A program made the translations under genes and the position numbers. Under the pieces are notes generated by a model, which saw nothing but the letters and a program-made list of their open reading frames with translations, was not told the DNA's origin and ran no database searches. Shown one piece after another: positions 1-64,000 of a DNA stretch of 64,000 nt (its first letter is position 1; every line of letters begins with the position of its first letter). The stretch comes from Enterobacter phage phiT5282EW, in the sequence record PQ352032.1. The stretch is one strand, 5' to 3'.

Positions 1-598
1 CCTCGCTGCGCATGATCACGCCGCGCATCATCTTCCGGGTATTGTCCGCCAGATTGACCACGTTCTCAGCCGCGCGAGCGCTGGCAAAGTCCAGCGTGGT
101 CTTTTCGATTTTGGTCAGCGGTACGCCACCGGATTCCTCTTTGGTGTTGGGTAGGGCCATCAGCAGCTTGGCGGCGTCGTTAGCCGTCAGCTCTTTCTCC
201 CAGTTAGCCTGGACTTTTCCCAGCAGCGTGGCTTTGGTTGCCAGCCAGTCGGCCTCCGCGATCAGGACATCCTTCGGCATGTAGGTTTGCACCGTCAGCT
301 CGACGGCGAGAAAATGATCGTCCAGTGTCCACTGGTCGAACGGCAGCACGCGCAGGTACAGATCCACCAGCTCGCGCTCCTCCTCAGTCCAGACCTGCAT
401 CATGCCCACCTGTGGCTTTGGCTGCGGTTTTCCTGCCTTCTGGTTCTTCCCCAGCTCCCACGCCTCAATCGCCTTTCTGACGTTGCCCAGATGCAGCAGG
501 CCGCGCTGGGTGAACAGCTCCACCAGCTTGCGGATAAGCGGGCTTTCGTGCGGACGCCAGATATCGCCATCTTCGCCACCGCGAATGGCTTTGTGCAT
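1..598 (-). CDS. hypothetical virion/morphogenesis protein, truncated by window edge (gene continues below position 1)
   Basis: Uninterrupted minus-strand frame from ~658 down to position 1. First ATG at 598. A strong SD (TAAGGAGA, 670-666) lies upstream with only ATC/ATT codons 7-10 nt after it, so the start may be non-canonical (~655-658). Lies directly downstream of the portal gene. Confidence 0.45.
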   Translation of the reverse strand, partial: MHKAIRGGEDGDIWRPHESPLIRKLVELFTQRGLLHLGNVRKAIEAWELGKNQKAGKPQPKPQVGMMQVWTEEERELVDLYLRVLPFDQWTLDDHFLAVELTVQTYMPKDVLIAEADWLATKATLLGKVQANWEKELTANDAAKLLMALPNTKEESGGVPLTKIEKTTLDFASARAAENVVNLADNTRKMMRGVIMRSE

Positions 599-884
599 GG
601 TCTCCAGCACTTCATTGGTCACGTATGGCGTGAGCGATGTCAGATCGAGCGTAATGATGGCGTAGTCTCCTTAAATTAGGTGCCCCCCTTCTGGGAGGGG
701 CGTGCAACCATTCGGCTACCCTTGCGGGCTGGTTGCTGCGTTCGCTGGCACAGTCACGCAGAGGCCCATCAGCCTCACCCTCAGTCAGCGTGAGGGAGGA
801 TTCCCCGGAGGCTCAACCTCCTCCAAGCCCCGGCGACTAGCGGGGAATGCACAGGTTTGCTTTCGCAATCGGAGCACCAAAAAC

Positions 885-2696
885 TTACAGGTCAGGCAGA
901 CCAAACGATTTGTAGAGCCCTTCCTCGTCGAGGTTCTGCAACGTGTTATGCAGCTCATCGAATTTTTTCTTATTGTCGGCTTGCAGCTGCTCCTGCTCGG
1001 CCTGCTGCTGTGCAGCTGCGTCGGCGTCGTCAGGGTTGGCAGGATCAGCGCCCGGCTCCTCGCCCGGCTGCTGTAGCTCGGCCTGCTGCGCCATCTGCTC
1101 GGCCTGAATATCAGCGTTGACCTTAGCCATATAAGGCTGCATCGAAACGCTGTTAAGCGGGGAGTTAGCCCAGTCTTCTTTGATTTCTTCCCAGTTGCGA
1201 GCGCGGCGTGCTTCGTTGACGGTAAGGAGCGTTTTCTCCTCGTCCCACGCCTGCTTCGGATCCTTCTCATCCAGACCTGTCCAGCGGAACACGTACTTAT
1301 CTGAGAAGTCGGAAATGATGTAATCGGTGAATAAGTCCTCGAAGTGCGACAGCAGCGGTCGCAGGCCCTTATCCTTCGAGTTGATCAGCTTCTCCTCCGT
1401 GTCACTGCCGGACAGCGAACTGGTACCAGCAGTGAAGGATTCGAAGTTGATCTCGTCCGGGGCGATGCCATAAATAGCGCAGATGATCGCGGTTAAGAAC
1501 GTCATCCATTTGGCAAACATGATCTCGTTAACGTCTACGCCAAAGTTTTCAAATTTCGCCGTGGATTCCGAAGTTTTGGAAACCATGACGGGCAATGTCC
1601 ATGCGTTATTGATGCCCTTCACCATGCTATTCCAGTACCGCTTAAAGGAGTTGAGATCCTCGGTAGAATAGTCGCCGGAGAGATGGAGCAGACCTTTCGG
1701 GATGGCGTTCGAGTCGAAATACTTCTGGTTGTACGTCATGGCGTTCAGGAAGCCCGTGACGGTGTTTACCAGCAGCTCAGTTTCGCTCATCCCGTAACCG
1801 CCGTTCAGCACATCGGTGCGGGTGTTGCGCGGAACATAGATCAGGTCGTTGTAGGTGTAAGCGGTGCGGATGTTACCCTGCACCACCTGTAATGCGAAAA
1901 TCTCATCATCGCCCTTATACCCGTCCTCGGTGCAGAGGCGGATCGTGGCACCATCGACGGCATAAAGCCCGTCCATGCCCAGCGAGCGGTTTTTCTTGAA
2001 TTCGGTCTCAATCGGCGCGGAGTCCATCACCAGCGAGTCGCGCACCAGCTTGCTCATGAAGCCTGAGAAGTTATCGCGCTTGAGGCGAGCACGCACGCGG
2101 GGGTTACTCTCCCAGCCGCAGTTTTGCATGAACATTTGCAGCGCGTTGATGGAGTCCTGCTCGGCTTTCGCCAGCTTCTGTGAGCCGTTCTGCTCTTTCA
2201 GACGGATCTGGAAGCCGGGGCCCACGCCCTTCTCACTGGCGCGGCAGAAGCGTTTGATCTGGCGGATGCGGGTCATCACCACCGCCGACAGGATTGGCGT
2301 CTTGTCCACCATGTAGCGCATGGCATCAAAGCCAAAGTTTGTCGGACGCTCGTACCAGTCGCCCAGAATCTGCACCTGACGGTCGTCCAGCCAGACGGAC
2401 TGCATACCTTCTTTCTTGCCCTCGCGGACAGCCTGAGAAGGGTAATCGACCAGTGTATTTTTCTGGAGGGACTTGTAAAATTCCTGATCAGCATATGACT
2501 GGGCGATATGCTGAATCAGCGGGGCCAGATCCGGCACGCTGGAAGGCATTGCAGCTTTCTGCGCTTGCGCCATCGCATCCTGCTGTTCGTCGGCAGGCGC
2601 GGCAGGGTTGTGCGCGGTTTGGATGGCGTTGTCAGACATACGGTTAACCTTTGCAAAGTAGTCCGCAGAGAGTGACATCACGACATCACGACGCAA
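885..2696 (-). CDS. portal protein (putative)
   Basis: 603-aa ORF next to the terminase large subunit in the same orientation. Acidic C-terminus (EEPGADPANPDDADAAA...). Size and position are typical of portals. Track start is TTG at 2696; in-frame ATGs at 2679 and 2639 are alternatives. Confidence 0.55.
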   Translation of the reverse strand: MRRDVVMSLSADYFAKVNRMSDNAIQTAHNPAAPADEQQDAMAQAQKAAMPSSVPDLAPLIQHIAQSYADQEFYKSLQKNTLVDYPSQAVREGKKEGMQSVWLDDRQVQILGDWYERPTNFGFDAMRYMVDKTPILSAVVMTRIRQIKRFCRASEKGVGPGFQIRLKEQNGSQKLAKAEQDSINALQMFMQNCGWESNPRVRARLKRDNFSGFMSKLVRDSLVMDSAPIETEFKKNRSLGMDGLYAVDGATIRLCTEDGYKGDDEIFALQVVQGNIRTAYTYNDLIYVPRNTRTDVLNGGYGMSETELLVNTVTGFLNAMTYNQKYFDSNAIPKGLLHLSGDYSTEDLNSFKRYWNSMVKGINNAWTLPVMVSKTSESTAKFENFGVDVNEIMFAKWMTFLTAIICAIYGIAPDEINFESFTAGTSSLSGSDTEEKLINSKDKGLRPLLSHFEDLFTDYIISDFSDKYVFRWTGLDEKDPKQAWDEEKTLLTVNEARRARNWEEIKEDWANSPLNSVSMQPYMAKVNADIQAEQMAQQAELQQPGEEPGADPANPDDADAAAQQQAEQEQLQADNKKKFDELHNTLQNLDEEGLYKSFGLPDL

Positions 2697-3092
2697 AATA
2701 ATTTAAATACCCTCTTGCTATCATCTTTTTTGCGTGCTTTAATCCATCCCGTAGCGCTGATTGGGATGTTTTCCGATATTGAAATTTAACTTAGAAAGTT
2801 AATGTCAGTTATGGGACGGAAAGCATCAACCAATGAGCGCTTGGCTTTGACTACTCAATACGGATTTGTCGTTATTTCGCGTATACGGTTGTCAAGTGCT
2901 CAGCCAAATCCGATAAACCGGGTAGATCGATTCAGACGGCTAAGTGGAGCCTGACGATGAAAGCGCCGGATGAGGATGGCGAATGGCAAGCTACTGGCCT
3001 GACTTAATCTCTTTCAAAGTAAAGAGTAAATCTGGGCGGCGATAGTCCATAGAATCAATATCGCAATCGGGTGAAAATCCCGTTCAAATTCT

Positions 3093-3222
3093 ACCGATTA
3101 GTGACGATGAAAGGGGCCTTCGCGATCCCCAAGTAATTGGCAGGTTGCCTTAGGTCACAAGCCGCAGCGGAGATTGCAAGCGAAGCTGTAGGATAGAGGT
3201 TCGACTCCTCTGATCGGTGCCA
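3093..3222 (+). ncRNA. tRNA-like element 1, with ~50-nt internal insertion
   Basis: Canonical T-arm (AGAGG TTCGACT CCTCT), 7-bp acceptor pairing (ACCGATT with GATCGGT, one G-U), discriminator G and encoded CCA end at 3220-3222. Total length is 130 nt. The internal part has a GTGAC/GTCAC stem and a GGGGCCTTCG..CCCC hairpin instead of normal D/anticodon arms. Confidence 0.45.
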
Positions 3223-3364
3223 TTTTTGCGGTTACACAAGTGTGCAGATAGCGTGACGAGGAAAGGCGTTCCGTGCGACGCTGGAGGCGATGGTAGGGTA
3301 AGCACCCTCTCCTATGACTCACGACTCAACCTCTCCGGGTAACGACCGGAGCCGCAAAACAGAT

Positions 3365-3488
3365 TGAAGCGTAGCTCATTGGCAGAGCAGCACACGGATG
3401 CGGATCCGCGCCAGCACAAGGCTCCTTCGGGGTGTGCCGCTGGCTCCAGAAGTGTATGTAACTGGTTCGATCCCAGTCGCTTCAACCA
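3365..3488 (+). ncRNA. tRNA-like element 2, with ~50-nt internal insertion
   Basis: Perfect 7-bp acceptor stem (TGAAGCG / CGCTTCA). Normal D-arm (GCTC ATTGGCA GAGC) and T-arm (ACTGG TTCGATC CCAGT). Discriminator A and encoded CCA at 3486-3488. 124 nt long. The insert has a GCACAC/GTGTGC stem and a C(UUCG)G tetraloop hairpin. Four T separate it from the following tRNA. Confidence 0.5.
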
Positions 3489-3492
3489 TTTT

Positions 3493-3568
3493 GATTCTGT
3501 AGCTACAGCGGTAGAGCGGCGCACTGTTAATGCGCGGGTCGCTGGTTCGAATCCAGCCAGAATCGCCA
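3493..3568 (+). tRNA. tRNA-Asn (anticodon GTT)
   Basis: 76-nt cloverleaf by hand fold: acceptor GATTCTG/CAGAATC, D-arm GCTA-CAGCGGTA-GAGC, anticodon stem GCGCA/TGCGC with loop CT-GTT-AA, variable GGGTC, T-arm GCTGG TTCGAAT CCAGC, discriminator G, encoded CCA. Anticodon arm resembles E. coli tRNA-Asn. Confidence 0.8.
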
Positions 3569-3734
3569 GAGTAATCATGGGTTGGTTACAAGCCTGTCAG
3601 AAGGCAATCCCGCCCCGGCTCCTCCTCAGGTCGCCGGGGCACCTTCCCAGAATTAAGGGCAGTCCCTTACTTCTGCGTCGGTAAGAGCGGAGAATCAGGA
3701 AATTTCGACCGTAGTACCAAAACATTGCTTCCTT

Positions 3735-3760
3735 GCCGCCCCCGTGGGCGGCTTTTTTTT
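3735..3760 (+). terminator. rho-independent terminator after tRNA cluster
   Basis: GCCGCCC-CCGT-GGGCGGC hairpin followed by T8 on the plus strand. Confidence 0.7.
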
Positions 3761-3777
3761 AGCCTGAGGAGTAACCC

Positions 3778-4305
3778 ATGAATATCTTTCGCCGCATCCT
3801 GAATAAAATCTTTGGCATCCCACCAGCGCCACCAGAGCCGAAGATCGAGCCGCCAAAGTTCGGCGGTGATTTCCCGCGCCCGGTCTCCGTCACCATGAAG
3901 GCTACTCAGACCGTCAAGCAGGATCCGATGGCTGCGGCGGTCGCCCGTGCAAAAAGGGACGCGGAGAAAACTGCCGTAAAAGGCAACGTCAGCAGCGCGA
4001 GCAGCAGCTCCACCACACGCCCTGCATATGATCCACTCATGGATCCACTTAACCCGTTAAGCCCGCTATATGTTGGCGTAACAGTTGAGGAGCCGCGCCA
4101 CCGCGTACAGTATCAGGAGGCGACGACGATCAGCGATACCACGCACCGACACGTTTCCAGCCATTCTGAGCCAGTACGCAGCTACAGCTCGCACAGCAGC
4201 AGCCATTCGAGCCATGACTATGGCAGCAGCCACTCAAGCCACAGCAGCCACGACAGCGTCAGCTATGACCACGGCAGCAGCCACCATAGCGGCAGCGACT
4301 GGTAA
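3778..4305 (+). CDS. small His/Ser-rich protein (SH-repeat C-terminus), function unknown
   Basis: 175-aa ORF with SD GAGGAG 6 nt before the ATG. Plus strand, antisense to the flanking late genes, tail-to-tail with the terminase. C-terminus is low complexity (SHSSSHSSHDYGSSHSSHSSHD...HGSSHHSGSDW). Confidence 0.55.
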   Translation: MNIFRRILNKIFGIPPAPPEPKIEPPKFGGDFPRPVSVTMKATQTVKQDPMAAAVARAKRDAEKTAVKGNVSSASSSSTTRPAYDPLMDPLNPLSPLYVGVTVEEPRHRVQYQEATTISDTTHRHVSSHSEPVRSYSSHSSSHSSHDYGSSHSSHSSHDSVSYDHGSSHHSGSDW

Positions 4306-6921
4306 TTAGTCGTCACCTTTCGAAATAAAGCCGGAGCAGCCAATATCCTCCGGCTTCACCTGCATCATGATCTCATGGCAGGATCTGGTCTCCGGGTCGT
4401 AGTTCACACAGCGCCCGCAAACATCCCCGCGATACTTCACGCTGTTCACCTCCTCCATGTAGCTCACCAGCGTCTGATCAACGCCGATATCCAGCGGGCT
4501 CAGGCGCTCGATCTTCACCTGCGGTGCATCCGGCAGAATAAACGTACTGGTACCATGCGCACGGCTCCATGCCACATCGCACAGCAGGTTTGCGTATGAG
4601 AAGTGTGGATCGATGCCGATTTTCTTCACGCTGCGCTTGTACTGGTTCGTTTCCTCGTCCTTCTCAGCCACCAGCGCCGTTTTGGTGAAGTGCGTGAACA
4701 TTACCGGGGCCACGGCTTCCACGCGCGTGACGCCCTTCTCACGAATCTCCTGCACCAGCCCCTGAGGGTCTGGGATGAGGCAGATTGGCTCGTCGGCAGT
4801 GAAGCGGGCCATGGAGACCTGCATACACTTATACTGGTCAATGCGGACGGTGTAGCGATCCTGTTCGTTCTCGTCGGTGCGCACATCGGACTTGTCCAGC
4901 TTCATGCTGTCATTCCACTGGATCATGCCATCCGCTACAGTACCGAAGCTATTACAGATGAATACCCGGCCTTTGTGACGGTTGGCGAAGCGCTTGGCGT
5001 CGTTGTAGTTCGGGTTGATTTCCACCACGCAGCAAGCCACGCCGTACTGGTTCATCAGCTCGCTACAACGGGCAAACGGATCCTCGCTGTAAATCATTTC
5101 GATGTGGACAATCGCTTGGTGCCCGGAGGGCAGTCGCTCCTTGATAACCACCACGTTAAACTGGCCCATCTGGTCAATACCCATGTAGCAGTTATCTGCG
5201 CGGGACTTCCACTGCACGCCGAAACGCAGACCATGCTTAACGCAATTTGCCAGGTGTTCCAGCGTTACCGGAACCAGCGACGGATCGAGGAACGGCTTGC
5301 CCAGTTTACGGTTATAGAAGTTTTTCATATCCGTAGCGTTGTTGAAGGCGGAAATAATCTCGCCGGGGCTGATTGTCGGTGACAGGAACTGCGGAAAGTG
5401 CGCCGACCGGATGCACATTTCCCCTTCCTCATTCTCCGGCGCATCCGGGATCCATTCCCCGCGCTGCGTGTCCTCAATCCAGCCTCCGCAGCTGTAGCAG
5501 ACATATCGGTGGCGTCTGGTGTCCGGGTCGTACTTAATGCACTGCGGGAAATAGTCATCCAGCGGTTTCTTTTCGAGGCAGTGCGGGCACTCGGTATGGA
5601 AACGGTACTGGGATCCCAGCTTGTACCAGTGGTGGATATCGGAGTCGGGCCAGTTGGCGGTGGAGCCCATCAGGCTGTAACGGATCGGGGATGCAGACAG
5701 ACGCTCACGCGTTTTCTCCATCTGCTCCAGTGACATTTCCTGCACCTCATCGAAGCTCAGGACATCCATCGGGATGGATTCGGTAGTCGCGCGGCCCGAT
5801 GTCCAGCTGAATACAAACATGGCCTCACCGATGCGACGTGTACGCACGTTACCCTCGCCTTTCTTGCGACCGCCGCCTTTCTCATCGTCCTGCACCATGA
5901 GCGCATGTACCTCAGGTACGGTGCGCACAATCGGCATGAAGCGCTCGGAGGACTTGATCCCCGCCAGCGCGGCATCCGGCAAGAACATGCCGATAGTCAT
6001 CGGTTGGAAGCGCAGGCCAAGGTAAATAACAGCGAGCATTTCCATGACGGTAAAGCCCACCTGCGCACACTTCATCAGCACCAGCGTTTTGCGGTATGCC
6101 TCCTCGACGGTGCTGGGGATCTGGTCATAAATCCACGCCATCGCCGGGCGGTTGTCCAGCTTGAACGGGCGACCATCCACTTTGAGGCCGGTTTCGCCCA
6201 GCCGGATGCACCACTCCAGAAAGGTCTCGTTTGGCTTGAGGATTTTCTGGGAAGCGGTCAGTACAAAGGTCGTATCGAGGAATTCAGCATCATAGCGCTG
6301 GCGCTTCTCATCCCCGGTCGTGCTGTCCATTTTCTCCAGGAATGCCGCGTCGAGGTTGTGGCGGTTGGTCTCGGTCGGCACGCGGCGTCGGAACCAGTCA
6401 GGATCCAGCTCGGCTTCCATCCACAGGCGATAAAAGTCGTGATTCTTCCCGTAGGCCCCGGACAGGAACCATGCACTGCCGTGGTACTCGCGCAGGCACT
6501 CAGCCAGCGTGTCACCCCAGATCTGCATGAAGTTGTAAATCTCGCGCACGTCATCAATGATCATCAGGCCATACTGCCCATTAACCTCTTTCAGGCTGTC
6601 AGCCGCGTAAAGGTCAATGTACTGGCCCGACAGCAGCGTGATGCGCCTGCTGGTTGAGCTCTTGATGAGGGGATCGATGGCCTGTACGATCCGCGTGCGC
6701 ACCTCCATGAGGTCTTTGTACGTGGCGCTCATCCACATCGCCGGGGCAGGGTTATTCATGATGCCCTGTTTACCAGCCACCAGCGCCTCTATGCCAAGGG
6801 TTGTTTTTCCTGCCTTCTCGCCCATGGCAATAACGTTAAAACGCGCCGCACGGTCGATACAGACCTGCAACGCGTCATTGAGAATGGGCAGCTTAATTTT
6901 AACGGTCTTTTGGCGTGCCAT
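4306..6921 (-). CDS. terminase large subunit (GpA-like), with C-terminal extension
   Basis: Walker A GEKAGKTT near the N-terminus and a CxxC...C..C zinc-ribbon segment (CPHCLEKK...CYSCGGW). About 871 aa. Start placed at ATG 6921 with AAGGA SD; the track's TTG start is at 6957. Confidence 0.7.
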   Translation of the reverse strand: MARQKTVKIKLPILNDALQVCIDRAARFNVIAMGEKAGKTTLGIEALVAGKQGIMNNPAPAMWMSATYKDLMEVRTRIVQAIDPLIKSSTSRRITLLSGQYIDLYAADSLKEVNGQYGLMIIDDVREIYNFMQIWGDTLAECLREYHGSAWFLSGAYGKNHDFYRLWMEAELDPDWFRRRVPTETNRHNLDAAFLEKMDSTTGDEKRQRYDAEFLDTTFVLTASQKILKPNETFLEWCIRLGETGLKVDGRPFKLDNRPAMAWIYDQIPSTVEEAYRKTLVLMKCAQVGFTVMEMLAVIYLGLRFQPMTIGMFLPDAALAGIKSSERFMPIVRTVPEVHALMVQDDEKGGGRKKGEGNVRTRRIGEAMFVFSWTSGRATTESIPMDVLSFDEVQEMSLEQMEKTRERLSASPIRYSLMGSTANWPDSDIHHWYKLGSQYRFHTECPHCLEKKPLDDYFPQCIKYDPDTRRHRYVCYSCGGWIEDTQRGEWIPDAPENEEGEMCIRSAHFPQFLSPTISPGEIISAFNNATDMKNFYNRKLGKPFLDPSLVPVTLEHLANCVKHGLRFGVQWKSRADNCYMGIDQMGQFNVVVIKERLPSGHQAIVHIEMIYSEDPFARCSELMNQYGVACCVVEINPNYNDAKRFANRHKGRVFICNSFGTVADGMIQWNDSMKLDKSDVRTDENEQDRYTVRIDQYKCMQVSMARFTADEPICLIPDPQGLVQEIREKGVTRVEAVAPVMFTHFTKTALVAEKDEETNQYKRSVKKIGIDPHFSYANLLCDVAWSRAHGTSTFILPDAPQVKIERLSPLDIGVDQTLVSYMEEVNSVKYRGDVCGRCVNYDPETRSCHEIMMQVKPEDIGCSGFISKGDD

Positions 6922-6964
6922 TGTGAATCCTTGGGTAAAATGGCCCCGAAGGGCCAAGAGGGTA

Positions 6965-9805
6965 TTATTTTTTAAGTGCTGCGATGGTAGCTTTCGCTGA
7001 TTCAGGATCGGTTAACGCGAGGTCTACCAGATCAAGAAGCTGCTTAATAGCTTCGGTATGGAAAGCCGCAGTCAGCCCGGAGTAATTGAGGCTTTTAAAA
7101 TCTTTAATCTGCGTCTTCTGGTCGTATGAGGTATGGATTCCGGTACTTACGGCTTCTGGAGCCCATGGTTCAACGTCCTGCGCGATCAGTCCTACCTCGC
7201 GGCTTTCTACATCTTTGCGCTGGTAAGTCACACCACGCCAGTTGATAACTGCTTTTAACGCATTATCCACTCTCTTAATGTCGGACTTAATGCGGATGTC
7301 TGAATCGACAACATACGCCCCGTTACCATGCAGCGTGCCATCTTGGTTTCGGAACTCCCAGCCATAACCCCCGGTATCTTTCAGGCAGTACAATTTCGCG
7401 CAGAAATAGTTACCTTGGTAATCGAGAGGATAAAGCTCGACTCGGCTGGACGCTGAGAGCGATGAGCCAAGGCGCATGACAAGCTGTGTTCCCCTTGCCT
7501 GCTTGTTGTTATCGTAGAACCCTGGTGAATAGCTATTAATGAAATCAATCGCTCCGTTAATAATGCCGCCAGAGCCAAAGGTAATCGAGCGGCAGTCACG
7601 TAAATTCGAAGCCCCAGTGACGTTCAGCCCCACAGAGGTAAGCGTACCGGGCACATTCATGCTGCCGTCGTCGCTCATATCAAAGTTAGCCGTATTATTT
7701 CGCGTCTTATTAGTCACGGTAATGCGCGCTGAATATTTAGCGCCGACCGTACCGACAGCCTGCAACATCGCCTTACATTCAGATACGCCTGCGACCTGAT
7801 AATCAGAAATAATCTGACCACCCTTGATCGAGGTGTTATTGCTCGGCAGCGCAGTATCACCATTGATCACAGACCACGACGTATTCGCGGCAACAAATCC
7901 ACCCGATGCACGAATGACCCAGACCCCAACGAAGCTACGGGGCAATACGTCATCCGTGATATTATCACGACCGTAGACACTATCAGAAATGGACGCATCA
8001 AGGGACAGTCTGTTTGACGAAGACCCTGTTCCGCTAGGAGTATAAACGCTCCCGTTAGCACCATTATAAGTTGTTAAAGAACGCTCACCACCATCTAAAC
8101 CACCTTCACCACCAGCTATTTTAACGCTACCTTTGATGTTTGGTACGGCGGCCTTATACACCAGACCATCCATACCGGAGTTACCACCATCACCACGAGC
8201 GAACAGCGCCTTAATTGAGTTGGACTGAACACCATTACGGTCAGGTACACGGAAGGTGGTAGAACCATTGCCGAGAGAGTATCTACCACGTTTAGTATGG
8301 TCTGCTAACCACTCAGCATCAGTGATGGGCGTGAGCATCTGAGCATACGCCCACAACTCGGGCCAGTCTGCGCGGTTAAGCAACTGACCGTCAGATACAA
8401 CCTCATACGGCTGAATGTATGCACGGCTATCGCGTAAGTGGAAGTCACCCACGCCGTAGTTCATCACGCCATTCATGGATGGCCCGCCAGCACCGCCAGA
8501 AGCCGAACGTAGCTGTCTCATGGTTACGGCGTCATAATCACCAACGGCATCGCCGCCCAGTTTCAGCGGGCCAGATAGCCCGGTCATGGAGGTAATGTCG
8601 TCATTTACCCCTGATTTTGCGCTTTTACGCCAGTCCGTGAATACGCTTCCATCATAGCTTCGTGACGCAATACGCCCGCTTTTGGCAATGTAAATCTGCG
8701 TAACACCACCAGATACCCCGATTGGGAATACAATCAGCTGCCCGGTTTCATCAAACGGGAAGTTATTGGCTGCGACAGCGCCAGCAACACTAGTGAGGGA
8801 TACCACGCCATAATGCGCCGGAAGGATGCGATCATTCAGGTTGATAACCGTTGTAATGACATCCAGCTGGGCGACGGCTTTCACTTCGGATGCCGCAGGC
8901 GGGTTATCGCTGGTATACATCCGGCGAGAGGCGCTCCAGACGTTATTCGTCCGTGTGATGCGATAGAGCCATGTTGGCGTCGCACCCTCGGAAGCGAAAA
9001 TTAATACCATCGAGGTGCGATCCTCATTCACGCTTTCGCAGTGAATGCGCCACGCCACTGCGCCAGCACCAGTAACCCCAGAAGGAAAACCATTCGAGCT
9101 AATAGCATCCGATGCTTTCACGCGCATAGTTTCACCTACGCGCCAGACATGCGAGGTGATCGTGTCTCCGGTGGCAGCGAAGTCGAAGTAAGGCAGTTTG
9201 ATGCCCATAAGGCCAGCATAAGCCGCTGTAAGCACCGCGCCGTCGCGGGTGGTGGTTGGGCTGGCGATCTCCTGATCGGTCAGGGAACGGGCGATATTCA
9301 GCGCTACTCCTCCGGTCGGCTGAGCACCGCTGCTGTGTGTCCAGTCGATTGTTGCACCGTTACCCGCGATCAGTAGGCCAGTCCATTTGCGCGGTGCAGT
9401 GCTCGGCGCGATGTTAAACCAGATCTCATACGTATCAGCTGCGACCTCGACCAGCTTGCCGCCAAGGATGGTCGCTGAATTTACGCCAAGGTTAGTCTGG
9501 GCAGTAACGGTGATGCGTGCCGGATCACCGACAGTGGTCACAGAGCCGTCGCCTGTCTGCATGACAATGTTGGCGAATCCAGTACCAGTCACCACCATCA
9601 GCGTAATGGCAATTTTGCCCTGCGCTAGATTGGAGATCTTGCCCATCTTCTGCCAGCTATCTGACGTGATATCCCAGTCAGTGAGCATCACGGCATTTTT
9701 ATCCAGCATGGTCAGAGCATCGGTCAGCTTGCCCACATCAATTTTTAACGGGTTGGTCAGGTATGGGACAGGAAGCCCAAGCCGGGGAGTAGTTTTGTCC
9801 ACCAT
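6965..9805 (-). CDS. tail fibre/tailspike with C-terminal peptidase S74 intramolecular chaperone domain
   Basis: 946 aa. C-terminal ~120 aa (DSDIRIKSDIKRVDNALKAVINWRGVTYQRKD...REVGLIAQDVEPWAPEAV) matches the self-cleaving chaperone domain of endosialidase/T5 pb1-type fibres. Central Gly/Thr/Ser-rich beta-type region. Confidence 0.8.
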   Translation of the reverse strand: MVDKTTPRLGLPVPYLTNPLKIDVGKLTDALTMLDKNAVMLTDWDITSDSWQKMGKISNLAQGKIAITLMVVTGTGFANIVMQTGDGSVTTVGDPARITVTAQTNLGVNSATILGGKLVEVAADTYEIWFNIAPSTAPRKWTGLLIAGNGATIDWTHSSGAQPTGGVALNIARSLTDQEIASPTTTRDGAVLTAAYAGLMGIKLPYFDFAATGDTITSHVWRVGETMRVKASDAISSNGFPSGVTGAGAVAWRIHCESVNEDRTSMVLIFASEGATPTWLYRITRTNNVWSASRRMYTSDNPPAASEVKAVAQLDVITTVINLNDRILPAHYGVVSLTSVAGAVAANNFPFDETGQLIVFPIGVSGGVTQIYIAKSGRIASRSYDGSVFTDWRKSAKSGVNDDITSMTGLSGPLKLGGDAVGDYDAVTMRQLRSASGGAGGPSMNGVMNYGVGDFHLRDSRAYIQPYEVVSDGQLLNRADWPELWAYAQMLTPITDAEWLADHTKRGRYSLGNGSTTFRVPDRNGVQSNSIKALFARGDGGNSGMDGLVYKAAVPNIKGSVKIAGGEGGLDGGERSLTTYNGANGSVYTPSGTGSSSNRLSLDASISDSVYGRDNITDDVLPRSFVGVWVIRASGGFVAANTSWSVINGDTALPSNNTSIKGGQIISDYQVAGVSECKAMLQAVGTVGAKYSARITVTNKTRNNTANFDMSDDGSMNVPGTLTSVGLNVTGASNLRDCRSITFGSGGIINGAIDFINSYSPGFYDNNKQARGTQLVMRLGSSLSASSRVELYPLDYQGNYFCAKLYCLKDTGGYGWEFRNQDGTLHGNGAYVVDSDIRIKSDIKRVDNALKAVINWRGVTYQRKDVESREVGLIAQDVEPWAPEAVSTGIHTSYDQKTQIKDFKSLNYSGLTAAFHTEAIKQLLDLVDLALTDPESAKATIAALKK

Positions 9806-9893
9806 TTCCGGGATCTCTCTTGTTCAGGAATAGCTGACATTCTGGAATCACTACGGGGAAATAAAAAGCCCGGACGGTGCCGGGCTGGAAGGT

Positions 9894-10148
9894 TTACCAC
9901 TTGAATTGTCGCTGCTCGTCCTCGCAGAGCCCGAACAGCTTATGCACGCCACAGTAAACAGCCCCGGCGACGACGACCACCATCACAAGGCCCATCAGCA
10001 TGGAACCGAAGCCAAGAGCCGCAAGGCCAGAAGTAATGCCTGCTGCACTCAATCCTGAAACCTTCCCCAAAAGGCTGATCAGCAGGATAGGCGTTCCTGC
10101 CGCTGCTGCGCCTGCTGTGACTTGTTTTGCCACTGTGTACCCGTTCAT
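9894..10148 (-). CDS. small membrane protein (2 TM, holin-like?)
   Basis: 84 aa with two hydrophobic Gly/Ala/Leu-rich segments. Confidence 0.45.
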   Translation of the reverse strand: MNGYTVAKQVTAGAAAAGTPILLISLLGKVSGLSAAGITSGLAALGFGSMLMGLVMVVVVAGAVYCGVHKLFGLCEDEQRQFKW

Positions 10149-10579
10149 TACCGCCCCTTTTTATGTGTCGCTGAGCGGTGCTGTCCGCTGTAGCGATGGT
10201 TTCCATATGCCGGATCATCGAACCATGAAGTTTGACGCTGCTTACTTTTACCGGAATAAGCGGAGTAAGGCGGTTTCGGCTGGAGTTTAGCCATCACTTG
10301 CCAAACGTCATAGCAGGCATCATGGAAACGGCGATCCGTTGTCGAGTCCTTGAAATTGCTGTACATCATTTCCGCGACGTACTGCGCCAGCATGGATTGC
10401 AGCTCCTCGCGGTTGACGAACACTCGGAACTGGTAATCGCGGTGATCGTGCGTGACCACTTCTTTGGTCGGGAAGTATTTGTTCAGATGCTCTTTACGGC
10501 GAGCACGTACTTGGATCACTTCCGGGTCTTGTTTGTCTACGACAGCAGACAGAAAGCCATCAGATAAAATCAGCCACAT
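10148..10579 (-). CDS. hypothetical protein
   Basis: 143 aa. ATG with GAGGA SD at -7. Overlaps the downstream gene start by 1 nt. Confidence 0.5.
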   Translation of the reverse strand: MWLILSDGFLSAVVDKQDPEVIQVRARRKEHLNKYFPTKEVVTHDHRDYQFRVFVNREELQSMLAQYVAEMMYSNFKDSTTDRRFHDACYDVWQVMAKLQPKPPYSAYSGKSKQRQTSWFDDPAYGNHRYSGQHRSATHKKGR

Positions 10580-10640
10580 GGCGTATTCCTCAGGTTGGAT
10601 TGGTTAACGGCTGAGATAATACGTCATGCGTGCCGTATGG

Positions 10641-11504
10641 TCAATCTTTTTTCTTACCTAAATACGCGTCAAGCACCATTTGGTCGGGCTTCATGTTCAT
10701 TAGCTCGCGCAGCTTGTTTTTTGGTACCAGCTGGACGGCCTGCGTTTCCCAGCCCATCGCTACCGGGGAACCACCGACGCGCTTCGCCAGATACATGCGA
10801 GAAACGGACGTGGTGCGCTCAAAGTCACCCAGCACGCCAGTGATCTCGATCTGTAGCCCGGACTCCTCCCATGTCTCTTTGATGGCGTTCTGCTGGAGCG
10901 TGAGCCCCGGCTCAGTGCCACCCTTCGGGAAAGTGTTCTGGTAGCCGCCGAAAGCGTTGGTCGGGCTGATAATCCACACGCGACCGTCAGGCTCCTCAAT
11001 GATGACGCCGGACGCTGGACGCTTCCCGGCTGGCACCATTAACGGCTGCTCGGTCATCTGTTTGGTGCCCTTCACAAAGGCCCAGCCAGCGTCGGTTTTC
11101 GGTGCGCCAGTCCACGGCGCGACCGGGACGCCATTCAGCTCCTGCGGTGCTGCACCATTAGGCGTGAAGGTGGCCACCTCGTTGCTCGCGGCCCACGTTG
11201 GCGCTTCGGTCGGTTTGCTCGGATGGTTAACCACGACGCGGTTGCCCTTCTCACCCAGTCGCGGATGGTGGACAATCTTCGTCGGTAGTCCTTTGCTGGC
11301 GGTAGTCCTGTGCGTGCCATACGGCGTCGTGGGCAGCGCTGGCTTGCGGTAATAGGCTTTCTTGGCCTGAGGCTTCGCAGGCGCTTTGGGGGCCGCAGGC
11401 GCATCAGGTTTGGCTGCTGCCTTCCCGTTGTCGTGCGGCTTCACCCATACGCCATCGCTCCGGCGATAGCCCTTCACCTGCGCTTTCAGGAAAAGTTTAG
11501 TCAT
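10641..11504 (-). CDS. NUDIX hydrolase with Lys/Ala/Pro-rich N-terminal region
   Basis: Nudix box GGTEPGLTLQQNAIKETWEESGL (G-x5-E-x7-KE-x2-EE-x-GL). Start set at ATG 11504, which overlaps the upstream gene's stop (ATGACTAA), rather than the track's 11618. The N-terminal 150 aa is basic and low complexity (AAAKPDAPAAPKAPAKPQAKK). Confidence 0.7.
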   Translation of the reverse strand: MTKLFLKAQVKGYRRSDGVWVKPHDNGKAAAKPDAPAAPKAPAKPQAKKAYYRKPALPTTPYGTHRTTASKGLPTKIVHHPRLGEKGNRVVVNHPSKPTEAPTWAASNEVATFTPNGAAPQELNGVPVAPWTGAPKTDAGWAFVKGTKQMTEQPLMVPAGKRPASGVIIEEPDGRVWIISPTNAFGGYQNTFPKGGTEPGLTLQQNAIKETWEESGLQIEITGVLGDFERTTSVSRMYLAKRVGGSPVAMGWETQAVQLVPKNKLRELMNMKPDQMVLDAYLGKKKD

Positions 11505-11979
11505 TGCCTTCCACTCCCAGCATCCATTGCGCCATGGATTCGACGCTGGACTGCACGCGGGCGGCGATTTCTGCATCCTTCCCGCCCTTGTCAAATGCCT
11601 GGTAAATACTGATCGCAAAGCGGGCCATCGCGTGCGCGACGATCAGCGCGGGATCCGTTTCATCCTTCGCCAGCCCCTTCACGTTCTGGATCCAGCGCGG
11701 CAGCGCGAAGTCATTCCAGCCCGGCAGCACGCTAAAGCCTGCGGTGTTACCCACAAAGATGTTAGCGGTGTTCAGCGCCTGCGCACGGTCGGCCTCCAGC
11801 GCTTCTTTCTCAGTCATCTGGTTGGCCTGCACCTTAGCGATGCGTCCCACGATGTCCTTGGCGAAGTTATTCAGGATGGTGCGTGCCACGTTGATATCGC
11901 CCAGATAAACGCTGCCATCAGCAGCGTTCAGACCTTCGATAAACCACGTTGGATCAGTATGTCGGTTCAATTCAGCCAC
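11497..11979 (-). CDS. hypothetical protein (virion module)
   Basis: 160 aa. Packed tightly between the giant ORF and the NUDIX gene. Confidence 0.5.
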   Translation of the reverse strand: MAELNRHTDPTWFIEGLNAADGSVYLGDINVARTILNNFAKDIVGRIAKVQANQMTEKEALEADRAQALNTANIFVGNTAGFSVLPGWNDFALPRWIQNVKGLAKDETDPALIVAHAMARFAISIYQAFDKGGKDAEIAARVQSSVESMAQWMLGVEGND

Positions 11980-11988
11980 AGAGCCCCC

Positions 11989-14900
11989 TTATACGCTCGG
12001 CAGGATGATACATTCCACAACGGTCATGCCGCTGCCGCCAAAGCCATCGGCGTCCTTAGTCCCCGATTCGTTCACCTTAGTGATGAGTAGGCGGGTATTA
12101 GGTGGCAGGATAATTTCTTTTTCCCCGGTATGGTGCGAGATAGATCCACCACTCGGAAGCGAGCCAGCGCCCGCATAGATACCTTTTACGCCGGGGCCTG
12201 CTGTCATTTTGAGGTGAATATTACCACTCCACACGTCTGGACTGATAGACGTGGACATAATTGCAGGCTCCATGATGACCTTGCCGACCGACGCTTTCAG
12301 CTTGGAGAGATCACCGCTGCCCAGACTGAATTTGCGCCCGAACGTGGTACCCGGCGAAATTTCATGGCCCATACCAGACAGCGCCTGCGCTGCTGCTTTC
12401 GCTTCTGCGCTTGGGTTGCCCTTCCACAGTCCGCTGTTCATCTGCTTATAACTGCTACCAGTATACGCCTGCACGGCCTGCTTTTGTGTCATCGGCAGCT
12501 TTTCCCACACTTCCTGTGCTGCTTTGGCATAAGTGTTTGTGGTCAGCGTGCCAGCCTTGAAAGTGGTTTTAGTAATGCCAAGGTCTTCCGGCTCAACAAT
12601 CCCCGGATGGCCCAGCACCAGCAGGTTCCCGATCTTGTCTGCATCGTTACCGCTCCAGTTTTCCGGCTTGTATTCTTCGTGCATCGAATACAGCGGGTGA
12701 TCGCCGCCGATACGGAACTGCTCGGCTTCATGCCCGGTAAGCTGGCTCTTAATCTCGTTAATCGCCTGCATCGCGTAGCCTTTGATGTGCTGCGATGGGT
12801 GATCGAGCACTGGCACCTGTCCGGTAACAGCTCCGGTGTCTTTGTCAAAGGTTGGCGCGGTCAGGCCGCGAATGGCTTCCGGGTCTCCGGTCAGCGCCGC
12901 AGAATAAATGGCCTGCGCCGCGTCGTGGTTCCCTTTGTTCAGGAACTCTTTGGAGGACGGGCCGGATTTGCCAACGCCAGACCAGTTGAGGAAGTCAGGC
13001 GGGGTACTGATTTTCTCCGGCTTGAATTTCTGCATTTTGATGATCTGCTCGGCTTCCGGGTACTTCTCAGCCAGATACTCTTTGCGCTTGATGAGCGTTT
13101 CCACCAGCTCTTTTTTGGCCTTCTCATCGCCCGGCCCATACTGGTTGACCATGTGCGCGATTTTGGCGTCGGAGATAGCCAGCACCTTGGAGACAGACGC
13201 GGCGATATCGGCCTCAGTCATGCCACCGAAGACGGCGGCGCTGTTCGCGTTCATCTTCGGATCCATCAGTGACTCCAGCTCCTTAACTACCGGGCCAAAT
13301 TCTTTCTTCGCACCCTGCGCACGGAACATCAGCGAGCCGCCCGCATCGACGCGGTGAATGGTGCCGTCATCTTTCAGCTGCACGTTGTCTTTCGCCAGCC
13401 CCACGACATCCCAGTTACCCAGCCACGCATCAACGGCAAAGCCTTCCAGCATACCCTTGGCCTTCGCCAGCGCTGCATGGGTTTTGGCCTTCTTGATGTT
13501 CTCCCACTTCGAGGCAATAGCCATTTTCCCGTCCTTGGTGACGATCATGGCGTCCTGCGCGGACAGGCCAGCGGCGCTATACAGTTTCGCTGCCAGCACC
13601 TCAGCCTTGGCGTGCTCCTCGTTATCCGGGAACTTCACATACCATTCCTGCCCATCGGCGTCCTTCATTTTCATGCCTTCATTCGAACCGCCTTGGTTGC
13701 CCCCGGTCACTGTCCACTCATCGACGCTGATCGGCTCTTTCTTCTTCCACTGGTACTTTTTGACCTCCATCGGGCCATCAGCGGCAAGGCCATTCTCTGC
13801 CGGGTTGCTGGTCGCGGCGGTAGCATTCATCAGCTGCGCGACGCCATTCATAGCATAGGTGCCATTCACCTCAGGGTTATAACCGGACTTAACCTTGATC
13901 CCATTAGCCATCAGCATCATCGACGCATATTGCGCCAGCGCCTTTTTACCCGGCGCGGTCGGGCCATACTCCGTTGAGACCTTAATTTTCATCCCAAACT
14001 CGCCATAAATCAGCATCGAACCATCGGCTTTCTGCATGATGACGCCTTTGGTGCCGCCGCCTTTGGTCAGCTTGGCTTTGAGGTTATCTACATATTTCAT
14101 GTAGTGATCCTGCTGCCAAGCGCTCAGGCCAAGCGCAGCGAAGTCAGGTGCCGGGATCTCGTCAGGATTGGCCCTAACCCAGCGCCCGTTTTTCAGGATC
14201 AGCATCCCATTGGCACCCGGCTTCATGTCGCCTTCTTTCGGGCCATCGCCTTCTTTCTGGCCCTCGTCGGCTTTCTTAGCATCTTCTTCGGCTACGGTGT
14301 TTTTGATAGCCGTCAGGATCCCTTCGATAGCCACAGGAGTAAAGTCGTTGATGATAAGCACGCTCTTAATGGTGCTGACCGCATCCACTTTGTCCGGGTT
14401 GGCGTCGTAGTATTCCTTGCACGCCACCGACGCCTTGACGACCTTTTGCAGCCCGGTTTTGGTCTCCGCGATGCTCTTGATGTCGTCCAGCAGTTTCAGG
14501 TCGATATTACCCAGCTCCGGCGCGGCAGGTTCAGGCGCAGGCGCAGGCTCCTCAGCTCCGGTGATCTGATCCTGTACAAAGGTCATGGTGCTGATCGCGT
14601 AATCCGTCATGCTCATCTTGACCACATCGGTGCCCTGATTCGCCATCAGCGCATACGCGGACTCTTTGACGCTGTTCAGCACGGCCTCTTTCATTTCCGG
14701 CGAGTCGGTGTACTTCGCCAGCATCGCCATCGCTGCCAGACCATCCAGCGCATCTGCATCCGCCATGCTATCGCCCTTGTAACTGGCTTTCGGGATCCCC
14801 TGCGGGACGCCGTGCATGTTGATGCTGTCTTTCAGTATGGACTGGAGGACAGGGATATGGGCCACGTTATCGCCTGCGGCCTTCACGATGTCCTGATAGG

Positions 14901-17900
14901 TGGCAGGGTTGTCGCCTTTCTTCGCCACGTATTCCTGCACAGCCATGAGCGTTTCGAGGTTGTCTTTGGCGTTGTTGAAGACCAGCCCAAGGTCATACAT
15001 GTTTTTCGGCTTGCCCGGCGCAGCGGTCAGCTTGTCCAGCACCTCAGCCATGTACTCCTTGTACTTGGTACCGTTGATCGTGGTGCTCGGCGTCACGTTC
15101 TGCTCATATTTCATAGCCTCAATGAGCAGCTTTTTGCTGTTCTCATCCTTCGCCAGTGTTGCAGCGATGGCGTAGCCCTGAAAATCAGTTGCCTCGGTCG
15201 AGTAGAAACCAACGTCCGGCTTAATCGGCAGGTTGAGCGGCTTGCCATGCTTTTTGAAGTAAGCCTGACCGATTTCAGACGCAGCGTAGACGTGCCCGCT
15301 GTTCATTTTCAGGATATTGTCGATAACAGTCGTGTACGCGCCCTTATCGCCATGGTTATCCTTGATGAATTCCAGACCGATGCTGGTCGCATCATCGCCG
15401 TTCGCGCCAGCGAGGGCCTGTTTGAGCGCCACAATCTCGCTGCCCGCGCTGCCATTGGCTGAGGTCTCAGGCATATCCTGCTGTAAGATCCAGTGCCCAT
15501 TATGGAAGACCAGAATACCGCCTTTACCCTGCTTGGTATCACCTTCTTTCGGGCCATCCTCTACCAGCCACTTATTGACCTCCTGCTGGTACAGTTTAAC
15601 CTGCACAGCAGCTGGCTCTGAAAGGTGAAGCTCGCTCAGCTCATTAAAGTGCTTGGCAATCACATCAGGATCTGATTCTTTGCCTTTGTGAACTTCTTCG
15701 GCAATGACGTTATAGAGGGTCTGCACTTTCGTGCCATAGGTTTTCACCGTGTCGCTGGTTGGTGATACCAGCGGTTTTTCTGGCTCAGTCCCGTAAGTCT
15801 CACTCCACCACTTACCATAGGCTTTCTTGCCAGCGATAAAGAACTCATTCGCCAGCTCGTTAAACCCATTGTCCTTCATGGCCTCAGCCAGCACCACCAG
15901 CTGCGGCGCATCATGCCCATTCGCCGTCATCCAGTCGCCAGCAATCGCGTCGGCCTGTTTTTCGTCCTTGGCATCTGTCAGCGCATCAAAGGCGCTTTCC
16001 CACATGGCGTAATCATTCAGGATCGCTTTCTTCTCCTGCTTACGCTCATGTTTGGTGGTAATCTGCTCGGATTTCGCCGCAGCCTGAGATTTCTCAGCCC
16101 ATGAATCGTACAGCTTCCCGACACTGGACTCGGAGAAAGCCAGATCGCTACCGTAATAAGTAGATGCCTGCTCAATGAATGCCTCGCCTTTGGTCTTCGC
16201 CCACTCGTTGAACTCAGCCACATCGTTGAATTCTGGCAGCTGCGGTTCAGGGGTTGGCGCACGCTCCTGCTTGATCTGAGGTGGCGTCGGCAGCGATTTC
16301 ACGGAGATATCGCCCAGCTCTTTCTTGGCGGCGGTCACGGCTTCGATGATCCACGCGGACAGGTCAACCTTCTGGAAGGCATCAATCAGGTTCTGGTCAT
16401 CACGGATCACTGTCACCATGTCGTTGATGTTGTCCACAGCCAGCGCCCAGTTACCCGCGTTGAGGTCATTCTGGATGTCCTCACAGATGCCGTCGATAAA
16501 CGCATCACCAGTCTGCGGAGGATTGGAGAAAGTCTTCGTGCCCGGCTCCGGTGCAGCAGTTTGCAGGCCAAGGGATTCCGCCAGATTTACGGACGGGGTT
16601 TTGCCAGCCATGATCTGCTGGTAGACCTCATTCTGCGTGTTGGAGAAGCCGGAGATATGGCCCCAGTCGCCCTTCTCGTTAACCCACATGCCTGAGCCCG
16701 GATTCTTCGGATCCGCGACGATGACGGCGCTGGTATTGGTCGGGTAAACGCCTGCGTCTGGAGTCGTGGACAGCACGCCATTCCACATGTTCTTGATGAC
16801 GTTTTGCTGCTTCTGGGTCAGGTGATTCGGCTTGCCCAGCTCCACCAGCTCGGTCGGGTACTCGCTATGGTGATAGTCGGAAATGTAGCCCAGATTGTCC
16901 GGGGTTTTGGTGTTGCCACCAAAGCCGATCAGTTTCAGGTACTGTCCCGCTTGGAACGGCTTAGCCAGCGGCTCACCCTTCTTGCTTATAGGCCATGCGG
17001 TCGCGTGCCCCATCAGCACTTTCAGGTACGGCTTACCGTCCTTGTCGTAGGTCTGGATGATTGAGCCTGCGGGCAGGTTCGGCATATCGGAGATCGACAG
17101 CTTCTGGCCCTTTTTGAACTCACCAGCGACAGGCTGATCCTTGAGCGGCTCGCCAGTCTCCTGATTGTGCCAGCGACCGTCTTTGAAAACCTGCATCCCG
17201 TTTTTGCCCATGCGGGTATCACCTTCCTGCGGGCCTTCCTCAGCCCGGACGGTTTTCTGCTGCTCAACCTCTGCGCTGGCCTTCTGATCCTTTTCTGCCT
17301 GGCTAAACTGGCCCAGCATTGGATGCACGGCGTCTTTGCCGATAACCACTTTGATATCCGGGTAGCCCAGCGCTGCCAGCGCGTTATTCGCAGCCTTGGC
17401 GACTTTGAGCCCGTAGGTGTTTTTTCCGTATGTCATCGCCAGAATGCCGTTGATGTTGCCTACTTCGCCAGCGGCCTTGATAGCGGCGATCTGCGCGTTG
17501 TAGCTTTTGGCATTCTTAATGTTCTCCGCGACGGCGAACTGGCTCCAGTCGATAGCGTCCATGGCCTTCTTCGACACGGATGCTTTCGGGGCTGGCTTGC
17601 CTTCGGCGGTGTCCGGCTGCGCCGGGGAGGTAGCGATGATTTCCACTGCGCTCAGTGGGCTCGGTTCCTCGGACTGCACCAGCGGCTTATTCGGGTTCTC
17701 ACCCGTTAGCAGCGCCAGCTTTTGACCGTAGAGGTTCAGCAGCTTTTTGCTATTCGGGGTGATACCCTTCCAGCTTTTCGCCTTGGTCTTGATGGCTTCC
17801 AGCTCCGCCAGACTGGTGGCGTCGATAACCTTCTGAGCCTGCGCCTCATACGCGGTGCGCACGCCAGTGGAGTTTTTGCCGGATTCAAATTTAGGCATGA

Positions 17901-18762
17901 CGATTTCGCCTGGCTTCGGTGCTTCGGCAGCAGGTGTTGAGGCTTTCTGGACTTCTTCTTTAGCTGCGTTTTTTTTCTCAGGTGAAGGAGACGGCCCATC
18001 TTTTGGCATAATAAGGCTTAGTTTTTTTGCGCCACCCGGTTCAGTTTTAAAGTATCCAAACTGCGTACCGTAATTCTCAATCGCGTGCAGCTGGTGCTGT
18101 TTTAAATCACCAATCTCAATAGTGATGACGTTATTTTTTACTTTGTATGCTTCAATCGGTGGCAGACCTAGGTAACTCTCAATTCCAGAAACAATGGCTT
18201 GTTGTTTGGCTGTCAAATTACCTGTAGCTGGTTTTGTTGCTGCCTTTGCCTCTTGCGCTACGGCTTCAACGGCCTGCTCAGCCATCTGATCGACGGTCTC
18301 AGGCTCTCTCTCGTATGTGGCGATGGCAGGGTGCTCACCCGCTTTCTGGCCCGCGCTGACCTTCTCCTGCGAGCCCATTTGCTCCAGCAGATAGTTGGCA
18401 ATCGCCACCAGCTTTTTACCGTGGGTGTTCACGCCATAGGAGGATCCCAGAATCGCCGCGATATCGCCGTTGGCAGCGTGCTGCAACAGGTTCGGGACGT
18501 GCTTCTGGTTGAAATGCTTAATGTCTTTGTTGGTCGCCTCTTTCTCAGCAGGATAGAGCAGCTGGCTCGACTCCTCCTGAGGCATGGCGTAAGGCTTATG
18601 GCCTTTGCCACCAGCTTTAGGGTGCGCGGCTTTCGGAGCGTTCTTGACGCCCTTCATGTCCGGCGTGGTTTTCTTCCAGCGCCCATTGATCAGCGCATAG
18701 CCCGCTTGGTGGGCGAATTTTTGATTAAGTGCTTTTGCGAGGACAAGCATGGTGGCCACCAT
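11989..18762 (-). CDS. giant multidomain virion-associated protein with C-terminal mono-ADP-ribosyltransferase (R-S-E, actin-toxin-like) domain
   Basis: 2257-aa uninterrupted ORF. The C-terminus carries YTGSSYKQMN, FGRKF, IMSTSIS and GEKEIILPP motifs in mART order. Internal kinase-like segment (DAWLGNWD...HRVDAGG). Three copies of a PKEGDTKQGKGGILVFHNGHW-type module. Lys/Ala/Glu-rich. Alternative start at ATG 18750. Confidence 0.75.
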   Translation of the reverse strand: MVATMLVLAKALNQKFAHQAGYALINGRWKKTTPDMKGVKNAPKAAHPKAGGKGHKPYAMPQEESSQLLYPAEKEATNKDIKHFNQKHVPNLLQHAANGDIAAILGSSYGVNTHGKKLVAIANYLLEQMGSQEKVSAGQKAGEHPAIATYEREPETVDQMAEQAVEAVAQEAKAATKPATGNLTAKQQAIVSGIESYLGLPPIEAYKVKNNVITIEIGDLKQHQLHAIENYGTQFGYFKTEPGGAKKLSLIMPKDGPSPSPEKKNAAKEEVQKASTPAAEAPKPGEIVMPKFESGKNSTGVRTAYEAQAQKVIDATSLAELEAIKTKAKSWKGITPNSKKLLNLYGQKLALLTGENPNKPLVQSEEPSPLSAVEIIATSPAQPDTAEGKPAPKASVSKKAMDAIDWSQFAVAENIKNAKSYNAQIAAIKAAGEVGNINGILAMTYGKNTYGLKVAKAANNALAALGYPDIKVVIGKDAVHPMLGQFSQAEKDQKASAEVEQQKTVRAEEGPQEGDTRMGKNGMQVFKDGRWHNQETGEPLKDQPVAGEFKKGQKLSISDMPNLPAGSIIQTYDKDGKPYLKVLMGHATAWPISKKGEPLAKPFQAGQYLKLIGFGGNTKTPDNLGYISDYHHSEYPTELVELGKPNHLTQKQQNVIKNMWNGVLSTTPDAGVYPTNTSAVIVADPKNPGSGMWVNEKGDWGHISGFSNTQNEVYQQIMAGKTPSVNLAESLGLQTAAPEPGTKTFSNPPQTGDAFIDGICEDIQNDLNAGNWALAVDNINDMVTVIRDDQNLIDAFQKVDLSAWIIEAVTAAKKELGDISVKSLPTPPQIKQERAPTPEPQLPEFNDVAEFNEWAKTKGEAFIEQASTYYGSDLAFSESSVGKLYDSWAEKSQAAAKSEQITTKHERKQEKKAILNDYAMWESAFDALTDAKDEKQADAIAGDWMTANGHDAPQLVVLAEAMKDNGFNELANEFFIAGKKAYGKWWSETYGTEPEKPLVSPTSDTVKTYGTKVQTLYNVIAEEVHKGKESDPDVIAKHFNELSELHLSEPAAVQVKLYQQEVNKWLVEDGPKEGDTKQGKGGILVFHNGHWILQQDMPETSANGSAGSEIVALKQALAGANGDDATSIGLEFIKDNHGDKGAYTTVIDNILKMNSGHVYAASEIGQAYFKKHGKPLNLPIKPDVGFYSTEATDFQGYAIAATLAKDENSKKLLIEAMKYEQNVTPSTTINGTKYKEYMAEVLDKLTAAPGKPKNMYDLGLVFNNAKDNLETLMAVQEYVAKKGDNPATYQDIVKAAGDNVAHIPVLQSILKDSINMHGVPQGIPKASYKGDSMADADALDGLAAMAMLAKYTDSPEMKEAVLNSVKESAYALMANQGTDVVKMSMTDYAISTMTFVQDQITGAEEPAPAPEPAAPELGNIDLKLLDDIKSIAETKTGLQKVVKASVACKEYYDANPDKVDAVSTIKSVLIINDFTPVAIEGILTAIKNTVAEEDAKKADEGQKEGDGPKEGDMKPGANGMLILKNGRWVRANPDEIPAPDFAALGLSAWQQDHYMKYVDNLKAKLTKGGGTKGVIMQKADGSMLIYGEFGMKIKVSTEYGPTAPGKKALAQYASMMLMANGIKVKSGYNPEVNGTYAMNGVAQLMNATAATSNPAENGLAADGPMEVKKYQWKKKEPISVDEWTVTGGNQGGSNEGMKMKDADGQEWYVKFPDNEEHAKAEVLAAKLYSAAGLSAQDAMIVTKDGKMAIASKWENIKKAKTHAALAKAKGMLEGFAVDAWLGNWDVVGLAKDNVQLKDDGTIHRVDAGGSLMFRAQGAKKEFGPVVKELESLMDPKMNANSAAVFGGMTEADIAASVSKVLAISDAKIAHMVNQYGPGDEKAKKELVETLIKRKEYLAEKYPEAEQIIKMQKFKPEKISTPPDFLNWSGVGKSGPSSKEFLNKGNHDAAQAIYSAALTGDPEAIRGLTAPTFDKDTGAVTGQVPVLDHPSQHIKGYAMQAINEIKSQLTGHEAEQFRIGGDHPLYSMHEEYKPENWSGNDADKIGNLLVLGHPGIVEPEDLGITKTTFKAGTLTTNTYAKAAQEVWEKLPMTQKQAVQAYTGSSYKQMNSGLWKGNPSAEAKAAAQALSGMGHEISPGTTFGRKFSLGSGDLSKLKASVGKVIMEPAIMSTSISPDVWSGNIHLKMTAGPGVKGIYAGAGSLPSGGSISHHTGEKEIILPPNTRLLITKVNESGTKDADGFGGSGMTVVECIILPSV

Positions 18763-18794
18763 TCAACGAATAATGGCCCAGTGTGGCATCACGA

Positions 18795-19004
18795 CTAATT
18801 AACGTCTTTCACCTTCCGACCAAAGCGCTCCACGCACGCGAGAAACGCCTCCTGTTTCGTGTGGCAGTGCTCCGACAGCATGGTGGAGTGCTTGCCGTCC
18901 GTGAACTGGATTTCCCACTTCGCGGATCCGGTCTTTGGCGGGCCGGGCCAGTCAGCGGCGGCGTCGTATACCGCCTGCTGCTCCGGGGTCATCTGGAAAC
19001 TCAA
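18795..19004 (-). CDS. hypothetical protein
   Basis: 69-aa ORF in the operon. Confidence 0.4.
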   Translation of the reverse strand: MSFQMTPEQQAVYDAAADWPGPPKTGSAKWEIQFTDGKHSTMLSEHCHTKQEAFLACVERFGRKVKDVN

Positions 19005-19441
19005 CGGCCTGCCGCCTTCTTGAGCTCCACGACGATACAGTGGAGCGTGTCCAGCTGTTCATCGGTCGCATGACTCAGCAGCTGGCTCAGGCCAAAGCCA
19101 CCACTCATTTCGTTCTGGATGACGCTGCGCATTGCTGCCTTGCGCTGCTCATAGGCAAAGTCAGCCTCGTCACGGTAAACGTCAAGCGCAGGATATCCGC
19201 CTGTCTTCGGAACATGGTTGTAATTACTCCAGTCCTTAATGGCGATGCGCTCCTGCCAGCACTCCGGCACGCTATTGGTCTCATTGGCGCGGTCAATATC
19301 TGACTGCCGGGCGACGTAAAGCCATTTGGTGCCTTTGCGGACAACAATCATGATCCCGCGCGGGGGGCTGCGCTTATCGCGTGAGCCAATAAACAGGGTG
19401 TCTCCCTTTTTCAGGGCTTTCAGGTCGGCTTCTTTCAGCAT
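19001..19441 (-). CDS. hypothetical protein
   Basis: 146 aa. 4-nt overlap with the downstream gene. Confidence 0.5.
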   Translation of the reverse strand: MLKEADLKALKKGDTLFIGSRDKRSPPRGIMIVVRKGTKWLYVARQSDIDRANETNSVPECWQERIAIKDWSNYNHVPKTGGYPALDVYRDEADFAYEQRKAAMRSVIQNEMSGGFGLSQLLSHATDEQLDTLHCIVVELKKAAGR

Positions 19442-19451
19442 GGGGGAATCC

Positions 19452-19784
19452 TTAAATTTTGATTAAATGGGCTTTGTGAATACGCACGGTGCCGTAACTG
19501 TAGCGGCCTTTCTTGCGGATATTCAGCTCGTAATACTGCCGGAAGTCGATCCCCGGCTCATTCCAGTTAAGGGTCACGAAAACGCCGTGAACGTGCAGGA
19601 CATCCAGCGGGCGATCACTGCCACGGATAAACACGCGGTCGCCGGGCTTGAGCTCCTGCTTAATGGATTCCATCACCTCCAGCGCGAGGTCAGCATTAAC
19701 CTCAGTCGCATGATAGCCAGCGTTGAACGTATACCAGCCATTTGCGCCAGCTGCGCGGATGTGGTTTTTAAGTGAGTTGATCAT
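19452..19784 (-). CDS. hypothetical protein
   Basis: Start moved to ATG 19784 (AGGAA SD); the track start at 19808 has no RBS. Confidence 0.45.
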   Translation of the reverse strand: MINSLKNHIRAAGANGWYTFNAGYHATEVNADLALEVMESIKQELKPGDRVFIRGSDRPLDVLHVHGVFVTLNWNEPGIDFRQYYELNIRKKGRYSYGTVRIHKAHLIKI

Positions 19785-19822
19785 GGGTTGATTCCTTAAA
19801 TGCCGCATCCATGCGGCCTGCG

Positions 19823-20428
19823 TTACGCTGCGATACCGCGCTGCCCGGTTGCGATAGCCAGACGCGCCTTGCGGTCATAGTGCCCGATCAGGCCCATGGT
19901 GATCAGGATCCCCGCCGCCAGAGAAATGATGACGAGCAGAATCACCAGCTGCGCCTGCTTACTGTCTTTGCTGTCTCCGCCCTTGAATAGCTTGCTAACG
20001 CTATCCCACGCGCCGGACACGCCACCATTAGCAGCGTTGTAGATGTTATGGGCGCTGGCGAAGGTGTTCCATGCTGCCGTTCCCATGTTGGCCCAGTTGC
20101 GTTCCCGGTACGCCACGATCCAGCTATGCACAGTGATAAGCAGCCCTGTACCGATAGCCGGGATAATGATGCCCAGATACCAGAGGCTGATTGCCGCCTG
20201 CGCATATTTCTCGTCGAGGTGCCCGGTAAGGTACGCCGCGTATACTTCAATGAAGATAATCACGCTGGAAAAGCCGATTGCGGCCTGAATAGCTCCGCAC
20301 CAGACCAGCACCCGGATCCAGCCGCCAAGGCGTTTGGACTCGGCCCACATCGTCCCGCAGGTCTTGCAGTTGAACCAGCTGATCAGCAGGTTGAGGGCCA
20401 GAATTCCCCACAGCATTAACATTCCCAT
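19823..20428 (-). CDS. multi-pass membrane protein
   Basis: About 200 aa with at least 4 hydrophobic helices. Start at ATG 20428 with AAAGGAAA SD. Confidence 0.5.
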   Translation of the reverse strand: MGMLMLWGILALNLLISWFNCKTCGTMWAESKRLGGWIRVLVWCGAIQAAIGFSSVIIFIEVYAAYLTGHLDEKYAQAAISLWYLGIIIPAIGTGLLITVHSWIVAYRERNWANMGTAAWNTFASAHNIYNAANGGVSGAWDSVSKLFKGGDSKDSKQAQLVILLVIISLAAGILITMGLIGHYDRKARLAIATGQRGIAA

Positions 20429-20471
20429 TTTGTTTCCTTTGAAAAGTGCCGGGAGCCGCCCGGCGCGGTTG

Positions 20472-20690
20472 TTATTTATCTTTCTCGCGGTTGTAGCGCT
20501 CATGGGTTAGCAGATCCCATGTATCGCCATTATCCCGGCTCAGTAAACGCCAGCGGATGCCGACCTTTAACGAGATACCACCGCTGCGCTTGAGGTGGGT
20601 TATTGCTGCCTCTCCGCGCTGCCACATTTCCAGAATCTGCCCGGCTTTTATCAGCGCCTGAGCGGGAATTCCTTTCATTGCCTTGAACAT
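20472..20690 (-). CDS. hypothetical protein
   Basis: 72-aa ORF directly downstream of conserved promoter d. Confidence 0.45.
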   Translation of the reverse strand: MFKAMKGIPAQALIKAGQILEMWQRGEAAITHLKRSGGISLKVGIRWRLLSRDNGDTWDLLTHERYNREKDK

Positions 20691-20720
20691 AAAAAAGCCT
20701 CACCTTGGGTTGGTGAGGCT

Positions 20721-20749
20721 ATATTATTACGTCATGGGTGACGTGTCAA
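20721..20749 (-). promoter_or_regulatory. sigma70-type promoter of the conserved ACGTCA-box family (d)
   Basis: On the minus strand: TTGACA-CGTCACCCATGACGTAA-TAATAT. The -35 overlaps the stop codon of the upstream gene. Confidence 0.6.
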
Positions 20750-21111
20750 CGGGTCGGCACCACTTCTACGCCACCGTTGTAGTAGTCGCAGCGCACCCAC
20801 ATCTGAACATCCGGCCTGAACAGCGTCGGGCGCTGGGTTCGCCATACCTGCCACGCCCCTGACTCACCTTTTGCGTAAATTTCCAGCTGCCCTACTTCGA
20901 CCGTTGGCAGGTCACAGGCACGCATCCAGCGATAGTGCGGCTTGGTGCGACGGATTGATGGCCCGACCGCAGTATGCCAGTGGCGCAGCTGGCCCTGCGT
21001 CAGATGCTTGGGCCATTGAGGAAAGTTTGGGTTAACGTAACCCGGATCCAGCTGGCGCAGGCTCTCGTTATACGCCGCCTCGCCCAGAGTCATCGCTTTA
21101 GCTCGGCTCAT
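20746..21111 (-). CDS. hypothetical protein
   Basis: Start moved to the ATG (MSRAKA...) that abuts the stop of the upstream gene. Confidence 0.45.
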   Translation of the reverse strand: MSRAKAMTLGEAAYNESLRQLDPGYVNPNFPQWPKHLTQGQLRHWHTAVGPSIRRTKPHYRWMRACDLPTVEVGQLEIYAKGESGAWQVWRTQRPTLFRPDVQMWVRCDYYNGGVEVVPTR

Positions 21112-21112
21112 A

Positions 21113-21421
21113 TCAGTACGTCCTGAATCCGTTGCAGTTGCGCAGGAAGTCCACAAAGTCGGCCTTAAATGCTTTGGCCCGGTCGGCTTCGGAACTGAAC
21201 CAGCCCGGCGTCGGCTCCCATGCTTCGATGATGTCAGCCATCTTGCCAGCCGTGCGCGGAGAGACCACCCACGGGTCAGTTGTTTTGCGCTGCTCTACCT
21301 GCGGCAGCTTCGCCATGCCCGGCAGAAATACCAGCGTCCACCATGTACCATTGGCGATGTCATAGCCCGGCAGGCGGTTCTCGTCGCCTTTACGGCGGCG
21401 GTCTTCGATAGAAATGGTCAT
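21113..21421 (-). CDS. hypothetical protein
   Basis: 102-aa ORF. Confidence 0.45.
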   Translation of the reverse strand: MTISIEDRRRKGDENRLPGYDIANGTWWTLVFLPGMAKLPQVEQRKTTDPWVVSPRTAGKMADIIEAWEPTPGWFSSEADRAKAFKADFVDFLRNCNGFRTY

Positions 21422-21681
21422 ACAGATTTACCCCCCGTGTAATCAGCCACTACCTTCCCGTTGTTGTCGTAATACTTGATCTGATACATCGGGTGGCAAT
21501 TGTGTTTGTGTTTCCCATATTTCAGCTGGTTGGCAAAAACCACATCCAGATTGGCGCTGCCGTTCATCCCGGCGATGGTGCCGATATCGCCGGAGACCTC
21601 AACCATCATCCCCAGTTTGGCGAACGTGATCCCACGCGTGCGGGCCATGTCTTCTTCGAACTGCTTCGCCTTACTCACCAT
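21418..21681 (-). CDS. hypothetical protein
   Basis: Start at internal ATG (MVSKAKQFEE). Confidence 0.4.
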   Translation of the reverse strand: MVSKAKQFEEDMARTRGITFAKLGMMVEVSGDIGTIAGMNGSANLDVVFANQLKYGKHKHNCHPMYQIKYYDNNGKVVADYTGGKSV

Positions 21682-22123
21682 CAGCCTGCTCCTTTGCTGG
21701 TTCGCGCAGGACACGGGCGTAATGCTCAGCGCGGGCGCAAATGTTGTTCATGCTGCTGCGCTCTTTGTCGAGCCAGTCAGCCTTGAATGCCGCCTTTTCT
21801 TCCTCAGGCAGGACGCTCAGGGCTTTCTCATATGCCCGGCGCTCAGCCATACTACCGATCAGGAATGACTCGAATACCTCAGCCAGCGCCTCTTTGTCGC
21901 ACTGCTCAAAGGACTCCCCGACCGTTTTACCGAAGGTCTTCTGGAAAAACTCCTCGGTGCCGCCAAACATGAACAGCGGGACTTTGCGAGGCTCAGTCTC
22001 AGTGTCGAGCTCAGTTGCGCCATACTGACCGCCCATGATGCCAACGGCGATAGCCGCGAGCTCATGCGTTGGTGCTTTAAAGGTGATTTTATCTGACAGG
22101 TTGATCAGCTCCCAGAGGCTCAT
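21671..22123 (-). CDS. hypothetical protein
   Basis: Start at ATG 22123 (MSLWELIN), with an ATGA overlap with the upstream gene. Confidence 0.45.
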   Translation of the reverse strand: MSLWELINLSDKITFKAPTHELAAIAVGIMGGQYGATELDTETEPRKVPLFMFGGTEEFFQKTFGKTVGESFEQCDKEALAEVFESFLIGSMAERRAYEKALSVLPEEEKAAFKADWLDKERSSMNNICARAEHYARVLREPAKEQADGE

Positions 22124-22416
22124 GATGCTGGCTCCTCTTTTGGTTTGCCTTCGAACTTCTTGCCGCAGAATGGGCAATAATTCATCGTCATAAACGAACT
22201 GCCATCAGTGCAGCGCTGAGCCAGCGAGCCATCTTTCTTGCGCTTGAGAAAGCGGAAGGTGTAAGGCACGGTGACGCTGGAGTGGTCGCCATCAGCCAGG
22301 ACAAACACGCTGTTTGTCCAGTTGGCTTCTTCGATCTCTCCAATTTGATCGCCAAAGCGCTTGGTCAGGTGCTCTTTGAACTGAGCCCCCAGCTTTTTGA
22401 AACAATCACAGGCCAT
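22120..22416 (-). CDS. zinc-ribbon protein
   Basis: 98 aa with CDC...CPFCG cysteine pairs. Confidence 0.5.
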   Translation of the reverse strand: MACDCFKKLGAQFKEHLTKRFGDQIGEIEEANWTNSVFVLADGDHSSVTVPYTFRFLKRKKDGSLAQRCTDGSSFMTMNYCPFCGKKFEGKPKEEPAS

Positions 22417-22492
22417 CAGGAATCCTTTTAGGGTTGGTTAAATAACCCGTAACGCACCGCGCTACGGGGCTTTATTGCTTGATGCGTGGTTG

Positions 22493-22520
22493 ATGATACG
22501 TTATGCGTGACGTAATGCAA
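22493..22520 (-). promoter_or_regulatory. sigma70-type promoter, ACGTCA-box family (b)
   Basis: Minus strand: TTGCAT-TACGTCACGCATAACG-TATCAT. A second TTGACT...ACGTCAG copy lies just upstream (22525-22556). Confidence 0.55.
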
Positions 22521-22552
22521 GCATTATTTACGCCACTGCTGACGTATGTAGT

Positions 22553-22574
22553 CAAAAAAGGCCCCGTAGGGCCT
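22553..22574 (-). terminator. rho-independent terminator after 473-aa gene
   Basis: GGCCC-CGTA-GGGCC hairpin followed by U6 on the minus strand. Confidence 0.6.
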
Positions 22575-22661
22575 TCGGTTACTTACTGTAAACGGGGCTC
22601 AGACCATGATCTGAGTGCCCGTGTCCTGCTCCCCCGGTCGGGGCATTCCATACCGGGGCTT

Positions 22662-24083
22662 TCACTTTGGGGCAGTGGTAGGCTTCGGCTCCACTGACGC
22701 TGGTTTGCCTGGCTGATTGCGGATCGTGGTAGCCAGTGCGCCCGGTCGCGTCGCAAAGTAGGTATAACGCCATTTTCCGGTCTGGGCCTCCCAGTATTTC
22801 ACGCGCCAGCCTGAGTCCTGATCCTCCCACTCCTCAGAGTAATACGCGGGCTTGGCATCGTTATCAGCATTACGCTGCGCGATAGCTGCGGCCTCTCCGG
22901 TCGGCTTCCAGCCGTGCAGGTTGATCTCATCACCTCCACGGTTCTGGATGTGGCGCTGGTATTCAGCGAGAAGGGTGTCCTCAATCTTCGCCAGCTCAGC
23001 GGTTGCCTTACGGCCTGCTGCCGTGCAGTAGAAGTGTGTCAGCTGCTCATAGCGATCAAAGCCGTTTGTCATGTTCAGGAACACGCGGGCCTTTTTGTCG
23101 TACATCAGCTGGAGGTGCGGCTCCATCCATCCCTGCGTCGGGCGTTCTTTCAGGTGGATGTGATACTCAGCCATTTCTGTCCGGTCATGCGGGATCACAT
23201 CCAGACGGTACAGGTAGCCCTGACGCCAGCAGCGCTTGTCAGTGCGCAGGGTACCATCGCTCAGCTCCTCCTCCGCGAGCTCCAGACGCTTCTCGCTGCC
23301 CGGCTTCACATCTGACAGGCCCAGCGAAACACGGCGGTGGACTTCCGCGATCATGCGCTGCGTCGTGTAATGGGGTTGCAGGGTGATGACCAGACCGCTG
23401 ATTTTGGCACGCAGCGGGGCCAGCGGGTGCAAGCGCTTCACCACGTCCTCAATGGTTTCATCGCGCTGCTGCAAATGCAGCTGCCCGGACTCCAGCGGCT
23501 CGTAATCATCAGGGGCGGCGTGATCCAGCGTCAGCGCATCGACGGTCTTACCTTGCATCATACGCATCCCATGGCCCAGCTGCGGGGCGCGTACCTCCTG
23601 CACCAAATCCATGACTTCTTTCTGGCGTTCTGTCAGCTCAGGCTCCTCAACAGCGCGGGCCATCAGCTTTTGCAGATCTGGCGTTGGGTCTGCTGGCGAG
23701 TTCAGCACTTCCTGAGGCACGACCGGACGCGTACCACGGCCCGCTAATTGCACCCAAGGCTCACCGCCAGCAGGGAATCGGTCATTCAGATTGAGCACGT
23801 ACTCAGCGTGGGCGAAGGCATCAGCCAGAGTCATTACCGGATCGATGTGGATGGTCTTGCCGTCATAAATCAGGTCAATGGGTTGGTTTTCGGCGACGGC
23901 ACGGCCTACGGCATTCAGGAGCGCTTCACCTTCTTCGGCATGGAGTTGAGGCACTTCTTGCTGCTGGGCTTTTACCATTTCCAGACAGGACATAAACGAC
24001 TCAGCTTTTGCCTCAGTAAACTTCTCATTGTGCAGGGCGTTAAATACAGCAACAGCGCGGGCAATAACGGATAATTTCGACAT
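22662..24083 (-). CDS. hypothetical protein (473 aa)
   Basis: Long clean ORF with no recognisable motif. Confidence 0.55.
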   Translation of the reverse strand: MSKLSVIARAVAVFNALHNEKFTEAKAESFMSCLEMVKAQQQEVPQLHAEEGEALLNAVGRAVAENQPIDLIYDGKTIHIDPVMTLADAFAHAEYVLNLNDRFPAGGEPWVQLAGRGTRPVVPQEVLNSPADPTPDLQKLMARAVEEPELTERQKEVMDLVQEVRAPQLGHGMRMMQGKTVDALTLDHAAPDDYEPLESGQLHLQQRDETIEDVVKRLHPLAPLRAKISGLVITLQPHYTTQRMIAEVHRRVSLGLSDVKPGSEKRLELAEEELSDGTLRTDKRCWRQGYLYRLDVIPHDRTEMAEYHIHLKERPTQGWMEPHLQLMYDKKARVFLNMTNGFDRYEQLTHFYCTAAGRKATAELAKIEDTLLAEYQRHIQNRGGDEINLHGWKPTGEAAAIAQRNADNDAKPAYYSEEWEDQDSGWRVKYWEAQTGKWRYTYFATRPGALATTIRNQPGKPASVEPKPTTAPK

Positions 24084-24102
24084 TAAAGCATCCTTTGTTT
24101 AA

Positions 24103-24504
24103 TTAACTTTCTTGAAACAGCTTGTTGATTTCCAGCATTGCGGTACGGATAAAATCGCAGTGCGCTTTATTTCTTACGAGACTTACGTTATTCCGGCGTT
24201 CTAACTTCTTGGCTACCTCCATCACTAATTTCAGGCTCTCCGCGTTTGCATTAATCTCGCATTCGCGTTCTGCGGTGATCTCTGCCCACTTCTGGCCTAC
24301 CGGGCGAACATGACGGCGCTCATAACGGTTTCCGCCCTCATACTCCCCGTTATGTTTGTAAAACTTCACGCCAGCCACAACGAACGTGTTTTTATAGACA
24401 CGATCAACGGTTATTTTGCGGTACACGTTGAATGTGTGTGAGCCGGGAACATCCACGCGCTCAGTAATTAAAACAACATCACCTTTCTTAACATTCTCGA
24501 ACAT
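24103..24504 (-). CDS. hypothetical protein (133 aa)
   Basis: ORF preceded by a leader hairpin that contains its GGAGGA SD. Confidence 0.5.
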   Translation of the reverse strand: MFENVKKGDVVLITERVDVPGSHTFNVYRKITVDRVYKNTFVVAGVKFYKHNGEYEGGNRYERRHVRPVGQKWAEITAERECEINANAESLKLVMEVAKKLERRNNVSLVRNKAHCDFIRTAMLEINKLFQES

Positions 24505-24532
24505 AAAAAAAGTCCTCCGCTTGTGGGGAGGA
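24499..24532 (-). promoter_or_regulatory. 5' leader hairpin plus U-tract (attenuator or SD-sequestering structure)
   Basis: Minus strand: AGUCCUCC-CCACAAGC-GGAGGACU followed by U7, ending at the ATG. The only SD (GGAGGA) is inside the stem. Confidence 0.45.
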
Positions 24533-24562
24533 CTTTAGCGCGTTATCTTTTTTGACGCAAGA

Positions 24563-24591
24563 ATTATTTACGGCATACGTGACGCATCAAA
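24563..24591 (-). promoter_or_regulatory. sigma70-type promoter, ACGTCA-box family (e)
   Basis: Minus strand: TTTGAT-GCGTCACGTATGCCGTA-AATAAT. The -35 overlaps the stop of the methyltransferase gene. Confidence 0.5.
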
Positions 24592-26098
24592 AGGCATCGT
24601 CATCTTCATCAGGATCCGGCAGGTGCCGATCCTCGGTCTCCTCCGGGAATTCCTCTCCGGTGTAGAAGTGGACGGCCTTGCGCCCGGTAAGGTTCTGCCA
24701 GCGACGAATCGCCACATCTGCGAATCCCAGATCCAGCTCCATCACGCGTGCGCATACGCCCATTCGCTCGGCGGCCACCAGTGAAGTACCAGAGCCGGAG
24801 AAGGGATCCACCATGATGTCATTGAGGCGCACGGTGTTCTTCATCATGCGCTCCCACAGCTCCACGGGCTTCTGCGTCGGGTGCAGGTCGCTGCGGTCAG
24901 GACGCGGCACGCTGACCACGCTGCCCAGCATTGACTCCACCTTGGCGTCGCCTTCCACCCGCATGATGAGATCGCCGTACTGGAAATACCAGTTACCCTC
25001 GGCATCCTGTTTGAATGGGCTTGAGTCGCCAAACTCCGCGACGGTCGTTTGCTTCCTGCCACCGTGCCAGCGGTGCTTGGCACCCTTGCGCCAGCCGTAC
25101 AGGATTGGTTCATGGATGCTTTGGAAGTCAGCCATGCCCAGTGTCATGCTGTTCTTCTTCCAGATGACATTCTGGGAGAAGTGGAAACCGACCTTTTCAA
25201 ACGCCCAGCGCAGGCCATGGGCCATCTTGTCGGAGTGGCTGATATAGGTCACGCCGCCCGGCTGCATCGCGTCATAGGCGCAGCTCAGGACATTGACGAG
25301 GAACTGATTAAAGTCCTCCTCGTTTTTCCAGTCGTTAGCGATCCCGCCAGTGCGCGAGCGCTCGCCTCCGATGGCCTTATCCATGCGCTTATTCTTCTTG
25401 CCCACATCGACGTTATACGGGGGATCGGTCAGCATCATGTTGGCCTTCTCGCCCTGCATCAGCGCCAGCCAGCTTTCCGGCTGCTCAGCATCGCCAACAT
25501 ACAGGCGATGAGCGCCCAGCACCCACAAGTCGCCCGGACGGCTCTTTGGCTCATCCGGCAGCGGGGGCGCATCATCAGGATCGCTGTCACCTCCTCCTCC
25601 CTCCATCGGCGGCAGCTTCATGATCTCGTCCAGCTGCTCAGGGTCGAAGCCGATAACATCCAGATCGTAGTCCAGATCAGCCAGGGCATTCATTTCGATG
25701 CGCAGCATGTCCATGTTCCACTCGGACGCCCGGCCCAGCTGGTTATCCGCGATGATGTACGCGCGGCGCTTAGCCTCATCCCAGCCAGTGCAGTCCAGCG
25801 TCGGCACCATGCCAATAGGGATCGGCGTGCCATCCGGGAAAGCGATTTGCTTGCCCTCGCTGTACAGCTTCATCGCTGCCAGCTGGCGTCCATGACCGGC
25901 CACGATCCCCTGCTCATCGACGAGGATGGCGTTAGTCCACCCGAATTCAAGCATTGACGCGGCGACCTTCTGGACGTGCGCCGGGCTATGGTCGTTTGAG
26001 TTGTTCACGTAGGGGATGAGGCTATCAACCGGGCGCAGCCGGATCATCGGGGGGATCACGTCCAGCCCCAGCATCTTGTTAAAATCTTTATCAGCCAC
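24587..26098 (-). CDS. ParB-like nuclease domain fused to DNA (N6-adenine/N4-cytosine) methyltransferase
   Basis: N-terminal ParB-N-like region (ILVDEQGIVAGHGRQLAAMKL). Methyltransferase motif IV MLTDPPYNVDV and motif I VDPFSGSGTS. Confidence 0.8.
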   Translation of the reverse strand: MADKDFNKMLGLDVIPPMIRLRPVDSLIPYVNNSNDHSPAHVQKVAASMLEFGWTNAILVDEQGIVAGHGRQLAAMKLYSEGKQIAFPDGTPIPIGMVPTLDCTGWDEAKRRAYIIADNQLGRASEWNMDMLRIEMNALADLDYDLDVIGFDPEQLDEIMKLPPMEGGGGDSDPDDAPPLPDEPKSRPGDLWVLGAHRLYVGDAEQPESWLALMQGEKANMMLTDPPYNVDVGKKNKRMDKAIGGERSRTGGIANDWKNEEDFNQFLVNVLSCAYDAMQPGGVTYISHSDKMAHGLRWAFEKVGFHFSQNVIWKKNSMTLGMADFQSIHEPILYGWRKGAKHRWHGGRKQTTVAEFGDSSPFKQDAEGNWYFQYGDLIMRVEGDAKVESMLGSVVSVPRPDRSDLHPTQKPVELWERMMKNTVRLNDIMVDPFSGSGTSLVAAERMGVCARVMELDLGFADVAIRRWQNLTGRKAVHFYTGEEFPEETEDRHLPDPDEDDDAF

Positions 26099-26633
26099 GT
26101 TCGATCACCACTCTAATGTTGGTTTCATTGCCATTGCCCTTATCCAGCCCCCACGCCTTACGCTCCCCGTTCTGGGTGTTGGTCAGCGTTTCGGAGGTGA
26201 TTTTGGCGAGTTTAGCCAGATCAAAGTTTTTGTCTTTGATGGCCTGATAGGCGAGGGTGCGCGGGTAGTCCCATTCCTTCTGGTGCTTCTCCAGCAGGTT
26301 GGCGCGAGCCAGCGCAGCGAACTCGGCGGTAATCTCATCCGCCAGCGCGTTGAGCTCGTCCTCAGTGACTACGCCCAGTTTGGCCCGGCGCTTCTTGAAC
26401 TCCTCCAGCGCCTCTTTGCTCATCCCGCTCAGGTTGGGATCCTGCTTGCGCCAGCCCTCCACGCGGACTTTGCCAGAAATGGTGTCAGGCGCTACGTTAA
26501 ATTCCTTGGCGAGAAGCGACGGCGTGGCTTCCGGGTCACTCTCGTAACGGATCCGCAGTGCCGTCCATGCCTCTGCCGACAGCTTGACGCGAGGCTTACG
26601 CCCCGTGGCTTTTGTCTTGCGTGGCGTCACCAT
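26091..26633 (-). CDS. HTH DNA-binding protein, terminase small subunit-like (putative)
   Basis: 180 aa with perfect AGGAGG SD. The N-terminal basic/HTH region (PRKTKATGRKPRVKLSAEAWTALRIRYESD...LLAKEFNV) resembles TerS/Nu1-type proteins, but it lies 20 kb from TerL. Confidence 0.4.
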   Translation of the reverse strand: MVTPRKTKATGRKPRVKLSAEAWTALRIRYESDPEATPSLLAKEFNVAPDTISGKVRVEGWRKQDPNLSGMSKEALEEFKKRRAKLGVVTEDELNALADEITAEFAALARANLLEKHQKEWDYPRTLAYQAIKDKNFDLAKLAKITSETLTNTQNGERKAWGLDKGNGNETNIRVVIERG

Positions 26634-26668
26634 GATTTCCTCCTTTAGCGCCGTCCTTGGCGCGGGTG

Positions 26669-26914
26669 TTAATGACTGGTTTCCTGACGTTTCTTTTCCT
26701 CTGCGGTGCAGAGGTCAAGCAGCGCCTGCGAGTGGGCAGCGAAAGACTGCGCCAGCGTTGAGAGGCTGTCTCTCAGGTTGTGCATGTTGCGGTCATCGGC
26801 CTGCGCGGCTACATGCGTCAGATGAGCAGCGGTGTTTGCACTGTCCTTTGCCAGCTCCAGCAGGTTTGGGATCGGTGTGAACATCGAACAATTCAGCATC
26901 GAGGTTTCGGACAT
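26669..26914 (-). CDS. hypothetical protein
   Basis: 81 aa with AGGAGA SD at -6. Confidence 0.5.
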   Translation of the reverse strand: MSETSMLNCSMFTPIPNLLELAKDSANTAAHLTHVAAQADDRNMHNLRDSLSTLAQSFAAHSQALLDLCTAEEKKRQETSH

Positions 26915-27197
26915 TTGGGGTCTCCTTGCGGACGAATAACTGGTGGAATCGTGCGGGCTGCAACAGGAGCGTGCCGCCTCGCGGTGCGGTAACGAGGTAT
27001 TGTCCGGCCTGCGGGCGCATCAGGGTAGCCCACTCAGGATTCACCACCAGCGGCGCGATATCCTCATGGAACACGATGACCATGCCTGCGGTCGGGTGCA
27101 ATTTCATATCCCGGATGCGGTGCGCTGTCACCATGGGCAGCTGGTAGGGCACGCGGGGGCGATAATGGCTCAGGCCAAACGGGCTATTCTTCTGCAT
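26793..27197 (-). CDS. hypothetical protein (overlaps next gene by ~120 nt)
   Basis: 134-aa ORF in an alternative frame. The long overlap suggests either true overlapping genes or a frameshift. Confidence 0.4.
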   Translation of the reverse strand: MQKNSPFGLSHYRPRVPYQLPMVTAHRIRDMKLHPTAGMVIVFHEDIAPLVVNPEWATLMRPQAGQYLVTAPRGGTLLLQPARFHQLFVRKETPNVRNLDAELFDVHTDPKPAGAGKGQCKHRCSSDACSRAGR

Positions 27198-27585
27198 GAC
27201 TTCCTACCCATCCAAACGGGGTTTTATAAAATCCAGCCTCGATCATGGAGGCTTCGGACAGCTTCTTGAGGCGGGCGTACAGCTCAGGCGCTTTTCCGGT
27301 GCCAGATTCCTGACCTTTCCGGTAGAGCGCAGCCAGCACATCCCACTCATCCAGATACGGAGCAAGGCGCGGGCAGTTGAGTTTCATCAGATCGAAACGG
27401 GATCGCAGCTCCGGCACAGCTTCCATCAGGCGATAACAGCGACCAAAGTCAGACGGGTCATGCGGGATGTCTCCGCCTTTTACCGGGCGAATAGCAGCTT
27501 TCAGCATGGTTTTTGATGATGCGCCAGTATCGTTACCCAGCGACCACTCCAGCAGCTTAAACATCGTATCGACTGGCATACTCAT
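27184..27585 (-). CDS. hypothetical protein
   Basis: 133-aa ORF in the operon. Confidence 0.5.
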   Translation of the reverse strand: MSMPVDTMFKLLEWSLGNDTGASSKTMLKAAIRPVKGGDIPHDPSDFGRCYRLMEAVPELRSRFDLMKLNCPRLAPYLDEWDVLAALYRKGQESGTGKAPELYARLKKLSEASMIEAGFYKTPFGWVGSHAEE

Positions 27586-27878
27586 GCGCCGGGCCCTCCA
27601 GCAACGTGACGCGCCGGGCCATCAGCAGGCCATCCGCCATCAACGGGAGCGGCTGACGGCTTCGGGTATTCGCGGGTGTCATTCACATCGCGCAGGCAGG
27701 TGATAGCGCGGTTGTACGCCGTCCAACAGGTTACGCCCAGCTCGCTGTCATGCACACGGGAGACTACGCCTGTGATTTTGGTTTCCTTCGACGGGTAATT
27801 TGCTGTCTGGTCTGGATCATCGCAGGAGGCGACCAGAAACGGCACCAGTGCGGCGATCAGCAGTTTGGCCTTCATCAT
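27582..27878 (-). CDS. lipoprotein (signal peptide + lipobox LVASC)
   Basis: MMKAKLLIAALVPFLVASC. AAGGA SD. Confidence 0.6.
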   Translation of the reverse strand: MMKAKLLIAALVPFLVASCDDPDQTANYPSKETKITGVVSRVHDSELGVTCWTAYNRAITCLRDVNDTREYPKPSAAPVDGGWPADGPARHVAGGPGA

Positions 27879-27887
27879 TGGGTTGTC

Positions 27888-27925
27888 CTTGTTAAAAAGC
27901 GCTCAGAGAGCGTCTGAGCGCGTTA
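27888..27925 (-). terminator. hairpin/terminator after HNH gene
   Basis: GCGCUCAGA-cgcucuc-UGAGCGC followed by U5 on the minus strand. Confidence 0.45.
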
Positions 27926-27933
27926 TACGGATT

Positions 27934-28524
27934 CTATTCTTTTTTGCGACTACTCGCCAGAGTACGCATCCAATCTGCGATCTGCTGCAATTCATCAGCA
28001 GTCGCATCACGCTTGAGATTATTGCAGCGCCAGCAGAGCAGCGCGATATTCCCGATAACGTACCCTAGCGCCGGAATGATGCGGTCTATTGATGGCGTAT
28101 TATGCTTTGGCCCGGTGTATTTAACATCGGTAAGCTGATAATCCAGCGACTTCCCACAGCACTCGCAGCTCGGCGTGGTCATAAACCATTGAAGGAGGTA
28201 TTCAGCCGTAATAGCTTTCCTGTCAAACGGGATGCCAGACTGTCTGGCCCTTTCATCAATGCTTTTACGTGTTTTCTGAGCTCGGACTCTGAATGGCTCC
28301 CGCTCATAGCGCCTTTTTTCTCTCGCTTTGACTGCTGCGCCATTATCGGCAGCATAGGCTGCGCGGCGTTCAGCCAAAATGCGCTCGCGGTTATCTCGCT
28401 TCCATTGGTTTGATCGCTCATTAGTGCATTGTTGGCAGGTTCCAGTCCTGCCATCTTTGCACTCTTTATTTTTCGTAAACTCCTCCAGAGGCTTAGTTTT
28501 CTGGCACTTCTGGCACGTCTTCAT
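27934..28524 (-). CDS. HNH endonuclease with N-terminal zinc finger
   Basis: CQKCQK...CQQC, then CECCGK...NIALLCWRCNNLK (HNH). Confidence 0.75.
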   Translation of the reverse strand: MKTCQKCQKTKPLEEFTKNKECKDGRTGTCQQCTNERSNQWKRDNRERILAERRAAYAADNGAAVKAREKRRYEREPFRVRAQKTRKSIDERARQSGIPFDRKAITAEYLLQWFMTTPSCECCGKSLDYQLTDVKYTGPKHNTPSIDRIIPALGYVIGNIALLCWRCNNLKRDATADELQQIADWMRTLASSRKKE

Positions 28525-29158
28525 TCAGTTTAAAACTCCCCGGCATCAATTCGACGTGGTTAGTATTGCATTGATTGCCCCATGCGTGCCAGTTTGGGTA
28601 GGCGTCGCGGGCGAATAACTCAATGCGCGGCACATCGCCGTATAGCTCCTCGATACGGTGGAAAATCTCTTTCGGCTTCTGGGAGTGCTCGCCCAGACAG
28701 GAGAAGATGATCTGACGCACGCTGGCGCTCAGGCGCTCGACGCCTTTACCACGCACGGCGATCAGGCAGTCTTCGGAGTTGGCGCGGGTGTAGTTGCCAC
28801 CGTTGATTTTCACCTCATCGTTCAGGAAGTCGAGCATATCCTCCCAGTCGAAGAACTCCGACCGCTCCAGCTTCTTGTTGAATCGGTCAGGTGCGCCCTT
28901 GTTGAACTTCACCCACGTAAAACCCTTCATGGTGCGTACATCGAATCCCCACGCCTCAGCCAGCGCCACAGCCTCCTCGGCGTGCGTGGAGGTGTACCAC
29001 ATAACCAGCACGGCATCATCATCAGCCAGCGTCCAGACCGGGAGGCGCTTAATGTCCTCTTTCTTCATGGTCAGGTAGTGGTTTTCAGCGGCACCGTTGC
29101 TGATTGTGTTGTCATAATGCCAGGGTGGATCGGCTAAAATAATTTTGTACTTACTCAC
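28493..29158 (-). CDS. MT-A70 family N6-adenine DNA methyltransferase (Dam-like)
   Basis: ILADPPWHYD motif. 221 aa, typical size of phage Dam proteins. Confidence 0.8.
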   Translation of the reverse strand: MSKYKIILADPPWHYDNTISNGAAENHYLTMKKEDIKRLPVWTLADDDAVLVMWYTSTHAEEAVALAEAWGFDVRTMKGFTWVKFNKGAPDRFNKKLERSEFFDWEDMLDFLNDEVKINGGNYTRANSEDCLIAVRGKGVERLSASVRQIIFSCLGEHSQKPKEIFHRIEELYGDVPRIELFARDAYPNWHAWGNQCNTNHVELMPGSFKLNEDVPEVPEN

Positions 29159-29345
29159 GGTTGCCCCCTTTGATACGGTCCAGCTTATCGGCGGTATTCT
29201 CGGTCGGCTGATACTTGGCGTTTGGGAATACCTTTGCCAGTACCTCGGAGTTGTTCACCTGATCAATGGCCTCGCACATGCAGGTATAGCCAGCTGGCAG
29301 CGCGTCGAGGTCAGGGATCTTTCCACACTTGCACGGTCTAGCCAT
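29151..29345 (-). CDS. small Cys-rich protein
   Basis: 64 aa, with CKCG...CMC. Confidence 0.4.
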   Translation of the reverse strand: MARPCKCGKIPDLDALPAGYTCMCEAIDQVNNSEVLAKVFPNAKYQPTENTADKLDRIKGGNRE

Positions 29346-29868
29346 GAGGCTTCTCCTGATTGGTGGCGTCCAGCGCGATTTCCAGCGCTGCCATTGCCTC
29401 TTGCTTGGTCATATCCCCGCGTTTCCCGGTGAAGACGGCAAGCACGTTATGCGCAGCCTCGCGCAGGTTATCGACGTATGTCACCAGCGAGCCCCCCTCA
29501 GGGATCTCACACTCCTGCACCAGCTGGTAATAAATATCAGCAGCGGCTCGGTATGCCGGGCCCGGAGTTGACAGCAGCTCATCGCGCAGGCCCAAAATCT
29601 CCAGAGCCTGATTATGGATCATGATTTTGCCTTTGCTCAGCTGGATTTCCTGCTGCTCCAGCAGCGTGGTCAGCTCAGCATTGGCGTCGCGCTGGCTATC
29701 CACCTCTACGGGGCTCGCCATGCCCAGCTGCGTGAGCAGGCCAGCGACCTCGACACGGGTGAGGGCCAGACAGTTGAGGTTGCCATTATGCAGGCGCACC
29801 AGTGATTTGAACTGCTGGAGCAGGGTTTTGTAATCGCCTGCTGGTTTCGGGTTGAACTCGATAGCCAT
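29338..29868 (-). CDS. hypothetical protein
   Basis: 176-aa ORF. Confidence 0.5.
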   Translation of the reverse strand: MAIEFNPKPAGDYKTLLQQFKSLVRLHNGNLNCLALTRVEVAGLLTQLGMASPVEVDSQRDANAELTTLLEQQEIQLSKGKIMIHNQALEILGLRDELLSTPGPAYRAAADIYYQLVQECEIPEGGSLVTYVDNLREAAHNVLAVFTGKRGDMTKQEAMAALEIALDATNQEKPHG

Positions 29869-29870
29869 GG

Positions 29871-30152
29871 TTAATCGCCCTCTTTCGGGGTCGTGGTCTT
29901 CTCGGCACGCAGCACCATGCGGGTGCCATCCTCCAGATCCCAGTGAATCTCACCGCCCTCAGCCATCACCAGCTGATACACCAGCTGAGCGGCCTCGTTG
30001 GTCACATCACGGCCCCGATCATTGCCGACGCGGTGAAGATGACCGTTATCCATCCGCTTCATCTTCGCCAGCTGGATGGTCTTTGTGAGCGGGGAGAATC
30101 CCAGCTCCAGACGCGGGGCGCGTTTGACTTCTACGCCTACTTTGTTAGCCAT
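29871..30152 (-). CDS. hypothetical protein
   Basis: 93-aa ORF. Confidence 0.45.
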   Translation of the reverse strand: MANKVGVEVKRAPRLELGFSPLTKTIQLAKMKRMDNGHLHRVGNDRGRDVTNEAAQLVYQLVMAEGGEIHWDLEDGTRMVLRAEKTTTPKEGD

Positions 30153-30154
30153 GG

Positions 30155-30631
30155 TTAATCCTTGAAAAAAGTTACCCAGTGGGTGTTGGCACGGATGCCG
30201 GATGGATGACCGAAAGCGGGTTTCATTTCCGCCAGTTTGAGCAGCTCGCGGGTTGGCACATGCAGCTCATTCCATTTGAAGATCAGCGTGCCGTGCGGCT
30301 TGAGCACGCGCCATGCCTCAGCGAATCCGGCGCGGATGTCATCGCGCCATGTCTTCTTGTTCAGGATGCCGTACTTCTTGCCCTGCCAGCCGTTTGGCCC
30401 GCACTTGAGCAAATGAGGCGGGTCGAACACGATGAGGCTAAACGTGGCGTCGGCAAACGGCAGCGCCCGGAAGTCAGCCACGATGTCGGGATGGATTTTC
30501 AGCTCCCGGTCATCGCATAAGATATGCTCCTCGTCCCGGATATCCATGAATACTACGCGGGGATCCTCCCGGTCGAACCAAAACATGCGCGAACCGCAGC
30601 ACATGTCGAGAATGGGTTTGTTAGTGGTCAT
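30155..30631 (-). CDS. small SAM-dependent methyltransferase (DNA methyltransferase-like, DPPH motif)
   Basis: Motif I ILDMCCGSRMFWFD and motif IV IVFDPPHL. Confidence 0.6.
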   Translation of the reverse strand: MTTNKPILDMCCGSRMFWFDREDPRVVFMDIRDEEHILCDDRELKIHPDIVADFRALPFADATFSLIVFDPPHLLKCGPNGWQGKKYGILNKKTWRDDIRAGFAEAWRVLKPHGTLIFKWNELHVPTRELLKLAEMKPAFGHPSGIRANTHWVTFFKD

Positions 30632-30876
30632 GCGGCCTTCTTTTTGGTTTTGTGGTACACGGCCCAGCTCAGGGCGTTCAGCTTATCCATCCCTTTGCGG
30701 TCATACATGAAGATGGTCGGCACGCCGCGCTCGGTCAGGCGTCCCTCCTCGTTGCGCGGGTTGGCGTGCTCCTCTTTGACCTGCCGCTCCAGCTCGGCAA
30801 GGTCATCGAAAGAGTGCTGGGCCAGCAGGTGCGCTTTCCAGCCGTAATTACGGACTTTCACGATCCCGCTCCTCAT
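30628..30876 (-). CDS. hypothetical protein
   Basis: 82-aa ORF. Confidence 0.45.
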   Translation of the reverse strand: MRSGIVKVRNYGWKAHLLAQHSFDDLAELERQVKEEHANPRNEEGRLTERGVPTIFMYDRKGMDKLNALSWAVYHKTKKKAA

Positions 30877-31261
30877 GCGCCACGCCTGACTCTTTGAGCA
30901 TATCGGTCGCCGTGTCCAGTGTGACGATCACCCATGAATCTGGGTTCATCATGTCTTCCATCGTGCGCCCGTTGGTTGCCAGCTTGCGGGCCAGCTTCTT
31001 CTCCATCTGGTGATTTTCGTCCTCGATCACCTTGATGAAAGACTCAGGGAAAAAGCTGGTCGCCATCTGCTCCAGCGTCCTGCGCAGGCGCGGGGATTGA
31101 ACAGAGCGCAGGCGGTAGCTGGCACAGCCATTCAGCGCTTTCCGCACGCTGCGCTTGTCATACTTCGCAGCGGCGCGGCACAGGTTCAGGATGTCCAGCG
31201 TGTCCGGGAACTCAGCATACTGGCTGAGGCGGATCATCTGCTGGACGGGGCTCAGTTTCAT
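30848..31261 (-). CDS. hypothetical protein
   Basis: Start moved to ATG 31261 (MKLSPVQQ, AAGGA SD). The track's longer N-terminus overlaps the upstream gene. Confidence 0.45.
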   Translation of the reverse strand: MKLSPVQQMIRLSQYAEFPDTLDILNLCRAAAKYDKRSVRKALNGCASYRLRSVQSPRLRRTLEQMATSFFPESFIKVIEDENHQMEKKLARKLATNGRTMEDMMNPDSWVIVTLDTATDMLKESGVAHEERDRESP

Positions 31262-31283
31262 GGGTCGGTTATCCTTGCGTTGG

Positions 31284-31508
31284 TTATTCTTCGAGCTCAG
31301 CAGCCAGTTTCTTCCTGGCTTCTTTGATTTGTTGCGCGTACATGCAGTCATTGCCACCGTACTCGCGGCGAATGGTGATATCGACAGTCCGCCCGCAGTC
31401 GAGGCGGCGGCGCAGGTAATACCCGCCATACGGGAAATGCTCATCGGCTGGAATGGGCATATTGGTGATTTTCTTAGACATTGCGGGCCTCTCTCTCTTT
31501 GGTGGCAA
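31284..31508 (-). CDS. hypothetical protein
   Basis: 74-aa ORF. Confidence 0.45.
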   Translation of the reverse strand: MPPKRERPAMSKKITNMPIPADEHFPYGGYYLRRRLDCGRTVDITIRREYGGNDCMYAQQIKEARKKLAAELEE

Positions 31509-31731
31509 AATGCAGTTGCATTACACGGTCGTGTAATTCCATTCTGGCATCACGGCCTCGCTTTTTCTCGATGGCATCCAGCAGCGCATAACGGTCGGCC
31601 TTGGTCGGGAGGTTCAGCACGTACCGGGCCTCACATTCCAGTAACCATTCGCGGGAATCGCTTGGCACCTGCTGACCATTCACCAGCTCCACCAGTGGGG
31701 CCTTCCAGCTGCACGCGTTTCTCGTTTCCAT
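31474..31731 (-). CDS. hypothetical protein
   Basis: 85 aa. The leader contains a TTGATGACGTAAGGAG motif. Confidence 0.5.
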   Translation of the reverse strand: METRNACSWKAPLVELVNGQQVPSDSREWLLECEARYVLNLPTKADRYALLDAIEKKRGRDARMELHDRVMQLHFATKEREARNV

Positions 31732-31761
31732 CGTTCACTCCTTACGTCATCAACGCCGTTG

Positions 31762-31789
31762 ATAATACATCATTTAAGCAGCGGCGCAA
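31762..31789 (-). promoter_or_regulatory. sigma70-type promoter
   Basis: Minus strand: TTGCGC-16-TATTAT, immediately after the terminator U-tract. Confidence 0.45.
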
Positions 31790-31790
31790 G

Positions 31791-31816
31791 CAAAAAAGCC
31801 CCGCTCATAGGGGCTT
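31791..31816 (-). terminator. rho-independent terminator
   Basis: GCCCC-gctcata-GGGGC hairpin followed by U6 on the minus strand. Confidence 0.6.
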
Positions 31817-31831
31817 TGCAGTGATCGCTTG

Positions 31832-32143
31832 TTACAGGTGAGTATCAAGCCCGGTCAGGCTGGTAAATACCTCAGCCAGCTCAGGGGCGTGGACGCCATC
31901 GGTAACAGAGATTTCTTTCACGTTCATGCCCCGGATTTTGTAAGCGGTGATTTTGTACTCATCCATTGGGGTGAGGACGATGTGCAGACGGCTGATACCG
32001 TCACGCACGTAATGCGGTGTTTTTGGCAGGTCGAATTGCAGGCCGGATTTGATGGCAACAAAGTTTTTCGCGCCAGTCATGGTGATGAAGCGACGACCAC
32101 CTATCTGGCTCAGGATGGTTTCTGCGATTTCTTTGTTAGTCAT
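31832..32143 (-). CDS. hypothetical protein
   Basis: 103-aa ORF downstream of conserved promoter a. Confidence 0.5.
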   Translation of the reverse strand: MTNKEIAETILSQIGGRRFITMTGAKNFVAIKSGLQFDLPKTPHYVRDGISRLHIVLTPMDEYKITAYKIRGMNVKEISVTDGVHAPELAEVFTSLTGLDTHL

Positions 32144-32188
32144 GGGTTGGTTCCTCAGGTTGCGGGCTACTCGTTAGCCGATGAGGAG

Positions 32189-32217
32189 ATATTACGTCAT
32201 CCGTGACGTAACTGCAA
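32189..32217 (-). promoter_or_regulatory. sigma70-type promoter, ACGTCA-box family (a), with inverted repeat TTACGTCA-N4-TGACGTAA
   Basis: Minus strand: TTGCAG-TTACGTCACGGATGACG-TAATAT. Confidence 0.6.
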
Positions 32218-32224
32218 GCGGTAT

Positions 32225-32758
32225 TTATCCGCGTGATTTGAACGGATTCATGTAGCAGACGTACTGATACGGCCTGCGTCCCTCCCCGTTCCTCAGCTTC
32301 CAGCCAAGGTAAAGCCTGAATGTCCGACCGCAGAATGGTGCGATGATATACAGATTCCAGTAGATGCCTGAGGTAACAAACAGCCAGCCATCAATAACCG
32401 GGTTGGTGTTGTTGATCTTCCGGTTTCCGCGCCAGATGAATGGCTCACCCGGTTCATGCGCAGCCAGCACGCTCAGCGCGAATCCATACACCGGGTTACG
32501 CCAGCACCAGCCAATGCGGCCCACGTAGGTAGCCAGTACCGGGGGCAGCTTAAACCGCCATTGCCAGTGCTCACGCTTCCAGCCACCGTCACCATCCATC
32601 GAATTATCCGGCGTCTGGAACCACCAGAGCCAGTTAGGTAGCCAGCCATCCTTGCTGCAAAACAGCACGACCACCGGGGCCAGCACATACGCTACCAGTA
32701 CGCTGAGTAAATTTAACGGGGCCAGAATTAGCCACCATAAGACGCCGATTAACCACAT
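32225..32758 (-). CDS. Trp-rich membrane protein
   Basis: 177 aa with an N-terminal hydrophobic helix, LLSVLVAYVLAPVVVLF. Confidence 0.5.
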   Translation of the reverse strand: MWLIGVLWWLILAPLNLLSVLVAYVLAPVVVLFCSKDGWLPNWLWWFQTPDNSMDGDGGWKREHWQWRFKLPPVLATYVGRIGWCWRNPVYGFALSVLAAHEPGEPFIWRGNRKINNTNPVIDGWLFVTSGIYWNLYIIAPFCGRTFRLYLGWKLRNGEGRRPYQYVCYMNPFKSRG

Positions 32759-32846
32759 AGGAGATCCTCTTGTAAGTGAGGGTGCAGCGTAAACTCACGA
32801 CGCAAAAAAGGCCCGCATATTGCGAGCCTCATTCAGCAGGCGGGGA

Positions 32847-33332
32847 TTAGCGGACGGTGTGGATGGTCGCGCCTGCGCTGTTCATGACAAACACGGAGTC
32901 GCCGGGGTAGACGAACTGATAAAACACGCCTTTAGTAAACTCGTTATCGTTCAGCGCACCACGCTCCGGGTGCTCAGCATCCAGTACCACAATTCCCAGA
33001 GCCTGCCCGATCCAGAATGCCGGACGGCGATGCTCGGTCATTTCCTCAGGGTAGAGGATTTTGGTCGCTTCGGCGTCCTCATAGAACGGGGGATGATATT
33101 CGAGGTAGTCATACCCGCCCAGCTCTTTCCAGTCTCCGGTCTTCGCGTAGCAGCATTGGCCCACGGATTCCTCGACTGGCAGCGATTTGAGGTAATCATG
33201 CTCGCGGTTGTTGCACTCGACCAGTCGCTCCATCACCTGATCCCATGTTTCGGAACCGGGCAGCGCGATAACTGGCGTCTTGACCTCATGGATCACCACA
33301 ACGTTGTTGATAATGGTCTTGATAGTAAACAT
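32847..33332 (-). CDS. hypothetical protein
   Basis: Start at ATG 33332 (MFTIKT...) with GGAG SD. Confidence 0.5.
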   Translation of the reverse strand: MFTIKTIINNVVVIHEVKTPVIALPGSETWDQVMERLVECNNREHDYLKSLPVEESVGQCCYAKTGDWKELGGYDYLEYHPPFYEDAEATKILYPEEMTEHRRPAFWIGQALGIVVLDAEHPERGALNDNEFTKGVFYQFVYPGDSVFVMNSAGATIHTVR

Positions 33333-33399
33333 GTCTTTCTCCTGATTTCTTCGTCTTCTGGTTAGATTGCCGCATCGCTGCGGCATCAGGAGAATACTG

Positions 33400-33645
33400 T
33401 CACGACGCGGACTTAATCAGCCCCACTTTGGAATCAGCGCCGATCACCAGATCGTGACTACCGCAGAGAATGCGGTCGTGGTTCACAATGCCGATAGCAC
33501 GGCAAAGCAGCTGGCGTCTACGAGCCCGATTGATGCGCTTAGGGAAATTCAGGGGTATGACGCTTATTTGCCCATCGTAGAATGCTGCTTCGGTCTCCTC
33601 GTCCAGCAGTACGATATGCGCGGTCATTACTCTCAGCAGGTTCAT
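33400..33645 (-). CDS. hypothetical protein
   Basis: 81-aa ORF. Confidence 0.4.
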   Translation of the reverse strand: MNLLRVMTAHIVLLDEETEAAFYDGQISVIPLNFPKRINRARRRQLLCRAIGIVNHDRILCGSHDLVIGADSKVGLIKSAS

Positions 33646-33950
33646 TTCGGTCTCCTTGCTAACCAGAGAAGCTCAGCCGCCAGACACAGGCGGTCAGCCG
33701 TAGACTCAGGCATCTTGAGGCAGGGCTGCATAGGCACCTTGCGCGTCCAGATGTCATGGGGCTGCGTAGCCCAGCGCTGAATGGAGTTAAACGGGACGCC
33801 AGTCATTTCGCTGATAGCCTCAACGTCATGCCCGGACTGAAACAGCTTGCGGCAGATAGCGATGACCGCAGACGGGTACTGGTCATGCCGGACGGCACGC
33901 CCTCCGGTCAGCTCCGCGATCCGCTTATAGAGCGGGGCGCGGCGTTTCAT
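33642..33950 (-). CDS. putative HTH DNA-binding protein
   Basis: 102 aa with segment ISEMTGVPFNSIQRWA. Confidence 0.45.
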   Translation of the reverse strand: MKRRAPLYKRIAELTGGRAVRHDQYPSAVIAICRKLFQSGHDVEAISEMTGVPFNSIQRWATQPHDIWTRKVPMQPCLKMPESTADRLCLAAELLWLARRPK

Positions 33951-34138
33951 TCCCCTGCACCTTTGACAACCTCGCGCAACAGCGGGACAAGCGTCTTGAG
34001 GCCGCCCTGCTCGACAATCTTTTTCAGATGGTCGTTATCCAGCCCCTCGCAGATTTTAAGGGCCAGATACTGCCGCTCAGCGATGAATGTCACCACTTCT
34101 TCGGTAACAGGTTGGTCTGTGCCACCTTTAAGCACCAT
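33947..34138 (-). CDS. hypothetical protein
   Basis: Shortened to the internal ATG to limit overlap with the upstream gene. Confidence 0.35.
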   Translation of the reverse strand: MVLKGGTDQPVTEEVVTFIAERQYLALKICEGLDNDHLKKIVEQGGLKTLVPLLREVVKGAGE

Positions 34139-34364
34139 GGGTTGATTCCTTGCGTAATAGCCGGACGTAATAGACCAGCCATGATTTCGGGGTGATGGTG
34201 CCGGGCAACATAGCCGGAAGTTGGGCCACATGCTTATCCAGCACCTCAGTGATTATGGCGTCCCGCGAAGTGGCGGGATTAGCCTCAATGCGTTGCAGCA
34301 TTTCAGCCCGGCATAACCGGGCCCGTTGCCGCAGCGCATTTTTCAGCTCCTGCGGCAGTGCCAT
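34128..34364 (-). CDS. hypothetical protein
   Basis: 78-aa ORF. Confidence 0.4.
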   Translation of the reverse strand: MALPQELKNALRQRARLCRAEMLQRIEANPATSRDAIITEVLDKHVAQLPAMLPGTITPKSWLVYYVRLLRKESTHGA

Positions 34365-34909
34365 TATTGCGCCGGGGCCTGCGCGTCACCATCAAGCGGG
34401 TGCGCAGCAGGATCAGCGGTCGCGCCAGCTCCTACCAGCTCGTTTTCCGGCCCAGCCACTTCCGGCTTTGGGGTGGCAACATCTGCTGGGTTAGCCTGCC
34501 AGCGACGATAGAGATCCATCGCTTTGGCCTGCTCCTCAGCACGCTTCTGGAAATGCTCGCCAAACTCGCGCGGGTAGAACCAGACATCAGCGATCAGGTT
34601 GCCGATGCCAATAATCTGATTCCCCTGAATAGCGATACGGCACGCCTGACCATTCAGCGCTTCCCATGTAGCCACACCAACGGTGTTCAGCACGCGACCG
34701 ATGTACGAGATACCGAAAGCAGTCTCCTGGTCTTCCTGCTCCATTGACTGCGCATCAGCGTGCAGGATGTAGCCGCCAAAGTTAACGCCCAGATTAGCCG
34801 CTTTCAGCTGAATGGACGAATTCATGGTAGAGCCATCCCAGCCCAGCTGGGTGTTAACGATACGGGCGTTGAGCACCTCAACCGGGCGCGGGTCAATACT
34901 TTGTTCCAT
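34364..34909 (-). CDS. hypothetical protein
   Basis: 181-aa ORF. Confidence 0.5.
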   Translation of the reverse strand: MEQSIDPRPVEVLNARIVNTQLGWDGSTMNSSIQLKAANLGVNFGGYILHADAQSMEQEDQETAFGISYIGRVLNTVGVATWEALNGQACRIAIQGNQIIGIGNLIADVWFYPREFGEHFQKRAEEQAKAMDLYRRWQANPADVATPKPEVAGPENELVGAGATADPAAHPLDGDAQAPAQ

Positions 34910-34918
34910 GGTCGATCC

Positions 34919-35281
34919 TTATCTGGTTTGCTTTGAGTGTTCGAGCTCGGCAAGTGCCTCACTCATCTTTTCGAGTGCTTCAATCATCTGCCCGCTGGCT
35001 GACAGTGGGCCACGCGTGCTGGCCTGTTCTGTCAGCAGCTTGCAGGCATCAACAACCTTCCTGATAGCTGGCAGGGAGCCCATAGACAGCATCTGCATGA
35101 AATAGAACTCCCCCGGCATGATGGTTGACAGCATTTCGCCGCTGCCTGCCGGATCTCTGCGGCCCTCCTCCTTGCGCTGGTAATTGCGAAGGGTATGGCC
35201 CAGCAGGTCAGCCATTGCCTGCTGCGTCATGCCTGCGGCAATGCGGGCCTCACGTACTTCTGCCCCGGTGATTTTAATCAT
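34919..35281 (-). CDS. XRE/Cro-type HTH transcriptional regulator
   Basis: TGAEVREARIAAGMTQQAMADLLGHTLRNYQRKEEG helix-turn-helix. Confidence 0.6.
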   Translation of the reverse strand: MIKITGAEVREARIAAGMTQQAMADLLGHTLRNYQRKEEGRRDPAGSGEMLSTIMPGEFYFMQMLSMGSLPAIRKVVDACKLLTEQASTRGPLSASGQMIEALEKMSEALAELEHSKQTR

Positions 35282-35327
35282 TGATGTTTCCTGCTTAGTT
35301 CAAAGGTACGGCAAGTGTAGCACGTCA

Positions 35328-35798
35328 TCACTGACGCAATCCAGCATTCTGGTAATTCGCATACTTGGCGTCGGTTGCCATTTCATCCAGCATCGTCCGC
35401 AGGCCGCTGACGCCGTGACGCATGATCCCGAAATGAAGGGCAGCGTGCAGGAATACATCGGCGTTGTTGTCGCCTTGGCGATTGACGCGGGGGATGATGG
35501 TCTTGCTGTTAGACATCCCGGTATCGACGGGGATGATGACCTGCCCGCCCAGCTGGGGAGCACGCTCGCCCGGCAGCATATCGCGCAGCCAGCGCTTGCA
35601 CGCGATGGCCTGCTCCAGCGCCTTCTCAGCCGTGCGGTGCTCGCTGACGGTGACGGCGTGGCACAGCGCCCCGTTAACCATGCCGGACAGGATGACGCGA
35701 CGGCCTTTAGTCGCCACAATCAGATCCGCGTAACCTTCGGCCTTGGCCTGCTTCACGCACGCGGCGAGGTGGTGTTTGCTTGGTGCGCTCTTAGCCAT
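35328..35798 (-). CDS. hypothetical protein (Rossmann-like?)
   Basis: 156 aa. The stop codon lies inside an ACGTCATCACTGACG motif. Confidence 0.45.
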   Translation of the reverse strand: MAKSAPSKHHLAACVKQAKAEGYADLIVATKGRRVILSGMVNGALCHAVTVSEHRTAEKALEQAIACKRWLRDMLPGERAPQLGGQVIIPVDTGMSNSKTIIPRVNRQGDNNADVFLHAALHFGIMRHGVSGLRTMLDEMATDAKYANYQNAGLRQ

Positions 35799-36078
35799 TC
35801 TCGCGGTCTCCTCGGATTGCCAGAATCATATCGTGTGCGAACTCGGCACCTTCCAGCGTCTTGAGATACTTCTCAGCTTTTTCCTGGTCGAATTCATCAA
35901 ATACCTTATCGCGGTTGCCTTCGCCCACTTCCCCCTCAGGGAATGAGAAACCCATATCCAGCTCAGCATCCTGAGCCATAACAATCAGGGACAGCTTTGG
36001 GCGGTCGTCATCATCGAATGACTTCTTAACGAGCAGCTGGCGACCGTGCGCCTCGAATACTTTTGCAAAACGTTCCAT
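35791..36078 (-). CDS. hypothetical acidic protein
   Basis: Start at ATG 36078 with GAGGAG SD at -7. Confidence 0.5.
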   Translation of the reverse strand: MERFAKVFEAHGRQLLVKKSFDDDDRPKLSLIVMAQDAELDMGFSFPEGEVGEGNRDKVFDEFDQEKAEKYLKTLEGAEFAHDMILAIRGDRENG

Positions 36079-36082
36079 GGGG

Positions 36083-36628
36083 TTACTCCTCAGTTGGGTT
36101 GAACTCTTTAAACAGATCTTTGCGCTTGGCTTCTGCCCATTCGCCAGCCTCAGCCGCTGAGGCAAATCCGTTTTGTCGGTGGCGAACTTTCTCAAATCTT
36201 ACCTCCGCATTCCAGCTACCTCGGCGCTTGTCGAAAGTCACACCTCGGAATCCAGAGGTGTTTTTTGCGTGCGTCTTGGTGTTGGCCCTGTTTTGCGACT
36301 GGGTAGCACGCCGCAGGTTTTCAAAGGCGTTATCGTGGCGAATCCTGTTCTTATGGTCGATATGTAGGAGCCACTCGCCAGTTTTGAAGTACCACGCCAG
36401 CGTATGTCCATATAGGGCCTTTCCTCGGTAGCCGATAGTCACATACCCGGTGACGTTATGGATATGCCCGGCGACCTCGCCTGCCTTCACCTGCCGACGC
36501 TTCTGGTCTACTAACCAAACGAAAACGCCTGAGGTCTCGTCATAGCTCAGGACAGAGGTCAACTCAGATAACGGAAAAGGGGCCGAAGCCCCTTTAGTTT
36601 GGATGGCATTACCATCCATAGGAAACAC
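36083..36628 (-). CDS. HNH homing endonuclease with AP2 DNA-binding domain
   Basis: HIDHKNRIRHDNAFENL (HNH) and SGFRGVTFDKRRGSWNAEVRF (AP2). Confidence 0.7.
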   Translation of the reverse strand: MFPMDGNAIQTKGASAPFPLSELTSVLSYDETSGVFVWLVDQKRRQVKAGEVAGHIHNVTGYVTIGYRGKALYGHTLAWYFKTGEWLLHIDHKNRIRHDNAFENLRRATQSQNRANTKTHAKNTSGFRGVTFDKRRGSWNAEVRFEKVRHRQNGFASAAEAGEWAEAKRKDLFKEFNPTEE

Positions 36629-37946
36629 CTGCCCCGATCACAAAGTTATGCTGGGTGTCGTTTGACACGGACGCCTTAACAACGGTGTTCTGTGAAGCGC
36701 GGGCAGAGAAGCCCACAGCCAGCGCAGACTCGCCATCAGTGTTACCAGCGCCAGCGCCGATAGCAAAGGTCTGGTGCTCCAGTACCTGCGGGATGTTAGC
36801 CATGGCGGCGACGCCTGCGATACCAGCCGACGCACGTTTGCGGTTGTCATCGATCTGCTTGTTCAGGTCGGCAAACTTGCTATTGGTCTGCGATTCCAGC
36901 CCCTGAATGCGCTGCTCATGGTTGGCAATATCGGCGGTGTTCTGGGCTACACGCTTATTGGTCGCATCCAGAGCCTGACGGTTCGCCTCAGAGTGGGCAT
37001 ACGCTGCATCAGCGCGAGACTGCGCATACGCGCCAGTGTCCTGCGCCTGTTTCACGCCAGCGCTCAGCGTGGTGAACTGGCTTGAGCGGGTGGAGGTCTC
37101 AGCCGCCAGAGCGGAATCCTGACGCTGCTGGTCTACAGCAAAATCAGCCTGGTTGACTTTGGTCGCCAGAGAATTGGTGTTGCTGGTAATGCGCAGGTCA
37201 TGGTCAGCCAGTGCCGCATCATGCTGCTGGTCGGCAGCTTTGCGGTCATTGGTCTCATTGGTAAGAGCCACGCCGTTACCCACTACGCCAGCCAGAGCCG
37301 CATCGGATTTGGTGTTGCTTTCAGTGATCGCGGTGTCCTGACGGGCCTGATCCGCTACAAAGTCAGTCGCATTGACTTTGGTCGCCAGACCAGCATCCAG
37401 CTCCGGCTTGGTGGCAAAGGTTCCAGCCTTAGTTTGCAGGTCGATGATGGCAGAGCCATTGGTGGCTACGCCTGCCAGTGCGGCATCCGCTTTATCACTA
37501 TTCGTGGAGATCAGTGCATCCTGATCGTTGTCGCGGACTGACTGCGCGGCCTTATCGGCATCATACGCGGTCTGGTCTACCTTACCAGTCAGACCATTCA
37601 ATGCCGCCTGCGCATCGGTCTTGGCAGAGCCTGCCAGATTCAAAGCAGAGCTCGCTTCCTGCTGTGCGGCGTCCGCTTTCTGGTCAACGGCGATCACACC
37701 CAGCTTGGTGCTTTGCAGGTCGGCATCCACACTGGTGATGCGGTCGCCAAGTTGAGTATCGCGGGTTTCAGAGTCCAGCTTGTTCTGGGTGATTTGGTTC
37801 TGGTGATCGTTGATCAGGTTGCTGGTTGCATTTGCGCGGGCGTCCTGAATGCGGTCATATGCAGACGGGGACGGATTCGGAGAAGCAATCGCTGCGGAGG
37901 TGGTAGCAGTAAAGGTCAGAGCGATAGCCAGCTTGGTCAGTTTCAT
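36609..37946 (-). CDS. trimeric autotransporter adhesin, YadA/Eib-like
   Basis: Signal peptide MKLTKLAIALTFTATTSAAIA. Long coiled-coil stalk with repeats (TKVNATDFVADQARQD / TKVNQADFAVDQQRQD). C-terminal YadA-type beta-barrel anchor ending ...FVIGAGVSYGW. Confidence 0.75.
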   Translation of the reverse strand: MKLTKLAIALTFTATTSAAIASPNPSPSAYDRIQDARANATSNLINDHQNQITQNKLDSETRDTQLGDRITSVDADLQSTKLGVIAVDQKADAAQQEASSALNLAGSAKTDAQAALNGLTGKVDQTAYDADKAAQSVRDNDQDALISTNSDKADAALAGVATNGSAIIDLQTKAGTFATKPELDAGLATKVNATDFVADQARQDTAITESNTKSDAALAGVVGNGVALTNETNDRKAADQQHDAALADHDLRITSNTNSLATKVNQADFAVDQQRQDSALAAETSTRSSQFTTLSAGVKQAQDTGAYAQSRADAAYAHSEANRQALDATNKRVAQNTADIANHEQRIQGLESQTNSKFADLNKQIDDNRKRASAGIAGVAAMANIPQVLEHQTFAIGAGAGNTDGESALAVGFSARASQNTVVKASVSNDTQHNFVIGAGVSYGW

Positions 37947-38000
37947 TTAAAGCCTCATTATTAGGTGGTTTATTGGGTGTTTCCCGTGTTGACGAGGAGA

Positions 38001-38029
38001 ACTATACGGCACGCATGACGCGTCCGCAA
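38001..38029 (-). promoter_or_regulatory. sigma70-type promoter, ACGTCA-box family (h), drives autotransporter gene
   Basis: Minus strand: TTGCGG-ACGCGTCATGCGTGCCG-TATAGT. Confidence 0.5.
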
Positions 38030-38129
38030 TAGCGCAATGATAAATTTTCCGTATTATTTCGCTGGAATGATTCAGGGGACTGATTGGAAAGGATATTTAT
38101 TTTAGCCCCCGTGGGCTGGGGGCTAAAGA

Positions 38130-38345
38130 TTAGCGCGGGATGAATGGCTTCTGGGTGAAGACCTCAGTCTGAGGGAAGTCAAAAGAGACCTCCGGTGCCA
38201 TTGCCTGAGAAGGCAGTGACTTGATGTGCTGAGATCCATCTGGCAGGAATACGCCAGCAAGGTAACGCGGCACCTGAATGACGTTTGCAGCCAGTGCATA
38301 GCCCGGTGGTGCTGCGGGATTAACGGTATCGTCGATTGTAGCCAT
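38130..38345 (-). CDS. hypothetical protein
   Basis: 71-aa ORF. Confidence 0.4.
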   Translation of the reverse strand: MATIDDTVNPAAPPGYALAANVIQVPRYLAGVFLPDGSQHIKSLPSQAMAPEVSFDFPQTEVFTQKPFIPR

Positions 38346-38390
38346 GGGTAAAAAGCCCTCGTTGTGTCTGAGGGCTCCAGTATGCCGTCA

Positions 38391-38612
38391 CTACCTCCGG
38401 CGATTAATCTCATGGTACAGCGCAGCCATAAAAATACCGATGGCGACGGGCCAGCACAGCATGACCATCAGCAGCGTCTGGGGTGGCATCTTCTTCCCGG
38501 CGATCCCCATTTTGTCTGAGATGAAGTCAATCATGATAACTGCTGCGCCTATCAGCAGCGCGACAGCACCGTACACTTGCAGCTTCTCCAGCCAGAATTC
38601 ACTCACTGCCAT
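38391..38612 (-). CDS. small membrane protein
   Basis: 73 aa with 2 TM segments. Confidence 0.45.
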   Translation of the reverse strand: MAVSEFWLEKLQVYGAVALLIGAAVIMIDFISDKMGIAGKKMPPQTLLMVMLCWPVAIGIFMAALYHEINRRR

Positions 38613-38800
38613 GGCTCCTCATACCAGGTGGAAAGCGCCACATATGCGGTGACGGGCCAGAGCGCCGCCTGAATGAGCAGGAAGCCCACGGCCTTACGCT
38701 TCGGGTGCATACGCGGCACCCATTTGCGCAGGCCCAGCAGCAGCACCACTAAAAAGCCAGCCCAGTACAGGGCCAGCGATACGATGATTTCAGTCTGCAT
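38603..38800 (-). CDS. small membrane protein
   Basis: 65 aa with 2 TM segments. Confidence 0.45.
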   Translation of the reverse strand: MQTEIIVSLALYWAGFLVVLLLGLRKWVPRMHPKRKAVGFLLIQAALWPVTAYVALSTWYEEPWQ

Positions 38801-39077
38801 TGTGCAATGCCTTCCCGATCCGCTCGATGCCTTTCAGCGCCTGCTCCAGATTGTCAAAGCCTGCGGCCTTCACCATCTGGTCGATGCGCTCAACGGCGTC
38901 TGTCATCTGGTTGCCCATGTCCAGCAGCAGGATAACCAGCTCAGGCCGGACGATATCGACAAATTGCCGCACCGCAGCACGCCCGGCTAACGTGTCCTGC
39001 CAGTCTCCGTGGATGGATGACAGCACGGTGGCCGCCACGCGCATCTTCACCTCATGCTCCGGCGTGATGTCGGTCAT
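38790..39077 (-). CDS. hypothetical protein
   Basis: Start at ATG 39077 (MTDITPE), with an ATGA overlap. Confidence 0.45.
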   Translation of the reverse strand: MTDITPEHEVKMRVAATVLSSIHGDWQDTLAGRAAVRQFVDIVRPELVILLLDMGNQMTDAVERIDQMVKAAGFDNLEQALKGIERIGKALHNAD

Positions 39078-39571
39078 CGGCGCACGGGGTTCAGCTTTGT
39101 GAATCGGTCGCGCGGCTTCGCGTTGTCCACGATAGCTTTGACGATGGCCTGCGCTTCTTCTCGCGCCGGGGCGCTGTCTTGGTCGTTGGCTCGGTACTGG
39201 CAAAGCAAATCCTCCATGGCTTTCATCACGGCGTCCCGCTGGGCTTCCAGCAGGTCGATTTTGTCTTGTTGTTTTTGGTGGCGCTGGTACGAGTGCCAGT
39301 TACCGCCTTGGCGCATACTCAGCTGGATATCGCGCACCTCATCCGGCGTCAGCACAGTCAGCGGCTGAGCCGGGGTGAGGATCATGCAGTTGTTTTCCCA
39401 GTCCATGCCGCGCATCAGGGCTTGCGCCTCGACGTGCGGGATCGGGCCCATCGTGCTGTCACGCGGGATGACAGGGATGATCAGGCGCTCAGCCGGGTGA
39501 TGGCTGCGGGAATTGTCCGCCAGTGCTTCGAGGGCTTTGGCGGCGGTAATCGGTTCAAGCGGTCGGGCCAT
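39074..39571 (-). CDS. hypothetical protein
   Basis: Start at ATG 39571 with GGAGA SD. Confidence 0.45.
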   Translation of the reverse strand: MARPLEPITAAKALEALADNSRSHHPAERLIIPVIPRDSTMGPIPHVEAQALMRGMDWENNCMILTPAQPLTVLTPDEVRDIQLSMRQGGNWHSYQRHQKQQDKIDLLEAQRDAVMKAMEDLLCQYRANDQDSAPAREEAQAIVKAIVDNAKPRDRFTKLNPVRR

Positions 39572-39938
39572 TAGGTTTCTCCGGTTGATAGATAACTGAT
39601 TCAATCCAGTGGGCATCATCCCCCATGCAGTGACATTTGCTCTCCAGCGGCTCATCCAGTCCCTCAGCCTCGCAGGAGGAGCAGGTGAACAGCTTGCGCG
39701 GGTTGCCTAACGTTGCGTGCTGCATTCTCATGGCGACGCGCATACGCTGGTTTTCTTCCTGCGTCTCTTTCAGCTCATCCAGCAGGGACTTGATGCGCTC
39801 GGCGTTCCATTCCTCATCGGTCTGGTCGTACAGCTTGCACGCGCCCATGTAGTCATTCGGGCTTTCGCGCTTATGCTCGATGATCTCCACGGCGAGGTCA
39901 TACATGCGCTGCTTGTCAGCCTGGCTGATTCTGCTCAT
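39555..39938 (-). CDS. hypothetical protein (Cys/His-containing)
   Basis: 127-aa ORF. Confidence 0.45.
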   Translation of the reverse strand: MSRISQADKQRMYDLAVEIIEHKRESPNDYMGACKLYDQTDEEWNAERIKSLLDELKETQEENQRMRVAMRMQHATLGNPRKLFTCSSCEAEGLDEPLESKCHCMGDDAHWIESVIYQPEKPNGPTA

Positions 39939-40248
39939 CCTGCTCTCCTAGTGCATATTTCAGGTAGTCAGTATCGCCAGTTTCCCGGTGCGCCAGATTG
40001 CCGACGCTGTTTGTGACAAACTGGCCTTTCGGCAGGTAGACGCGCGGGAACAGGTCATGCCATTGTCCCTCGGTGATGGTTTTGCTGCCGTTTTTCAGAT
40101 GCGTCGGCCCGCAGGCGCTGCACAGGCGCTTACCCTCCAGCTCCGGCGCATAGCTCCAGTCAAACGAGCTCGGTGCGTGGTAGAACATACCTACGCCGCA
40201 CGCGGTGTTTTCCGCACAGCCGCAGCGCTCACATTGGAAGATGCTCAT
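39916..40248 (-). CDS. Cys-rich zinc-ribbon protein
   Basis: Start at ATG 40248 (MSIFQCERCGC...), with an ATGA overlap with the upstream membrane protein gene. Confidence 0.5.
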   Translation of the reverse strand: MSIFQCERCGCAENTACGVGMFYHAPSSFDWSYAPELEGKRLCSACGPTHLKNGSKTITEGQWHDLFPRVYLPKGQFVTNSVGNLAHRETGDTDYLKYALGEQDEQNQPG

Positions 40249-40442
40249 CAGTGAACTCCCAGAATCAAAATCGGTCGCAGCTTCGCCAGCACGGCAAAGC
40301 CGATAATCAGGTACGCCAGCAGCCAGACGACATCGCCCCAGCGAACGGTATGGTACCCGGCTACCTGCCAGCGGTGCATCTGCCAGACAGGCAGCGCCAG
40401 AAAGCAGATGATCAGCGCCAGCATGACGCTTTGGCCTGTCAT
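40248..40442 (-). CDS. small membrane protein
   Basis: 64 aa with 2 TM segments. Confidence 0.45.
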   Translation of the reverse strand: MTGQSVMLALIICFLALPVWQMHRWQVAGYHTVRWGDVVWLLAYLIIGFAVLAKLRPILILGVH

Positions 40443-40804
40443 CGCGCTTTCTCCTCCTCAAGAATTTCCTCAATGATGCGCCCGGCTACCCACTTGCTCA
40501 GGTTCTTGCGGGACGGAAGTCGCTTATAGCGTCCTTTGCGCCCGTTACGTTGCCCGCGCTGGGCATTCCAGCGGCGCAGGGTTGGCGCGTTGATTTTGGG
40601 CGGCAGCTTGGTCGGTTGAAGGGCCAGCTGTAATGCGGCGAGATACTGCACGCAGCTCTCATCGACGTTAGCGTCTGGGCCGATGTTAAGCCCGGTCTCG
40701 TTATTGAGCACCTTGCGCACCAGCTCCAGCGGCATGTTGGCGATGCGTGCCGCCAGCTCCGGTTGGTGCTCATTGAGCCATGCGGTCAGGATTGCGCGGC
40801 TCAT
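40439..40804 (-). CDS. hypothetical basic protein
   Basis: 121-aa ORF. Confidence 0.45.
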   Translation of the reverse strand: MSRAILTAWLNEHQPELAARIANMPLELVRKVLNNETGLNIGPDANVDESCVQYLAALQLALQPTKLPPKINAPTLRRWNAQRGQRNGRKGRYKRLPSRKNLSKWVAGRIIEEILEEEKAR

Positions 40805-40878
40805 AAGCCTACTCCAGCAGGAATGGTCATCGTTGGAATCCTTGGGTAATGTGCCGGGCGGTGTGCCCGGCCTTGATG

Positions 40879-40908
40879 AGACAATAGCTGATTGTTTACG
40901 TCATGTAA
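40879..40908 (-). promoter_or_regulatory. possible promoter with TTACGTCA box (f)
   Basis: Minus strand: TTTACA-TGACGTAAACAATCAGC-TATTGT. Weaker match than the other family members. Confidence 0.3.
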
Positions 40909-40915
40909 AGCGTAA

Positions 40916-41455
40916 TTATTTGGCGCGTGTCAAAACTGCGCTGTAAGTGGTCATCGGGTGGATCTCGTAACAGCCATTGCAGAGCAGATGATGGTTGGTC
41001 ATGTGCAGATACCCGCAGCCATTGCAGCGCCATACATCAGCAGTCAGTGCATTGGTGCCACCCTCCCGCAGCCAGAGCGGTACGGCGGCGATCCGGTTGT
41101 GCAGCTCGCCAGCCTCCTCACAGCACTCGTTGTGCGCCATCGCCTCATTGCGCATGTCTTCCTCGGAACCAACGCAGCTCTCGGAGTAGTAAACCTTTCC
41201 GGTGTCCACGTACATCAGGCCCCACGTAAACGGCTCATTGCGGTCGGCAGCAGTGCAACGAGCCGCAAGCGCCTCGGCTTCCTCGGCAATGCGCTCGGCG
41301 TTTTTCAGGTGCTCGGATTTCGCGCGGGGTTTCAGCAGCTCCTCAGCGGCGTCCCGGTCGAAACCGGGCATCGCTGGCAGGCGGGCCACGACATCAGCAG
41401 GCAGGGCATCGATCCAGTCCAGCGCAGCGCGTGCTACATCGGCGGCAGTTTTCAT
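40916..41455 (-). CDS. hypothetical Cys-rich protein
   Basis: Start at ATG 41455 (MKTAADV), overlapping the upstream stop. Confidence 0.45.
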   Translation of the reverse strand: MKTAADVARAALDWIDALPADVVARLPAMPGFDRDAAEELLKPRAKSEHLKNAERIAEEAEALAARCTAADRNEPFTWGLMYVDTGKVYYSESCVGSEEDMRNEAMAHNECCEEAGELHNRIAAVPLWLREGGTNALTADVWRCNGCGYLHMTNHHLLCNGCYEIHPMTTYSAVLTRAK

Positions 41456-42540
41456 TTGGCAGTCCTCAGTTGGTTGATGACCTCCAGCACATCCTCCAGC
41501 GCGATGTGGGAAGTGGTGTACTTCTGCGGCAGCGCCTTGAGGTTGGAGATCAGGCGGTTGACTTCCACCACATCCGACTCCGGCGCGAGGCGACACATCA
41601 CCTCAGGCAGCTTGCAGTTGATCGGCTCGCCTGCGAACAGCGGCAGGACGTATAGCCCGCCAGTCTCGTTGCAGTGCTTCACCGCATCTTCCTCGCTCCA
41701 CAGGAGATAGGTCTGATATCCGTGGACATCCACCCAGAAGCGGGGGCGCGGGCGCAGTGCTTCTGCGATGGCGCGGATCAGACAGATGGCGTTGTCCTCG
41801 GTTGTGTCGCCCATCAGGTTCTGGATGGCTTCGTGAACATCAGCGCGGTCACTGATCCCTTTGTAGTCGTGCCAGCTCAGGCCAGTGTTGATGGGCTGGG
41901 TATCTTTCAGCACATAACGCAGCATTTCTTTCGCAGCGGCATGAGTCAGGAGGTTGGTGCCAGTGCGGTTGGTCGTACCGTCCTGATATTCGTTATCCGG
42001 TACAGGCCAGCGACAGAAGCGACCAGCGAGGGCGTCAAAGTCGAACTCCTTCGCATCCGGGATGGTGTCTGGCTTCGATGTCTTCCAGCCGTGATAGTGC
42101 ATAAACGCGGCATAGGCCATCACATCGCGCGGGTCGCCTTTCTGGATGTGGTGCATCAGCCCGGCGCGGCAATCGTCTTCCCAGTCGTTACGCATCCAGC
42201 CTACCGGGTCGGCCTTGCGCTTGTTCTGCGCGGCGAGCAGCTTATTGCCCAGCGCCTGCGCGGTATCGACGATCAGATACTGCGTCGAGCGGGCCAGCCC
42301 TTCCGGCAGCTTAACGGTGAAGTGTTCCATGCCATCAGAGCCCATGGCTGGCTCGGCTTTGCGGTTGGCATCGCGCAGCTGGTCGATCAGGGTGCGGATC
42401 AGTCCGCCGTAGTTCGGTGCCAGCGCCAACATGGCGTTATCCAGCTCATAGCCTGCGTCGGTGGAGTGCTCGCCAGCGGCCTCAGCTGACACTGCTTTCT
42501 CGTACAGGTCAGCCAGTTGTTGCTCGGTGTAGGTGCTCAT
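41452..42540 (-). CDS. hypothetical protein (362 aa)
   Basis: Long ORF of unknown function. Confidence 0.5.
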   Translation of the reverse strand: MSTYTEQQLADLYEKAVSAEAAGEHSTDAGYELDNAMLALAPNYGGLIRTLIDQLRDANRKAEPAMGSDGMEHFTVKLPEGLARSTQYLIVDTAQALGNKLLAAQNKRKADPVGWMRNDWEDDCRAGLMHHIQKGDPRDVMAYAAFMHYHGWKTSKPDTIPDAKEFDFDALAGRFCRWPVPDNEYQDGTTNRTGTNLLTHAAAKEMLRYVLKDTQPINTGLSWHDYKGISDRADVHEAIQNLMGDTTEDNAICLIRAIAEALRPRPRFWVDVHGYQTYLLWSEEDAVKHCNETGGLYVLPLFAGEPINCKLPEVMCRLAPESDVVEVNRLISNLKALPQKYTTSHIALEDVLEVINQLRTAK

Positions 42541-42842
42541 TCGGTTCGATCCTTGGTCAGTTTGAGAATCATCAGCCCGGTATCAGTCAGGCCCACGTAG
42601 TAGAACTTGGTCGGCTCTTGGCCCCGGTCGATGTTGAACTTAATCAGGCCCAGCCGGAACAGCACGGGGATGCTGGGCGCATTGATTGGCGTCGTGGTTC
42701 GGAATACGTACCCGCGACGATTGCCAAAGTCGGGGCGGTTCTCAATCCCCTTCTTGCGGTCGCCGCGCAGACTGTATCGGGTGCCATTCGCCATGCGGCG
42801 CAAGGTGTAAACCTGCGCCATGGTCAGTTTGGGGGCCTTCAT
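42537..42842 (-). CDS. hypothetical protein
   Basis: 101-aa ORF. Confidence 0.45.
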   Translation of the reverse strand: MKAPKLTMAQVYTLRRMANGTRYSLRGDRKKGIENRPDFGNRRGYVFRTTTPINAPSIPVLFRLGLIKFNIDRGQEPTKFYYVGLTDTGLMILKLTKDRTE

Positions 42843-44497
42843 CAGCTGCGCTCGATGGCGATAAGGTGTGAACGGACAAGGGCACGGACAGCCGCCACAA
42901 GGGGAGCAGCCGGGCGGGACGTGTCGCCCAGTACATCGTCAATCGCGCCGATGATGCTGCGGTCAACAGCTCGCTCGGTCAGCAGGGTGCGCAGCTGCTC
43001 ATCGTGTTTGTGCTGGGCAACGGACAGGCCCTTGAGGAACGTGTACAGCTCGGTCACGTTGTCGCGCCAGTCGTCTTTGACTTCCAGCTCATAGTTGCCG
43101 ATCAGCGTAGCGATGGCATTGCGCGGCGCGTTGAATTTCTCCTCCAGACGGTCAGCCAGCACCTCCCATGGATGGTGGGCGTATGGCTCCACGTTGGTTG
43201 CCGGGCTATCCCACTCTACCAGCTCACAGAGTCGGTCATGCAGGATCATCGCGCCGCCGCGATAGCGGGTCAGCGTATTCACATAGTCACGGATGCCGAT
43301 CAGCAGCTCAGGGAGTGACGGCAGCATGTCAGGGGTGGACGGCTGAATCATGCAGAGCGCCATCACTTCGCGCTTGAATGGGTCAAGTGTGGTCTGCGAT
43401 GACCGGACGCTGGTCAGGTCGTTAGCCAGCTTGGTGATGAGGGCTGGCAGCTCTTTCGGGTGCTCGACGGTGACGCCCAGCACGCGCTGGATCTCTTTGA
43501 GTGCGCGGTGCGCTTCGTCACGCTCGCCGCGAGCCTGCGCCAGCTCCTGATCGGCCTTAGCCAGCTGGCCTGCGGTCTCTTTGTTGGCGTCGCGGGACTG
43601 TTTCAGATTGGCGAACAGCTCCGCCGTAATGGCTGGCAGGTCGCCGTATTCATAATCCGGGTCAACCTCCAGCGAGGTGCGGATGTCGTGCAGGATGGTT
43701 TTATAGTCAGCCAGCGCTACGGTGGCATTTGCCAACGCATTGGTGCGCTCGGTCAGCAGGTCGGCGTTCTCTTTGGCGTTGCGGGTGAGAGTCAGCAGGC
43801 TGTTTGGCGTAGCCTCAGCAGCGCCAAAAATAGCCCGCAGCTCGTTGATGGTTTTGGTGTGTTCATAGGCAATCTTGGCGCTTTCGTCAGCCTTGACCTT
43901 AACCGCCATGATCGCAGCCACCGGGCCGCTGCTGGTCGGGATCATGAAATACTCGCGCAGCTGGCTGATAGCTTCGCTGTGCTCATTCAGTGCGTGATCC
44001 GCCTGGCTGAATTTGGCTTGCAGTTTTTCATGTTCTTGCACGACTACGCTGGCAATCATCTGAGGGTCGGATGACTTGATGCCGAACTTTTTGCCGATGA
44101 CGTTAAGCGCAGCACGCAGGGAATGGCAGGTGTTGCGCAGATCAGCGATATCGTGCGGGCTTGGTGCATCCTCTGCGGGGTGTAAGGCTCGCGGGTCTGT
44201 TTTAACCACTGTTACAGGCTCGCCATCCATCGGGTAGCGCAGCTGGAGGGTCGCGCCTTTGATAAACAGGTCTTCGGTGTCGATGTGGGCGCTCATGTTG
44301 AGCAGTGCGCAGACGCGCCGGGCGATAGTTTCCTCATCGGGCGGCAGGCCGCTGTTTTCATTGATGGTGATGATTGGTTCAATGGTGTCACCACCACCCT
44401 GAGGATGGGGCATACGGATAGTAATATCGTGAGTACCGCCGATGAGGCGCGTGGTGTACATCGGGGCAGATGGGTCGGGTTTGATAAGCATTGCCAT
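42842..44497 (-). CDS. hypothetical coiled-coil protein (551 aa)
   Basis: Long ORF, helical and coiled-coil-like in its central region. Confidence 0.5.
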   Translation of the reverse strand: MAMLIKPDPSAPMYTTRLIGGTHDITIRMPHPQGGGDTIEPIITINENSGLPPDEETIARRVCALLNMSAHIDTEDLFIKGATLQLRYPMDGEPVTVVKTDPRALHPAEDAPSPHDIADLRNTCHSLRAALNVIGKKFGIKSSDPQMIASVVVQEHEKLQAKFSQADHALNEHSEAISQLREYFMIPTSSGPVAAIMAVKVKADESAKIAYEHTKTINELRAIFGAAEATPNSLLTLTRNAKENADLLTERTNALANATVALADYKTILHDIRTSLEVDPDYEYGDLPAITAELFANLKQSRDANKETAGQLAKADQELAQARGERDEAHRALKEIQRVLGVTVEHPKELPALITKLANDLTSVRSSQTTLDPFKREVMALCMIQPSTPDMLPSLPELLIGIRDYVNTLTRYRGGAMILHDRLCELVEWDSPATNVEPYAHHPWEVLADRLEEKFNAPRNAIATLIGNYELEVKDDWRDNVTELYTFLKGLSVAQHKHDEQLRTLLTERAVDRSIIGAIDDVLGDTSRPAAPLVAAVRALVRSHLIAIERS

Positions 44498-44580
44498 GAT
44501 GGGCTCCTTTTGAGTGAGCCCCCACGATACAGCGTCTTACGGTTAATCGCAACGCATTTTTGCGGCAATCAGGACGTAAA

Positions 44581-44922
44581 TCACTTCGGTAGCTCGGTGG
44601 CCACAATCTCAGCCGGGAAGTCAGGCGACGGGTGCGGATTCACCACGCAGCGGATCCCCATGTTGACCGGGGCGGCTGATTTGGCACGGTTGCGGGGCTT
44701 GCCCATGATACCGCAGCAGCAGAGCACGCTGGCGTCGCGTCCGTATGCCACAGCGCCGCAGTGGGTGCAGCGGTAGTTCCGGTCTTTACCCTCTCCCTCA
44801 GAGCTCACGATACGCCCAAAACACTTCTTGCAGATGTGGGGCTCAAGCGCCCACAGGTCTGAGGTCTTTTTTTTATGTTGCGAGTCGGTTAGTGGCTCGC
44901 TGTTTTTGGGTGATGCGCACAT
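44581..44922 (-). CDS. zinc-ribbon protein
   Basis: CKKCFG...CTHCG...CCCG. Confidence 0.45.
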   Translation of the reverse strand: MCASPKNSEPLTDSQHKKKTSDLWALEPHICKKCFGRIVSSEGEGKDRNYRCTHCGAVAYGRDASVLCCCGIMGKPRNRAKSAAPVNMGIRCVVNPHPSPDFPAEIVATELPK

Positions 44923-45467
44923 TAAAACAATTCTCCTTGCACTGGAACGACTCCGTAGCCATCTGGTCTGACCACTCGAAGCCCAAAATATACCTGCCGC
45001 GTGTTGTCCCGTAGTGCCCCGATAATCAGCTCATCGACTGACACAGCGCGTTGCTTACGAACCGTTACCACGGCACCCCCGGTCATGACCGTAACGGCAT
45101 GAGGCACCAGAGGTGGATGGTTGAGGGGCTTACGACCACGGGCATTCTTGCCGATGACGCATTCCCTCTCACGGTTCCAGCAGCTAACGCAGATGTCGTG
45201 ACCGATGAGCCTGAGGCCAGTACGTTGACAGCGTGAACAGATGGGGATTCCGCACAGTGAAGACTGGGCAATGTCACCCTCTCCGGCGTGATGGGCACCG
45301 ATGGGGCATGATTTGCACAGCTGGGAGCATTCAGGAGACTTGTTGTTATTGGTTTGAGACCAAAGGGCGGCACAGGACGAGACCTGCAAGGAGGCGCTGC
45401 GTCTGGCGCAATGAAACATCGGTTTGCCGGGTAACTCAGGCAGTGTGAAGTATTCGATTGGTTCCAT
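44922..45467 (-). CDS. Cys-rich protein
   Basis: 181 aa with many CxxC pairs. First gene after the iteron region. Confidence 0.45.
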   Translation of the reverse strand: MEPIEYFTLPELPGKPMFHCARRSASLQVSSCAALWSQTNNNKSPECSQLCKSCPIGAHHAGEGDIAQSSLCGIPICSRCQRTGLRLIGHDICVSCWNRERECVIGKNARGRKPLNHPPLVPHAVTVMTGGAVVTVRKQRAVSVDELIIGALRDNTRQVYFGLRVVRPDGYGVVPVQGELF

Positions 45468-45529
45468 GAGAAAAATCTCACCCGTTCGGCTTAGTCGAGC
45501 AGAGTATAGCGCTTTTTTGCGGTGATGGA

Positions 45530-45920
45530 AGCCGTGACAGCGTGGTACAGCTTGTTACAGTGCGAAAAATGCAAACTGTCACAGAAAAAAGGCCCGACAG
45601 AGCTACATAAATAAATAAATAAATATAAATAAATTAGTTAGTTATAGTTAGTTAGTAGTATGTGTCATTGTGGTGCTGTGACAGTGTTACAGTTGTGACA
45701 GTAAATCTATACCATTACGCGACTCATTTTATCTCTCTCTTTATACATATATATTCATTATTATAATTGGGCTATTTTTCTTAACTCCTCTATATCCCCC
45801 TCGCATTTTTACTGTCACACTGTCACAGCTACTCTGCAAGCCGCGCCATTACTGGATTTTTGCCGTTACACATGCACTGTAACGCGCTGTGACATGTGAC
45901 AGAAAAACCGTCACACGGGT
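45530..45920. repeat. AT-rich iteron region: >12 copies of GT(G/C/T)ACAG / CTGTNAC plus (AAAT)n and (TAGTTA)n microsatellites
   Basis: Examples: ctgtcacag, ctgtgacag, ttgtgacag, actgtcacactgtcacag, gctgtgacatgtgacag. aaataaataaataaatataaataaa then ttagttagttatagttagttagtagta at 45607-45660. No ORF. Confidence 0.7.
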
Positions 45921-45921
45921 A

Positions 45922-45944
45922 TAAAAAAAGCCGCTTGCGCGGCT
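45922..45944 (-). terminator. rho-independent terminator
   Basis: GCCGC-TTGC-GCGGC hairpin followed by U7 on the minus strand, downstream of the 45963-46412 gene. Confidence 0.6.
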
Positions 45945-45962
45945 TATTGGGTATATACATTA

Positions 45963-46412
45963 TCAGAAATAAGAGTCTTCCGGGTCGTCGGCATTAATTT
46001 CGTTTTTCAGCGCCCGGAGGTGCGATTCCATATCAGTTATTTTATCTGATATGGCGTCGGCTTTAGATTCCCCTACCGCCGCACTCATTTCCATCGCCAG
46101 TTTCCACCCGGCGAAAGCTCCGCGCATCCACTGATCGACATAGCCGCCTTTTTCATCCAGCTGGAAGTTTGGCTCTTTGCCGCTGCCCGCCATCTTGTCG
46201 CGCACCATATCCTCGAACCGCTCACGCGAGGCGTAAGAGGGCCAGTCGGTATGCGGTGGCAGCTTTTTGCTGCTGGTGTAGATGCGGTTGCCGAAAATGG
46301 CTGCGCCCCGGTTAATGAGCGGGTACACGTTCGGCTGCTGAATGCCAATATCGCGGGCAAATGCAGCCTTATTCCCCTGGTAAAACACGTTGATATATTT
46401 CAGCAAATTCAT
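45963..46412 (-). CDS. HTH (Cro/antirepressor-like) DNA-binding protein
   Basis: NKAAFARDIGIQQPNVYPLINRG helix-turn-helix. 149 aa. Confidence 0.5.
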   Translation of the reverse strand: MNLLKYINVFYQGNKAAFARDIGIQQPNVYPLINRGAAIFGNRIYTSSKKLPPHTDWPSYASRERFEDMVRDKMAGSGKEPNFQLDEKGGYVDQWMRGAFAGWKLAMEMSAAVGESKADAISDKITDMESHLRALKNEINADDPEDSYF

Positions 46413-46413
46413 T

Positions 46414-46614
46414 TTACTTCCTCAGGATAAACGCCCGGAACACGGGCCAAAACAGAATGTCGAACAGCAGCCAGAACAGGGCCAGCCCCACACCCAGCCA
46501 CCACAGATCGCGCTGCTGGCTGGCATCGAAAATCATAAACGCCGGGATAAAGAGCAGGCCGAAGCAAATCAGCACGCTCAGCAGCTCACAGGCGCGGTTG
46601 ATTGCCTTAATCAC
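46414..46614 (-). CDS. small membrane protein
   Basis: 66 aa with 2 TM segments. Confidence 0.45.
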   Translation of the reverse strand: MIKAINRACELLSVLICFGLLFIPAFMIFDASQQRDLWWLGVGLALFWLLFDILFWPVFRAFILRK

Positions 46615-47011
46615 CGTATCGCCCCCCGTTATACGTTGCGCCTTTCGGCAGGACGGTGCAGGACTCGGTTTTGTAGCTATGCACGCTGCGGTCGTAATGC
46701 GGAATGCTGGCGGTCAGCTTGGCGCACTCGCGCTCGGCGTCGGCGGGATCCGTGAACACTGCCAGCAGGGTATCGCAGGCATCATCGTTACCGTAGTCCG
46801 TGTGGAAATACAGCGCGGTGGCCGGAATGACTTCTGCCATGATTGCCGGGCGTGCAGCCGCCAGAAGGCGCAGGCAATCCGGGCAGGTCACTTCACCATC
46901 TGCCACCTCATGCTTGGCGCGGAATGACTTCCAGCCGCACAGGGTCACAGTGGTGCCCATGCCCTCGGTGTAGAGGTGATTGAGGTTATTGGTCATCTGG
47001 ATGACTTTCAT
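46607..47011 (-). CDS. zinc-ribbon protein
   Basis: CGW...CPDC. 134 aa. Confidence 0.45.
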   Translation of the reverse strand: MKVIQMTNNLNHLYTEGMGTTVTLCGWKSFRAKHEVADGEVTCPDCLRLLAAARPAIMAEVIPATALYFHTDYGNDDACDTLLAVFTDPADAERECAKLTASIPHYDRSVHSYKTESCTVLPKGATYNGGRYGD

Positions 47012-47262
47012 GATTTCATGCCTTTCAGGTTATCGCGCAGGCCCAGAGCAGCGCCCAGCGTCAGACTAAACAGGACGGCGAACAGAGCGCCGACCATTAC
47101 CATGCCGGGCGCGGAATCGCTGCCATCGTACCCGGTAGCGCCTACCCAGAAGCCGCCCAGAGCCAGCACCGCAAACAACGCAGTAAAGAAGCGGGCCATG
47201 CTGTAAAGCTCACGAATTTTTTCCACGTTATTCTCCTTTATAGAACTCGTTAACCACATCAA
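47008..47262 (-). CDS. small membrane protein
   Basis: 84 aa with 2 TM segments. Confidence 0.45.
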   Translation of the reverse strand: MMWLTSSIKENNVEKIRELYSMARFFTALFAVLALGGFWVGATGYDGSDSAPGMVMVGALFAVLFSLTLGAALGLRDNLKGMKS

Positions 47263-47848
47263 TTTTGCAGTGCTGCTCTACCTCGCGCAGCTGCTGCTTG
47301 TAGCGTGCAGGCATTCCGTCTTTCATGCGGTGCCATTTCAGATCGGTGAGCAGGCTATACCACTGCCCGCCACACTCGACGAATTGCCCGGCATCGCACG
47401 CATAGCGGGTGCCTTCAATCAGGTAATACTGCGGCGTTTTCTCGCCTTTCGCCGGGTCGCCCAGCTTGGTGGCCCGTGCAGGCGATTTGCCGTAGCCGAC
47501 CGCCGCAATGCAGCGTCGGGTCAGGTGATCAGCGGCAGGATACCAGTACCCGTCATCGTGCAGTTTCAGCGGGTGCGCCTGCGGGTCATCCGGGATCAGG
47601 AAAGCATCACCGTGATAGTTGTACATGGTGCCGAAAACGGCAGGCGTGGTTGGCTCGCGGTCGGCAATGAAGCGCTTAACCTTGAAGCCTTCCATCACGT
47701 CAGGCGTAACGCCGTGGCGTGCGCAGATGTCAGCCAGCGCAGCCTCAGCCTCAGCGCGGAACGAATCAAACGCGGCATCCGGCAGGCGAACCATCACCCA
47801 GTCTATTGCCTCAGCAGCCGGGCCAGTGAGCAGAGTGTATTTGGACAT
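47228..47848 (-). CDS. hypothetical protein
   Basis: 206-aa ORF. Confidence 0.5.
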   Translation of the reverse strand: MSKYTLLTGPAAEAIDWVMVRLPDAAFDSFRAEAEAALADICARHGVTPDVMEGFKVKRFIADREPTTPAVFGTMYNYHGDAFLIPDDPQAHPLKLHDDGYWYPAADHLTRRCIAAVGYGKSPARATKLGDPAKGEKTPQYYLIEGTRYACDAGQFVECGGQWYSLLTDLKWHRMKDGMPARYKQQLREVEQHCKIDVVNEFYKGE

Positions 47849-47850
47849 AA

Positions 47851-48126
47851 TTAAAATCCTCCTGGTGCATTAGCAACGCGTTTCAGATGGTCGCGGTATT
47901 GCGCTTTGGTTTCGGTCATCAGCTCAGCCGGGACTTTCTTAATCAGGGTGAATTGTTCCCCGACCGTGTTGTAACAGATGAAGCCGATCCCGTGGGAGCC
48001 GTCACCAAACTGGCGACCTGACACGCGCACGGCGATGCGGTCATTCTTGCCATTGGTGGCTTGCACCATTGCTTTTTTGAGGATATCAGCGAAGGCTTTC
48101 GCCTCCGCACCTGATAAAGTTTTCAT
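47851..48126 (-). CDS. hypothetical protein
   Basis: 91-aa ORF. Confidence 0.45.
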   Translation of the reverse strand: MKTLSGAEAKAFADILKKAMVQATNGKNDRIAVRVSGRQFGDGSHGIGFICYNTVGEQFTLIKKVPAELMTETKAQYRDHLKRVANAPGGF

Positions 48127-48587
48127 TAGCGATCCCCCTCATGGGTAGCATCTTCAATCTCGCGGAGGCTTTTGCCTTCCGCCATCGCTTTGGCCTGCCA
48201 GTAGTCGAGGCACCCCATACGCGCTTCCATTTCGTCTTGCAGCGCCTGATCCTGCCAGCCTGCATTCTCCAGATGGCGCTCATATGCCGCGTCCGGGTTG
48301 CCATGGTCAGCGAACTGCTCATACAGGTGGTCTTCGGTCTCTTTCTTCCACTCGGTAAAAGAGGCCAGCGCCGCGTTGAGCATCACCGGAGAGTTGGAGA
48401 AGAACAGCGCCTTTTTCTCGGTGCGCTCAGCGCTGCCAGTCAGGGCCCAGCGCAGCACAACCACTTTGCCTTCACCGCCGATTTCGACGATCAGGTTATG
48501 CGCCGGGGAAACCATGATCAGCTCGGTTAACAGCAGCTCAAATTCGGCCTTGGTCATGCGCGGTGCGGTGCGTTTTATGTTGTTCAT
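48126..48587 (-). CDS. hypothetical protein
   Basis: Start at ATG 48587 (MNNIKR), downstream of promoter g. The track start lies inside the promoter. Confidence 0.45.
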   Translation of the reverse strand: MNNIKRTAPRMTKAEFELLLTELIMVSPAHNLIVEIGGEGKVVVLRWALTGSAERTEKKALFFSNSPVMLNAALASFTEWKKETEDHLYEQFADHGNPDAAYERHLENAGWQDQALQDEMEARMGCLDYWQAKAMAEGKSLREIEDATHEGDR

Positions 48588-48621
48588 GTCGTTTATCTCG
48601 TTACCTTGGGTTGGTGAAAAG

Positions 48622-48650
48622 ATAATACGACATAGCTGACGTATATGCAA
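48622..48650 (-). promoter_or_regulatory. sigma70-type promoter, ACGTCA-box family (g)
   Basis: Minus strand: TTGCAT-ATACGTCAGCTATGTCG-TATTAT. Confidence 0.55.
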
Positions 48651-48714
48651 TTATATATACGCAAAAAAGAGAAAATATTTTTTAGGGGCTCCAGAGTGAA
48701 GCCCCAAGGAGAGG

Positions 48715-49053
48715 TCAGTTACAGCGAACGGTGCCAAACGAATCGCGTCGGCAGGTGCTGCCATCGCTTCCCCGCGTCGTGCCGAAGCTGTCAGTGCGCC
48801 AGCTGTTTCCGTGGTTGTCACGGGTGGTGCCGAAGCTGTCCGTGCGGTACACGGAGCCATCGCTGCCGCGCGTGGTACCAAACGAATCGGTGCGCCAGCT
48901 ATTGCCATGGTTATCGCGCGTTGTCCCGAAGGAATCCGTGCGGTAGGTAGTGCCGTCATCACAGCGCGTGGTGCCGAAGGAATCAGAGCGGCAGGTCAGC
49001 GCGGAGGCGTTAAAGCTGGCGGCGAGCGCCAGCAGGAGGATCAGTTTTTTCAT
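48715..49053 (-). CDS. secreted tandem-repeat protein (7x ~14-aa RTDSFGTTR units)
   Basis: Signal peptide MKKLILLLALAASFNASA. Repeats of YRTDSFGTTRDNHGNSW / RTDSFGTTRGSDGSV. The DNA-level repeat unit is 42/84 nt. Confidence 0.55.
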   Translation of the reverse strand: MKKLILLLALAASFNASALTCRSDSFGTTRCDDGTTYRTDSFGTTRDNHGNSWRTDSFGTTRGSDGSVYRTDSFGTTRDNHGNSWRTDSFGTTRGSDGSTCRRDSFGTVRCN

Positions 49054-49460
49054 GCTTCGTTTACCTTTGCTACGTAAATTTCGTACCGTTCCGGGTCAAG
49101 CCCGTTAACGACCTTCATGGCGAGATCATGGCGACTGCTCCAGCCGATAGCGTTCCAGCTGTTACGCTTCTGCACCGCTTCCAGATGTGTCGCGTATTCA
49201 TCCTGGTATTGCTCAGCCGTCATGGCGCAGATGCGTTCTATTTCGGCCTTACCCAAGCTGTTTTGCTGCTCAGGGTGCGCCTTGCAGTGCTTTGCCCACG
49301 CGTAATTCGATTTAGCAGCCTTCACGTACTGGTCGCGGACGATCTCCCAGTGCTTAGCCTTGCCGCGAACCACGACAACAAATTTATAGTCGCGGTGAGT
49401 GGTGCGGGTAACAAGCAGACCATCAGGTGTGGTCGCGGTCAGTTTGCGTTTAGCTGGCAT
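49050..49460 (-). CDS. hypothetical protein
   Basis: 136-aa ORF. Confidence 0.5.
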   Translation of the reverse strand: MPAKRKLTATTPDGLLVTRTTHRDYKFVVVVRGKAKHWEIVRDQYVKAAKSNYAWAKHCKAHPEQQNSLGKAEIERICAMTAEQYQDEYATHLEAVQKRNSWNAIGWSSRHDLAMKVVNGLDPERYEIYVAKVNEA

Positions 49461-49533
49461 AATTAAGCCCCCATAGCTCTTTCGGAAACAGCCTAGCGAT
49501 TAAGCTGGGCCATAATATCGTGTTGATGAAATG

Positions 49534-49561
49534 ATTGTACGCCACTAGTGACGTAATGCAA
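49534..49561 (-). promoter_or_regulatory. sigma70-type promoter, ACGTCA-box family (c)
   Basis: Minus strand: TTGCAT-TACGTCACTAGTGGCG-TACAAT. Confidence 0.55.
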
Positions 49562-49571
49562 TGCCCGGACA

Positions 49572-49602
49572 TAAAAAAAGCCCCGATTAGTGGGGCTTTT
49601 TG
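49572..49602. terminator. bidirectional rho-independent terminator
   Basis: A7-GCCCC-gattagt-GGGGC-T6. Lies directly after the stop of the 49603-50121 gene. Confidence 0.65.
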
Positions 49603-50121
49603 CTATTCTGCTTTCAGGTGTTCAATCTGCCGTTTCAGCGCGGCGATCTCCCAGTCCTTTTCCTCAATCGCTTTATTCTTCTCGCCCAGCATCTGACGAC
49701 ACATATCATTCAGTTTCAGGACATCCTGCCGGACGCCTTCGATTCTGGCGTCGCGCTCGGCTACCTTGCAGCGTTCGAGGTGCAGCGCCTCGCAGGTTTT
49801 GCTGTGCGCATCAATCTCAGCTTTATAGGCCAGCTTGGTGATTTGGTGATCTTCCTCTGATTTGGTCAGGGCCAGCCGCAGGCGCATCAATTCCAGCGCG
49901 TCATTACCGCCGAAACTAAACGGATCCTGATAGGTGCGCTGCGTGCGGCGATACTCGCGCCGCTCAGGCTCAGTCTTTGCGCCCGGCACATTGATAGTGC
50001 GCAGGTCGATCCCGGCCTGATTGGCATAAGCCACGGCACGACCGAAAGCCGTTGCGGCTTCCTCTTTGTTCGTGGTGCCGTAGGCCAGTGCCAGCAGCTT
50101 TTCAATTTTCGCCCTACTCAT
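49603..50121 (-). CDS. coiled-coil protein
   Basis: 172 aa. Monocistronic, between a divergent promoter region and a terminator. Confidence 0.5.
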   Translation of the reverse strand: MSRAKIEKLLALAYGTTNKEEAATAFGRAVAYANQAGIDLRTINVPGAKTEPERREYRRTQRTYQDPFSFGGNDALELMRLRLALTKSEEDHQITKLAYKAEIDAHSKTCEALHLERCKVAERDARIEGVRQDVLKLNDMCRQMLGEKNKAIEEKDWEIAALKRQIEHLKAE

Positions 50122-50124
50122 AAA

Positions 50125-50161
50125 AACTTCCTCAGGTTGTATCTTGGGTTGTTGCGCCGGA
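50125..50161 (+). promoter_or_regulatory. promoter for plus-strand island (perfect -10 TATAAT)
   Basis: ggattataatc, followed by the aaaagaggag SD of the first gene. The ATAATCAAAAAAGAGG element is repeated at 50415. Confidence 0.4.
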
Positions 50162-50192
50162 TTATAATCAAAAAAGAGGAGATTGGAAGCAT

Positions 50193-50420
50193 ATGAAAAA
50201 ACATTATTCCGAAATAAACCCCCATGAGGAGGACTTTCTTTATCGTCGCCTCGCTGCTGTCTGCCCGGTCACACAGAACGGCAGAAACATGGATATCGCG
50301 CTCCAGTGTGACGGCGACACGCAGAGCGTTACCAGCGTCGCCTATGGTTATGGCCCGGTGATTGGCAAATGGGACACGCCAGAACTCAGCGACGGACGGG
50401 TGAAGATTCCGCGCTCATAA
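50193..50420 (+). CDS. hypothetical protein
   Basis: 75 aa with GAGGAG SD. Confidence 0.5.
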   Translation: MKKHYSEINPHEEDFLYRRLAAVCPVTQNGRNMDIALQCDGDTQSVTSVAYGYGPVIGKWDTPELSDGRVKIPRS

Positions 50421-50488
50421 TCAAAAAAGAGGTTGCGCCACGTATGCCGTAAGGCTATTATTCAGCCATCTACTAAGAGGGACGGAAT

Positions 50489-50830
50489 ATGAAAAAGGTA
50501 CTCATCGCGGCGCTGCTGGTTTCAGCCAGCGCGGCAGCAACAGAAACACCCGCAATGTCGTTTATCTGCCCGATGAGCGACGGCTCTCAGATGGTGATGC
50601 GCGTCTATGGCAATGACACCATTGACCTCTTTGAGGAGGGCACCGAACCGGGCGACCGTAAGATGCTGGTTAAGGTCAGCGAAACGCCTCAGGATTTGAT
50701 GCTGCAAGTGTTTGACCGCAGATCTCACCAGCTGGTTGGTACCGTCGCGGTTATCAACGGTAAAACCTCCCTGCTGGCTAACGACGCGGACGGCGATTGC
50801 AACATTACTCAGCGCCGGAGCTCACAATGA
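50489..50830 (+). CDS. secreted protein (signal peptide)
   Basis: MKKVLIAALLVSASAAA; GAGGGA SD. Confidence 0.5.
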   Translation: MKKVLIAALLVSASAAATETPAMSFICPMSDGSQMVMRVYGNDTIDLFEEGTEPGDRKMLVKVSETPQDLMLQVFDRRSHQLVGTVAVINGKTSLLANDADGDCNITQRRSSQ

Positions 50831-51198
50831 AAACTGTAGCAGCCATCGCGCTGATCATGCTCTCCGGCGCTGTGCAGGCCAAAAGCACCGCAGGCGAGCA
50901 GCATTACCCGAAAGGGATCTACCATTGCGTTGATGAAAAAGCGGGTAACTACCTGCTGCAAATCGGCCCCGGCAACGTGGCGGCGATGGTTGACGCTGAG
51001 GATATTGGCGAGCTCCGGCTGGCGTACATTACCGCCCGCGACAAGATCAATAACTTCACCGCTACAATGAACGTTGAAGGCGATTACATTGGCAAAGTCA
51101 CCGTAACACCGACGACCGCGCTGATTTCTTTCCCTGATAACACCGTGGCGAAGTGCGATAATAAGCGCCCGGTAAACGCTGAGGAGTACCCGGAATGA
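50827..51198 (+). CDS. secreted protein (signal peptide)
   Basis: Start MKTVAAIALIMLSGAVQA, with an ATGA overlap with the upstream gene. Confidence 0.5.
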   Translation: MKTVAAIALIMLSGAVQAKSTAGEQHYPKGIYHCVDEKAGNYLLQIGPGNVAAMVDAEDIGELRLAYITARDKINNFTATMNVEGDYIGKVTVTPTTALISFPDNTVAKCDNKRPVNAEEYPE

Positions 51199-51377
51199 GA
51201 GTATTGGTAACGCACGATCACCCTAACCCGGCATCAGCTGCGTCGCATTGCTGGACGCTGGTAAACGGTGGTTGGCAGGCTCGCACCGTGCAGCGCGACG
51301 GTAAACATTTCGTTGAAGTGGGAGCATGGGTTGGCTATGCAAAAAACACCCCGGCAGCAGGCCGTGGAAATAGCTGA
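51195..51377 (+). CDS. hypothetical protein
   Basis: 60 aa, ATGA-coupled to the previous gene. Confidence 0.4.
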   Translation: MRVLVTHDHPNPASAASHCWTLVNGGWQARTVQRDGKHFVEVGAWVGYAKNTPAAGRGNS

Positions 51378-51609
51378 GCAGGCGTATGAGGCGCTGTTAG
51401 CCTCCCGGCGCGGTGAAAGCCATCCACGGTTAATAAATTACATGGAGCGCAGCATTAGCGAGCGCCTGCAACGTGCGCAGGCATACGCTGAGGCGAAAGC
51501 TCTCGAACCGCAGCGCGAAGCTGTTAAACCTACCGCCAGCAGTGAGCCGCTTGGCCCGGTCGATGAAACGATCCACCATGGCCCCGGCTGGTCTCGCAGG
51601 AGTGACTAA
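51340..51609 (+). CDS. hypothetical protein
   Basis: Start at ATG 51340 (MQKTPRQQ). The track start is an alternative codon at 51268. Confidence 0.4.
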   Translation, partial: QKTPRQQAVEIAEQAYEALLASRRGESHPRLINYMERSISERLQRAQAYAEAKALEPQREAVKPTASSEPLGPVDETIHHGPGWSRRSD

Positions 51610-51818
51610 TGACTGAAAAAGTAGCTGGAATGACCGCTGAGGAGATCGTGCGTTTCCTCAAAGAGTCCATCGAAAAACGTTGCGGCGAACTGCCGTCATG
51701 TTCGGAAGTGGTCTGGGACTGCGATAACTTCCTGATCAATTCGCATCAGGTTGTTGGCGATATCTGCGAGAAGTTTGGCCTGTACTCCAAGCCAGACGAG
51801 GACTGGAAAGACGAATAA
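51609..51818 (+). CDS. hypothetical protein
   Basis: 69 aa with a TAATG overlap. Confidence 0.45.
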   Translation: MTEKVAGMTAEEIVRFLKESIEKRCGELPSCSEVVWDCDNFLINSHQVVGDICEKFGLYSKPDEDWKDE

Positions 51819-52174
51819 TGGCAATGCGTGTCACTGAACCAAACACCAACGGGCGCGGAGGTAAACGCGCTCAGTATAACAAGCTGGAATCGCGGCAGCG
51901 TGCCATTGAGAATGGCGATAATACCTACTGGTCGCCGTACCCGTGCAAGCGGGCGGGCCATATTGGCCTGCGTCGCACCAGCAGCGGAAAATGTATTGAG
52001 TGTGAGCGTGCGCGTACCAAAGAGCGCAAGAAGAAGCGCCACGATGATTTCAGAGCCAATATCACCCCAGCACCGCGCAGCCTTGGCGCTTATGCCCTTA
52101 TGCGCGGTACCGACTTAACCCCGAACACCAAAAAAATGGAGCCGCAATGTCAGCCAAAGACGAAAAACAAGTGA
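51818..52174 (+). CDS. zinc-finger protein
   Basis: CKRAG...CIECERAR. Basic. TAATG overlap. Confidence 0.5.
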   Translation: MAMRVTEPNTNGRGGKRAQYNKLESRQRAIENGDNTYWSPYPCKRAGHIGLRRTSSGKCIECERARTKERKKKRHDDFRANITPAPRSLGAYALMRGTDLTPNTKKMEPQCQPKTKNK

Positions 52175-52434
52175 TTACCCAAGGGGCCGAAGGTCAGATC
52201 AATCCGGTCACAGGCCAGAAGGTGAAATTATTCATTGACGGTCAGGAGATTCAGTCGCTTCCCGCCGATGGCCTCAGCGTCGAGCTCAGCGCAGAACCAG
52301 CCAAGCCGACCGATCCGCAGCCGGGCGAGACCAAAAGTAAGCATTTTATCCGCCTGTTCCGTGGCGCGTTCTTCGGGCCAAACGCCATGCGTAACCACTC
52401 CGGCCTCAAAGTGAAGAAAGGGAAGCGCAAATGA
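52147..52434 (+). CDS. hypothetical protein
   Basis: 95-aa ORF. Confidence 0.4.
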   Translation: MSAKDEKQVITQGAEGQINPVTGQKVKLFIDGQEIQSLPADGLSVELSAEPAKPTDPQPGETKSKHFIRLFRGAFFGPNAMRNHSGLKVKKGKRK

Positions 52435-52709
52435 GCGACAAATGCCAGGTAAACGGGAAGCACCTGACGCCCTGCGATCCTCTCGCAAAGTCTTTGATGG
52501 GCCGCAATCCTACCGGGCGATCAATGGGCCTGTTTATGCCGTCCCGCGTTAACCTGACCACCCACGAGCCCGGAACGGATATCGTTCAGCTGCACTCAGG
52601 CCAGTATCTTGGTCGTGGCGTCGCGCTGAACTTCTGCCCGTTTTGCGGGGCGAGCATCAAAACGTGGGAGGCGCAGGACAGCGCGGTGAAGGTGAACTAT
52701 GAAGATTGA
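52431..52709 (+). CDS. zinc-ribbon protein
   Basis: CQVNGKHLTPC...CPFCG. Confidence 0.45.
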   Translation: MSDKCQVNGKHLTPCDPLAKSLMGRNPTGRSMGLFMPSRVNLTTHEPGTDIVQLHSGQYLGRGVALNFCPFCGASIKTWEAQDSAVKVNYED

Positions 52710-53256
52710 AGACACCCAGACGCGCACCATCAAGATCTGGGATCTGCCGGAATACTTCGACATCATCCTGGTGAATATCAGCAACACTTATCCCGGTGCC
52801 GGGCGTCTGACGCTTACCGCCGACAGCGACAGCTGGAGCCACTACTGGAGTGCTATGGGTGAGGATCGCCCGCTGGAGCAATTCCTGCTGGACACCAACG
52901 TGGATTACATCGTCATGAAGCTGGGGAACGGCATCAGCAGCACGCTGGATGAGCGCGACGATGAGCAGTGCGCCAAAGCCATCCAGCGCGCGATCCTCAA
53001 AGCTCGTCGGCGTGGAGACATCACGGCGGCAGAAGCGCATCAGGCTTACTTCGACATCGAAGGTTGCGAGAATATTTATAACCGCTGGGTGTATACCGAT
53101 GATTTTTATGCCTGCGGTCGCGTTGACGATGACGATATCAAATGGCCTGAGCCACCATCTAACCCGGCATATGAGCGTCTGGAGTATGCCGTCACCAAAA
53201 TGCGCGAAGCGCTTACCCAGTTGAAGGAGAAAACCGATGCCACTGCCACCGTTTAA
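52699..53256 (+). CDS. hypothetical protein
   Basis: 185-aa ORF. Confidence 0.5.
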   Translation: MKIEDTQTRTIKIWDLPEYFDIILVNISNTYPGAGRLTLTADSDSWSHYWSAMGEDRPLEQFLLDTNVDYIVMKLGNGISSTLDERDDEQCAKAIQRAILKARRRGDITAAEAHQAYFDIEGCENIYNRWVYTDDFYACGRVDDDDIKWPEPPSNPAYERLEYAVTKMREALTQLKEKTDATATV

Positions 53257-53656
53257 TGACACATTCCCTCGCGTATCAGTTGAGGTCAGCGAACTGAATC
53301 AGCTGCGGGCCATCAGGGACGCCGCCATGCAGCTGCTGCGCTGCAAAGGTCGCTACCACTCCGAACTCAATTACAAAGCGCTGGCTGAGGCGCTGGGCGT
53401 TACCTCAATCCCTGACGTTAGCCCGTGGCATGACCGAAATAAAACCCAGCCTATCCTGCCGGAATCACAGGTGGCCGGAGGTGACATTCTTGATGCGGTT
53501 CCGGTACTGACGCGCTGGAAAGGGCAGCAGCATCCCTCCGTCGGCTACTATATTGGCAATAACCAATTCCAGCACGCTGACGGAACAATAGAGGGATCCG
53601 TTGGCTGGGGTGGCAAGGTTTACCAGTGTGTTGAGTGGCTGGAGTTGCCAGAATGA
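53237..53656 (+). CDS. hypothetical protein
   Basis: 139-aa ORF. Confidence 0.5.
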   Translation: MPLPPFNDTFPRVSVEVSELNQLRAIRDAAMQLLRCKGRYHSELNYKALAEALGVTSIPDVSPWHDRNKTQPILPESQVAGGDILDAVPVLTRWKGQQHPSVGYYIGNNQFQHADGTIEGSVGWGGKVYQCVEWLELPE

Positions 53657-53892
53657 CCGCGCGTGCGTACATGGGGCCGAAACGCCGGGATCAGTTTGTC
53701 GATCCCATACCGGGCGCAATCATGAAGGCACGCCAGATGAACATGGATGATCCTAACCACGCGCATTTCTGCGTCGTGCAGTGCCGTGGTGAGGTGCAGG
53801 TGTTACGGCATATCGACACCAGCTGGCGAGTGCTCTACAGCACGCGGCATGACGAGGAAAAGAAGACGTTCCTCAGGCAAAAGTACCATTAA
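53653..53892 (+). CDS. hypothetical protein
   Basis: Start at ATG 53653, with an ATGA overlap. Confidence 0.4.
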   Translation: MTARAYMGPKRRDQFVDPIPGAIMKARQMNMDDPNHAHFCVVQCRGEVQVLRHIDTSWRVLYSTRHDEEKKTFLRQKYH

Positions 53893-53920
53893 AAATAAAG
53901 CCCCTCACGGGGCTTTTTTT
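53892..53920. terminator. bidirectional rho-independent terminator between convergent operons
   Basis: AAGCCCC-tcac-GGGGCTT followed by T8, with an A-run on the other side. Confidence 0.7.
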
Positions 53921-56825
53921 ATAGCGGTAAATCGTCCTGCTCACCTTCGAGGTTGATACAGGCACTGATAGGGATCGTGGTGCAGCGGTACTGTCTGTTA
54001 TCGGCACCGACGCGCAGTTGCACGCTCTTTTCAGCGCCTTTGATACGGGACAGCTGCCCGCGCAGGTTGGTGGCAAATGACGTGTCAGAGATCAGCTTCT
54101 TCATTTCCGGCATTGGCGTCGAGGTGAAGCCTACGCGCTTGGTCTGCATATCGTACTTGATGCCCAGATTCGCCAGCAGGTCGCGTGACTCATTCGGCAG
54201 CAGCCCGGCAGGAATGTTAAAGCTGCTCAGGCGACCGTGTTCACGCGCGTAGACATCCACCAGCAGGGTTTTAATCTGGAACATAATGCCGCCGCCGCTA
54301 CGGATCTGGCTGTCCAGAACGTAGTTGAGCGCCTGCGTGGCATCCTCATCGTCTTTGTTCGGCTGGTTGTCAGTCCAGTCAAATTGATTGAGGTAGTCCA
54401 GCGCCTGCTCCGGCGTAGGGGCCTCATCGTGATCCAGCATGTAGTCACCAGCCATGAGTGTACCCAGCTGGTCAGTGTTACGCTGATTAACGAATGCCTT
54501 AACGCCGACGCGACGGAACACTGCGACGGCTTTCAGGATCTCCGGCATCAGCATAACGCTGCGGGACACCCAGCGATCAGGGAATGATTCATCATCCTGA
54601 TACTCGCGCATGATGGCGTCGGTCTTCTCCCAGTCATCCTTTGTGGACTCCTCGCCGTCGCCAGCGAGCAGATCCAGAATGGTGAAACGGTCAGAGTCGG
54701 CGCGTTTATCAATCGCCACGTTGATGGAGCCCATACAGAACATGGACGGCACCAGATAGCTTTGCTCGTCGCCATTTGCTGAGCCGCGTGCTGTTTTCGC
54801 GCCGGAGTCACTGGACGCCTGACGGGCCATAGCCATGATGGCCTCATTCTTCTGGCGCTCGCGCTTGTCGTTACTCTCAAATTCATCGACCACCACAGGC
54901 AGCGCGGAGGACTTGAGCGACTGGCGGATCCCCGCCTCGGAGGAGTTACCAAGGAAGAACAGACCAGCGCCGTCCAGCAGCCAGTCAGCGAAGAATTTCA
55001 GGATAGTTGATTTACCTGAGCCAGCCGGGCCAGTTACCCACAGGTGAGGTCTCCATGGCAGCACGCCGCAGATAGGAGCGAGGAAATACCAGCCCGCGAG
55101 CAGGTTAGCGAAGTGAGGACGCTCCCAGCGCAAGCGCTGCGCCAGAGCACGGATTCCGCCAGCCTGATCGACGGTTAGCGGCGTCATCATCTGCACCAGC
55201 TGAGGCGCGATCTGGTAAACGTATTTCCCCTGGATAAAGCGCAACGGCGTTACCTGTCCGTTCACCAGCGCCTCGGTGCCAAAGTGGTAAATCAGGTTCT
55301 TCCCGTCGCGCCATGCGCCCGGCGCACGTACCATAGATTCATCATACGGGCCGATAGCCGCAGCGGTCTCAAAGATGTTGCTGACAGCCATTGCTTTATC
55401 GAATCCGGCCTTACCTGACACCGGATAAGTCTGCTCCCAGTACGATAGCGGGGCCAGCGAGCACATCATTGCCTCAGAGAAGCGATGAATAGGGATCGAG
55501 GACACGATGCGCTTTGCGTTGATGTAGAAATAGTAACTATCACCACGATAGCCCAGCGTGCGGAAATACTGGTTTTTGGCGATGTGAGTTTTGCGGTAGA
55601 GCTCGCGCTCCTGCTCCTCTTTGCGGGCTTCCTGAGACCAGAAAGGCTCGGCTTCGGCCTTGGTCTCAGAATCGGCCTGAGGCGCGGCAGATTCATCAGA
55701 ATCATCCCACATATCCGGCTCAGGCTCGACCTTTGGGTTAAAGTAGGCGTCGAACTGCGCGGCTACTACTTCCAGCCCTTCCCGGCAGTGCAGATCGTTG
55801 AAGTCGGTCGGGTTGCCTTCGAGATCAGCGAAGTCCGGCAGGATGAAGTCACAGCCCAGAATGCCAGCCGCTTCGTTGGCTTTGCGGTTGCCAGCGTTCG
55901 ACGGCACGCCGTTGATGATGGTGAACTGGTCATTGTCCCCGGCGATAAGGAAGCGCGGATTTTTGCCTGATTTCTTCGTCTTATCGCGCAGCGCCTTGGC
56001 TACGTTGACGAGGTTGCCGGAGTCAAAAGTGACAATGACTGCGTGCCCGGTCGCTTCGTGGATGGATGCACCAGTGGCGTAGCCCTCGCACAGGATGAAG
56101 ACCGCCCGACCGTTGATAATCTGCGGCTTACCGATCATGAAGTAGCGCCCGATCTTGGCTCCGCCCGGCAGGAATAATTTGTTTGTCTTGCCCGCTGGTA
56201 CCGCTGACGGCGGCACGATGGCCTGAATAGACCAGACCTTATTCGGGTTGAACACGTCCACCAGCTTAATGAGCAGCGCCGTATCGGTCAGCTTCTCCCA
56301 GTGTCCCTTCTCCTCGTTTTCGGTTGGGTGTACCCATACCGACCATGGCCCGCAGCGCAGGCCATAGGCTTTCACCTGCTTGGCTTTCAGGTAGTCGTGG
56401 TCTGCTGGCACGTCTTCGCTGGCAGCATCCCAGATATTCGTTGCGATAACCGATTTCTTTTCTTCGCGCTCCAGACGCTCTTTCTCACGGATCGCGTCGC
56501 GCTCGGCGCAGGCTGCTTTAAACGCGGCCTTTTCCTCAGGAGTCAGCGGGGCAAAGTTGCCGTCCATCTGCCACTGGATGCCTTTTTCGTCGGTCGTGCG
56601 GAAGTCTCCGAACACACCAGCCGGGCGATCATCGTAATAAAGTTTGTACCAGCCCGGTTCACCATGTTTGGCACTCTCAGGGCGGAAGCGTTGAGGCGGG
56701 GAGCCGGGCAGCGACGGGACGATCTCGCCGTGGTATTCGATACCAGCGTCGAACATGGCTGCGCGGAATGTTTCGATTACTTCTTGTAAGGATGGTCTCG
56801 CAGTGTATTGAGGTTCGTTAGCCAT
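53919..56825 (-). CDS. DNA primase/helicase (TOPRIM + D5/P4-alpha-like P-loop NTPase)
   Basis: Toprim motifs (ILCEGYATGASI, AGDNDQ). P-loop VTGPAGSGKST. 968 aa. Confidence 0.8.
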   Translation of the reverse strand: MANEPQYTARPSLQEVIETFRAAMFDAGIEYHGEIVPSLPGSPPQRFRPESAKHGEPGWYKLYYDDRPAGVFGDFRTTDEKGIQWQMDGNFAPLTPEEKAAFKAACAERDAIREKERLEREEKKSVIATNIWDAASEDVPADHDYLKAKQVKAYGLRCGPWSVWVHPTENEEKGHWEKLTDTALLIKLVDVFNPNKVWSIQAIVPPSAVPAGKTNKLFLPGGAKIGRYFMIGKPQIINGRAVFILCEGYATGASIHEATGHAVIVTFDSGNLVNVAKALRDKTKKSGKNPRFLIAGDNDQFTIINGVPSNAGNRKANEAAGILGCDFILPDFADLEGNPTDFNDLHCREGLEVVAAQFDAYFNPKVEPEPDMWDDSDESAAPQADSETKAEAEPFWSQEARKEEQERELYRKTHIAKNQYFRTLGYRGDSYYFYINAKRIVSSIPIHRFSEAMMCSLAPLSYWEQTYPVSGKAGFDKAMAVSNIFETAAAIGPYDESMVRAPGAWRDGKNLIYHFGTEALVNGQVTPLRFIQGKYVYQIAPQLVQMMTPLTVDQAGGIRALAQRLRWERPHFANLLAGWYFLAPICGVLPWRPHLWVTGPAGSGKSTILKFFADWLLDGAGLFFLGNSSEAGIRQSLKSSALPVVVDEFESNDKRERQKNEAIMAMARQASSDSGAKTARGSANGDEQSYLVPSMFCMGSINVAIDKRADSDRFTILDLLAGDGEESTKDDWEKTDAIMREYQDDESFPDRWVSRSVMLMPEILKAVAVFRRVGVKAFVNQRNTDQLGTLMAGDYMLDHDEAPTPEQALDYLNQFDWTDNQPNKDDEDATQALNYVLDSQIRSGGGIMFQIKTLLVDVYAREHGRLSSFNIPAGLLPNESRDLLANLGIKYDMQTKRVGFTSTPMPEMKKLISDTSFATNLRGQLSRIKGAEKSVQLRVGADNRQYRCTTIPISACINLEGEQDDLPL

Positions 56826-56990
56826 TATTGTTCCTTAACAAAAATCTGACCTTATCCGCTCCATTGTGAAGATGCCGGGGGAAGGGTAAAGGAACGGAAA
56901 CCCCGCTACCCGGTAGCTAATCGGGCAGTCCCCCGGCAAATGTCATATCTGACGGGTGCTAATTTAAGCCGCTTCGCTCGGAGTGTCTAA
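56826..56990 (-). promoter_or_regulatory. structured non-coding leader upstream of primase gene (nested inverted repeats)
   Basis: GCCGGGGGA...TCCCCCGGC 9-bp stem enclosing a GCTACC-G-GGTAGC palindrome. No ORF. Confidence 0.35.
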
Positions 56991-57440
56991 TCATTTTTGC
57001 ACTTTTTTCTTATTGACGAACCACTGCTTAACGACTAACTCAGCCTCCTCCGGGCTGTTAGCGAAACCAGCGATGCCTCCGGCAGCATTCACCCGATCAA
57101 TGGTCTCCTGCTGCTCTTTTGTCCGCTTCCCACCCTCGGAGCGTTTGGCATCAAAGACGCTGTAAACTGCGATTTTGCTGCCCACCATTTCCGGCGTGAT
57201 TTCTACAGTGATATACCCGTTGAGGTCAAGCGTGCCTGTAACAGATTCGCCTGAGGTCGTGGAGAAGCCCAGAGCGATGCTGCGGGGCTGTTTGATTAGC
57301 ATCCCCTGCGGCGTCTTCGTGCAGCCGCGAGGGCCCAGCGAGGAGAGCCATGCACGCCCGGTGTTGATGCGGAAGAATCGCCCGCCAAGTTTCGACAGCT
57401 TGGCCCAGATCTGTTTTTGCGTTTCATTTTCTAATGCCAT
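56991..57440 (-). CDS. VRR-NUC-like PD-(D/E)xK nuclease (putative)
   Basis: 149 aa with LDLNGYITVEITPEMVGSK..FDAK, consistent with a D-x(n)-E-x-K pattern. Confidence 0.4.
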   Translation of the reverse strand: MALENETQKQIWAKLSKLGGRFFRINTGRAWLSSLGPRGCTKTPQGMLIKQPRSIALGFSTTSGESVTGTLDLNGYITVEITPEMVGSKIAVYSVFDAKRSEGGKRTKEQQETIDRVNAAGGIAGFANSPEEAELVVKQWFVNKKKVQK

Positions 57441-57507
57441 GGGATTGTCCTCTTGTAAAAAAGCGCCGGAGGTCGGCGCTTTGGAGTTTTATGCTGTGAA
57501 GGCCAGA

Positions 57508-58029
57508 TTAGAACGGGATATCATCGTCGAAGTCCATCGGAGGCTCAGAGCCTTGTCCGCCCTGCGTCTGGTTTTGTGGTGGACGTTGCTGCTGGCGTTG
57601 CTGCTGATTGCCCTGAGGCTGCTGCGGCTGGCCCCAGCCCCCTTGTTGCTGGCCTCCACCTTGGCCTTGTCCGCCCTGCTGGCCTTTGCTGTTCGGGCCT
57701 TTCTCGCCAAACTGGAAGGAGTTAGCGCGGATCTCAGTGATGTACTTGGTCACACCATCCTGCTCCCAGCTGCGCGTCTGGAGTTGGCCCTGCACCATGA
57801 TTTCATCGCCTTTGCGCATGTACTCGCCCACGACCTCGGCAGGCTTATTCCACAGCACAACGCGATGCCATTCGGTCTTTTCTTTCTGCTCCCCGGTCTG
57901 CTTGTCTCTCCAGCGCTCAGAAGTCGCTACGCTGAGGGTACAGGTTGCGGTGCCGTTCGGCAGGTACTTAACCTCAGGATCACCACCCAGTCGGCCCTGT
58001 ACAATAACCATGTTAATTGATGCGCCCAT
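57508..58029 (-). CDS. ssb: single-stranded DNA-binding protein
   Basis: OB-fold N-terminus ([19 protein letters not shown]...WHRVVLW), Gly/Gln-rich linker and acidic tail DFDDDIPF. Confidence 0.85.
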
Positions 58030-58042
58030 TTATCGTTCCTCG

Positions 58043-59773
58043 TTAGAAATATTGCGGCTCATCGCCGTTTTGTTGCGGTTTGAAATAATCCAGCACGCTG
58101 GCACCATTTTTGATAGCAGAATAGACAACGCGCATGGCGCTGATATCGTCCATAGTGAAGTTTCCTACCGGGATCCCCATGTGGGCTTCCAGCTGTTCCT
58201 CGTTGACGCCAAAGGCAGCAAACGCAGCGATCAAGCGCTCGCAGCGGTCTTTGAGCATCTGCTGCTCCTGCTCGATCTGGAGATAAACTTTCTTCATGCG
58301 GGCTTCCAGCATACGCTGAGCCCACTGCGGCTTATAACCACGCTCAGCAGCCAGCGCCAGCAGCTCGTCAAGTGTCTCAGCTCGCGCGGTCTCTTTGCGC
58401 TTCTGCGCGGACACGCGACGGGCTTCCTCCTTGGCGGCTTCCTTCTGGCGCTTCTTCATCATTTCCGGCGTCAGCTCCAGCATGTTCTCGTCGGAGTGAT
58501 CCAGCTTGAGGGCGACCGCACGCTCAATCTCCGCGCCGCAGTCCGGGCAGACCATATCGACGCCGGACGCCGGGTTATTGAGGCGGTGGATGCGCCCGGC
58601 TTCTTTGCCCTCGCCGCGATAGAAGACATAGAAGCATTTACCGCACTGCACCAGCGCACTGCTCGCGGTGCTTTTCTTCTCGGTAAAGTCCATATCGCTG
58701 TCCAGCGACCATTCGCGCTCCATTTCAGCCGGGCCGTGCTCGAAGATCATCCCGGCATGGTCGAGGACGTAGCAGCATTCTTTTCCCGGTGCCGGGCGCA
58801 GCCCGCGTCCGATAACCTGCAAATAGCTGGAGAGGGACATGGAGAGGCGCAGGAGGATAATCACCTCGATCTCCGGCACATCCACGCCCTCGATCAGGAT
58901 GCCGACGAAAGCGACCATCAGCAGCTCACGCCGGGCCAGTCTGCCCAGCACGTCAGCGCGGCGCTCGTCATCATCCTCACCGCAGAGCACTTCTGCCGGA
59001 ATGCCTGCCCGGCTGAATTCATCCGCTACGTGAGTGGCGTGCGCGATGGTGACGCACCATGCGATCCCCGGCTTGCCATAGCACTTCGCCCGGTACTGCT
59101 TAACGGCGTCGCCGTTGAGCGCTGGCGTGTCCATGGCCTCCTCAACCTGCTGCTGGTTGTAGTCACCCATCTTCGTGGTGAACTGCGAGGTATTGACGCG
59201 GGTCTCACCGACGAAATAGCGCGGACGTACCAGGAATCCGCGACGAATCAGCTCACCAATAGAGATAACCTGAATCAGGCGATCAAAGTGCCCGCCATAC
59301 TCGCGGCCCAGCGGCTTGTTATCCAGACGGCAAGGGGAGCCAGTAACGCCCAGCACTTTGGCGTTAGGCCAGTGGGCCAGAATTTTATGGTAGGTCGCTG
59401 CCGCCGACAGATGCGATTCGTCGATAACGATGATGTCAGGCGTGAAGGGGCATTTTTTGAGGCGGCGAGCCAGCGACTGAATAGACGCCACCTGCACCAG
59501 ATGATGATACTGCTCACGGTTCCCAGCCATGATAATGCCGTGGGGAATACCGAAAGCGGACATTTTAGCCGACGCCTGCTTGATCAACAGATCGCGGTGC
59601 GCCAGCACCAGCACGCGTCGGCCTTTTAATGCCGCGTTTTTGGCTATCTCGCAGAAAACAACGGTCTTACCTGCACCCGTTGCCATGACCAAAAGCACAC
59701 CGCGAACCTCGCGGAAGGCGACGCGTGTCGCGCTGACAGCATCGCCCTGATAATCACGCAGCTCAAAAGCCAT
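58043..59773 (-). CDS. SF2 DEAD/DEAH-box DNA helicase with C-terminal zinc ribbon
   Basis: Motif I MATGAGKT, motif II DESH, motif VI QVIGRGLR. CGKC...CPDCG. Confidence 0.8.
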   Translation of the reverse strand: MAFELRDYQGDAVSATRVAFREVRGVLLVMATGAGKTVVFCEIAKNAALKGRRVLVLAHRDLLIKQASAKMSAFGIPHGIIMAGNREQYHHLVQVASIQSLARRLKKCPFTPDIIVIDESHLSAAATYHKILAHWPNAKVLGVTGSPCRLDNKPLGREYGGHFDRLIQVISIGELIRRGFLVRPRYFVGETRVNTSQFTTKMGDYNQQQVEEAMDTPALNGDAVKQYRAKCYGKPGIAWCVTIAHATHVADEFSRAGIPAEVLCGEDDDERRADVLGRLARRELLMVAFVGILIEGVDVPEIEVIILLRLSMSLSSYLQVIGRGLRPAPGKECCYVLDHAGMIFEHGPAEMEREWSLDSDMDFTEKKSTASSALVQCGKCFYVFYRGEGKEAGRIHRLNNPASGVDMVCPDCGAEIERAVALKLDHSDENMLELTPEMMKKRQKEAAKEEARRVSAQKRKETARAETLDELLALAAERGYKPQWAQRMLEARMKKVYLQIEQEQQMLKDRCERLIAAFAAFGVNEEQLEAHMGIPVGNFTMDDISAMRVVYSAIKNGASVLDYFKPQQNGDEPQYF

Positions 59774-59827
59774 CTTTCTCTCCGTGAACGAGTGCGGAAT
59801 AAAGGGGGAAGGGGCCGCACCCGTGAA

Positions 59828-60169
59828 TTATTTTGCTTTCTTTTCTTCTCGCTCTTGGCGCAGGAATTCCCCGCGCTGTTCGTCGGTCATGCTTTCCAGC
59901 ATATCCCGGCGCTCCTGCTGAGCGGCTTCTACTTTTACCAGCTCGTCGATAAAGAGATCAACGACCATGATGGATTTCGGGATGCGCTCGAACCAGCGAT
60001 CCGGTGTAGAGCGGCTAACGCCCGCTCGACGGCAGAGCTCAGCAATAGAGATACCGCAGGCATCAGCACGTTTGCGGATGTCTTTAATCCTCAGGTCGAA
60101 GTCCTCAGAAAACGAGCGTTCGAACTCAGGCGCTTTAACTGGGGGCTTAATGCCTTTTCGTGGTGCCAT
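59828..60169 (-). CDS. HTH transcriptional regulator
   Basis: ISIAELCRRAGVSRSTPDRWFER helix-turn-helix. Divergent from the recombination operon. Confidence 0.55.
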   Translation of the reverse strand: MAPRKGIKPPVKAPEFERSFSEDFDLRIKDIRKRADACGISIAELCRRAGVSRSTPDRWFERIPKSIMVVDLFIDELVKVEAAQQERRDMLESMTDEQRGEFLRQEREEKKAK

Positions 60170-60237
60170 TTTATACTCCGTTTACAAATCGGCTCGATGT
60201 TATCTAATTTGCAGCGATTACGCCACAGGATTATCAC

Positions 60238-60266
60238 TTGCAGCGTCCAAAATTTGCGTATAGAAT
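60238..60266 (+). promoter_or_regulatory. sigma70-type promoter of recombination operon
   Basis: TTGCAG-CGTCCAAAATTTGCGTA-TAGAAT, with a CGTC box after the -35 as in the minus-strand family. Confidence 0.5.
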
Positions 60267-60285
60267 CGCCGTCACACCCCAAACG

Positions 60286-61185
60286 ATGGACGCTAACATG
60301 AAAACTATCGGATATTCAGAGCACCCGTTAGGCTTCGTTGATATTGATAACGACGCCTATCACGCAGGGCCGGGGGTCAGTAAATCACACCTTGACCTGA
60401 TTCGTCGTAAGTCACCGAAACATTACTGGCACCGTTACCTTAACCCAGAGCGCGAGCCTGAGGAGAAGACCGTACCCATGATCGTTGGGCAGGCAACGCA
60501 CTTTGCGATCCTCCAGCCTGAGCTCTTTGAGTCTCGCGTGGTCAAAGGGCTGGAACATGCCCGCCGTTCAAACGCAGAGAAGCAGGCATGGTCTGAGTTT
60601 GAGGCCGCTAATAAAGGCAATTACATCGTAAGCGCCGACATGTACGACCGGATCCGCTATATCCGCGACGCCGTTTGGTCAGAGCCTGAGTGCGCTGGCT
60701 TGCTGGCGGGGATCATCCCTGAGCAATCCGTATATGGTTTGATGGATATCCCGACGCTGGAAGGTGACGAGCTCGTTACCGATGAAAATGGTGTGGTGAT
60801 GCAGGGGCTGGTTAAGTGCCAGTTTGACGGCATCGCGCCGGACTTCTCTTATGCGCTCGACCTGAAAAGCACGGAAGATGCCAGCGAGGAGGGCTTTGCC
60901 CGCTCCATGGCTAACTACCGTTATGACGTGCAGGATGCCTGGTATGAAATGGTCAGCGAATCGGCCTTTAACCGCCACCCTGAGGAATTCATTTTCCTGT
61001 GTTATGAGAAAGAGCCGCCTTACGTGTCCGGGATCTACTGGTGTACTAAGACTGACCGTATGCTGGCATCACAGGCCGCACGCCGCGACTTTGCGAAAAT
61101 TGAGCATCATCGCCGCCTTGGGGTATGGCCTCAGTACAGCGCCACACCTCGCACTATCAGCCTGCCCGGCTGGTATCGTCGTTAA
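60286..61185 (+). CDS. PD-(D/E)XK family exonuclease (phage recombination exonuclease)
   Basis: QFDG...ALDLKST catalytic pattern. First ATG downstream of the promoter; an alternative ATG is at 60298. The track start is TTG at 60238. Confidence 0.6.
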   Translation: MDANMKTIGYSEHPLGFVDIDNDAYHAGPGVSKSHLDLIRRKSPKHYWHRYLNPEREPEEKTVPMIVGQATHFAILQPELFESRVVKGLEHARRSNAEKQAWSEFEAANKGNYIVSADMYDRIRYIRDAVWSEPECAGLLAGIIPEQSVYGLMDIPTLEGDELVTDENGVVMQGLVKCQFDGIAPDFSYALDLKSTEDASEEGFARSMANYRYDVQDAWYEMVSESAFNRHPEEFIFLCYEKEPPYVSGIYWCTKTDRMLASQAARRDFAKIEHHRRLGVWPQYSATPRTISLPGWYRR

Positions 61186-61203
61186 TTTAAAAGGAAGCCC
61201 ATC

Positions 61204-62538
61204 ATGTATGTTACTCGCGTAAAAATTACCAACGTTCTCGGCATTGAGCACCTCGACTTTGAGCCGGGCAAAATCACTGAGATCTCCGGCCCTAACGGCT
61301 CCGGTAAAACTTCCGTGCTGGAAACCATTCAGGCTGTGTTGAAAGGCGGTAACGATGCCACCCTGCTGCGTAAGGGTGCCGCCAAAGGTGAAGCCGTTCT
61401 GGTACTGGATGACGGCACGGAGATCACCCGCGCCATTACCGCGACCACCAGCACGACGACCGTCCGCGACGCCGAAGGTAAAAAGCAGGCTCGCCCTTCT
61501 GACATCCTGCGTAACCTGACCGACCTTTACAGCGCTAACCCGGTTGAATTCCTCAGGGCACCGAAAAAAGACCGTGTGCGCGTGTTGCTGGAGACTATGC
61601 CGCTCAAAGTGGATGCCGCAGCCATTGAGGAGATTACCGGGGAGCCGTGCAGCGCGACCGAAAACGCCCATGCGGTAGACGTGATCAACGGTCTGCATAA
61701 GGGCTACTACGACGAGCGCACTGGCGTTAACCGCGTCATTGACGAGAAGAAGAAAAGCATCAAGCAGCTGAAAGAGGCGGTGCCTGAGGCTCCGGCTGGC
61801 GTTGAGGGCAGCGAGGACGAGATCCGCATTGCCATTAAGACTGCCGACGATGCCCGCGACGCGGAAGAAAAGCGCATCAGCGAGAAGCTGAGCACCATTA
61901 AGACGCAGATGGCAGAAGAAGCCGGGAAGATTGATACCGCGCTGGCTGAGGCCATTGCCAAGCTCCAGCAGGAGGCAGAAGCCAACAAACAGGCGCTGCG
62001 TGACAAGCTGGCAGGCATTCAGGTTGCCGCTGAGAAGCAGCGCACCAAAAACATCACCACTCACAGCGAGACCACGGCACCGCTGATCGCGGCCCTCAAT
62101 CTGATTGTGGCTAACCGTGACGCGCACGCCAAGCGCGAGCAGACGCTGAAAAACATTACCCAGCTGGAAACCGACCTCGAAAAATTCCAGGATGATGCGC
62201 TGCGTCTGGATAAGATCATGGCTGGTCTGGAGGCGTACAAAGCGACGCTGCTGGCATCCCTGCCGATCCCCGGTCTGGAAGTCCGCGCGGGAGAAATTTT
62301 CCGTGATGATGTAGCCTTTGACCGCCTGAACACGGCGCAGCAGGTGAGCATCGCGGTGGAGATCGCCAAGCTGCGCACGGGTGAGCTCGGCTGCTGCTGC
62401 GTGGATGGTCTGGAGTTGCTGGATCCTGCTGCGTATGAGGCATTCAAAGCGCAGGCCGTAGAATCGGGCCTCCAGATGTTTATTTCTAAGGTGACGGGCG
62501 AAGATTTTACTATTAATCCGCAGGGCACTGTAGCATAA
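61204..62538 (+). CDS. SbcC/RecF-like AAA ATPase with coiled-coil
   Basis: N-terminal Walker A EISGPNGSGKTS. Long coiled-coil middle. C-terminal ABC-signature/Walker B-like region (LGCCCVDGLELLD). Confidence 0.6.
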   Translation: MYVTRVKITNVLGIEHLDFEPGKITEISGPNGSGKTSVLETIQAVLKGGNDATLLRKGAAKGEAVLVLDDGTEITRAITATTSTTTVRDAEGKKQARPSDILRNLTDLYSANPVEFLRAPKKDRVRVLLETMPLKVDAAAIEEITGEPCSATENAHAVDVINGLHKGYYDERTGVNRVIDEKKKSIKQLKEAVPEAPAGVEGSEDEIRIAIKTADDARDAEEKRISEKLSTIKTQMAEEAGKIDTALAEAIAKLQQEAEANKQALRDKLAGIQVAAEKQRTKNITTHSETTAPLIAALNLIVANRDAHAKREQTLKNITQLETDLEKFQDDALRLDKIMAGLEAYKATLLASLPIPGLEVRAGEIFRDDVAFDRLNTAQQVSIAVEIAKLRTGELGCCCVDGLELLDPAAYEAFKAQAVESGLQMFISKVTGEDFTINPQGTVA

Positions 62539-62586
62539 TCATTTTTGCTTAAAGGCGGGGCGCAAGCCCCCTAACGGAGTCATATA

Positions 62587-63885
62587 ATGAGTAACCAACC
62601 TGTAAACCATACGCCGATTGTGCGCCAGCAGGATTCCGGCAATTTCAATATGACATCTGGCCCCGGTCTCCCGGCTGACCAGATGAATAGCAGCGTCGTT
62701 TCCATTGAGCAACAGCGTGCCATCGCAGAAGCTCAGGGCCAGCTGGTACTGGCGAAGCGCTTCCCGCGTAACTTCGCTCAGGCCATGGAGGAGATCATGA
62801 CCTCCTGCGCCTACATGGAGTTTGCGGAAGAAGCCTTTTACGCCCTTCCGCGTGGCGGTCAGACCGTGCGCGGCCCGTCCATCCGTCTGGCTGAGGAGAT
62901 CGCCCGCTGTTACGGTAACTTCCAGTACGGGCACCGTGAGCTCGCCCGTAATGAAGGCGAGAGCGTGGTGGAAGTGTACGCGTGGGACGTGGAAAAAAAT
63001 AACCGCAGCACCCGCCAGATCACGATCCCTCATATCATGGACACGCGCAGCGGTGGCAAGAAGCTGACCGGACAGAAAGAGATCACCGACTACATTGCCA
63101 ACGTGGCATCCAAGCAGATGCGTTCCCGTATTCTGGCCCTGCTGCCTAAGCCTCTGGTCGCCGCCGCCGTCAGACGTTGCGAGCAGACGCTGGCTGGCAC
63201 AGGTGAGCAGACCATCCAGCAGCGTCTGGAGAAAATGCAGGGCATGTTCATCAAGTACGGCGTGACCGTGAAGATGCTGGAAAGCTATCTCAATCACCCC
63301 CTGAGCGAGACCACCACTGACGAGATCACCGACCTGATCGCGGTATACACCGCCATTAAAGACGGTGGCAACGCCAAAGACTTCTTTACCGTGTCCAGCG
63401 ATCCGGTCGATGACGAGAGCAGCAAAAACGTCAAAGACATTATCGCCAAAAACAACGCCGCAGCCGCTGGCGCTGGTACTGGCAATAAGCCTAACGTCAA
63501 TACCCAGCCGACCGGGCAGCGACTGGTTAAGCCTGAGCCACAGCCTCAGGATAACGCACAGGCTGGCAATGACGCGCAGGCAGCAGCTCAGGAGACTAAG
63601 ACTGCTACCAAAAGCGATAAGAAGAATGCAAGCGCTGGCACTGGCAAGAAAACAGCTGCAAACGCCAAAACCGAAGCCGCAGCAGCCCAGCAGCCTGAGG
63701 ATAAAACTGGTGTAGATACTGCTGGCGCTACCGTTGATGGTCAGAGCGCTGGTGCTAATACGCCGCTGCCGGATTCTCACCCTGAGGAACCGCTGCCGCC
63801 GCAGGAAGAAGACGCGCCAAACGTTGACCTGACGCCGCCGCCGATGGATATCCCACCGCCAGAAAGCGAAGACGATTATTTCTAA
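62587..63885 (+). CDS. RecT-like single-strand annealing protein with long low-complexity C-terminus and acidic tail
   Basis: AFYALPRGG...RGPSIRLAEEIARCYGN resembles the RecT core (AYLLPFG...GYRGMIDLARRSG). The C-terminal 200 aa is Ala/Lys/Thr/Gln-rich and ends ESEDDYF. Confidence 0.5.
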   Translation: MSNQPVNHTPIVRQQDSGNFNMTSGPGLPADQMNSSVVSIEQQRAIAEAQGQLVLAKRFPRNFAQAMEEIMTSCAYMEFAEEAFYALPRGGQTVRGPSIRLAEEIARCYGNFQYGHRELARNEGESVVEVYAWDVEKNNRSTRQITIPHIMDTRSGGKKLTGQKEITDYIANVASKQMRSRILALLPKPLVAAAVRRCEQTLAGTGEQTIQQRLEKMQGMFIKYGVTVKMLESYLNHPLSETTTDEITDLIAVYTAIKDGGNAKDFFTVSSDPVDDESSKNVKDIIAKNNAAAAGAGTGNKPNVNTQPTGQRLVKPEPQPQDNAQAGNDAQAAAQETKTATKSDKKNASAGTGKKTAANAKTEAAAAQQPEDKTGVDTAGATVDGQSAGANTPLPDSHPEEPLPPQEEDAPNVDLTPPPMDIPPPESEDDYF

Positions 63886-63921
63886 CAATCGGGCCTCCGG
63901 GCCCTTAACTGGAGCATTACC

Positions 63922-64000
63922 ATGCTGACTAAAGCACAAATCGTGGAACACATCGCCAAAGAGCAGAATATCACCAAGTCACAGGCTGAGCGCTTTTACA
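63922..64000 (+). CDS. HU/IHF-like DNA-binding protein, N-terminal fragment (runs off window)
   Basis: GGAG SD, then MLTKAQIVEHIAKEQNITKSQAERF, which fits the HU family N-terminal helix pattern. Confidence 0.5.
   Translation, partial: MLTKAQIVEHIAKEQNITKSQAERFY

Follow-up and report, generated by a model that had tools for sequence, protein, structure and literature searches.

A palindromic dyad shared by dispersed promoters of Enterobacter phage phiT5282EW and a candidate phage-encoded regulator

Dispersed promoters with a common dyad

The window analysed here is a 64,000-nucleotide stretch of Enterobacter phage phiT5282EW (PQ352032.1), and at 14 intergenic places from 10.6 to 50.5 kb, a span of ~40 kb, it carries a 20-bp palindromic dyad, wT(A/G)CGTCA-N4-TGnCGTAw (7-4-7 geometry), that lies in or adjoins a sigma70-type promoter. 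The original prediction had named eight such places, each with a -35 hexamer, an ACGTCA box, a 16-17-nt spacer and a -10 element, and all eight are present on the minus strand with spacers of 16-17 nt. The box is the left half of the dyad and lies within the promoter spacer; every copy also has the right half, TGnCGTA, in degenerate form, so that the inverted repeat described as clear in promoters a and d is real but not limited to these two. Sites do occur across the range originally given (20,721 to 49,561), but the class extends to 10.6 kb on the minus strand and 50.43 kb on the plus strand, with further dyads at 31.75, 35.33 and 44.57 kb.

Promoter P10.6 (10616-10644, minus strand; TTGACC-17-TATTAT) lies upstream of the ORF at 10148-10579, and its dyad (ATACGGCACGCATGACGTATT, 10618-10638) occupies the spacer and covers the -10. 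Promoter a (hexamers 20749-20721, minus strand; TTGACA-17-TAATAT), whose -35 overlaps the stop codon of the ORF at 20746-21111, has its dyad at 20726-20746, shifted 3 nt upstream relative to the -10. One nucleotide past that -10 begins a hairpin (20696-20720, minus strand; folding -16.4 kcal/mol, z -5.8), which contains the Shine-Dalgarno sequence AAGGTGAGG in its 3' arm and precedes a U-run and the ATG at 20690. Promoter b (hexamers 22520-22493, minus strand; TTGCAT-16-TATCAT) was correctly predicted at 22.5 kb, but there are two dyads here rather than one: that of b itself (22495-22515) and a second, b2 (22527-22547, within a minus-strand element at 22527-22555), located 32 bp upstream. The latter is probably an auxiliary operator, because the TTGACT at 22550-22555 would leave a spacing of 19 or 21 nt, which suits a promoter poorly.

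Promoter c1 (hexamers 24590-24563, minus strand; TTGATG-16-AATAAT; dyad 24567-24587) has a -35 overlapping the stop codon of the ParB-methyltransferase gene, and its dyad centre lies ~52 bp upstream of the start site of a second promoter, c2 (24509-24560, minus strand; TTGCGT-17-TAAAGT), the core of which has no dyad. A hairpin at c2 (24509-24536) includes the Shine-Dalgarno sequence, with a U-run and the ATG after it, an architecture that is also found in a Yersinia phage and in the related sequence L041. At the 31.75-kb promoter (31789-31762, within the element 31742-31789, minus strand; TTGCGC-16-TATTAT) the dyad (ACGGCGTTGATGACGTA, 31743-31759) is downstream of the -10, where it overlaps the Shine-Dalgarno sequence of the DUF7696 gene and is conserved in L019, L037 and L041. 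Promoter d (hexamers 32217-32189, minus strand; TTGCAG-17-TAATAT) has a perfect dyad, TTACGTCA-CGGA-TGACGTAA, at 32191-32211.

The dyad at 35.33 kb (35319-35339, minus strand; TTGCGTCAGTGATGACGTGCT) is 38 nt upstream of the start codon of a gene coding for an HTH_3 protein (34919-35281, minus strand). The transcription unit of promoter e (hexamers 38029-38001, minus strand; TTGCGG-17-TATAGT; dyad 38003-38023), which lies upstream of a YadA-like receptor-binding protein gene, extends to this same HTH_3 gene, and promoter e and its dyad are also present on the E. coli plasmid NZ_OQ821049. Promoter f (hexamers 40909-40881, element 40881-40916, minus strand; TTTACA-17-TATTGT) is present as the weaker copy predicted at 40.9 kb, but its dyad (40896-40916) lies over and upstream of the -35 and not within the spacer. 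A dyad-like site at 44560-44580 (minus strand), with a closer match in phage ECML-606-1 and in L038-L040, is directly upstream of the promoter at 44552-44524 (TTGCGA-17-TATCGT). Two more minus-strand promoters follow, g (hexamers 48650-48622; TTGCAT-17-TATTAT; dyad 48624-48644) and h (hexamers 49561-49534; TTGCAT-16-TACAAT; dyad 49536-49556), the latter immediately past a terminator, and a plus-strand promoter (50433-50461; TTGCGC-17-TATTAT), with its dyad at 50433-50453 and 6 nt upstream of the -10, heads the rightward operon from 50489. The earlier observation that copies abut terminators or overlap stop codons holds, both for the -35 elements of a and c1 and for b2, e, g, h and the 31.75-kb promoter, all of which are preceded by terminator hairpins. 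The promoter at 60238, which had been proposed as related, differs in half-site spacing and is absent among the weight-matrix matches listed at 9 bits or above.

Register of the dyad

The dyad does not keep a constant position relative to the -10. Six sites share a register of 0 nt, such that the final TA of the dyad forms the first two bases of the -10 (-12/-11); three are displaced 3 nt upstream and one 6 nt upstream, one lies over the -35 (a shift of 13 nt upstream), and one is downstream of the -10. Such variation suggests a separate protein-binding operator rather than a contact for RNA polymerase, and with spacers of 16-17 nt a spacer-remodelling activator is not needed. The host-recognised extended -35 element that had been offered as an alternative is disfavoured, as the box sits anywhere from -1 to +4 nt from the -35 and is sometimes over the -35 or downstream of the -10.

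A related idea is that the box is read by RNA polymerase, or by a factor that appropriates or activates sigma, and marks a temporal class rather than a repressor site. The six promoters with identical register are in keeping with this, as are the GnCGTA preceding the -10 in the window, the Yersinia phage and L041, the c2 dyad near -52, and the giant Alt-like ADP-ribosyltransferase of the virion, which could modify RNA polymerase. The T4 middle promoters (MotA box with AsiA) and P1 late promoters (Lpa) likewise have a phage-specific element between or beside the sigma70 hexamers that marks a co-regulated class; however, those elements are activator sites that replace the -35 at a fixed position, whereas here the promoters retain their -35 hexamers at the normal distance of 16-17 nt, and the dyad is symmetric, shifts upstream by 3, 6 or 13 nt, and in one instance is downstream of the -10. 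Dyads also occur where there is no good promoter (35.33 kb and b2), and a symmetric site in which either half may be the degenerate one is more readily explained by a free-standing dimer than by a polymerase-bound factor. We therefore regard a polymerase-read box as improbable.

Enrichment and conservation

Matches to ACGTCANNNNTGNCGTA with up to two mismatches are strongly over-represented, with 33 strand matches against 3.15 expected and a maximum of nine among shuffles. A 21-nt weight matrix identifies 13 places at 16 bits or above, all of them intergenic, compared with 0.1 in dinucleotide shuffles. Motif discovery over intergenic regions, which accompanied the original prediction as a proposed check, recovers the dyad without seeding: expectation-maximisation on all 34 intergenic segments returned TTACGTCAnnnnTGACGTAA (19.3 bits), with 34 strand hits at about 17 places, two of which (606-634) are inside coding sequence. 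The shared dyad is thus confirmed, and more strongly than first reported. On its expected recurrence elsewhere in the genome the outcome is qualified: in the complete 95-kb genome of the relative ECML-606-1 all 13 sites are confined to the region matching window positions 10.6-50.5 kb, and there are none in its structural or replication modules.

In eight related phage sequences the half-sites are retained, but the central N4 and flanking bases vary. Among 33 distinct site sequences at nine loci, positions C4, G5, C7, A8, T13, G14, C16, G17, T18 and A19 are near-invariant, in contrast to a free central N4. No covariation is seen at the weak symmetric pair 6/15 (T/A 12, T/x 13, x/A 6, both off 2), a pattern that reads as one good half-site joined to one degenerate half-site, and paired positions that do not covary point to a dimer site rather than a hairpin. 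At promoter g the window has ATACGTCAGCTATGTCGTATT and ECML-606-1 has ACCCGTCACCCATGACGTATA, with the half-sites kept; at promoter e the central TGCG gives way to CCTG between orthologues; promoter c of an IMG/VR relative has a different gene end and a perfect dyad; and at the 35.33-kb locus relatives retain one or two dyads despite sequence turnover.

These patterns also bear on whether the similarity simply reflects shared ancestry, as recent cassette duplicates, or an RNA or DNA hairpin in read-through transcripts. The copies do share hexamers and box, and the inverted repeat could give a 6-7-bp stem, but outside the hexamers and half-sites the promoter copies are unrelated to each other, and orthologues alter the N4 and flanks while retaining the half-sites. 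Furthermore, the variable pair lacks compensatory changes, the G at position 3 is unmatched at position 18, and the dyad precedes the predicted start site of the promoter to which it belongs. Ancestry or a hairpin appears already largely refuted, and we consider it extremely improbable. The dyad is instead very probably an operator for a dimeric protein encoded by the phage.

A candidate regulator

Scans of about 70 proteins against Pfam and PHROGs identify one clear HTH protein in the block, the product of 34919-35281; for the other three of the four HTH candidates originally put forward, these databases offer weak support or none. This is a 120-aa HTH_3 (Xre-type) protein with the recognition region GHTLRNYQRKE, matching Pfam HTH_3 (E 4.1e-5; 24 bits against a cut-off of 23) and PHROG 955. 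The closest solved structures match with E of about 0.06 at best, and the AlphaFold model (pLDDT 57.5) is too poor for use. Throughout the relatives one or two dyads are located directly upstream of the gene, except in the Yersinia phage, where the orthologue lacks a directly upstream dyad. In L038-L040 these dyads frame a TTGCGT-18-TATCAT promoter; in the window the promoter of the gene has a 14-nt spacer and is probably weak. On the plasmid fragment the sole strong dyad heads the operon that ends in the HTH gene.

The dyad and the HTH gene also co-occur. The Yersinia phage and L041 have orthologues of 36-38% and 48% identity, respectively, and both keep CGTC-N6-GACG, which is found in the same register at orthologous promoters three times in the Yersinia phage (0.22 expected) and four times in L041 (0.71 expected). 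In the first 45 kb of Mecenats66 no HTH orthologue was detected and the dyad is absent (0 against 0.54 expected). Phages whose recognition helix has Asn33 retain the inner A8 (33/33) and T13 (30/33), whereas the two Ala33 lineages do not. The link between protein and dyad as a whole involves few independent lineages, and most relatives with the window-type dyad were retrieved via the HTH gene itself. L043-L045 have a different motif, on contigs that end too early to show that the HTH gene is absent.

We lean towards the HTH_3 protein as the binder. The operator might alternatively be bound by a different phage protein, either an ORFan of the block or the weakly HTH-like 113-aa product of 59828-60169, with the HTH_3 gene merely another regulated gene. 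The block is rich in ORFans, most of its proteins have no Pfam or PHROG assignment and any might hide an unrecognised DNA-binding fold; many further genes likewise lie behind a dyad; and the 113-aa protein, which is also conserved in the Yersinia phage (62%), has weak HTH and NikA-like matches (E about 1e-3 to 7e-3). However, its gene is in the replication module, where the adjoining promoters have no dyad, and only the HTH_3 protein combines a recognisable DNA-binding domain, an upstream dyad in relatives (the Yersinia phage excepted) and a phyletic match to the dyad. A different phage binder is therefore unlikely, albeit the most serious of the alternatives.

A transcription factor conserved among Enterobacterales hosts could also use the dyad, tying the phage promoters to host physiology; the CGTC-N6-GACG core persists in phages of different hosts, among them E. 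coli and Yersinia, and in L041, and some host regulator families have sites of 5-4-5 geometry. We are nonetheless not aware of an E. coli regulator whose consensus matches, and a full-text literature search with the half-sites and phage or operator terms returned nothing relevant. Moreover, the inner positions of the dyad vary among lineages together with the phage HTH helix, and Mecenats66, a family member on another enterobacterium, has ordinary promoters without the dyad in its first 45 kb. A host factor seems slightly less probable even than a polymerase-read box. The proposal of a single promoter class under one regulator encoded in the window is favoured by the dyad symmetry, half-site conservation, lack of covariation, variable register and phyletic link to the HTH_3 protein.

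Discussion

Our preferred explanation, which we consider reasonably probable as a whole, is a phage repressor resembling Cro or P1 C1 that acts on accessory cassettes. The sigma70-type promoters would be read by host RNA polymerase and would head insulated cassettes, each comprising a terminator, promoter, short leader and genes, across the ~40-kb accessory-gene block of a ~95-kb myovirus. A dimer of a phage-encoded DNA-binding protein, most likely the 120-aa HTH_3 protein, would occupy the 7-4-7 operators, T(A/G)CGTCA-N4-TGnCGTA, within or touching each promoter core. Because the operators cover the spacer and -10 of normally spaced promoters (16-17 nt), binding should exclude RNA polymerase, and if it binds the regulator is likely to act mainly by repression. 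Expression would then fall in concert across the entire block, including the regulator's own gene, giving negative feedback. The motif, with its enrichment, position, pattern of conservation and association with the HTH gene, is observed, whereas the occupancy of the sites, the identity of the binder and the sense and timing of the control are inferred. At c2, and possibly b, the dyad is ~52 bp upstream of the start site, a position that an activator could also occupy.

The dyad motif itself is unreported, and the regulatory principle is already known. Lambda Cro and CI are small HTH dimers whose 17-20-bp operators, conserved in the half-sites and free at the centre, lie over the -35 and -10 of sigma70 promoters; they autoregulate, and Cro turns down early transcription in lytic growth. 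The system here is alike in having an Xre/HTH_3-like protein and pseudo-palindromic, promoter-overlapping operators, but in sequence the protein is related only at the level of the HTH_3 profile (24 bits), and lambda has two operator clusters next to its repressor genes, whereas here at least 14 single or double operators are distributed over 40 kb and a divergent repressor pair is lacking. In the RK2 KorA/KorB and R388 networks many backbone promoters have the same short palindromic operator in their -10 region, which provides coordinated negative feedback. These mobile-element regulons share that arrangement with the phage, but they are plasmid systems with other protein families and operator sequences, and here there is no partition or transfer context.

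P1 C1, which maintains a plasmid prophage, is much larger and does not belong to the Xre type. It is similarly a single phage-encoded repressor with many operators over a ~94-kb myovirus genome, and these overlap the promoters of many separate transcription units, that of the repressor included; the P1 operator, however, is a 17-bp asymmetric sequence, ATTGCTCTAATAAATTT, and not a 7-4-7 palindrome. P1 has 22 C1 operators (PMC8546580). In further contrast to P1, no sign of lysogeny was found here: none of 5,426 E. coli genomes has a match, and plasmids carry no more than a 3-4-kb fragment. The control proposed here would thus be of a familiar type in an unstudied phage family and, if the explanation is correct, one protein would switch a whole block of genes.

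Genome organization

The window comes from a virulent-looking myovirus with a genome of approximately 95 kb. Its nearest deposited relative is Escherichia phage ECML-606-1 (OL631484), which is 92.8% identical across 82% of the 20–40 kb part of the window and is annotated as hypothetical almost throughout; remoter relatives, recognized through the primase, are Yersinia phage fHe-Yen8-01, Aeromonas phage ST4, Morganella phage Mecenats66, Bordetella phage PHB04, and Pseudomonas phages Dolphis and Touem01. ECML-606-1, fHe-Yen8-01, Mecenats66, PHB04, and Dolphis belong to a family of myoviruses of roughly 90–95 kb. Comparison with the annotated Yersinia phage, together with PHROG scans, places the portal (885–2639), large terminase (4306–6921), and tail fibre (6965–9805) genes at one end of the window and those for the primase (53919–56825) and helicase (58043–59773) at the other. 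Between approximately 50.1 and 9.9 kb lie about 70 mostly small genes read leftward on the minus strand. This 40-kb accessory block codes for DNA methyltransferases, including a ParB-methyltransferase (24587–26098), a protein with a ParE-like toxin domain, a YadA-like receptor-binding protein (36609–37946), and a giant virion protein of 2257 aa with an Alt-like ADP-ribosyltransferase domain (11989–18762).

The ADP-ribosyltransferase domain of the giant protein is C-terminal, its Yersinia orthologue is annotated as particle-associated, and it recalls the injected Alt protein of T4 or capsid proteins of the size of P1 DarB. The ParE-like domain (PF24732, E 1.8e-16) is in a 72-aa protein encoded at 20472–20690, and no obvious antitoxin partner for it was identified. 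A tRNA-Asn (GTT) gene (3493–3568, plus strand) sits in the 1.1-kb gap between portal and terminase, on the strand opposite those genes. The primase shares only 60% protein identity with its ECML-606-1 counterpart (88211–91096), with the helicase and neighbouring genes on either side 99–100% identical; on sequence comparison it is a sharp mosaic replacement. A 490-nt non-coding region at 45470–45960 contains at least eight copies, in both orientations, of a 9-mer (CTGTCACA/TGTGACAG) along with CTGTAACA variants, flanking an A/T-rich core in which TAGTTAGTTA and TAAATAAATA are repeated; the Yersinia phage has a similar A/T-rich repeat region at the equivalent place (51947–52114). The region looks like an iteron-type replication origin or some other regulatory hub.

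A palindromic motif dominates the non-coding DNA

At eight places on the minus strand, near 20.7, 22.5, 24.6, 32.2, 38.0, 40.9, 48.6, and 49.5 kb (promoters a to h), reading of the sequence confirms the sigma70-type hexamers and the ACGTCA box of the original prediction. The box proves to be one half of a dyad, the left; its right-hand counterpart, thought to be clear only in promoters a and d, is present in every copy, giving the window consensus wTACGTCA-N4-TGnCGTAw. The 17-nt pattern with up to two mismatches has 33 matches (strands counted separately) where 3.15 are expected and no shuffle exceeds nine, and with a 21-nt weight matrix derived from nine sites 13 places reach at least 16 bits, where dinucleotide shuffles give 0.1. 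Leaving A/T-rich sequence aside, no hexamer is more enriched in intergenic DNA than TACGTC/GACGTA, 11 of whose 23 occurrences fall inside the 9% of the sequence that is intergenic. The motif discovery that had been proposed as a check, run without prior information as expectation-maximisation seeded at every third intergenic 20-mer (intergenic background, site number capped), arrives at TTACGTCAnnnnTGACGTAA (19.3 bits, 34 strand matches). Both the enrichment and this unseeded recovery show that the motif is real, and among specific signals in the window's non-coding DNA it is the dominant one. An exact-dyad count (5-mer, gap, reverse complement), too strict a criterion, did not reveal it. Two low-scoring matches inside coding sequence (606–634 and 7944–7964) were taken as chance, and a scan of IMG/VR for the perfect palindrome returned 11 loci, one of which (L014) is a true relative; the other ten are unrelated single matches that have no protein in common with the window except SSB.

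The class is also larger than first described. A promoter at 10.6 kb (TTGACC-17-TATTAT), outside the range originally given, has a textbook dyad, and another dyad promoter at 50.43 kb, on the plus strand, heads a rightward operon. A second dyad (b2) lies 32 bp upstream of the one at promoter b; further copies are found directly upstream of the ORF at 34919–35281 and downstream of the −10 of a promoter at 31.75 kb, over the ribosome-binding site of a DUF7696 gene, and there is a dyad-like site at 44.57 kb. Recurrence across the genome, which the original prediction led one to expect, holds for one part of it: the complete ECML-606-1 genome has 13 dyad sites of at least 12 bits, all between 45.6 and 84.7 kb, the counterpart of window positions 10.6–50.5 kb, and none in the structural or replication modules. 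The promoters near 60.2 kb (P1/P2, TTGCAG...), formerly counted as relatives of the class, have a single half-site or the wrong spacing and fall outside it. These tandem promoters (60190–60266, plus strand; TTGCAG-17-TATCAC and TTGCAG-17-TAGAAT) face the weakly HTH-like gene at 59828–60169 and probably form an autoregulated switch of their own that serves the recombination and replication module.

Sigma70-type promoters were defined by −35-like and −10-like hexamers (TTGnnn and TAnnnT) 16–18 nt apart, upstream of a same-strand gene; twelve were read from the sequence, all with spacers of 16–17 nt. A promoter consensus scan recovers a, c, f, and the 10.6-kb promoter; −35 hexamers of the TTGCAT type match three of six consensus positions and are missed by it. 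A/T-rich tracts (AAATAAT and similar) lie upstream of the dyad promoters, and several copies do abut terminators, with b2, h, g, e, and the 31.75-kb promoter directly following an intrinsic one. The register of the dyad is variable. Its final TA forms the first two bases of the −10 in six promoters; in a, b2, and c it sits a further 3 nt upstream, and at 50.43 kb 6 nt upstream; it covers the −35 in f and overall lies from 0 to 13 nt upstream, apart from the 31.75-kb site downstream of the −10. Promoter d, with genes 31832–32143 and 32225–32758, is present in the window and in the related contig L040 and absent from ECML-606-1. A C/A-rich leader motif, AACCCAACC(A)AGG, recurs at many cassettes of the window (at 20700–20712, 22425–22440, 40842–40852, and 48600–48615) and of the Yersinia phage, either just upstream of the ribosome-binding region or inside it; it may enhance translation or serve as an unstructured leader.

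The dyad has the signature of a protein-binding site

To compare sites among relatives we used loci from IMG/VR and public assemblies (L019/L020, L036–L040, and the plasmid locus L018). Half-sites are retained in orthologous promoters despite sequence divergence: site g reads ATACGTCAGCTATGTCGTATT in the window and ACCCGTCACCCATGACGTATA in ECML-606-1, site e is altered across relatives in its centre alone, and site c in an IMG/VR phage stands behind a different gene end as a perfect palindrome. Among 33 distinct site sequences, C4, G5, C7, A8, T13, G14, C16, G17, T18, and A19 show almost no variation, and the central four bases are unconstrained. Shared ancestry of the copies is an unlikely explanation, as their sequences are unrelated outside the hexamers and half-sites. 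An RNA or DNA hairpin would also give a palindrome, but the variable pair 6/15 is complementary in only 12 of the 33 sites and there are no double changes restoring pairing. Either half-site can be the imperfect one, and both are imperfect in just two of the 33. This lack of compensation, and the tolerance of an imperfect half on either side, argue against a stem and give the dyad the signature of a site for a dimeric protein reading two half-sites.

The original prediction had left open a host-recognized extended −35 element, and this is disfavoured because the register of the dyad is not fixed relative to the hexamers. The varying register points to an operator that merely overlaps the polymerase footprint rather than an element contacted by RNA polymerase or a docked factor. 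A box of the MotA/AsiA type would replace the −35 at a fixed distance, and MerR-type promoters have over-long spacers of 19–20 nt; with −35 hexamers present and spacers of 16–17 nt, neither mechanism is needed. Half-site centres 11 bp apart, or about one helical turn, conserved half-sites around an unconstrained centre, overlap with the core promoter, and a dyad at the putative regulator's own gene are all as in Xre/Cro-type operators.

A candidate regulator

When about 70 proteins encoded in the block and its flanks were scanned with Pfam and PHROGs, only one clear DNA-binding domain emerged within the block, an HTH_3 domain (PF01381) at residues 6–45 of the 120-aa 34919–35281 product, albeit with a marginal score (E 4.1e-5; 24 bits, where the cut-off is 23). 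The protein belongs to PHROG 955, HTH DNA-binding proteins. Of the four HTH proteins put forward originally, it alone stands; the 59828–60169 product gives only weak matches and is encoded in the replication module beside dyad-less promoters, and the remaining two have no detectable HTH. A profile search against solved structures returned only marginal Xre matches (E 0.06), and the AlphaFold2 model has a pLDDT of 57.5.

Wherever the upstream DNA of relatives is available (the window, ECML-606-1, and contigs L036–L040), the HTH gene has its own dyad despite turnover. There is one in the window, ECML-606-1, and L036, and there are two in tandem in L037 and in L038–L040, where they frame a TTGCGT-18-TATCAT promoter.

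Comparison among relatives also links the protein with the motif. Window-type phages have the orthologue with helix LRNYQRKE together with TACGTCA-N4-TGACGTA, the inner A8 being present in 33 of 33 sites and T13 in 30. Two lineages have Ala33 in this helix (LRAYQRKE), Yersinia phage fHe-Yen8-01 (36–38% identity) and L041, a relative's contig (48%), and in both the inner dyad positions are variable, leaving CGTC-N6-GACG at orthologous promoters in the same register to the −10 (three sites against 0.22 expected in the Yersinia phage, four against 0.71 in L041). The window weight matrix found no motif in the Yersinia phage; reading of its intergenic DNA gave a variant, ACGTC-TAATCC-GACGTA, whose spacing and register are the same. 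In the first 45 kb of Mecenats66 no HTH orthologue was detected, the promoters are plain sigma70, and the dyad is absent (0 against 0.54 expected). Three contigs of remoter relatives from Logan and ENA (L043–L045) have no HTH orthologue in the flanks covered, these contigs ending early, and the dyad is replaced by a different repeated motif, TAGGGCGC-N3-TAGGGCGC, which suggests a sub-lineage with a different regulator. Their intergenic DNA has GCTGAYGCTCTAA and, further on, this direct repeat. The tie between protein and dyad is suggestive but thin, drawn from few independent lineages and with most close relatives retrieved through the HTH gene itself.

The HTH_3 protein is thus a plausible predicted binder of the dyad. 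Comparative evidence supports the first proposal of a single regulator encoded in the window; what links this protein with the dyad is the dyad at its own gene, a plasmid fragment, and the phyletic pattern.

Plasmid-borne fragments

The E. coli plasmid NZ_OQ821049 (locus L018) carries a phage-derived fragment of 3–4 kb (38.4–41.1 kb) with, in order, promoter e and its dyad and the genes for the YadA-like, HNH, and HTH proteins; the dyad at promoter e is the only strong site in this locus. The fragment is cut off by a Tn3-family transposase. Such fragments, 75–77% identical in DNA to the window, occur on this E. coli KPC plasmid and on small Klebsiella and Enterobacter plasmids (AP022423, AP022232). 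All three hosts' fragments include promoter e with its dyad; the Klebsiella and KPC fragments extend through the YadA-like and HNH genes to the HTH gene, and the Enterobacter match stops short. Complete E. coli genomes gave no match to the phage, plasmids giving the fragment only, and no integrase or partition gene turned up in the scanned proteins, which cover part of the genome.

We consider it improbable that the HTH protein together with its operators constitutes a portable immunity module, with a plasmid-borne repressor silencing the dyad promoters of incoming phages of the family. If true, the phage HTH protein would shut down a 40-kb accessory arsenal with many of its products packaged in the virion, and the plasmids would express a repressor and protect their hosts. 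The Yersinia orthologue of the HTH protein is annotated as particle-associated, and from this the regulator may be co-injected with the DNA.

A model for regulation

With good hexamers, optimal spacing, and A/T-rich upstream tracts, the host sigma70 holoenzyme should suffice unaided, and the dyad promoters would be used by it without a helper. At promoter a, behind which the ParE-like gene is the first, and at c2, a dyad-less promoter (24509–24560) downstream of the dyad at c, a strong hairpin with a U-run begins within 1–2 nt of the −10 and ends at the start codon, its 3′ arm including the Shine-Dalgarno sequence (−16.4 kcal/mol with z −5.8 at a, −15.2 kcal/mol with z −4.5 at c2). These terminator-like hairpins lie at 20696–20720 and 24509–24536, the 5′ arm of the latter overlapping the −10; equivalents occur in the Yersinia phage at 72.3, 76.9, and 85.6 kb and in L041 at 17.6 kb, with arms that differ among relatives and pairing that is kept. 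A transcript starting 6–8 nt after the −10 would begin inside the 5′ arm; no hairpin could then form, and the ribosome site would stay accessible. Transcripts reading through from upstream would end at the hairpin with that site masked, so that each cassette would rely on its own operator-bearing promoter.

By occupying the spacer and −10, a dimer would keep polymerase off all cassettes together, including the regulator's own unit, and the outcome would be coordinated negative feedback or shut-off. We infer that the dimer acts as a repressor from the position of the dyad. At c2 the dyad is approximately 52 bp upstream of the predicted start, an arrangement kept in three lineages, which leaves room for a second, activating role there. 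With several methyltransferases encoded, control through methylation of the ACGT cores was a further possibility considered. The block need not be purely early, since some of its products, the giant ADP-ribosyltransferase among them, are annotated as particle-associated in fHe-Yen8-01.

Discussion

The nearest known architecture is the C1 regulon of phage P1, in which one repressor works through 22 operators scattered across the genome (PMC8546580). P1 differs in its asymmetric operator, its unrelated C1 protein, and its temperate lifestyle; here the site is a palindrome and no sign of lysogeny was found. In mechanism the closest parallel is Cro/CI of the lambda type, an HTH dimer at pseudo-palindromic operators overlapping sigma70 promoters, although binding here is predicted. 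Plasmid global regulons such as KorA of RK2 have the same logic; T4 MotA boxes and P1 late promoters have in common only a phage-specific element near the hexamers. A full-text literature search for the motif together with phage or operator terms found no mention of it, and the one family paper searched, on Mecenats66, contains no promoter or regulatory analysis.

The predicted dyad regulon adds a new example, from a phage family that is unstudied, to a well-known type of control, and the general understanding of phage regulation is unchanged. The operator and protein, if the pairing is true, would make a compact orthogonal repressor-operator genetic part. For the phages themselves, the dyad provides a ready map of transcription units across the 40-kb accessory block and points to one candidate regulator. 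It also marks cassette boundaries, as with the promoter d cassette, and these boundaries help to explain how accessory genes are exchanged under common control.
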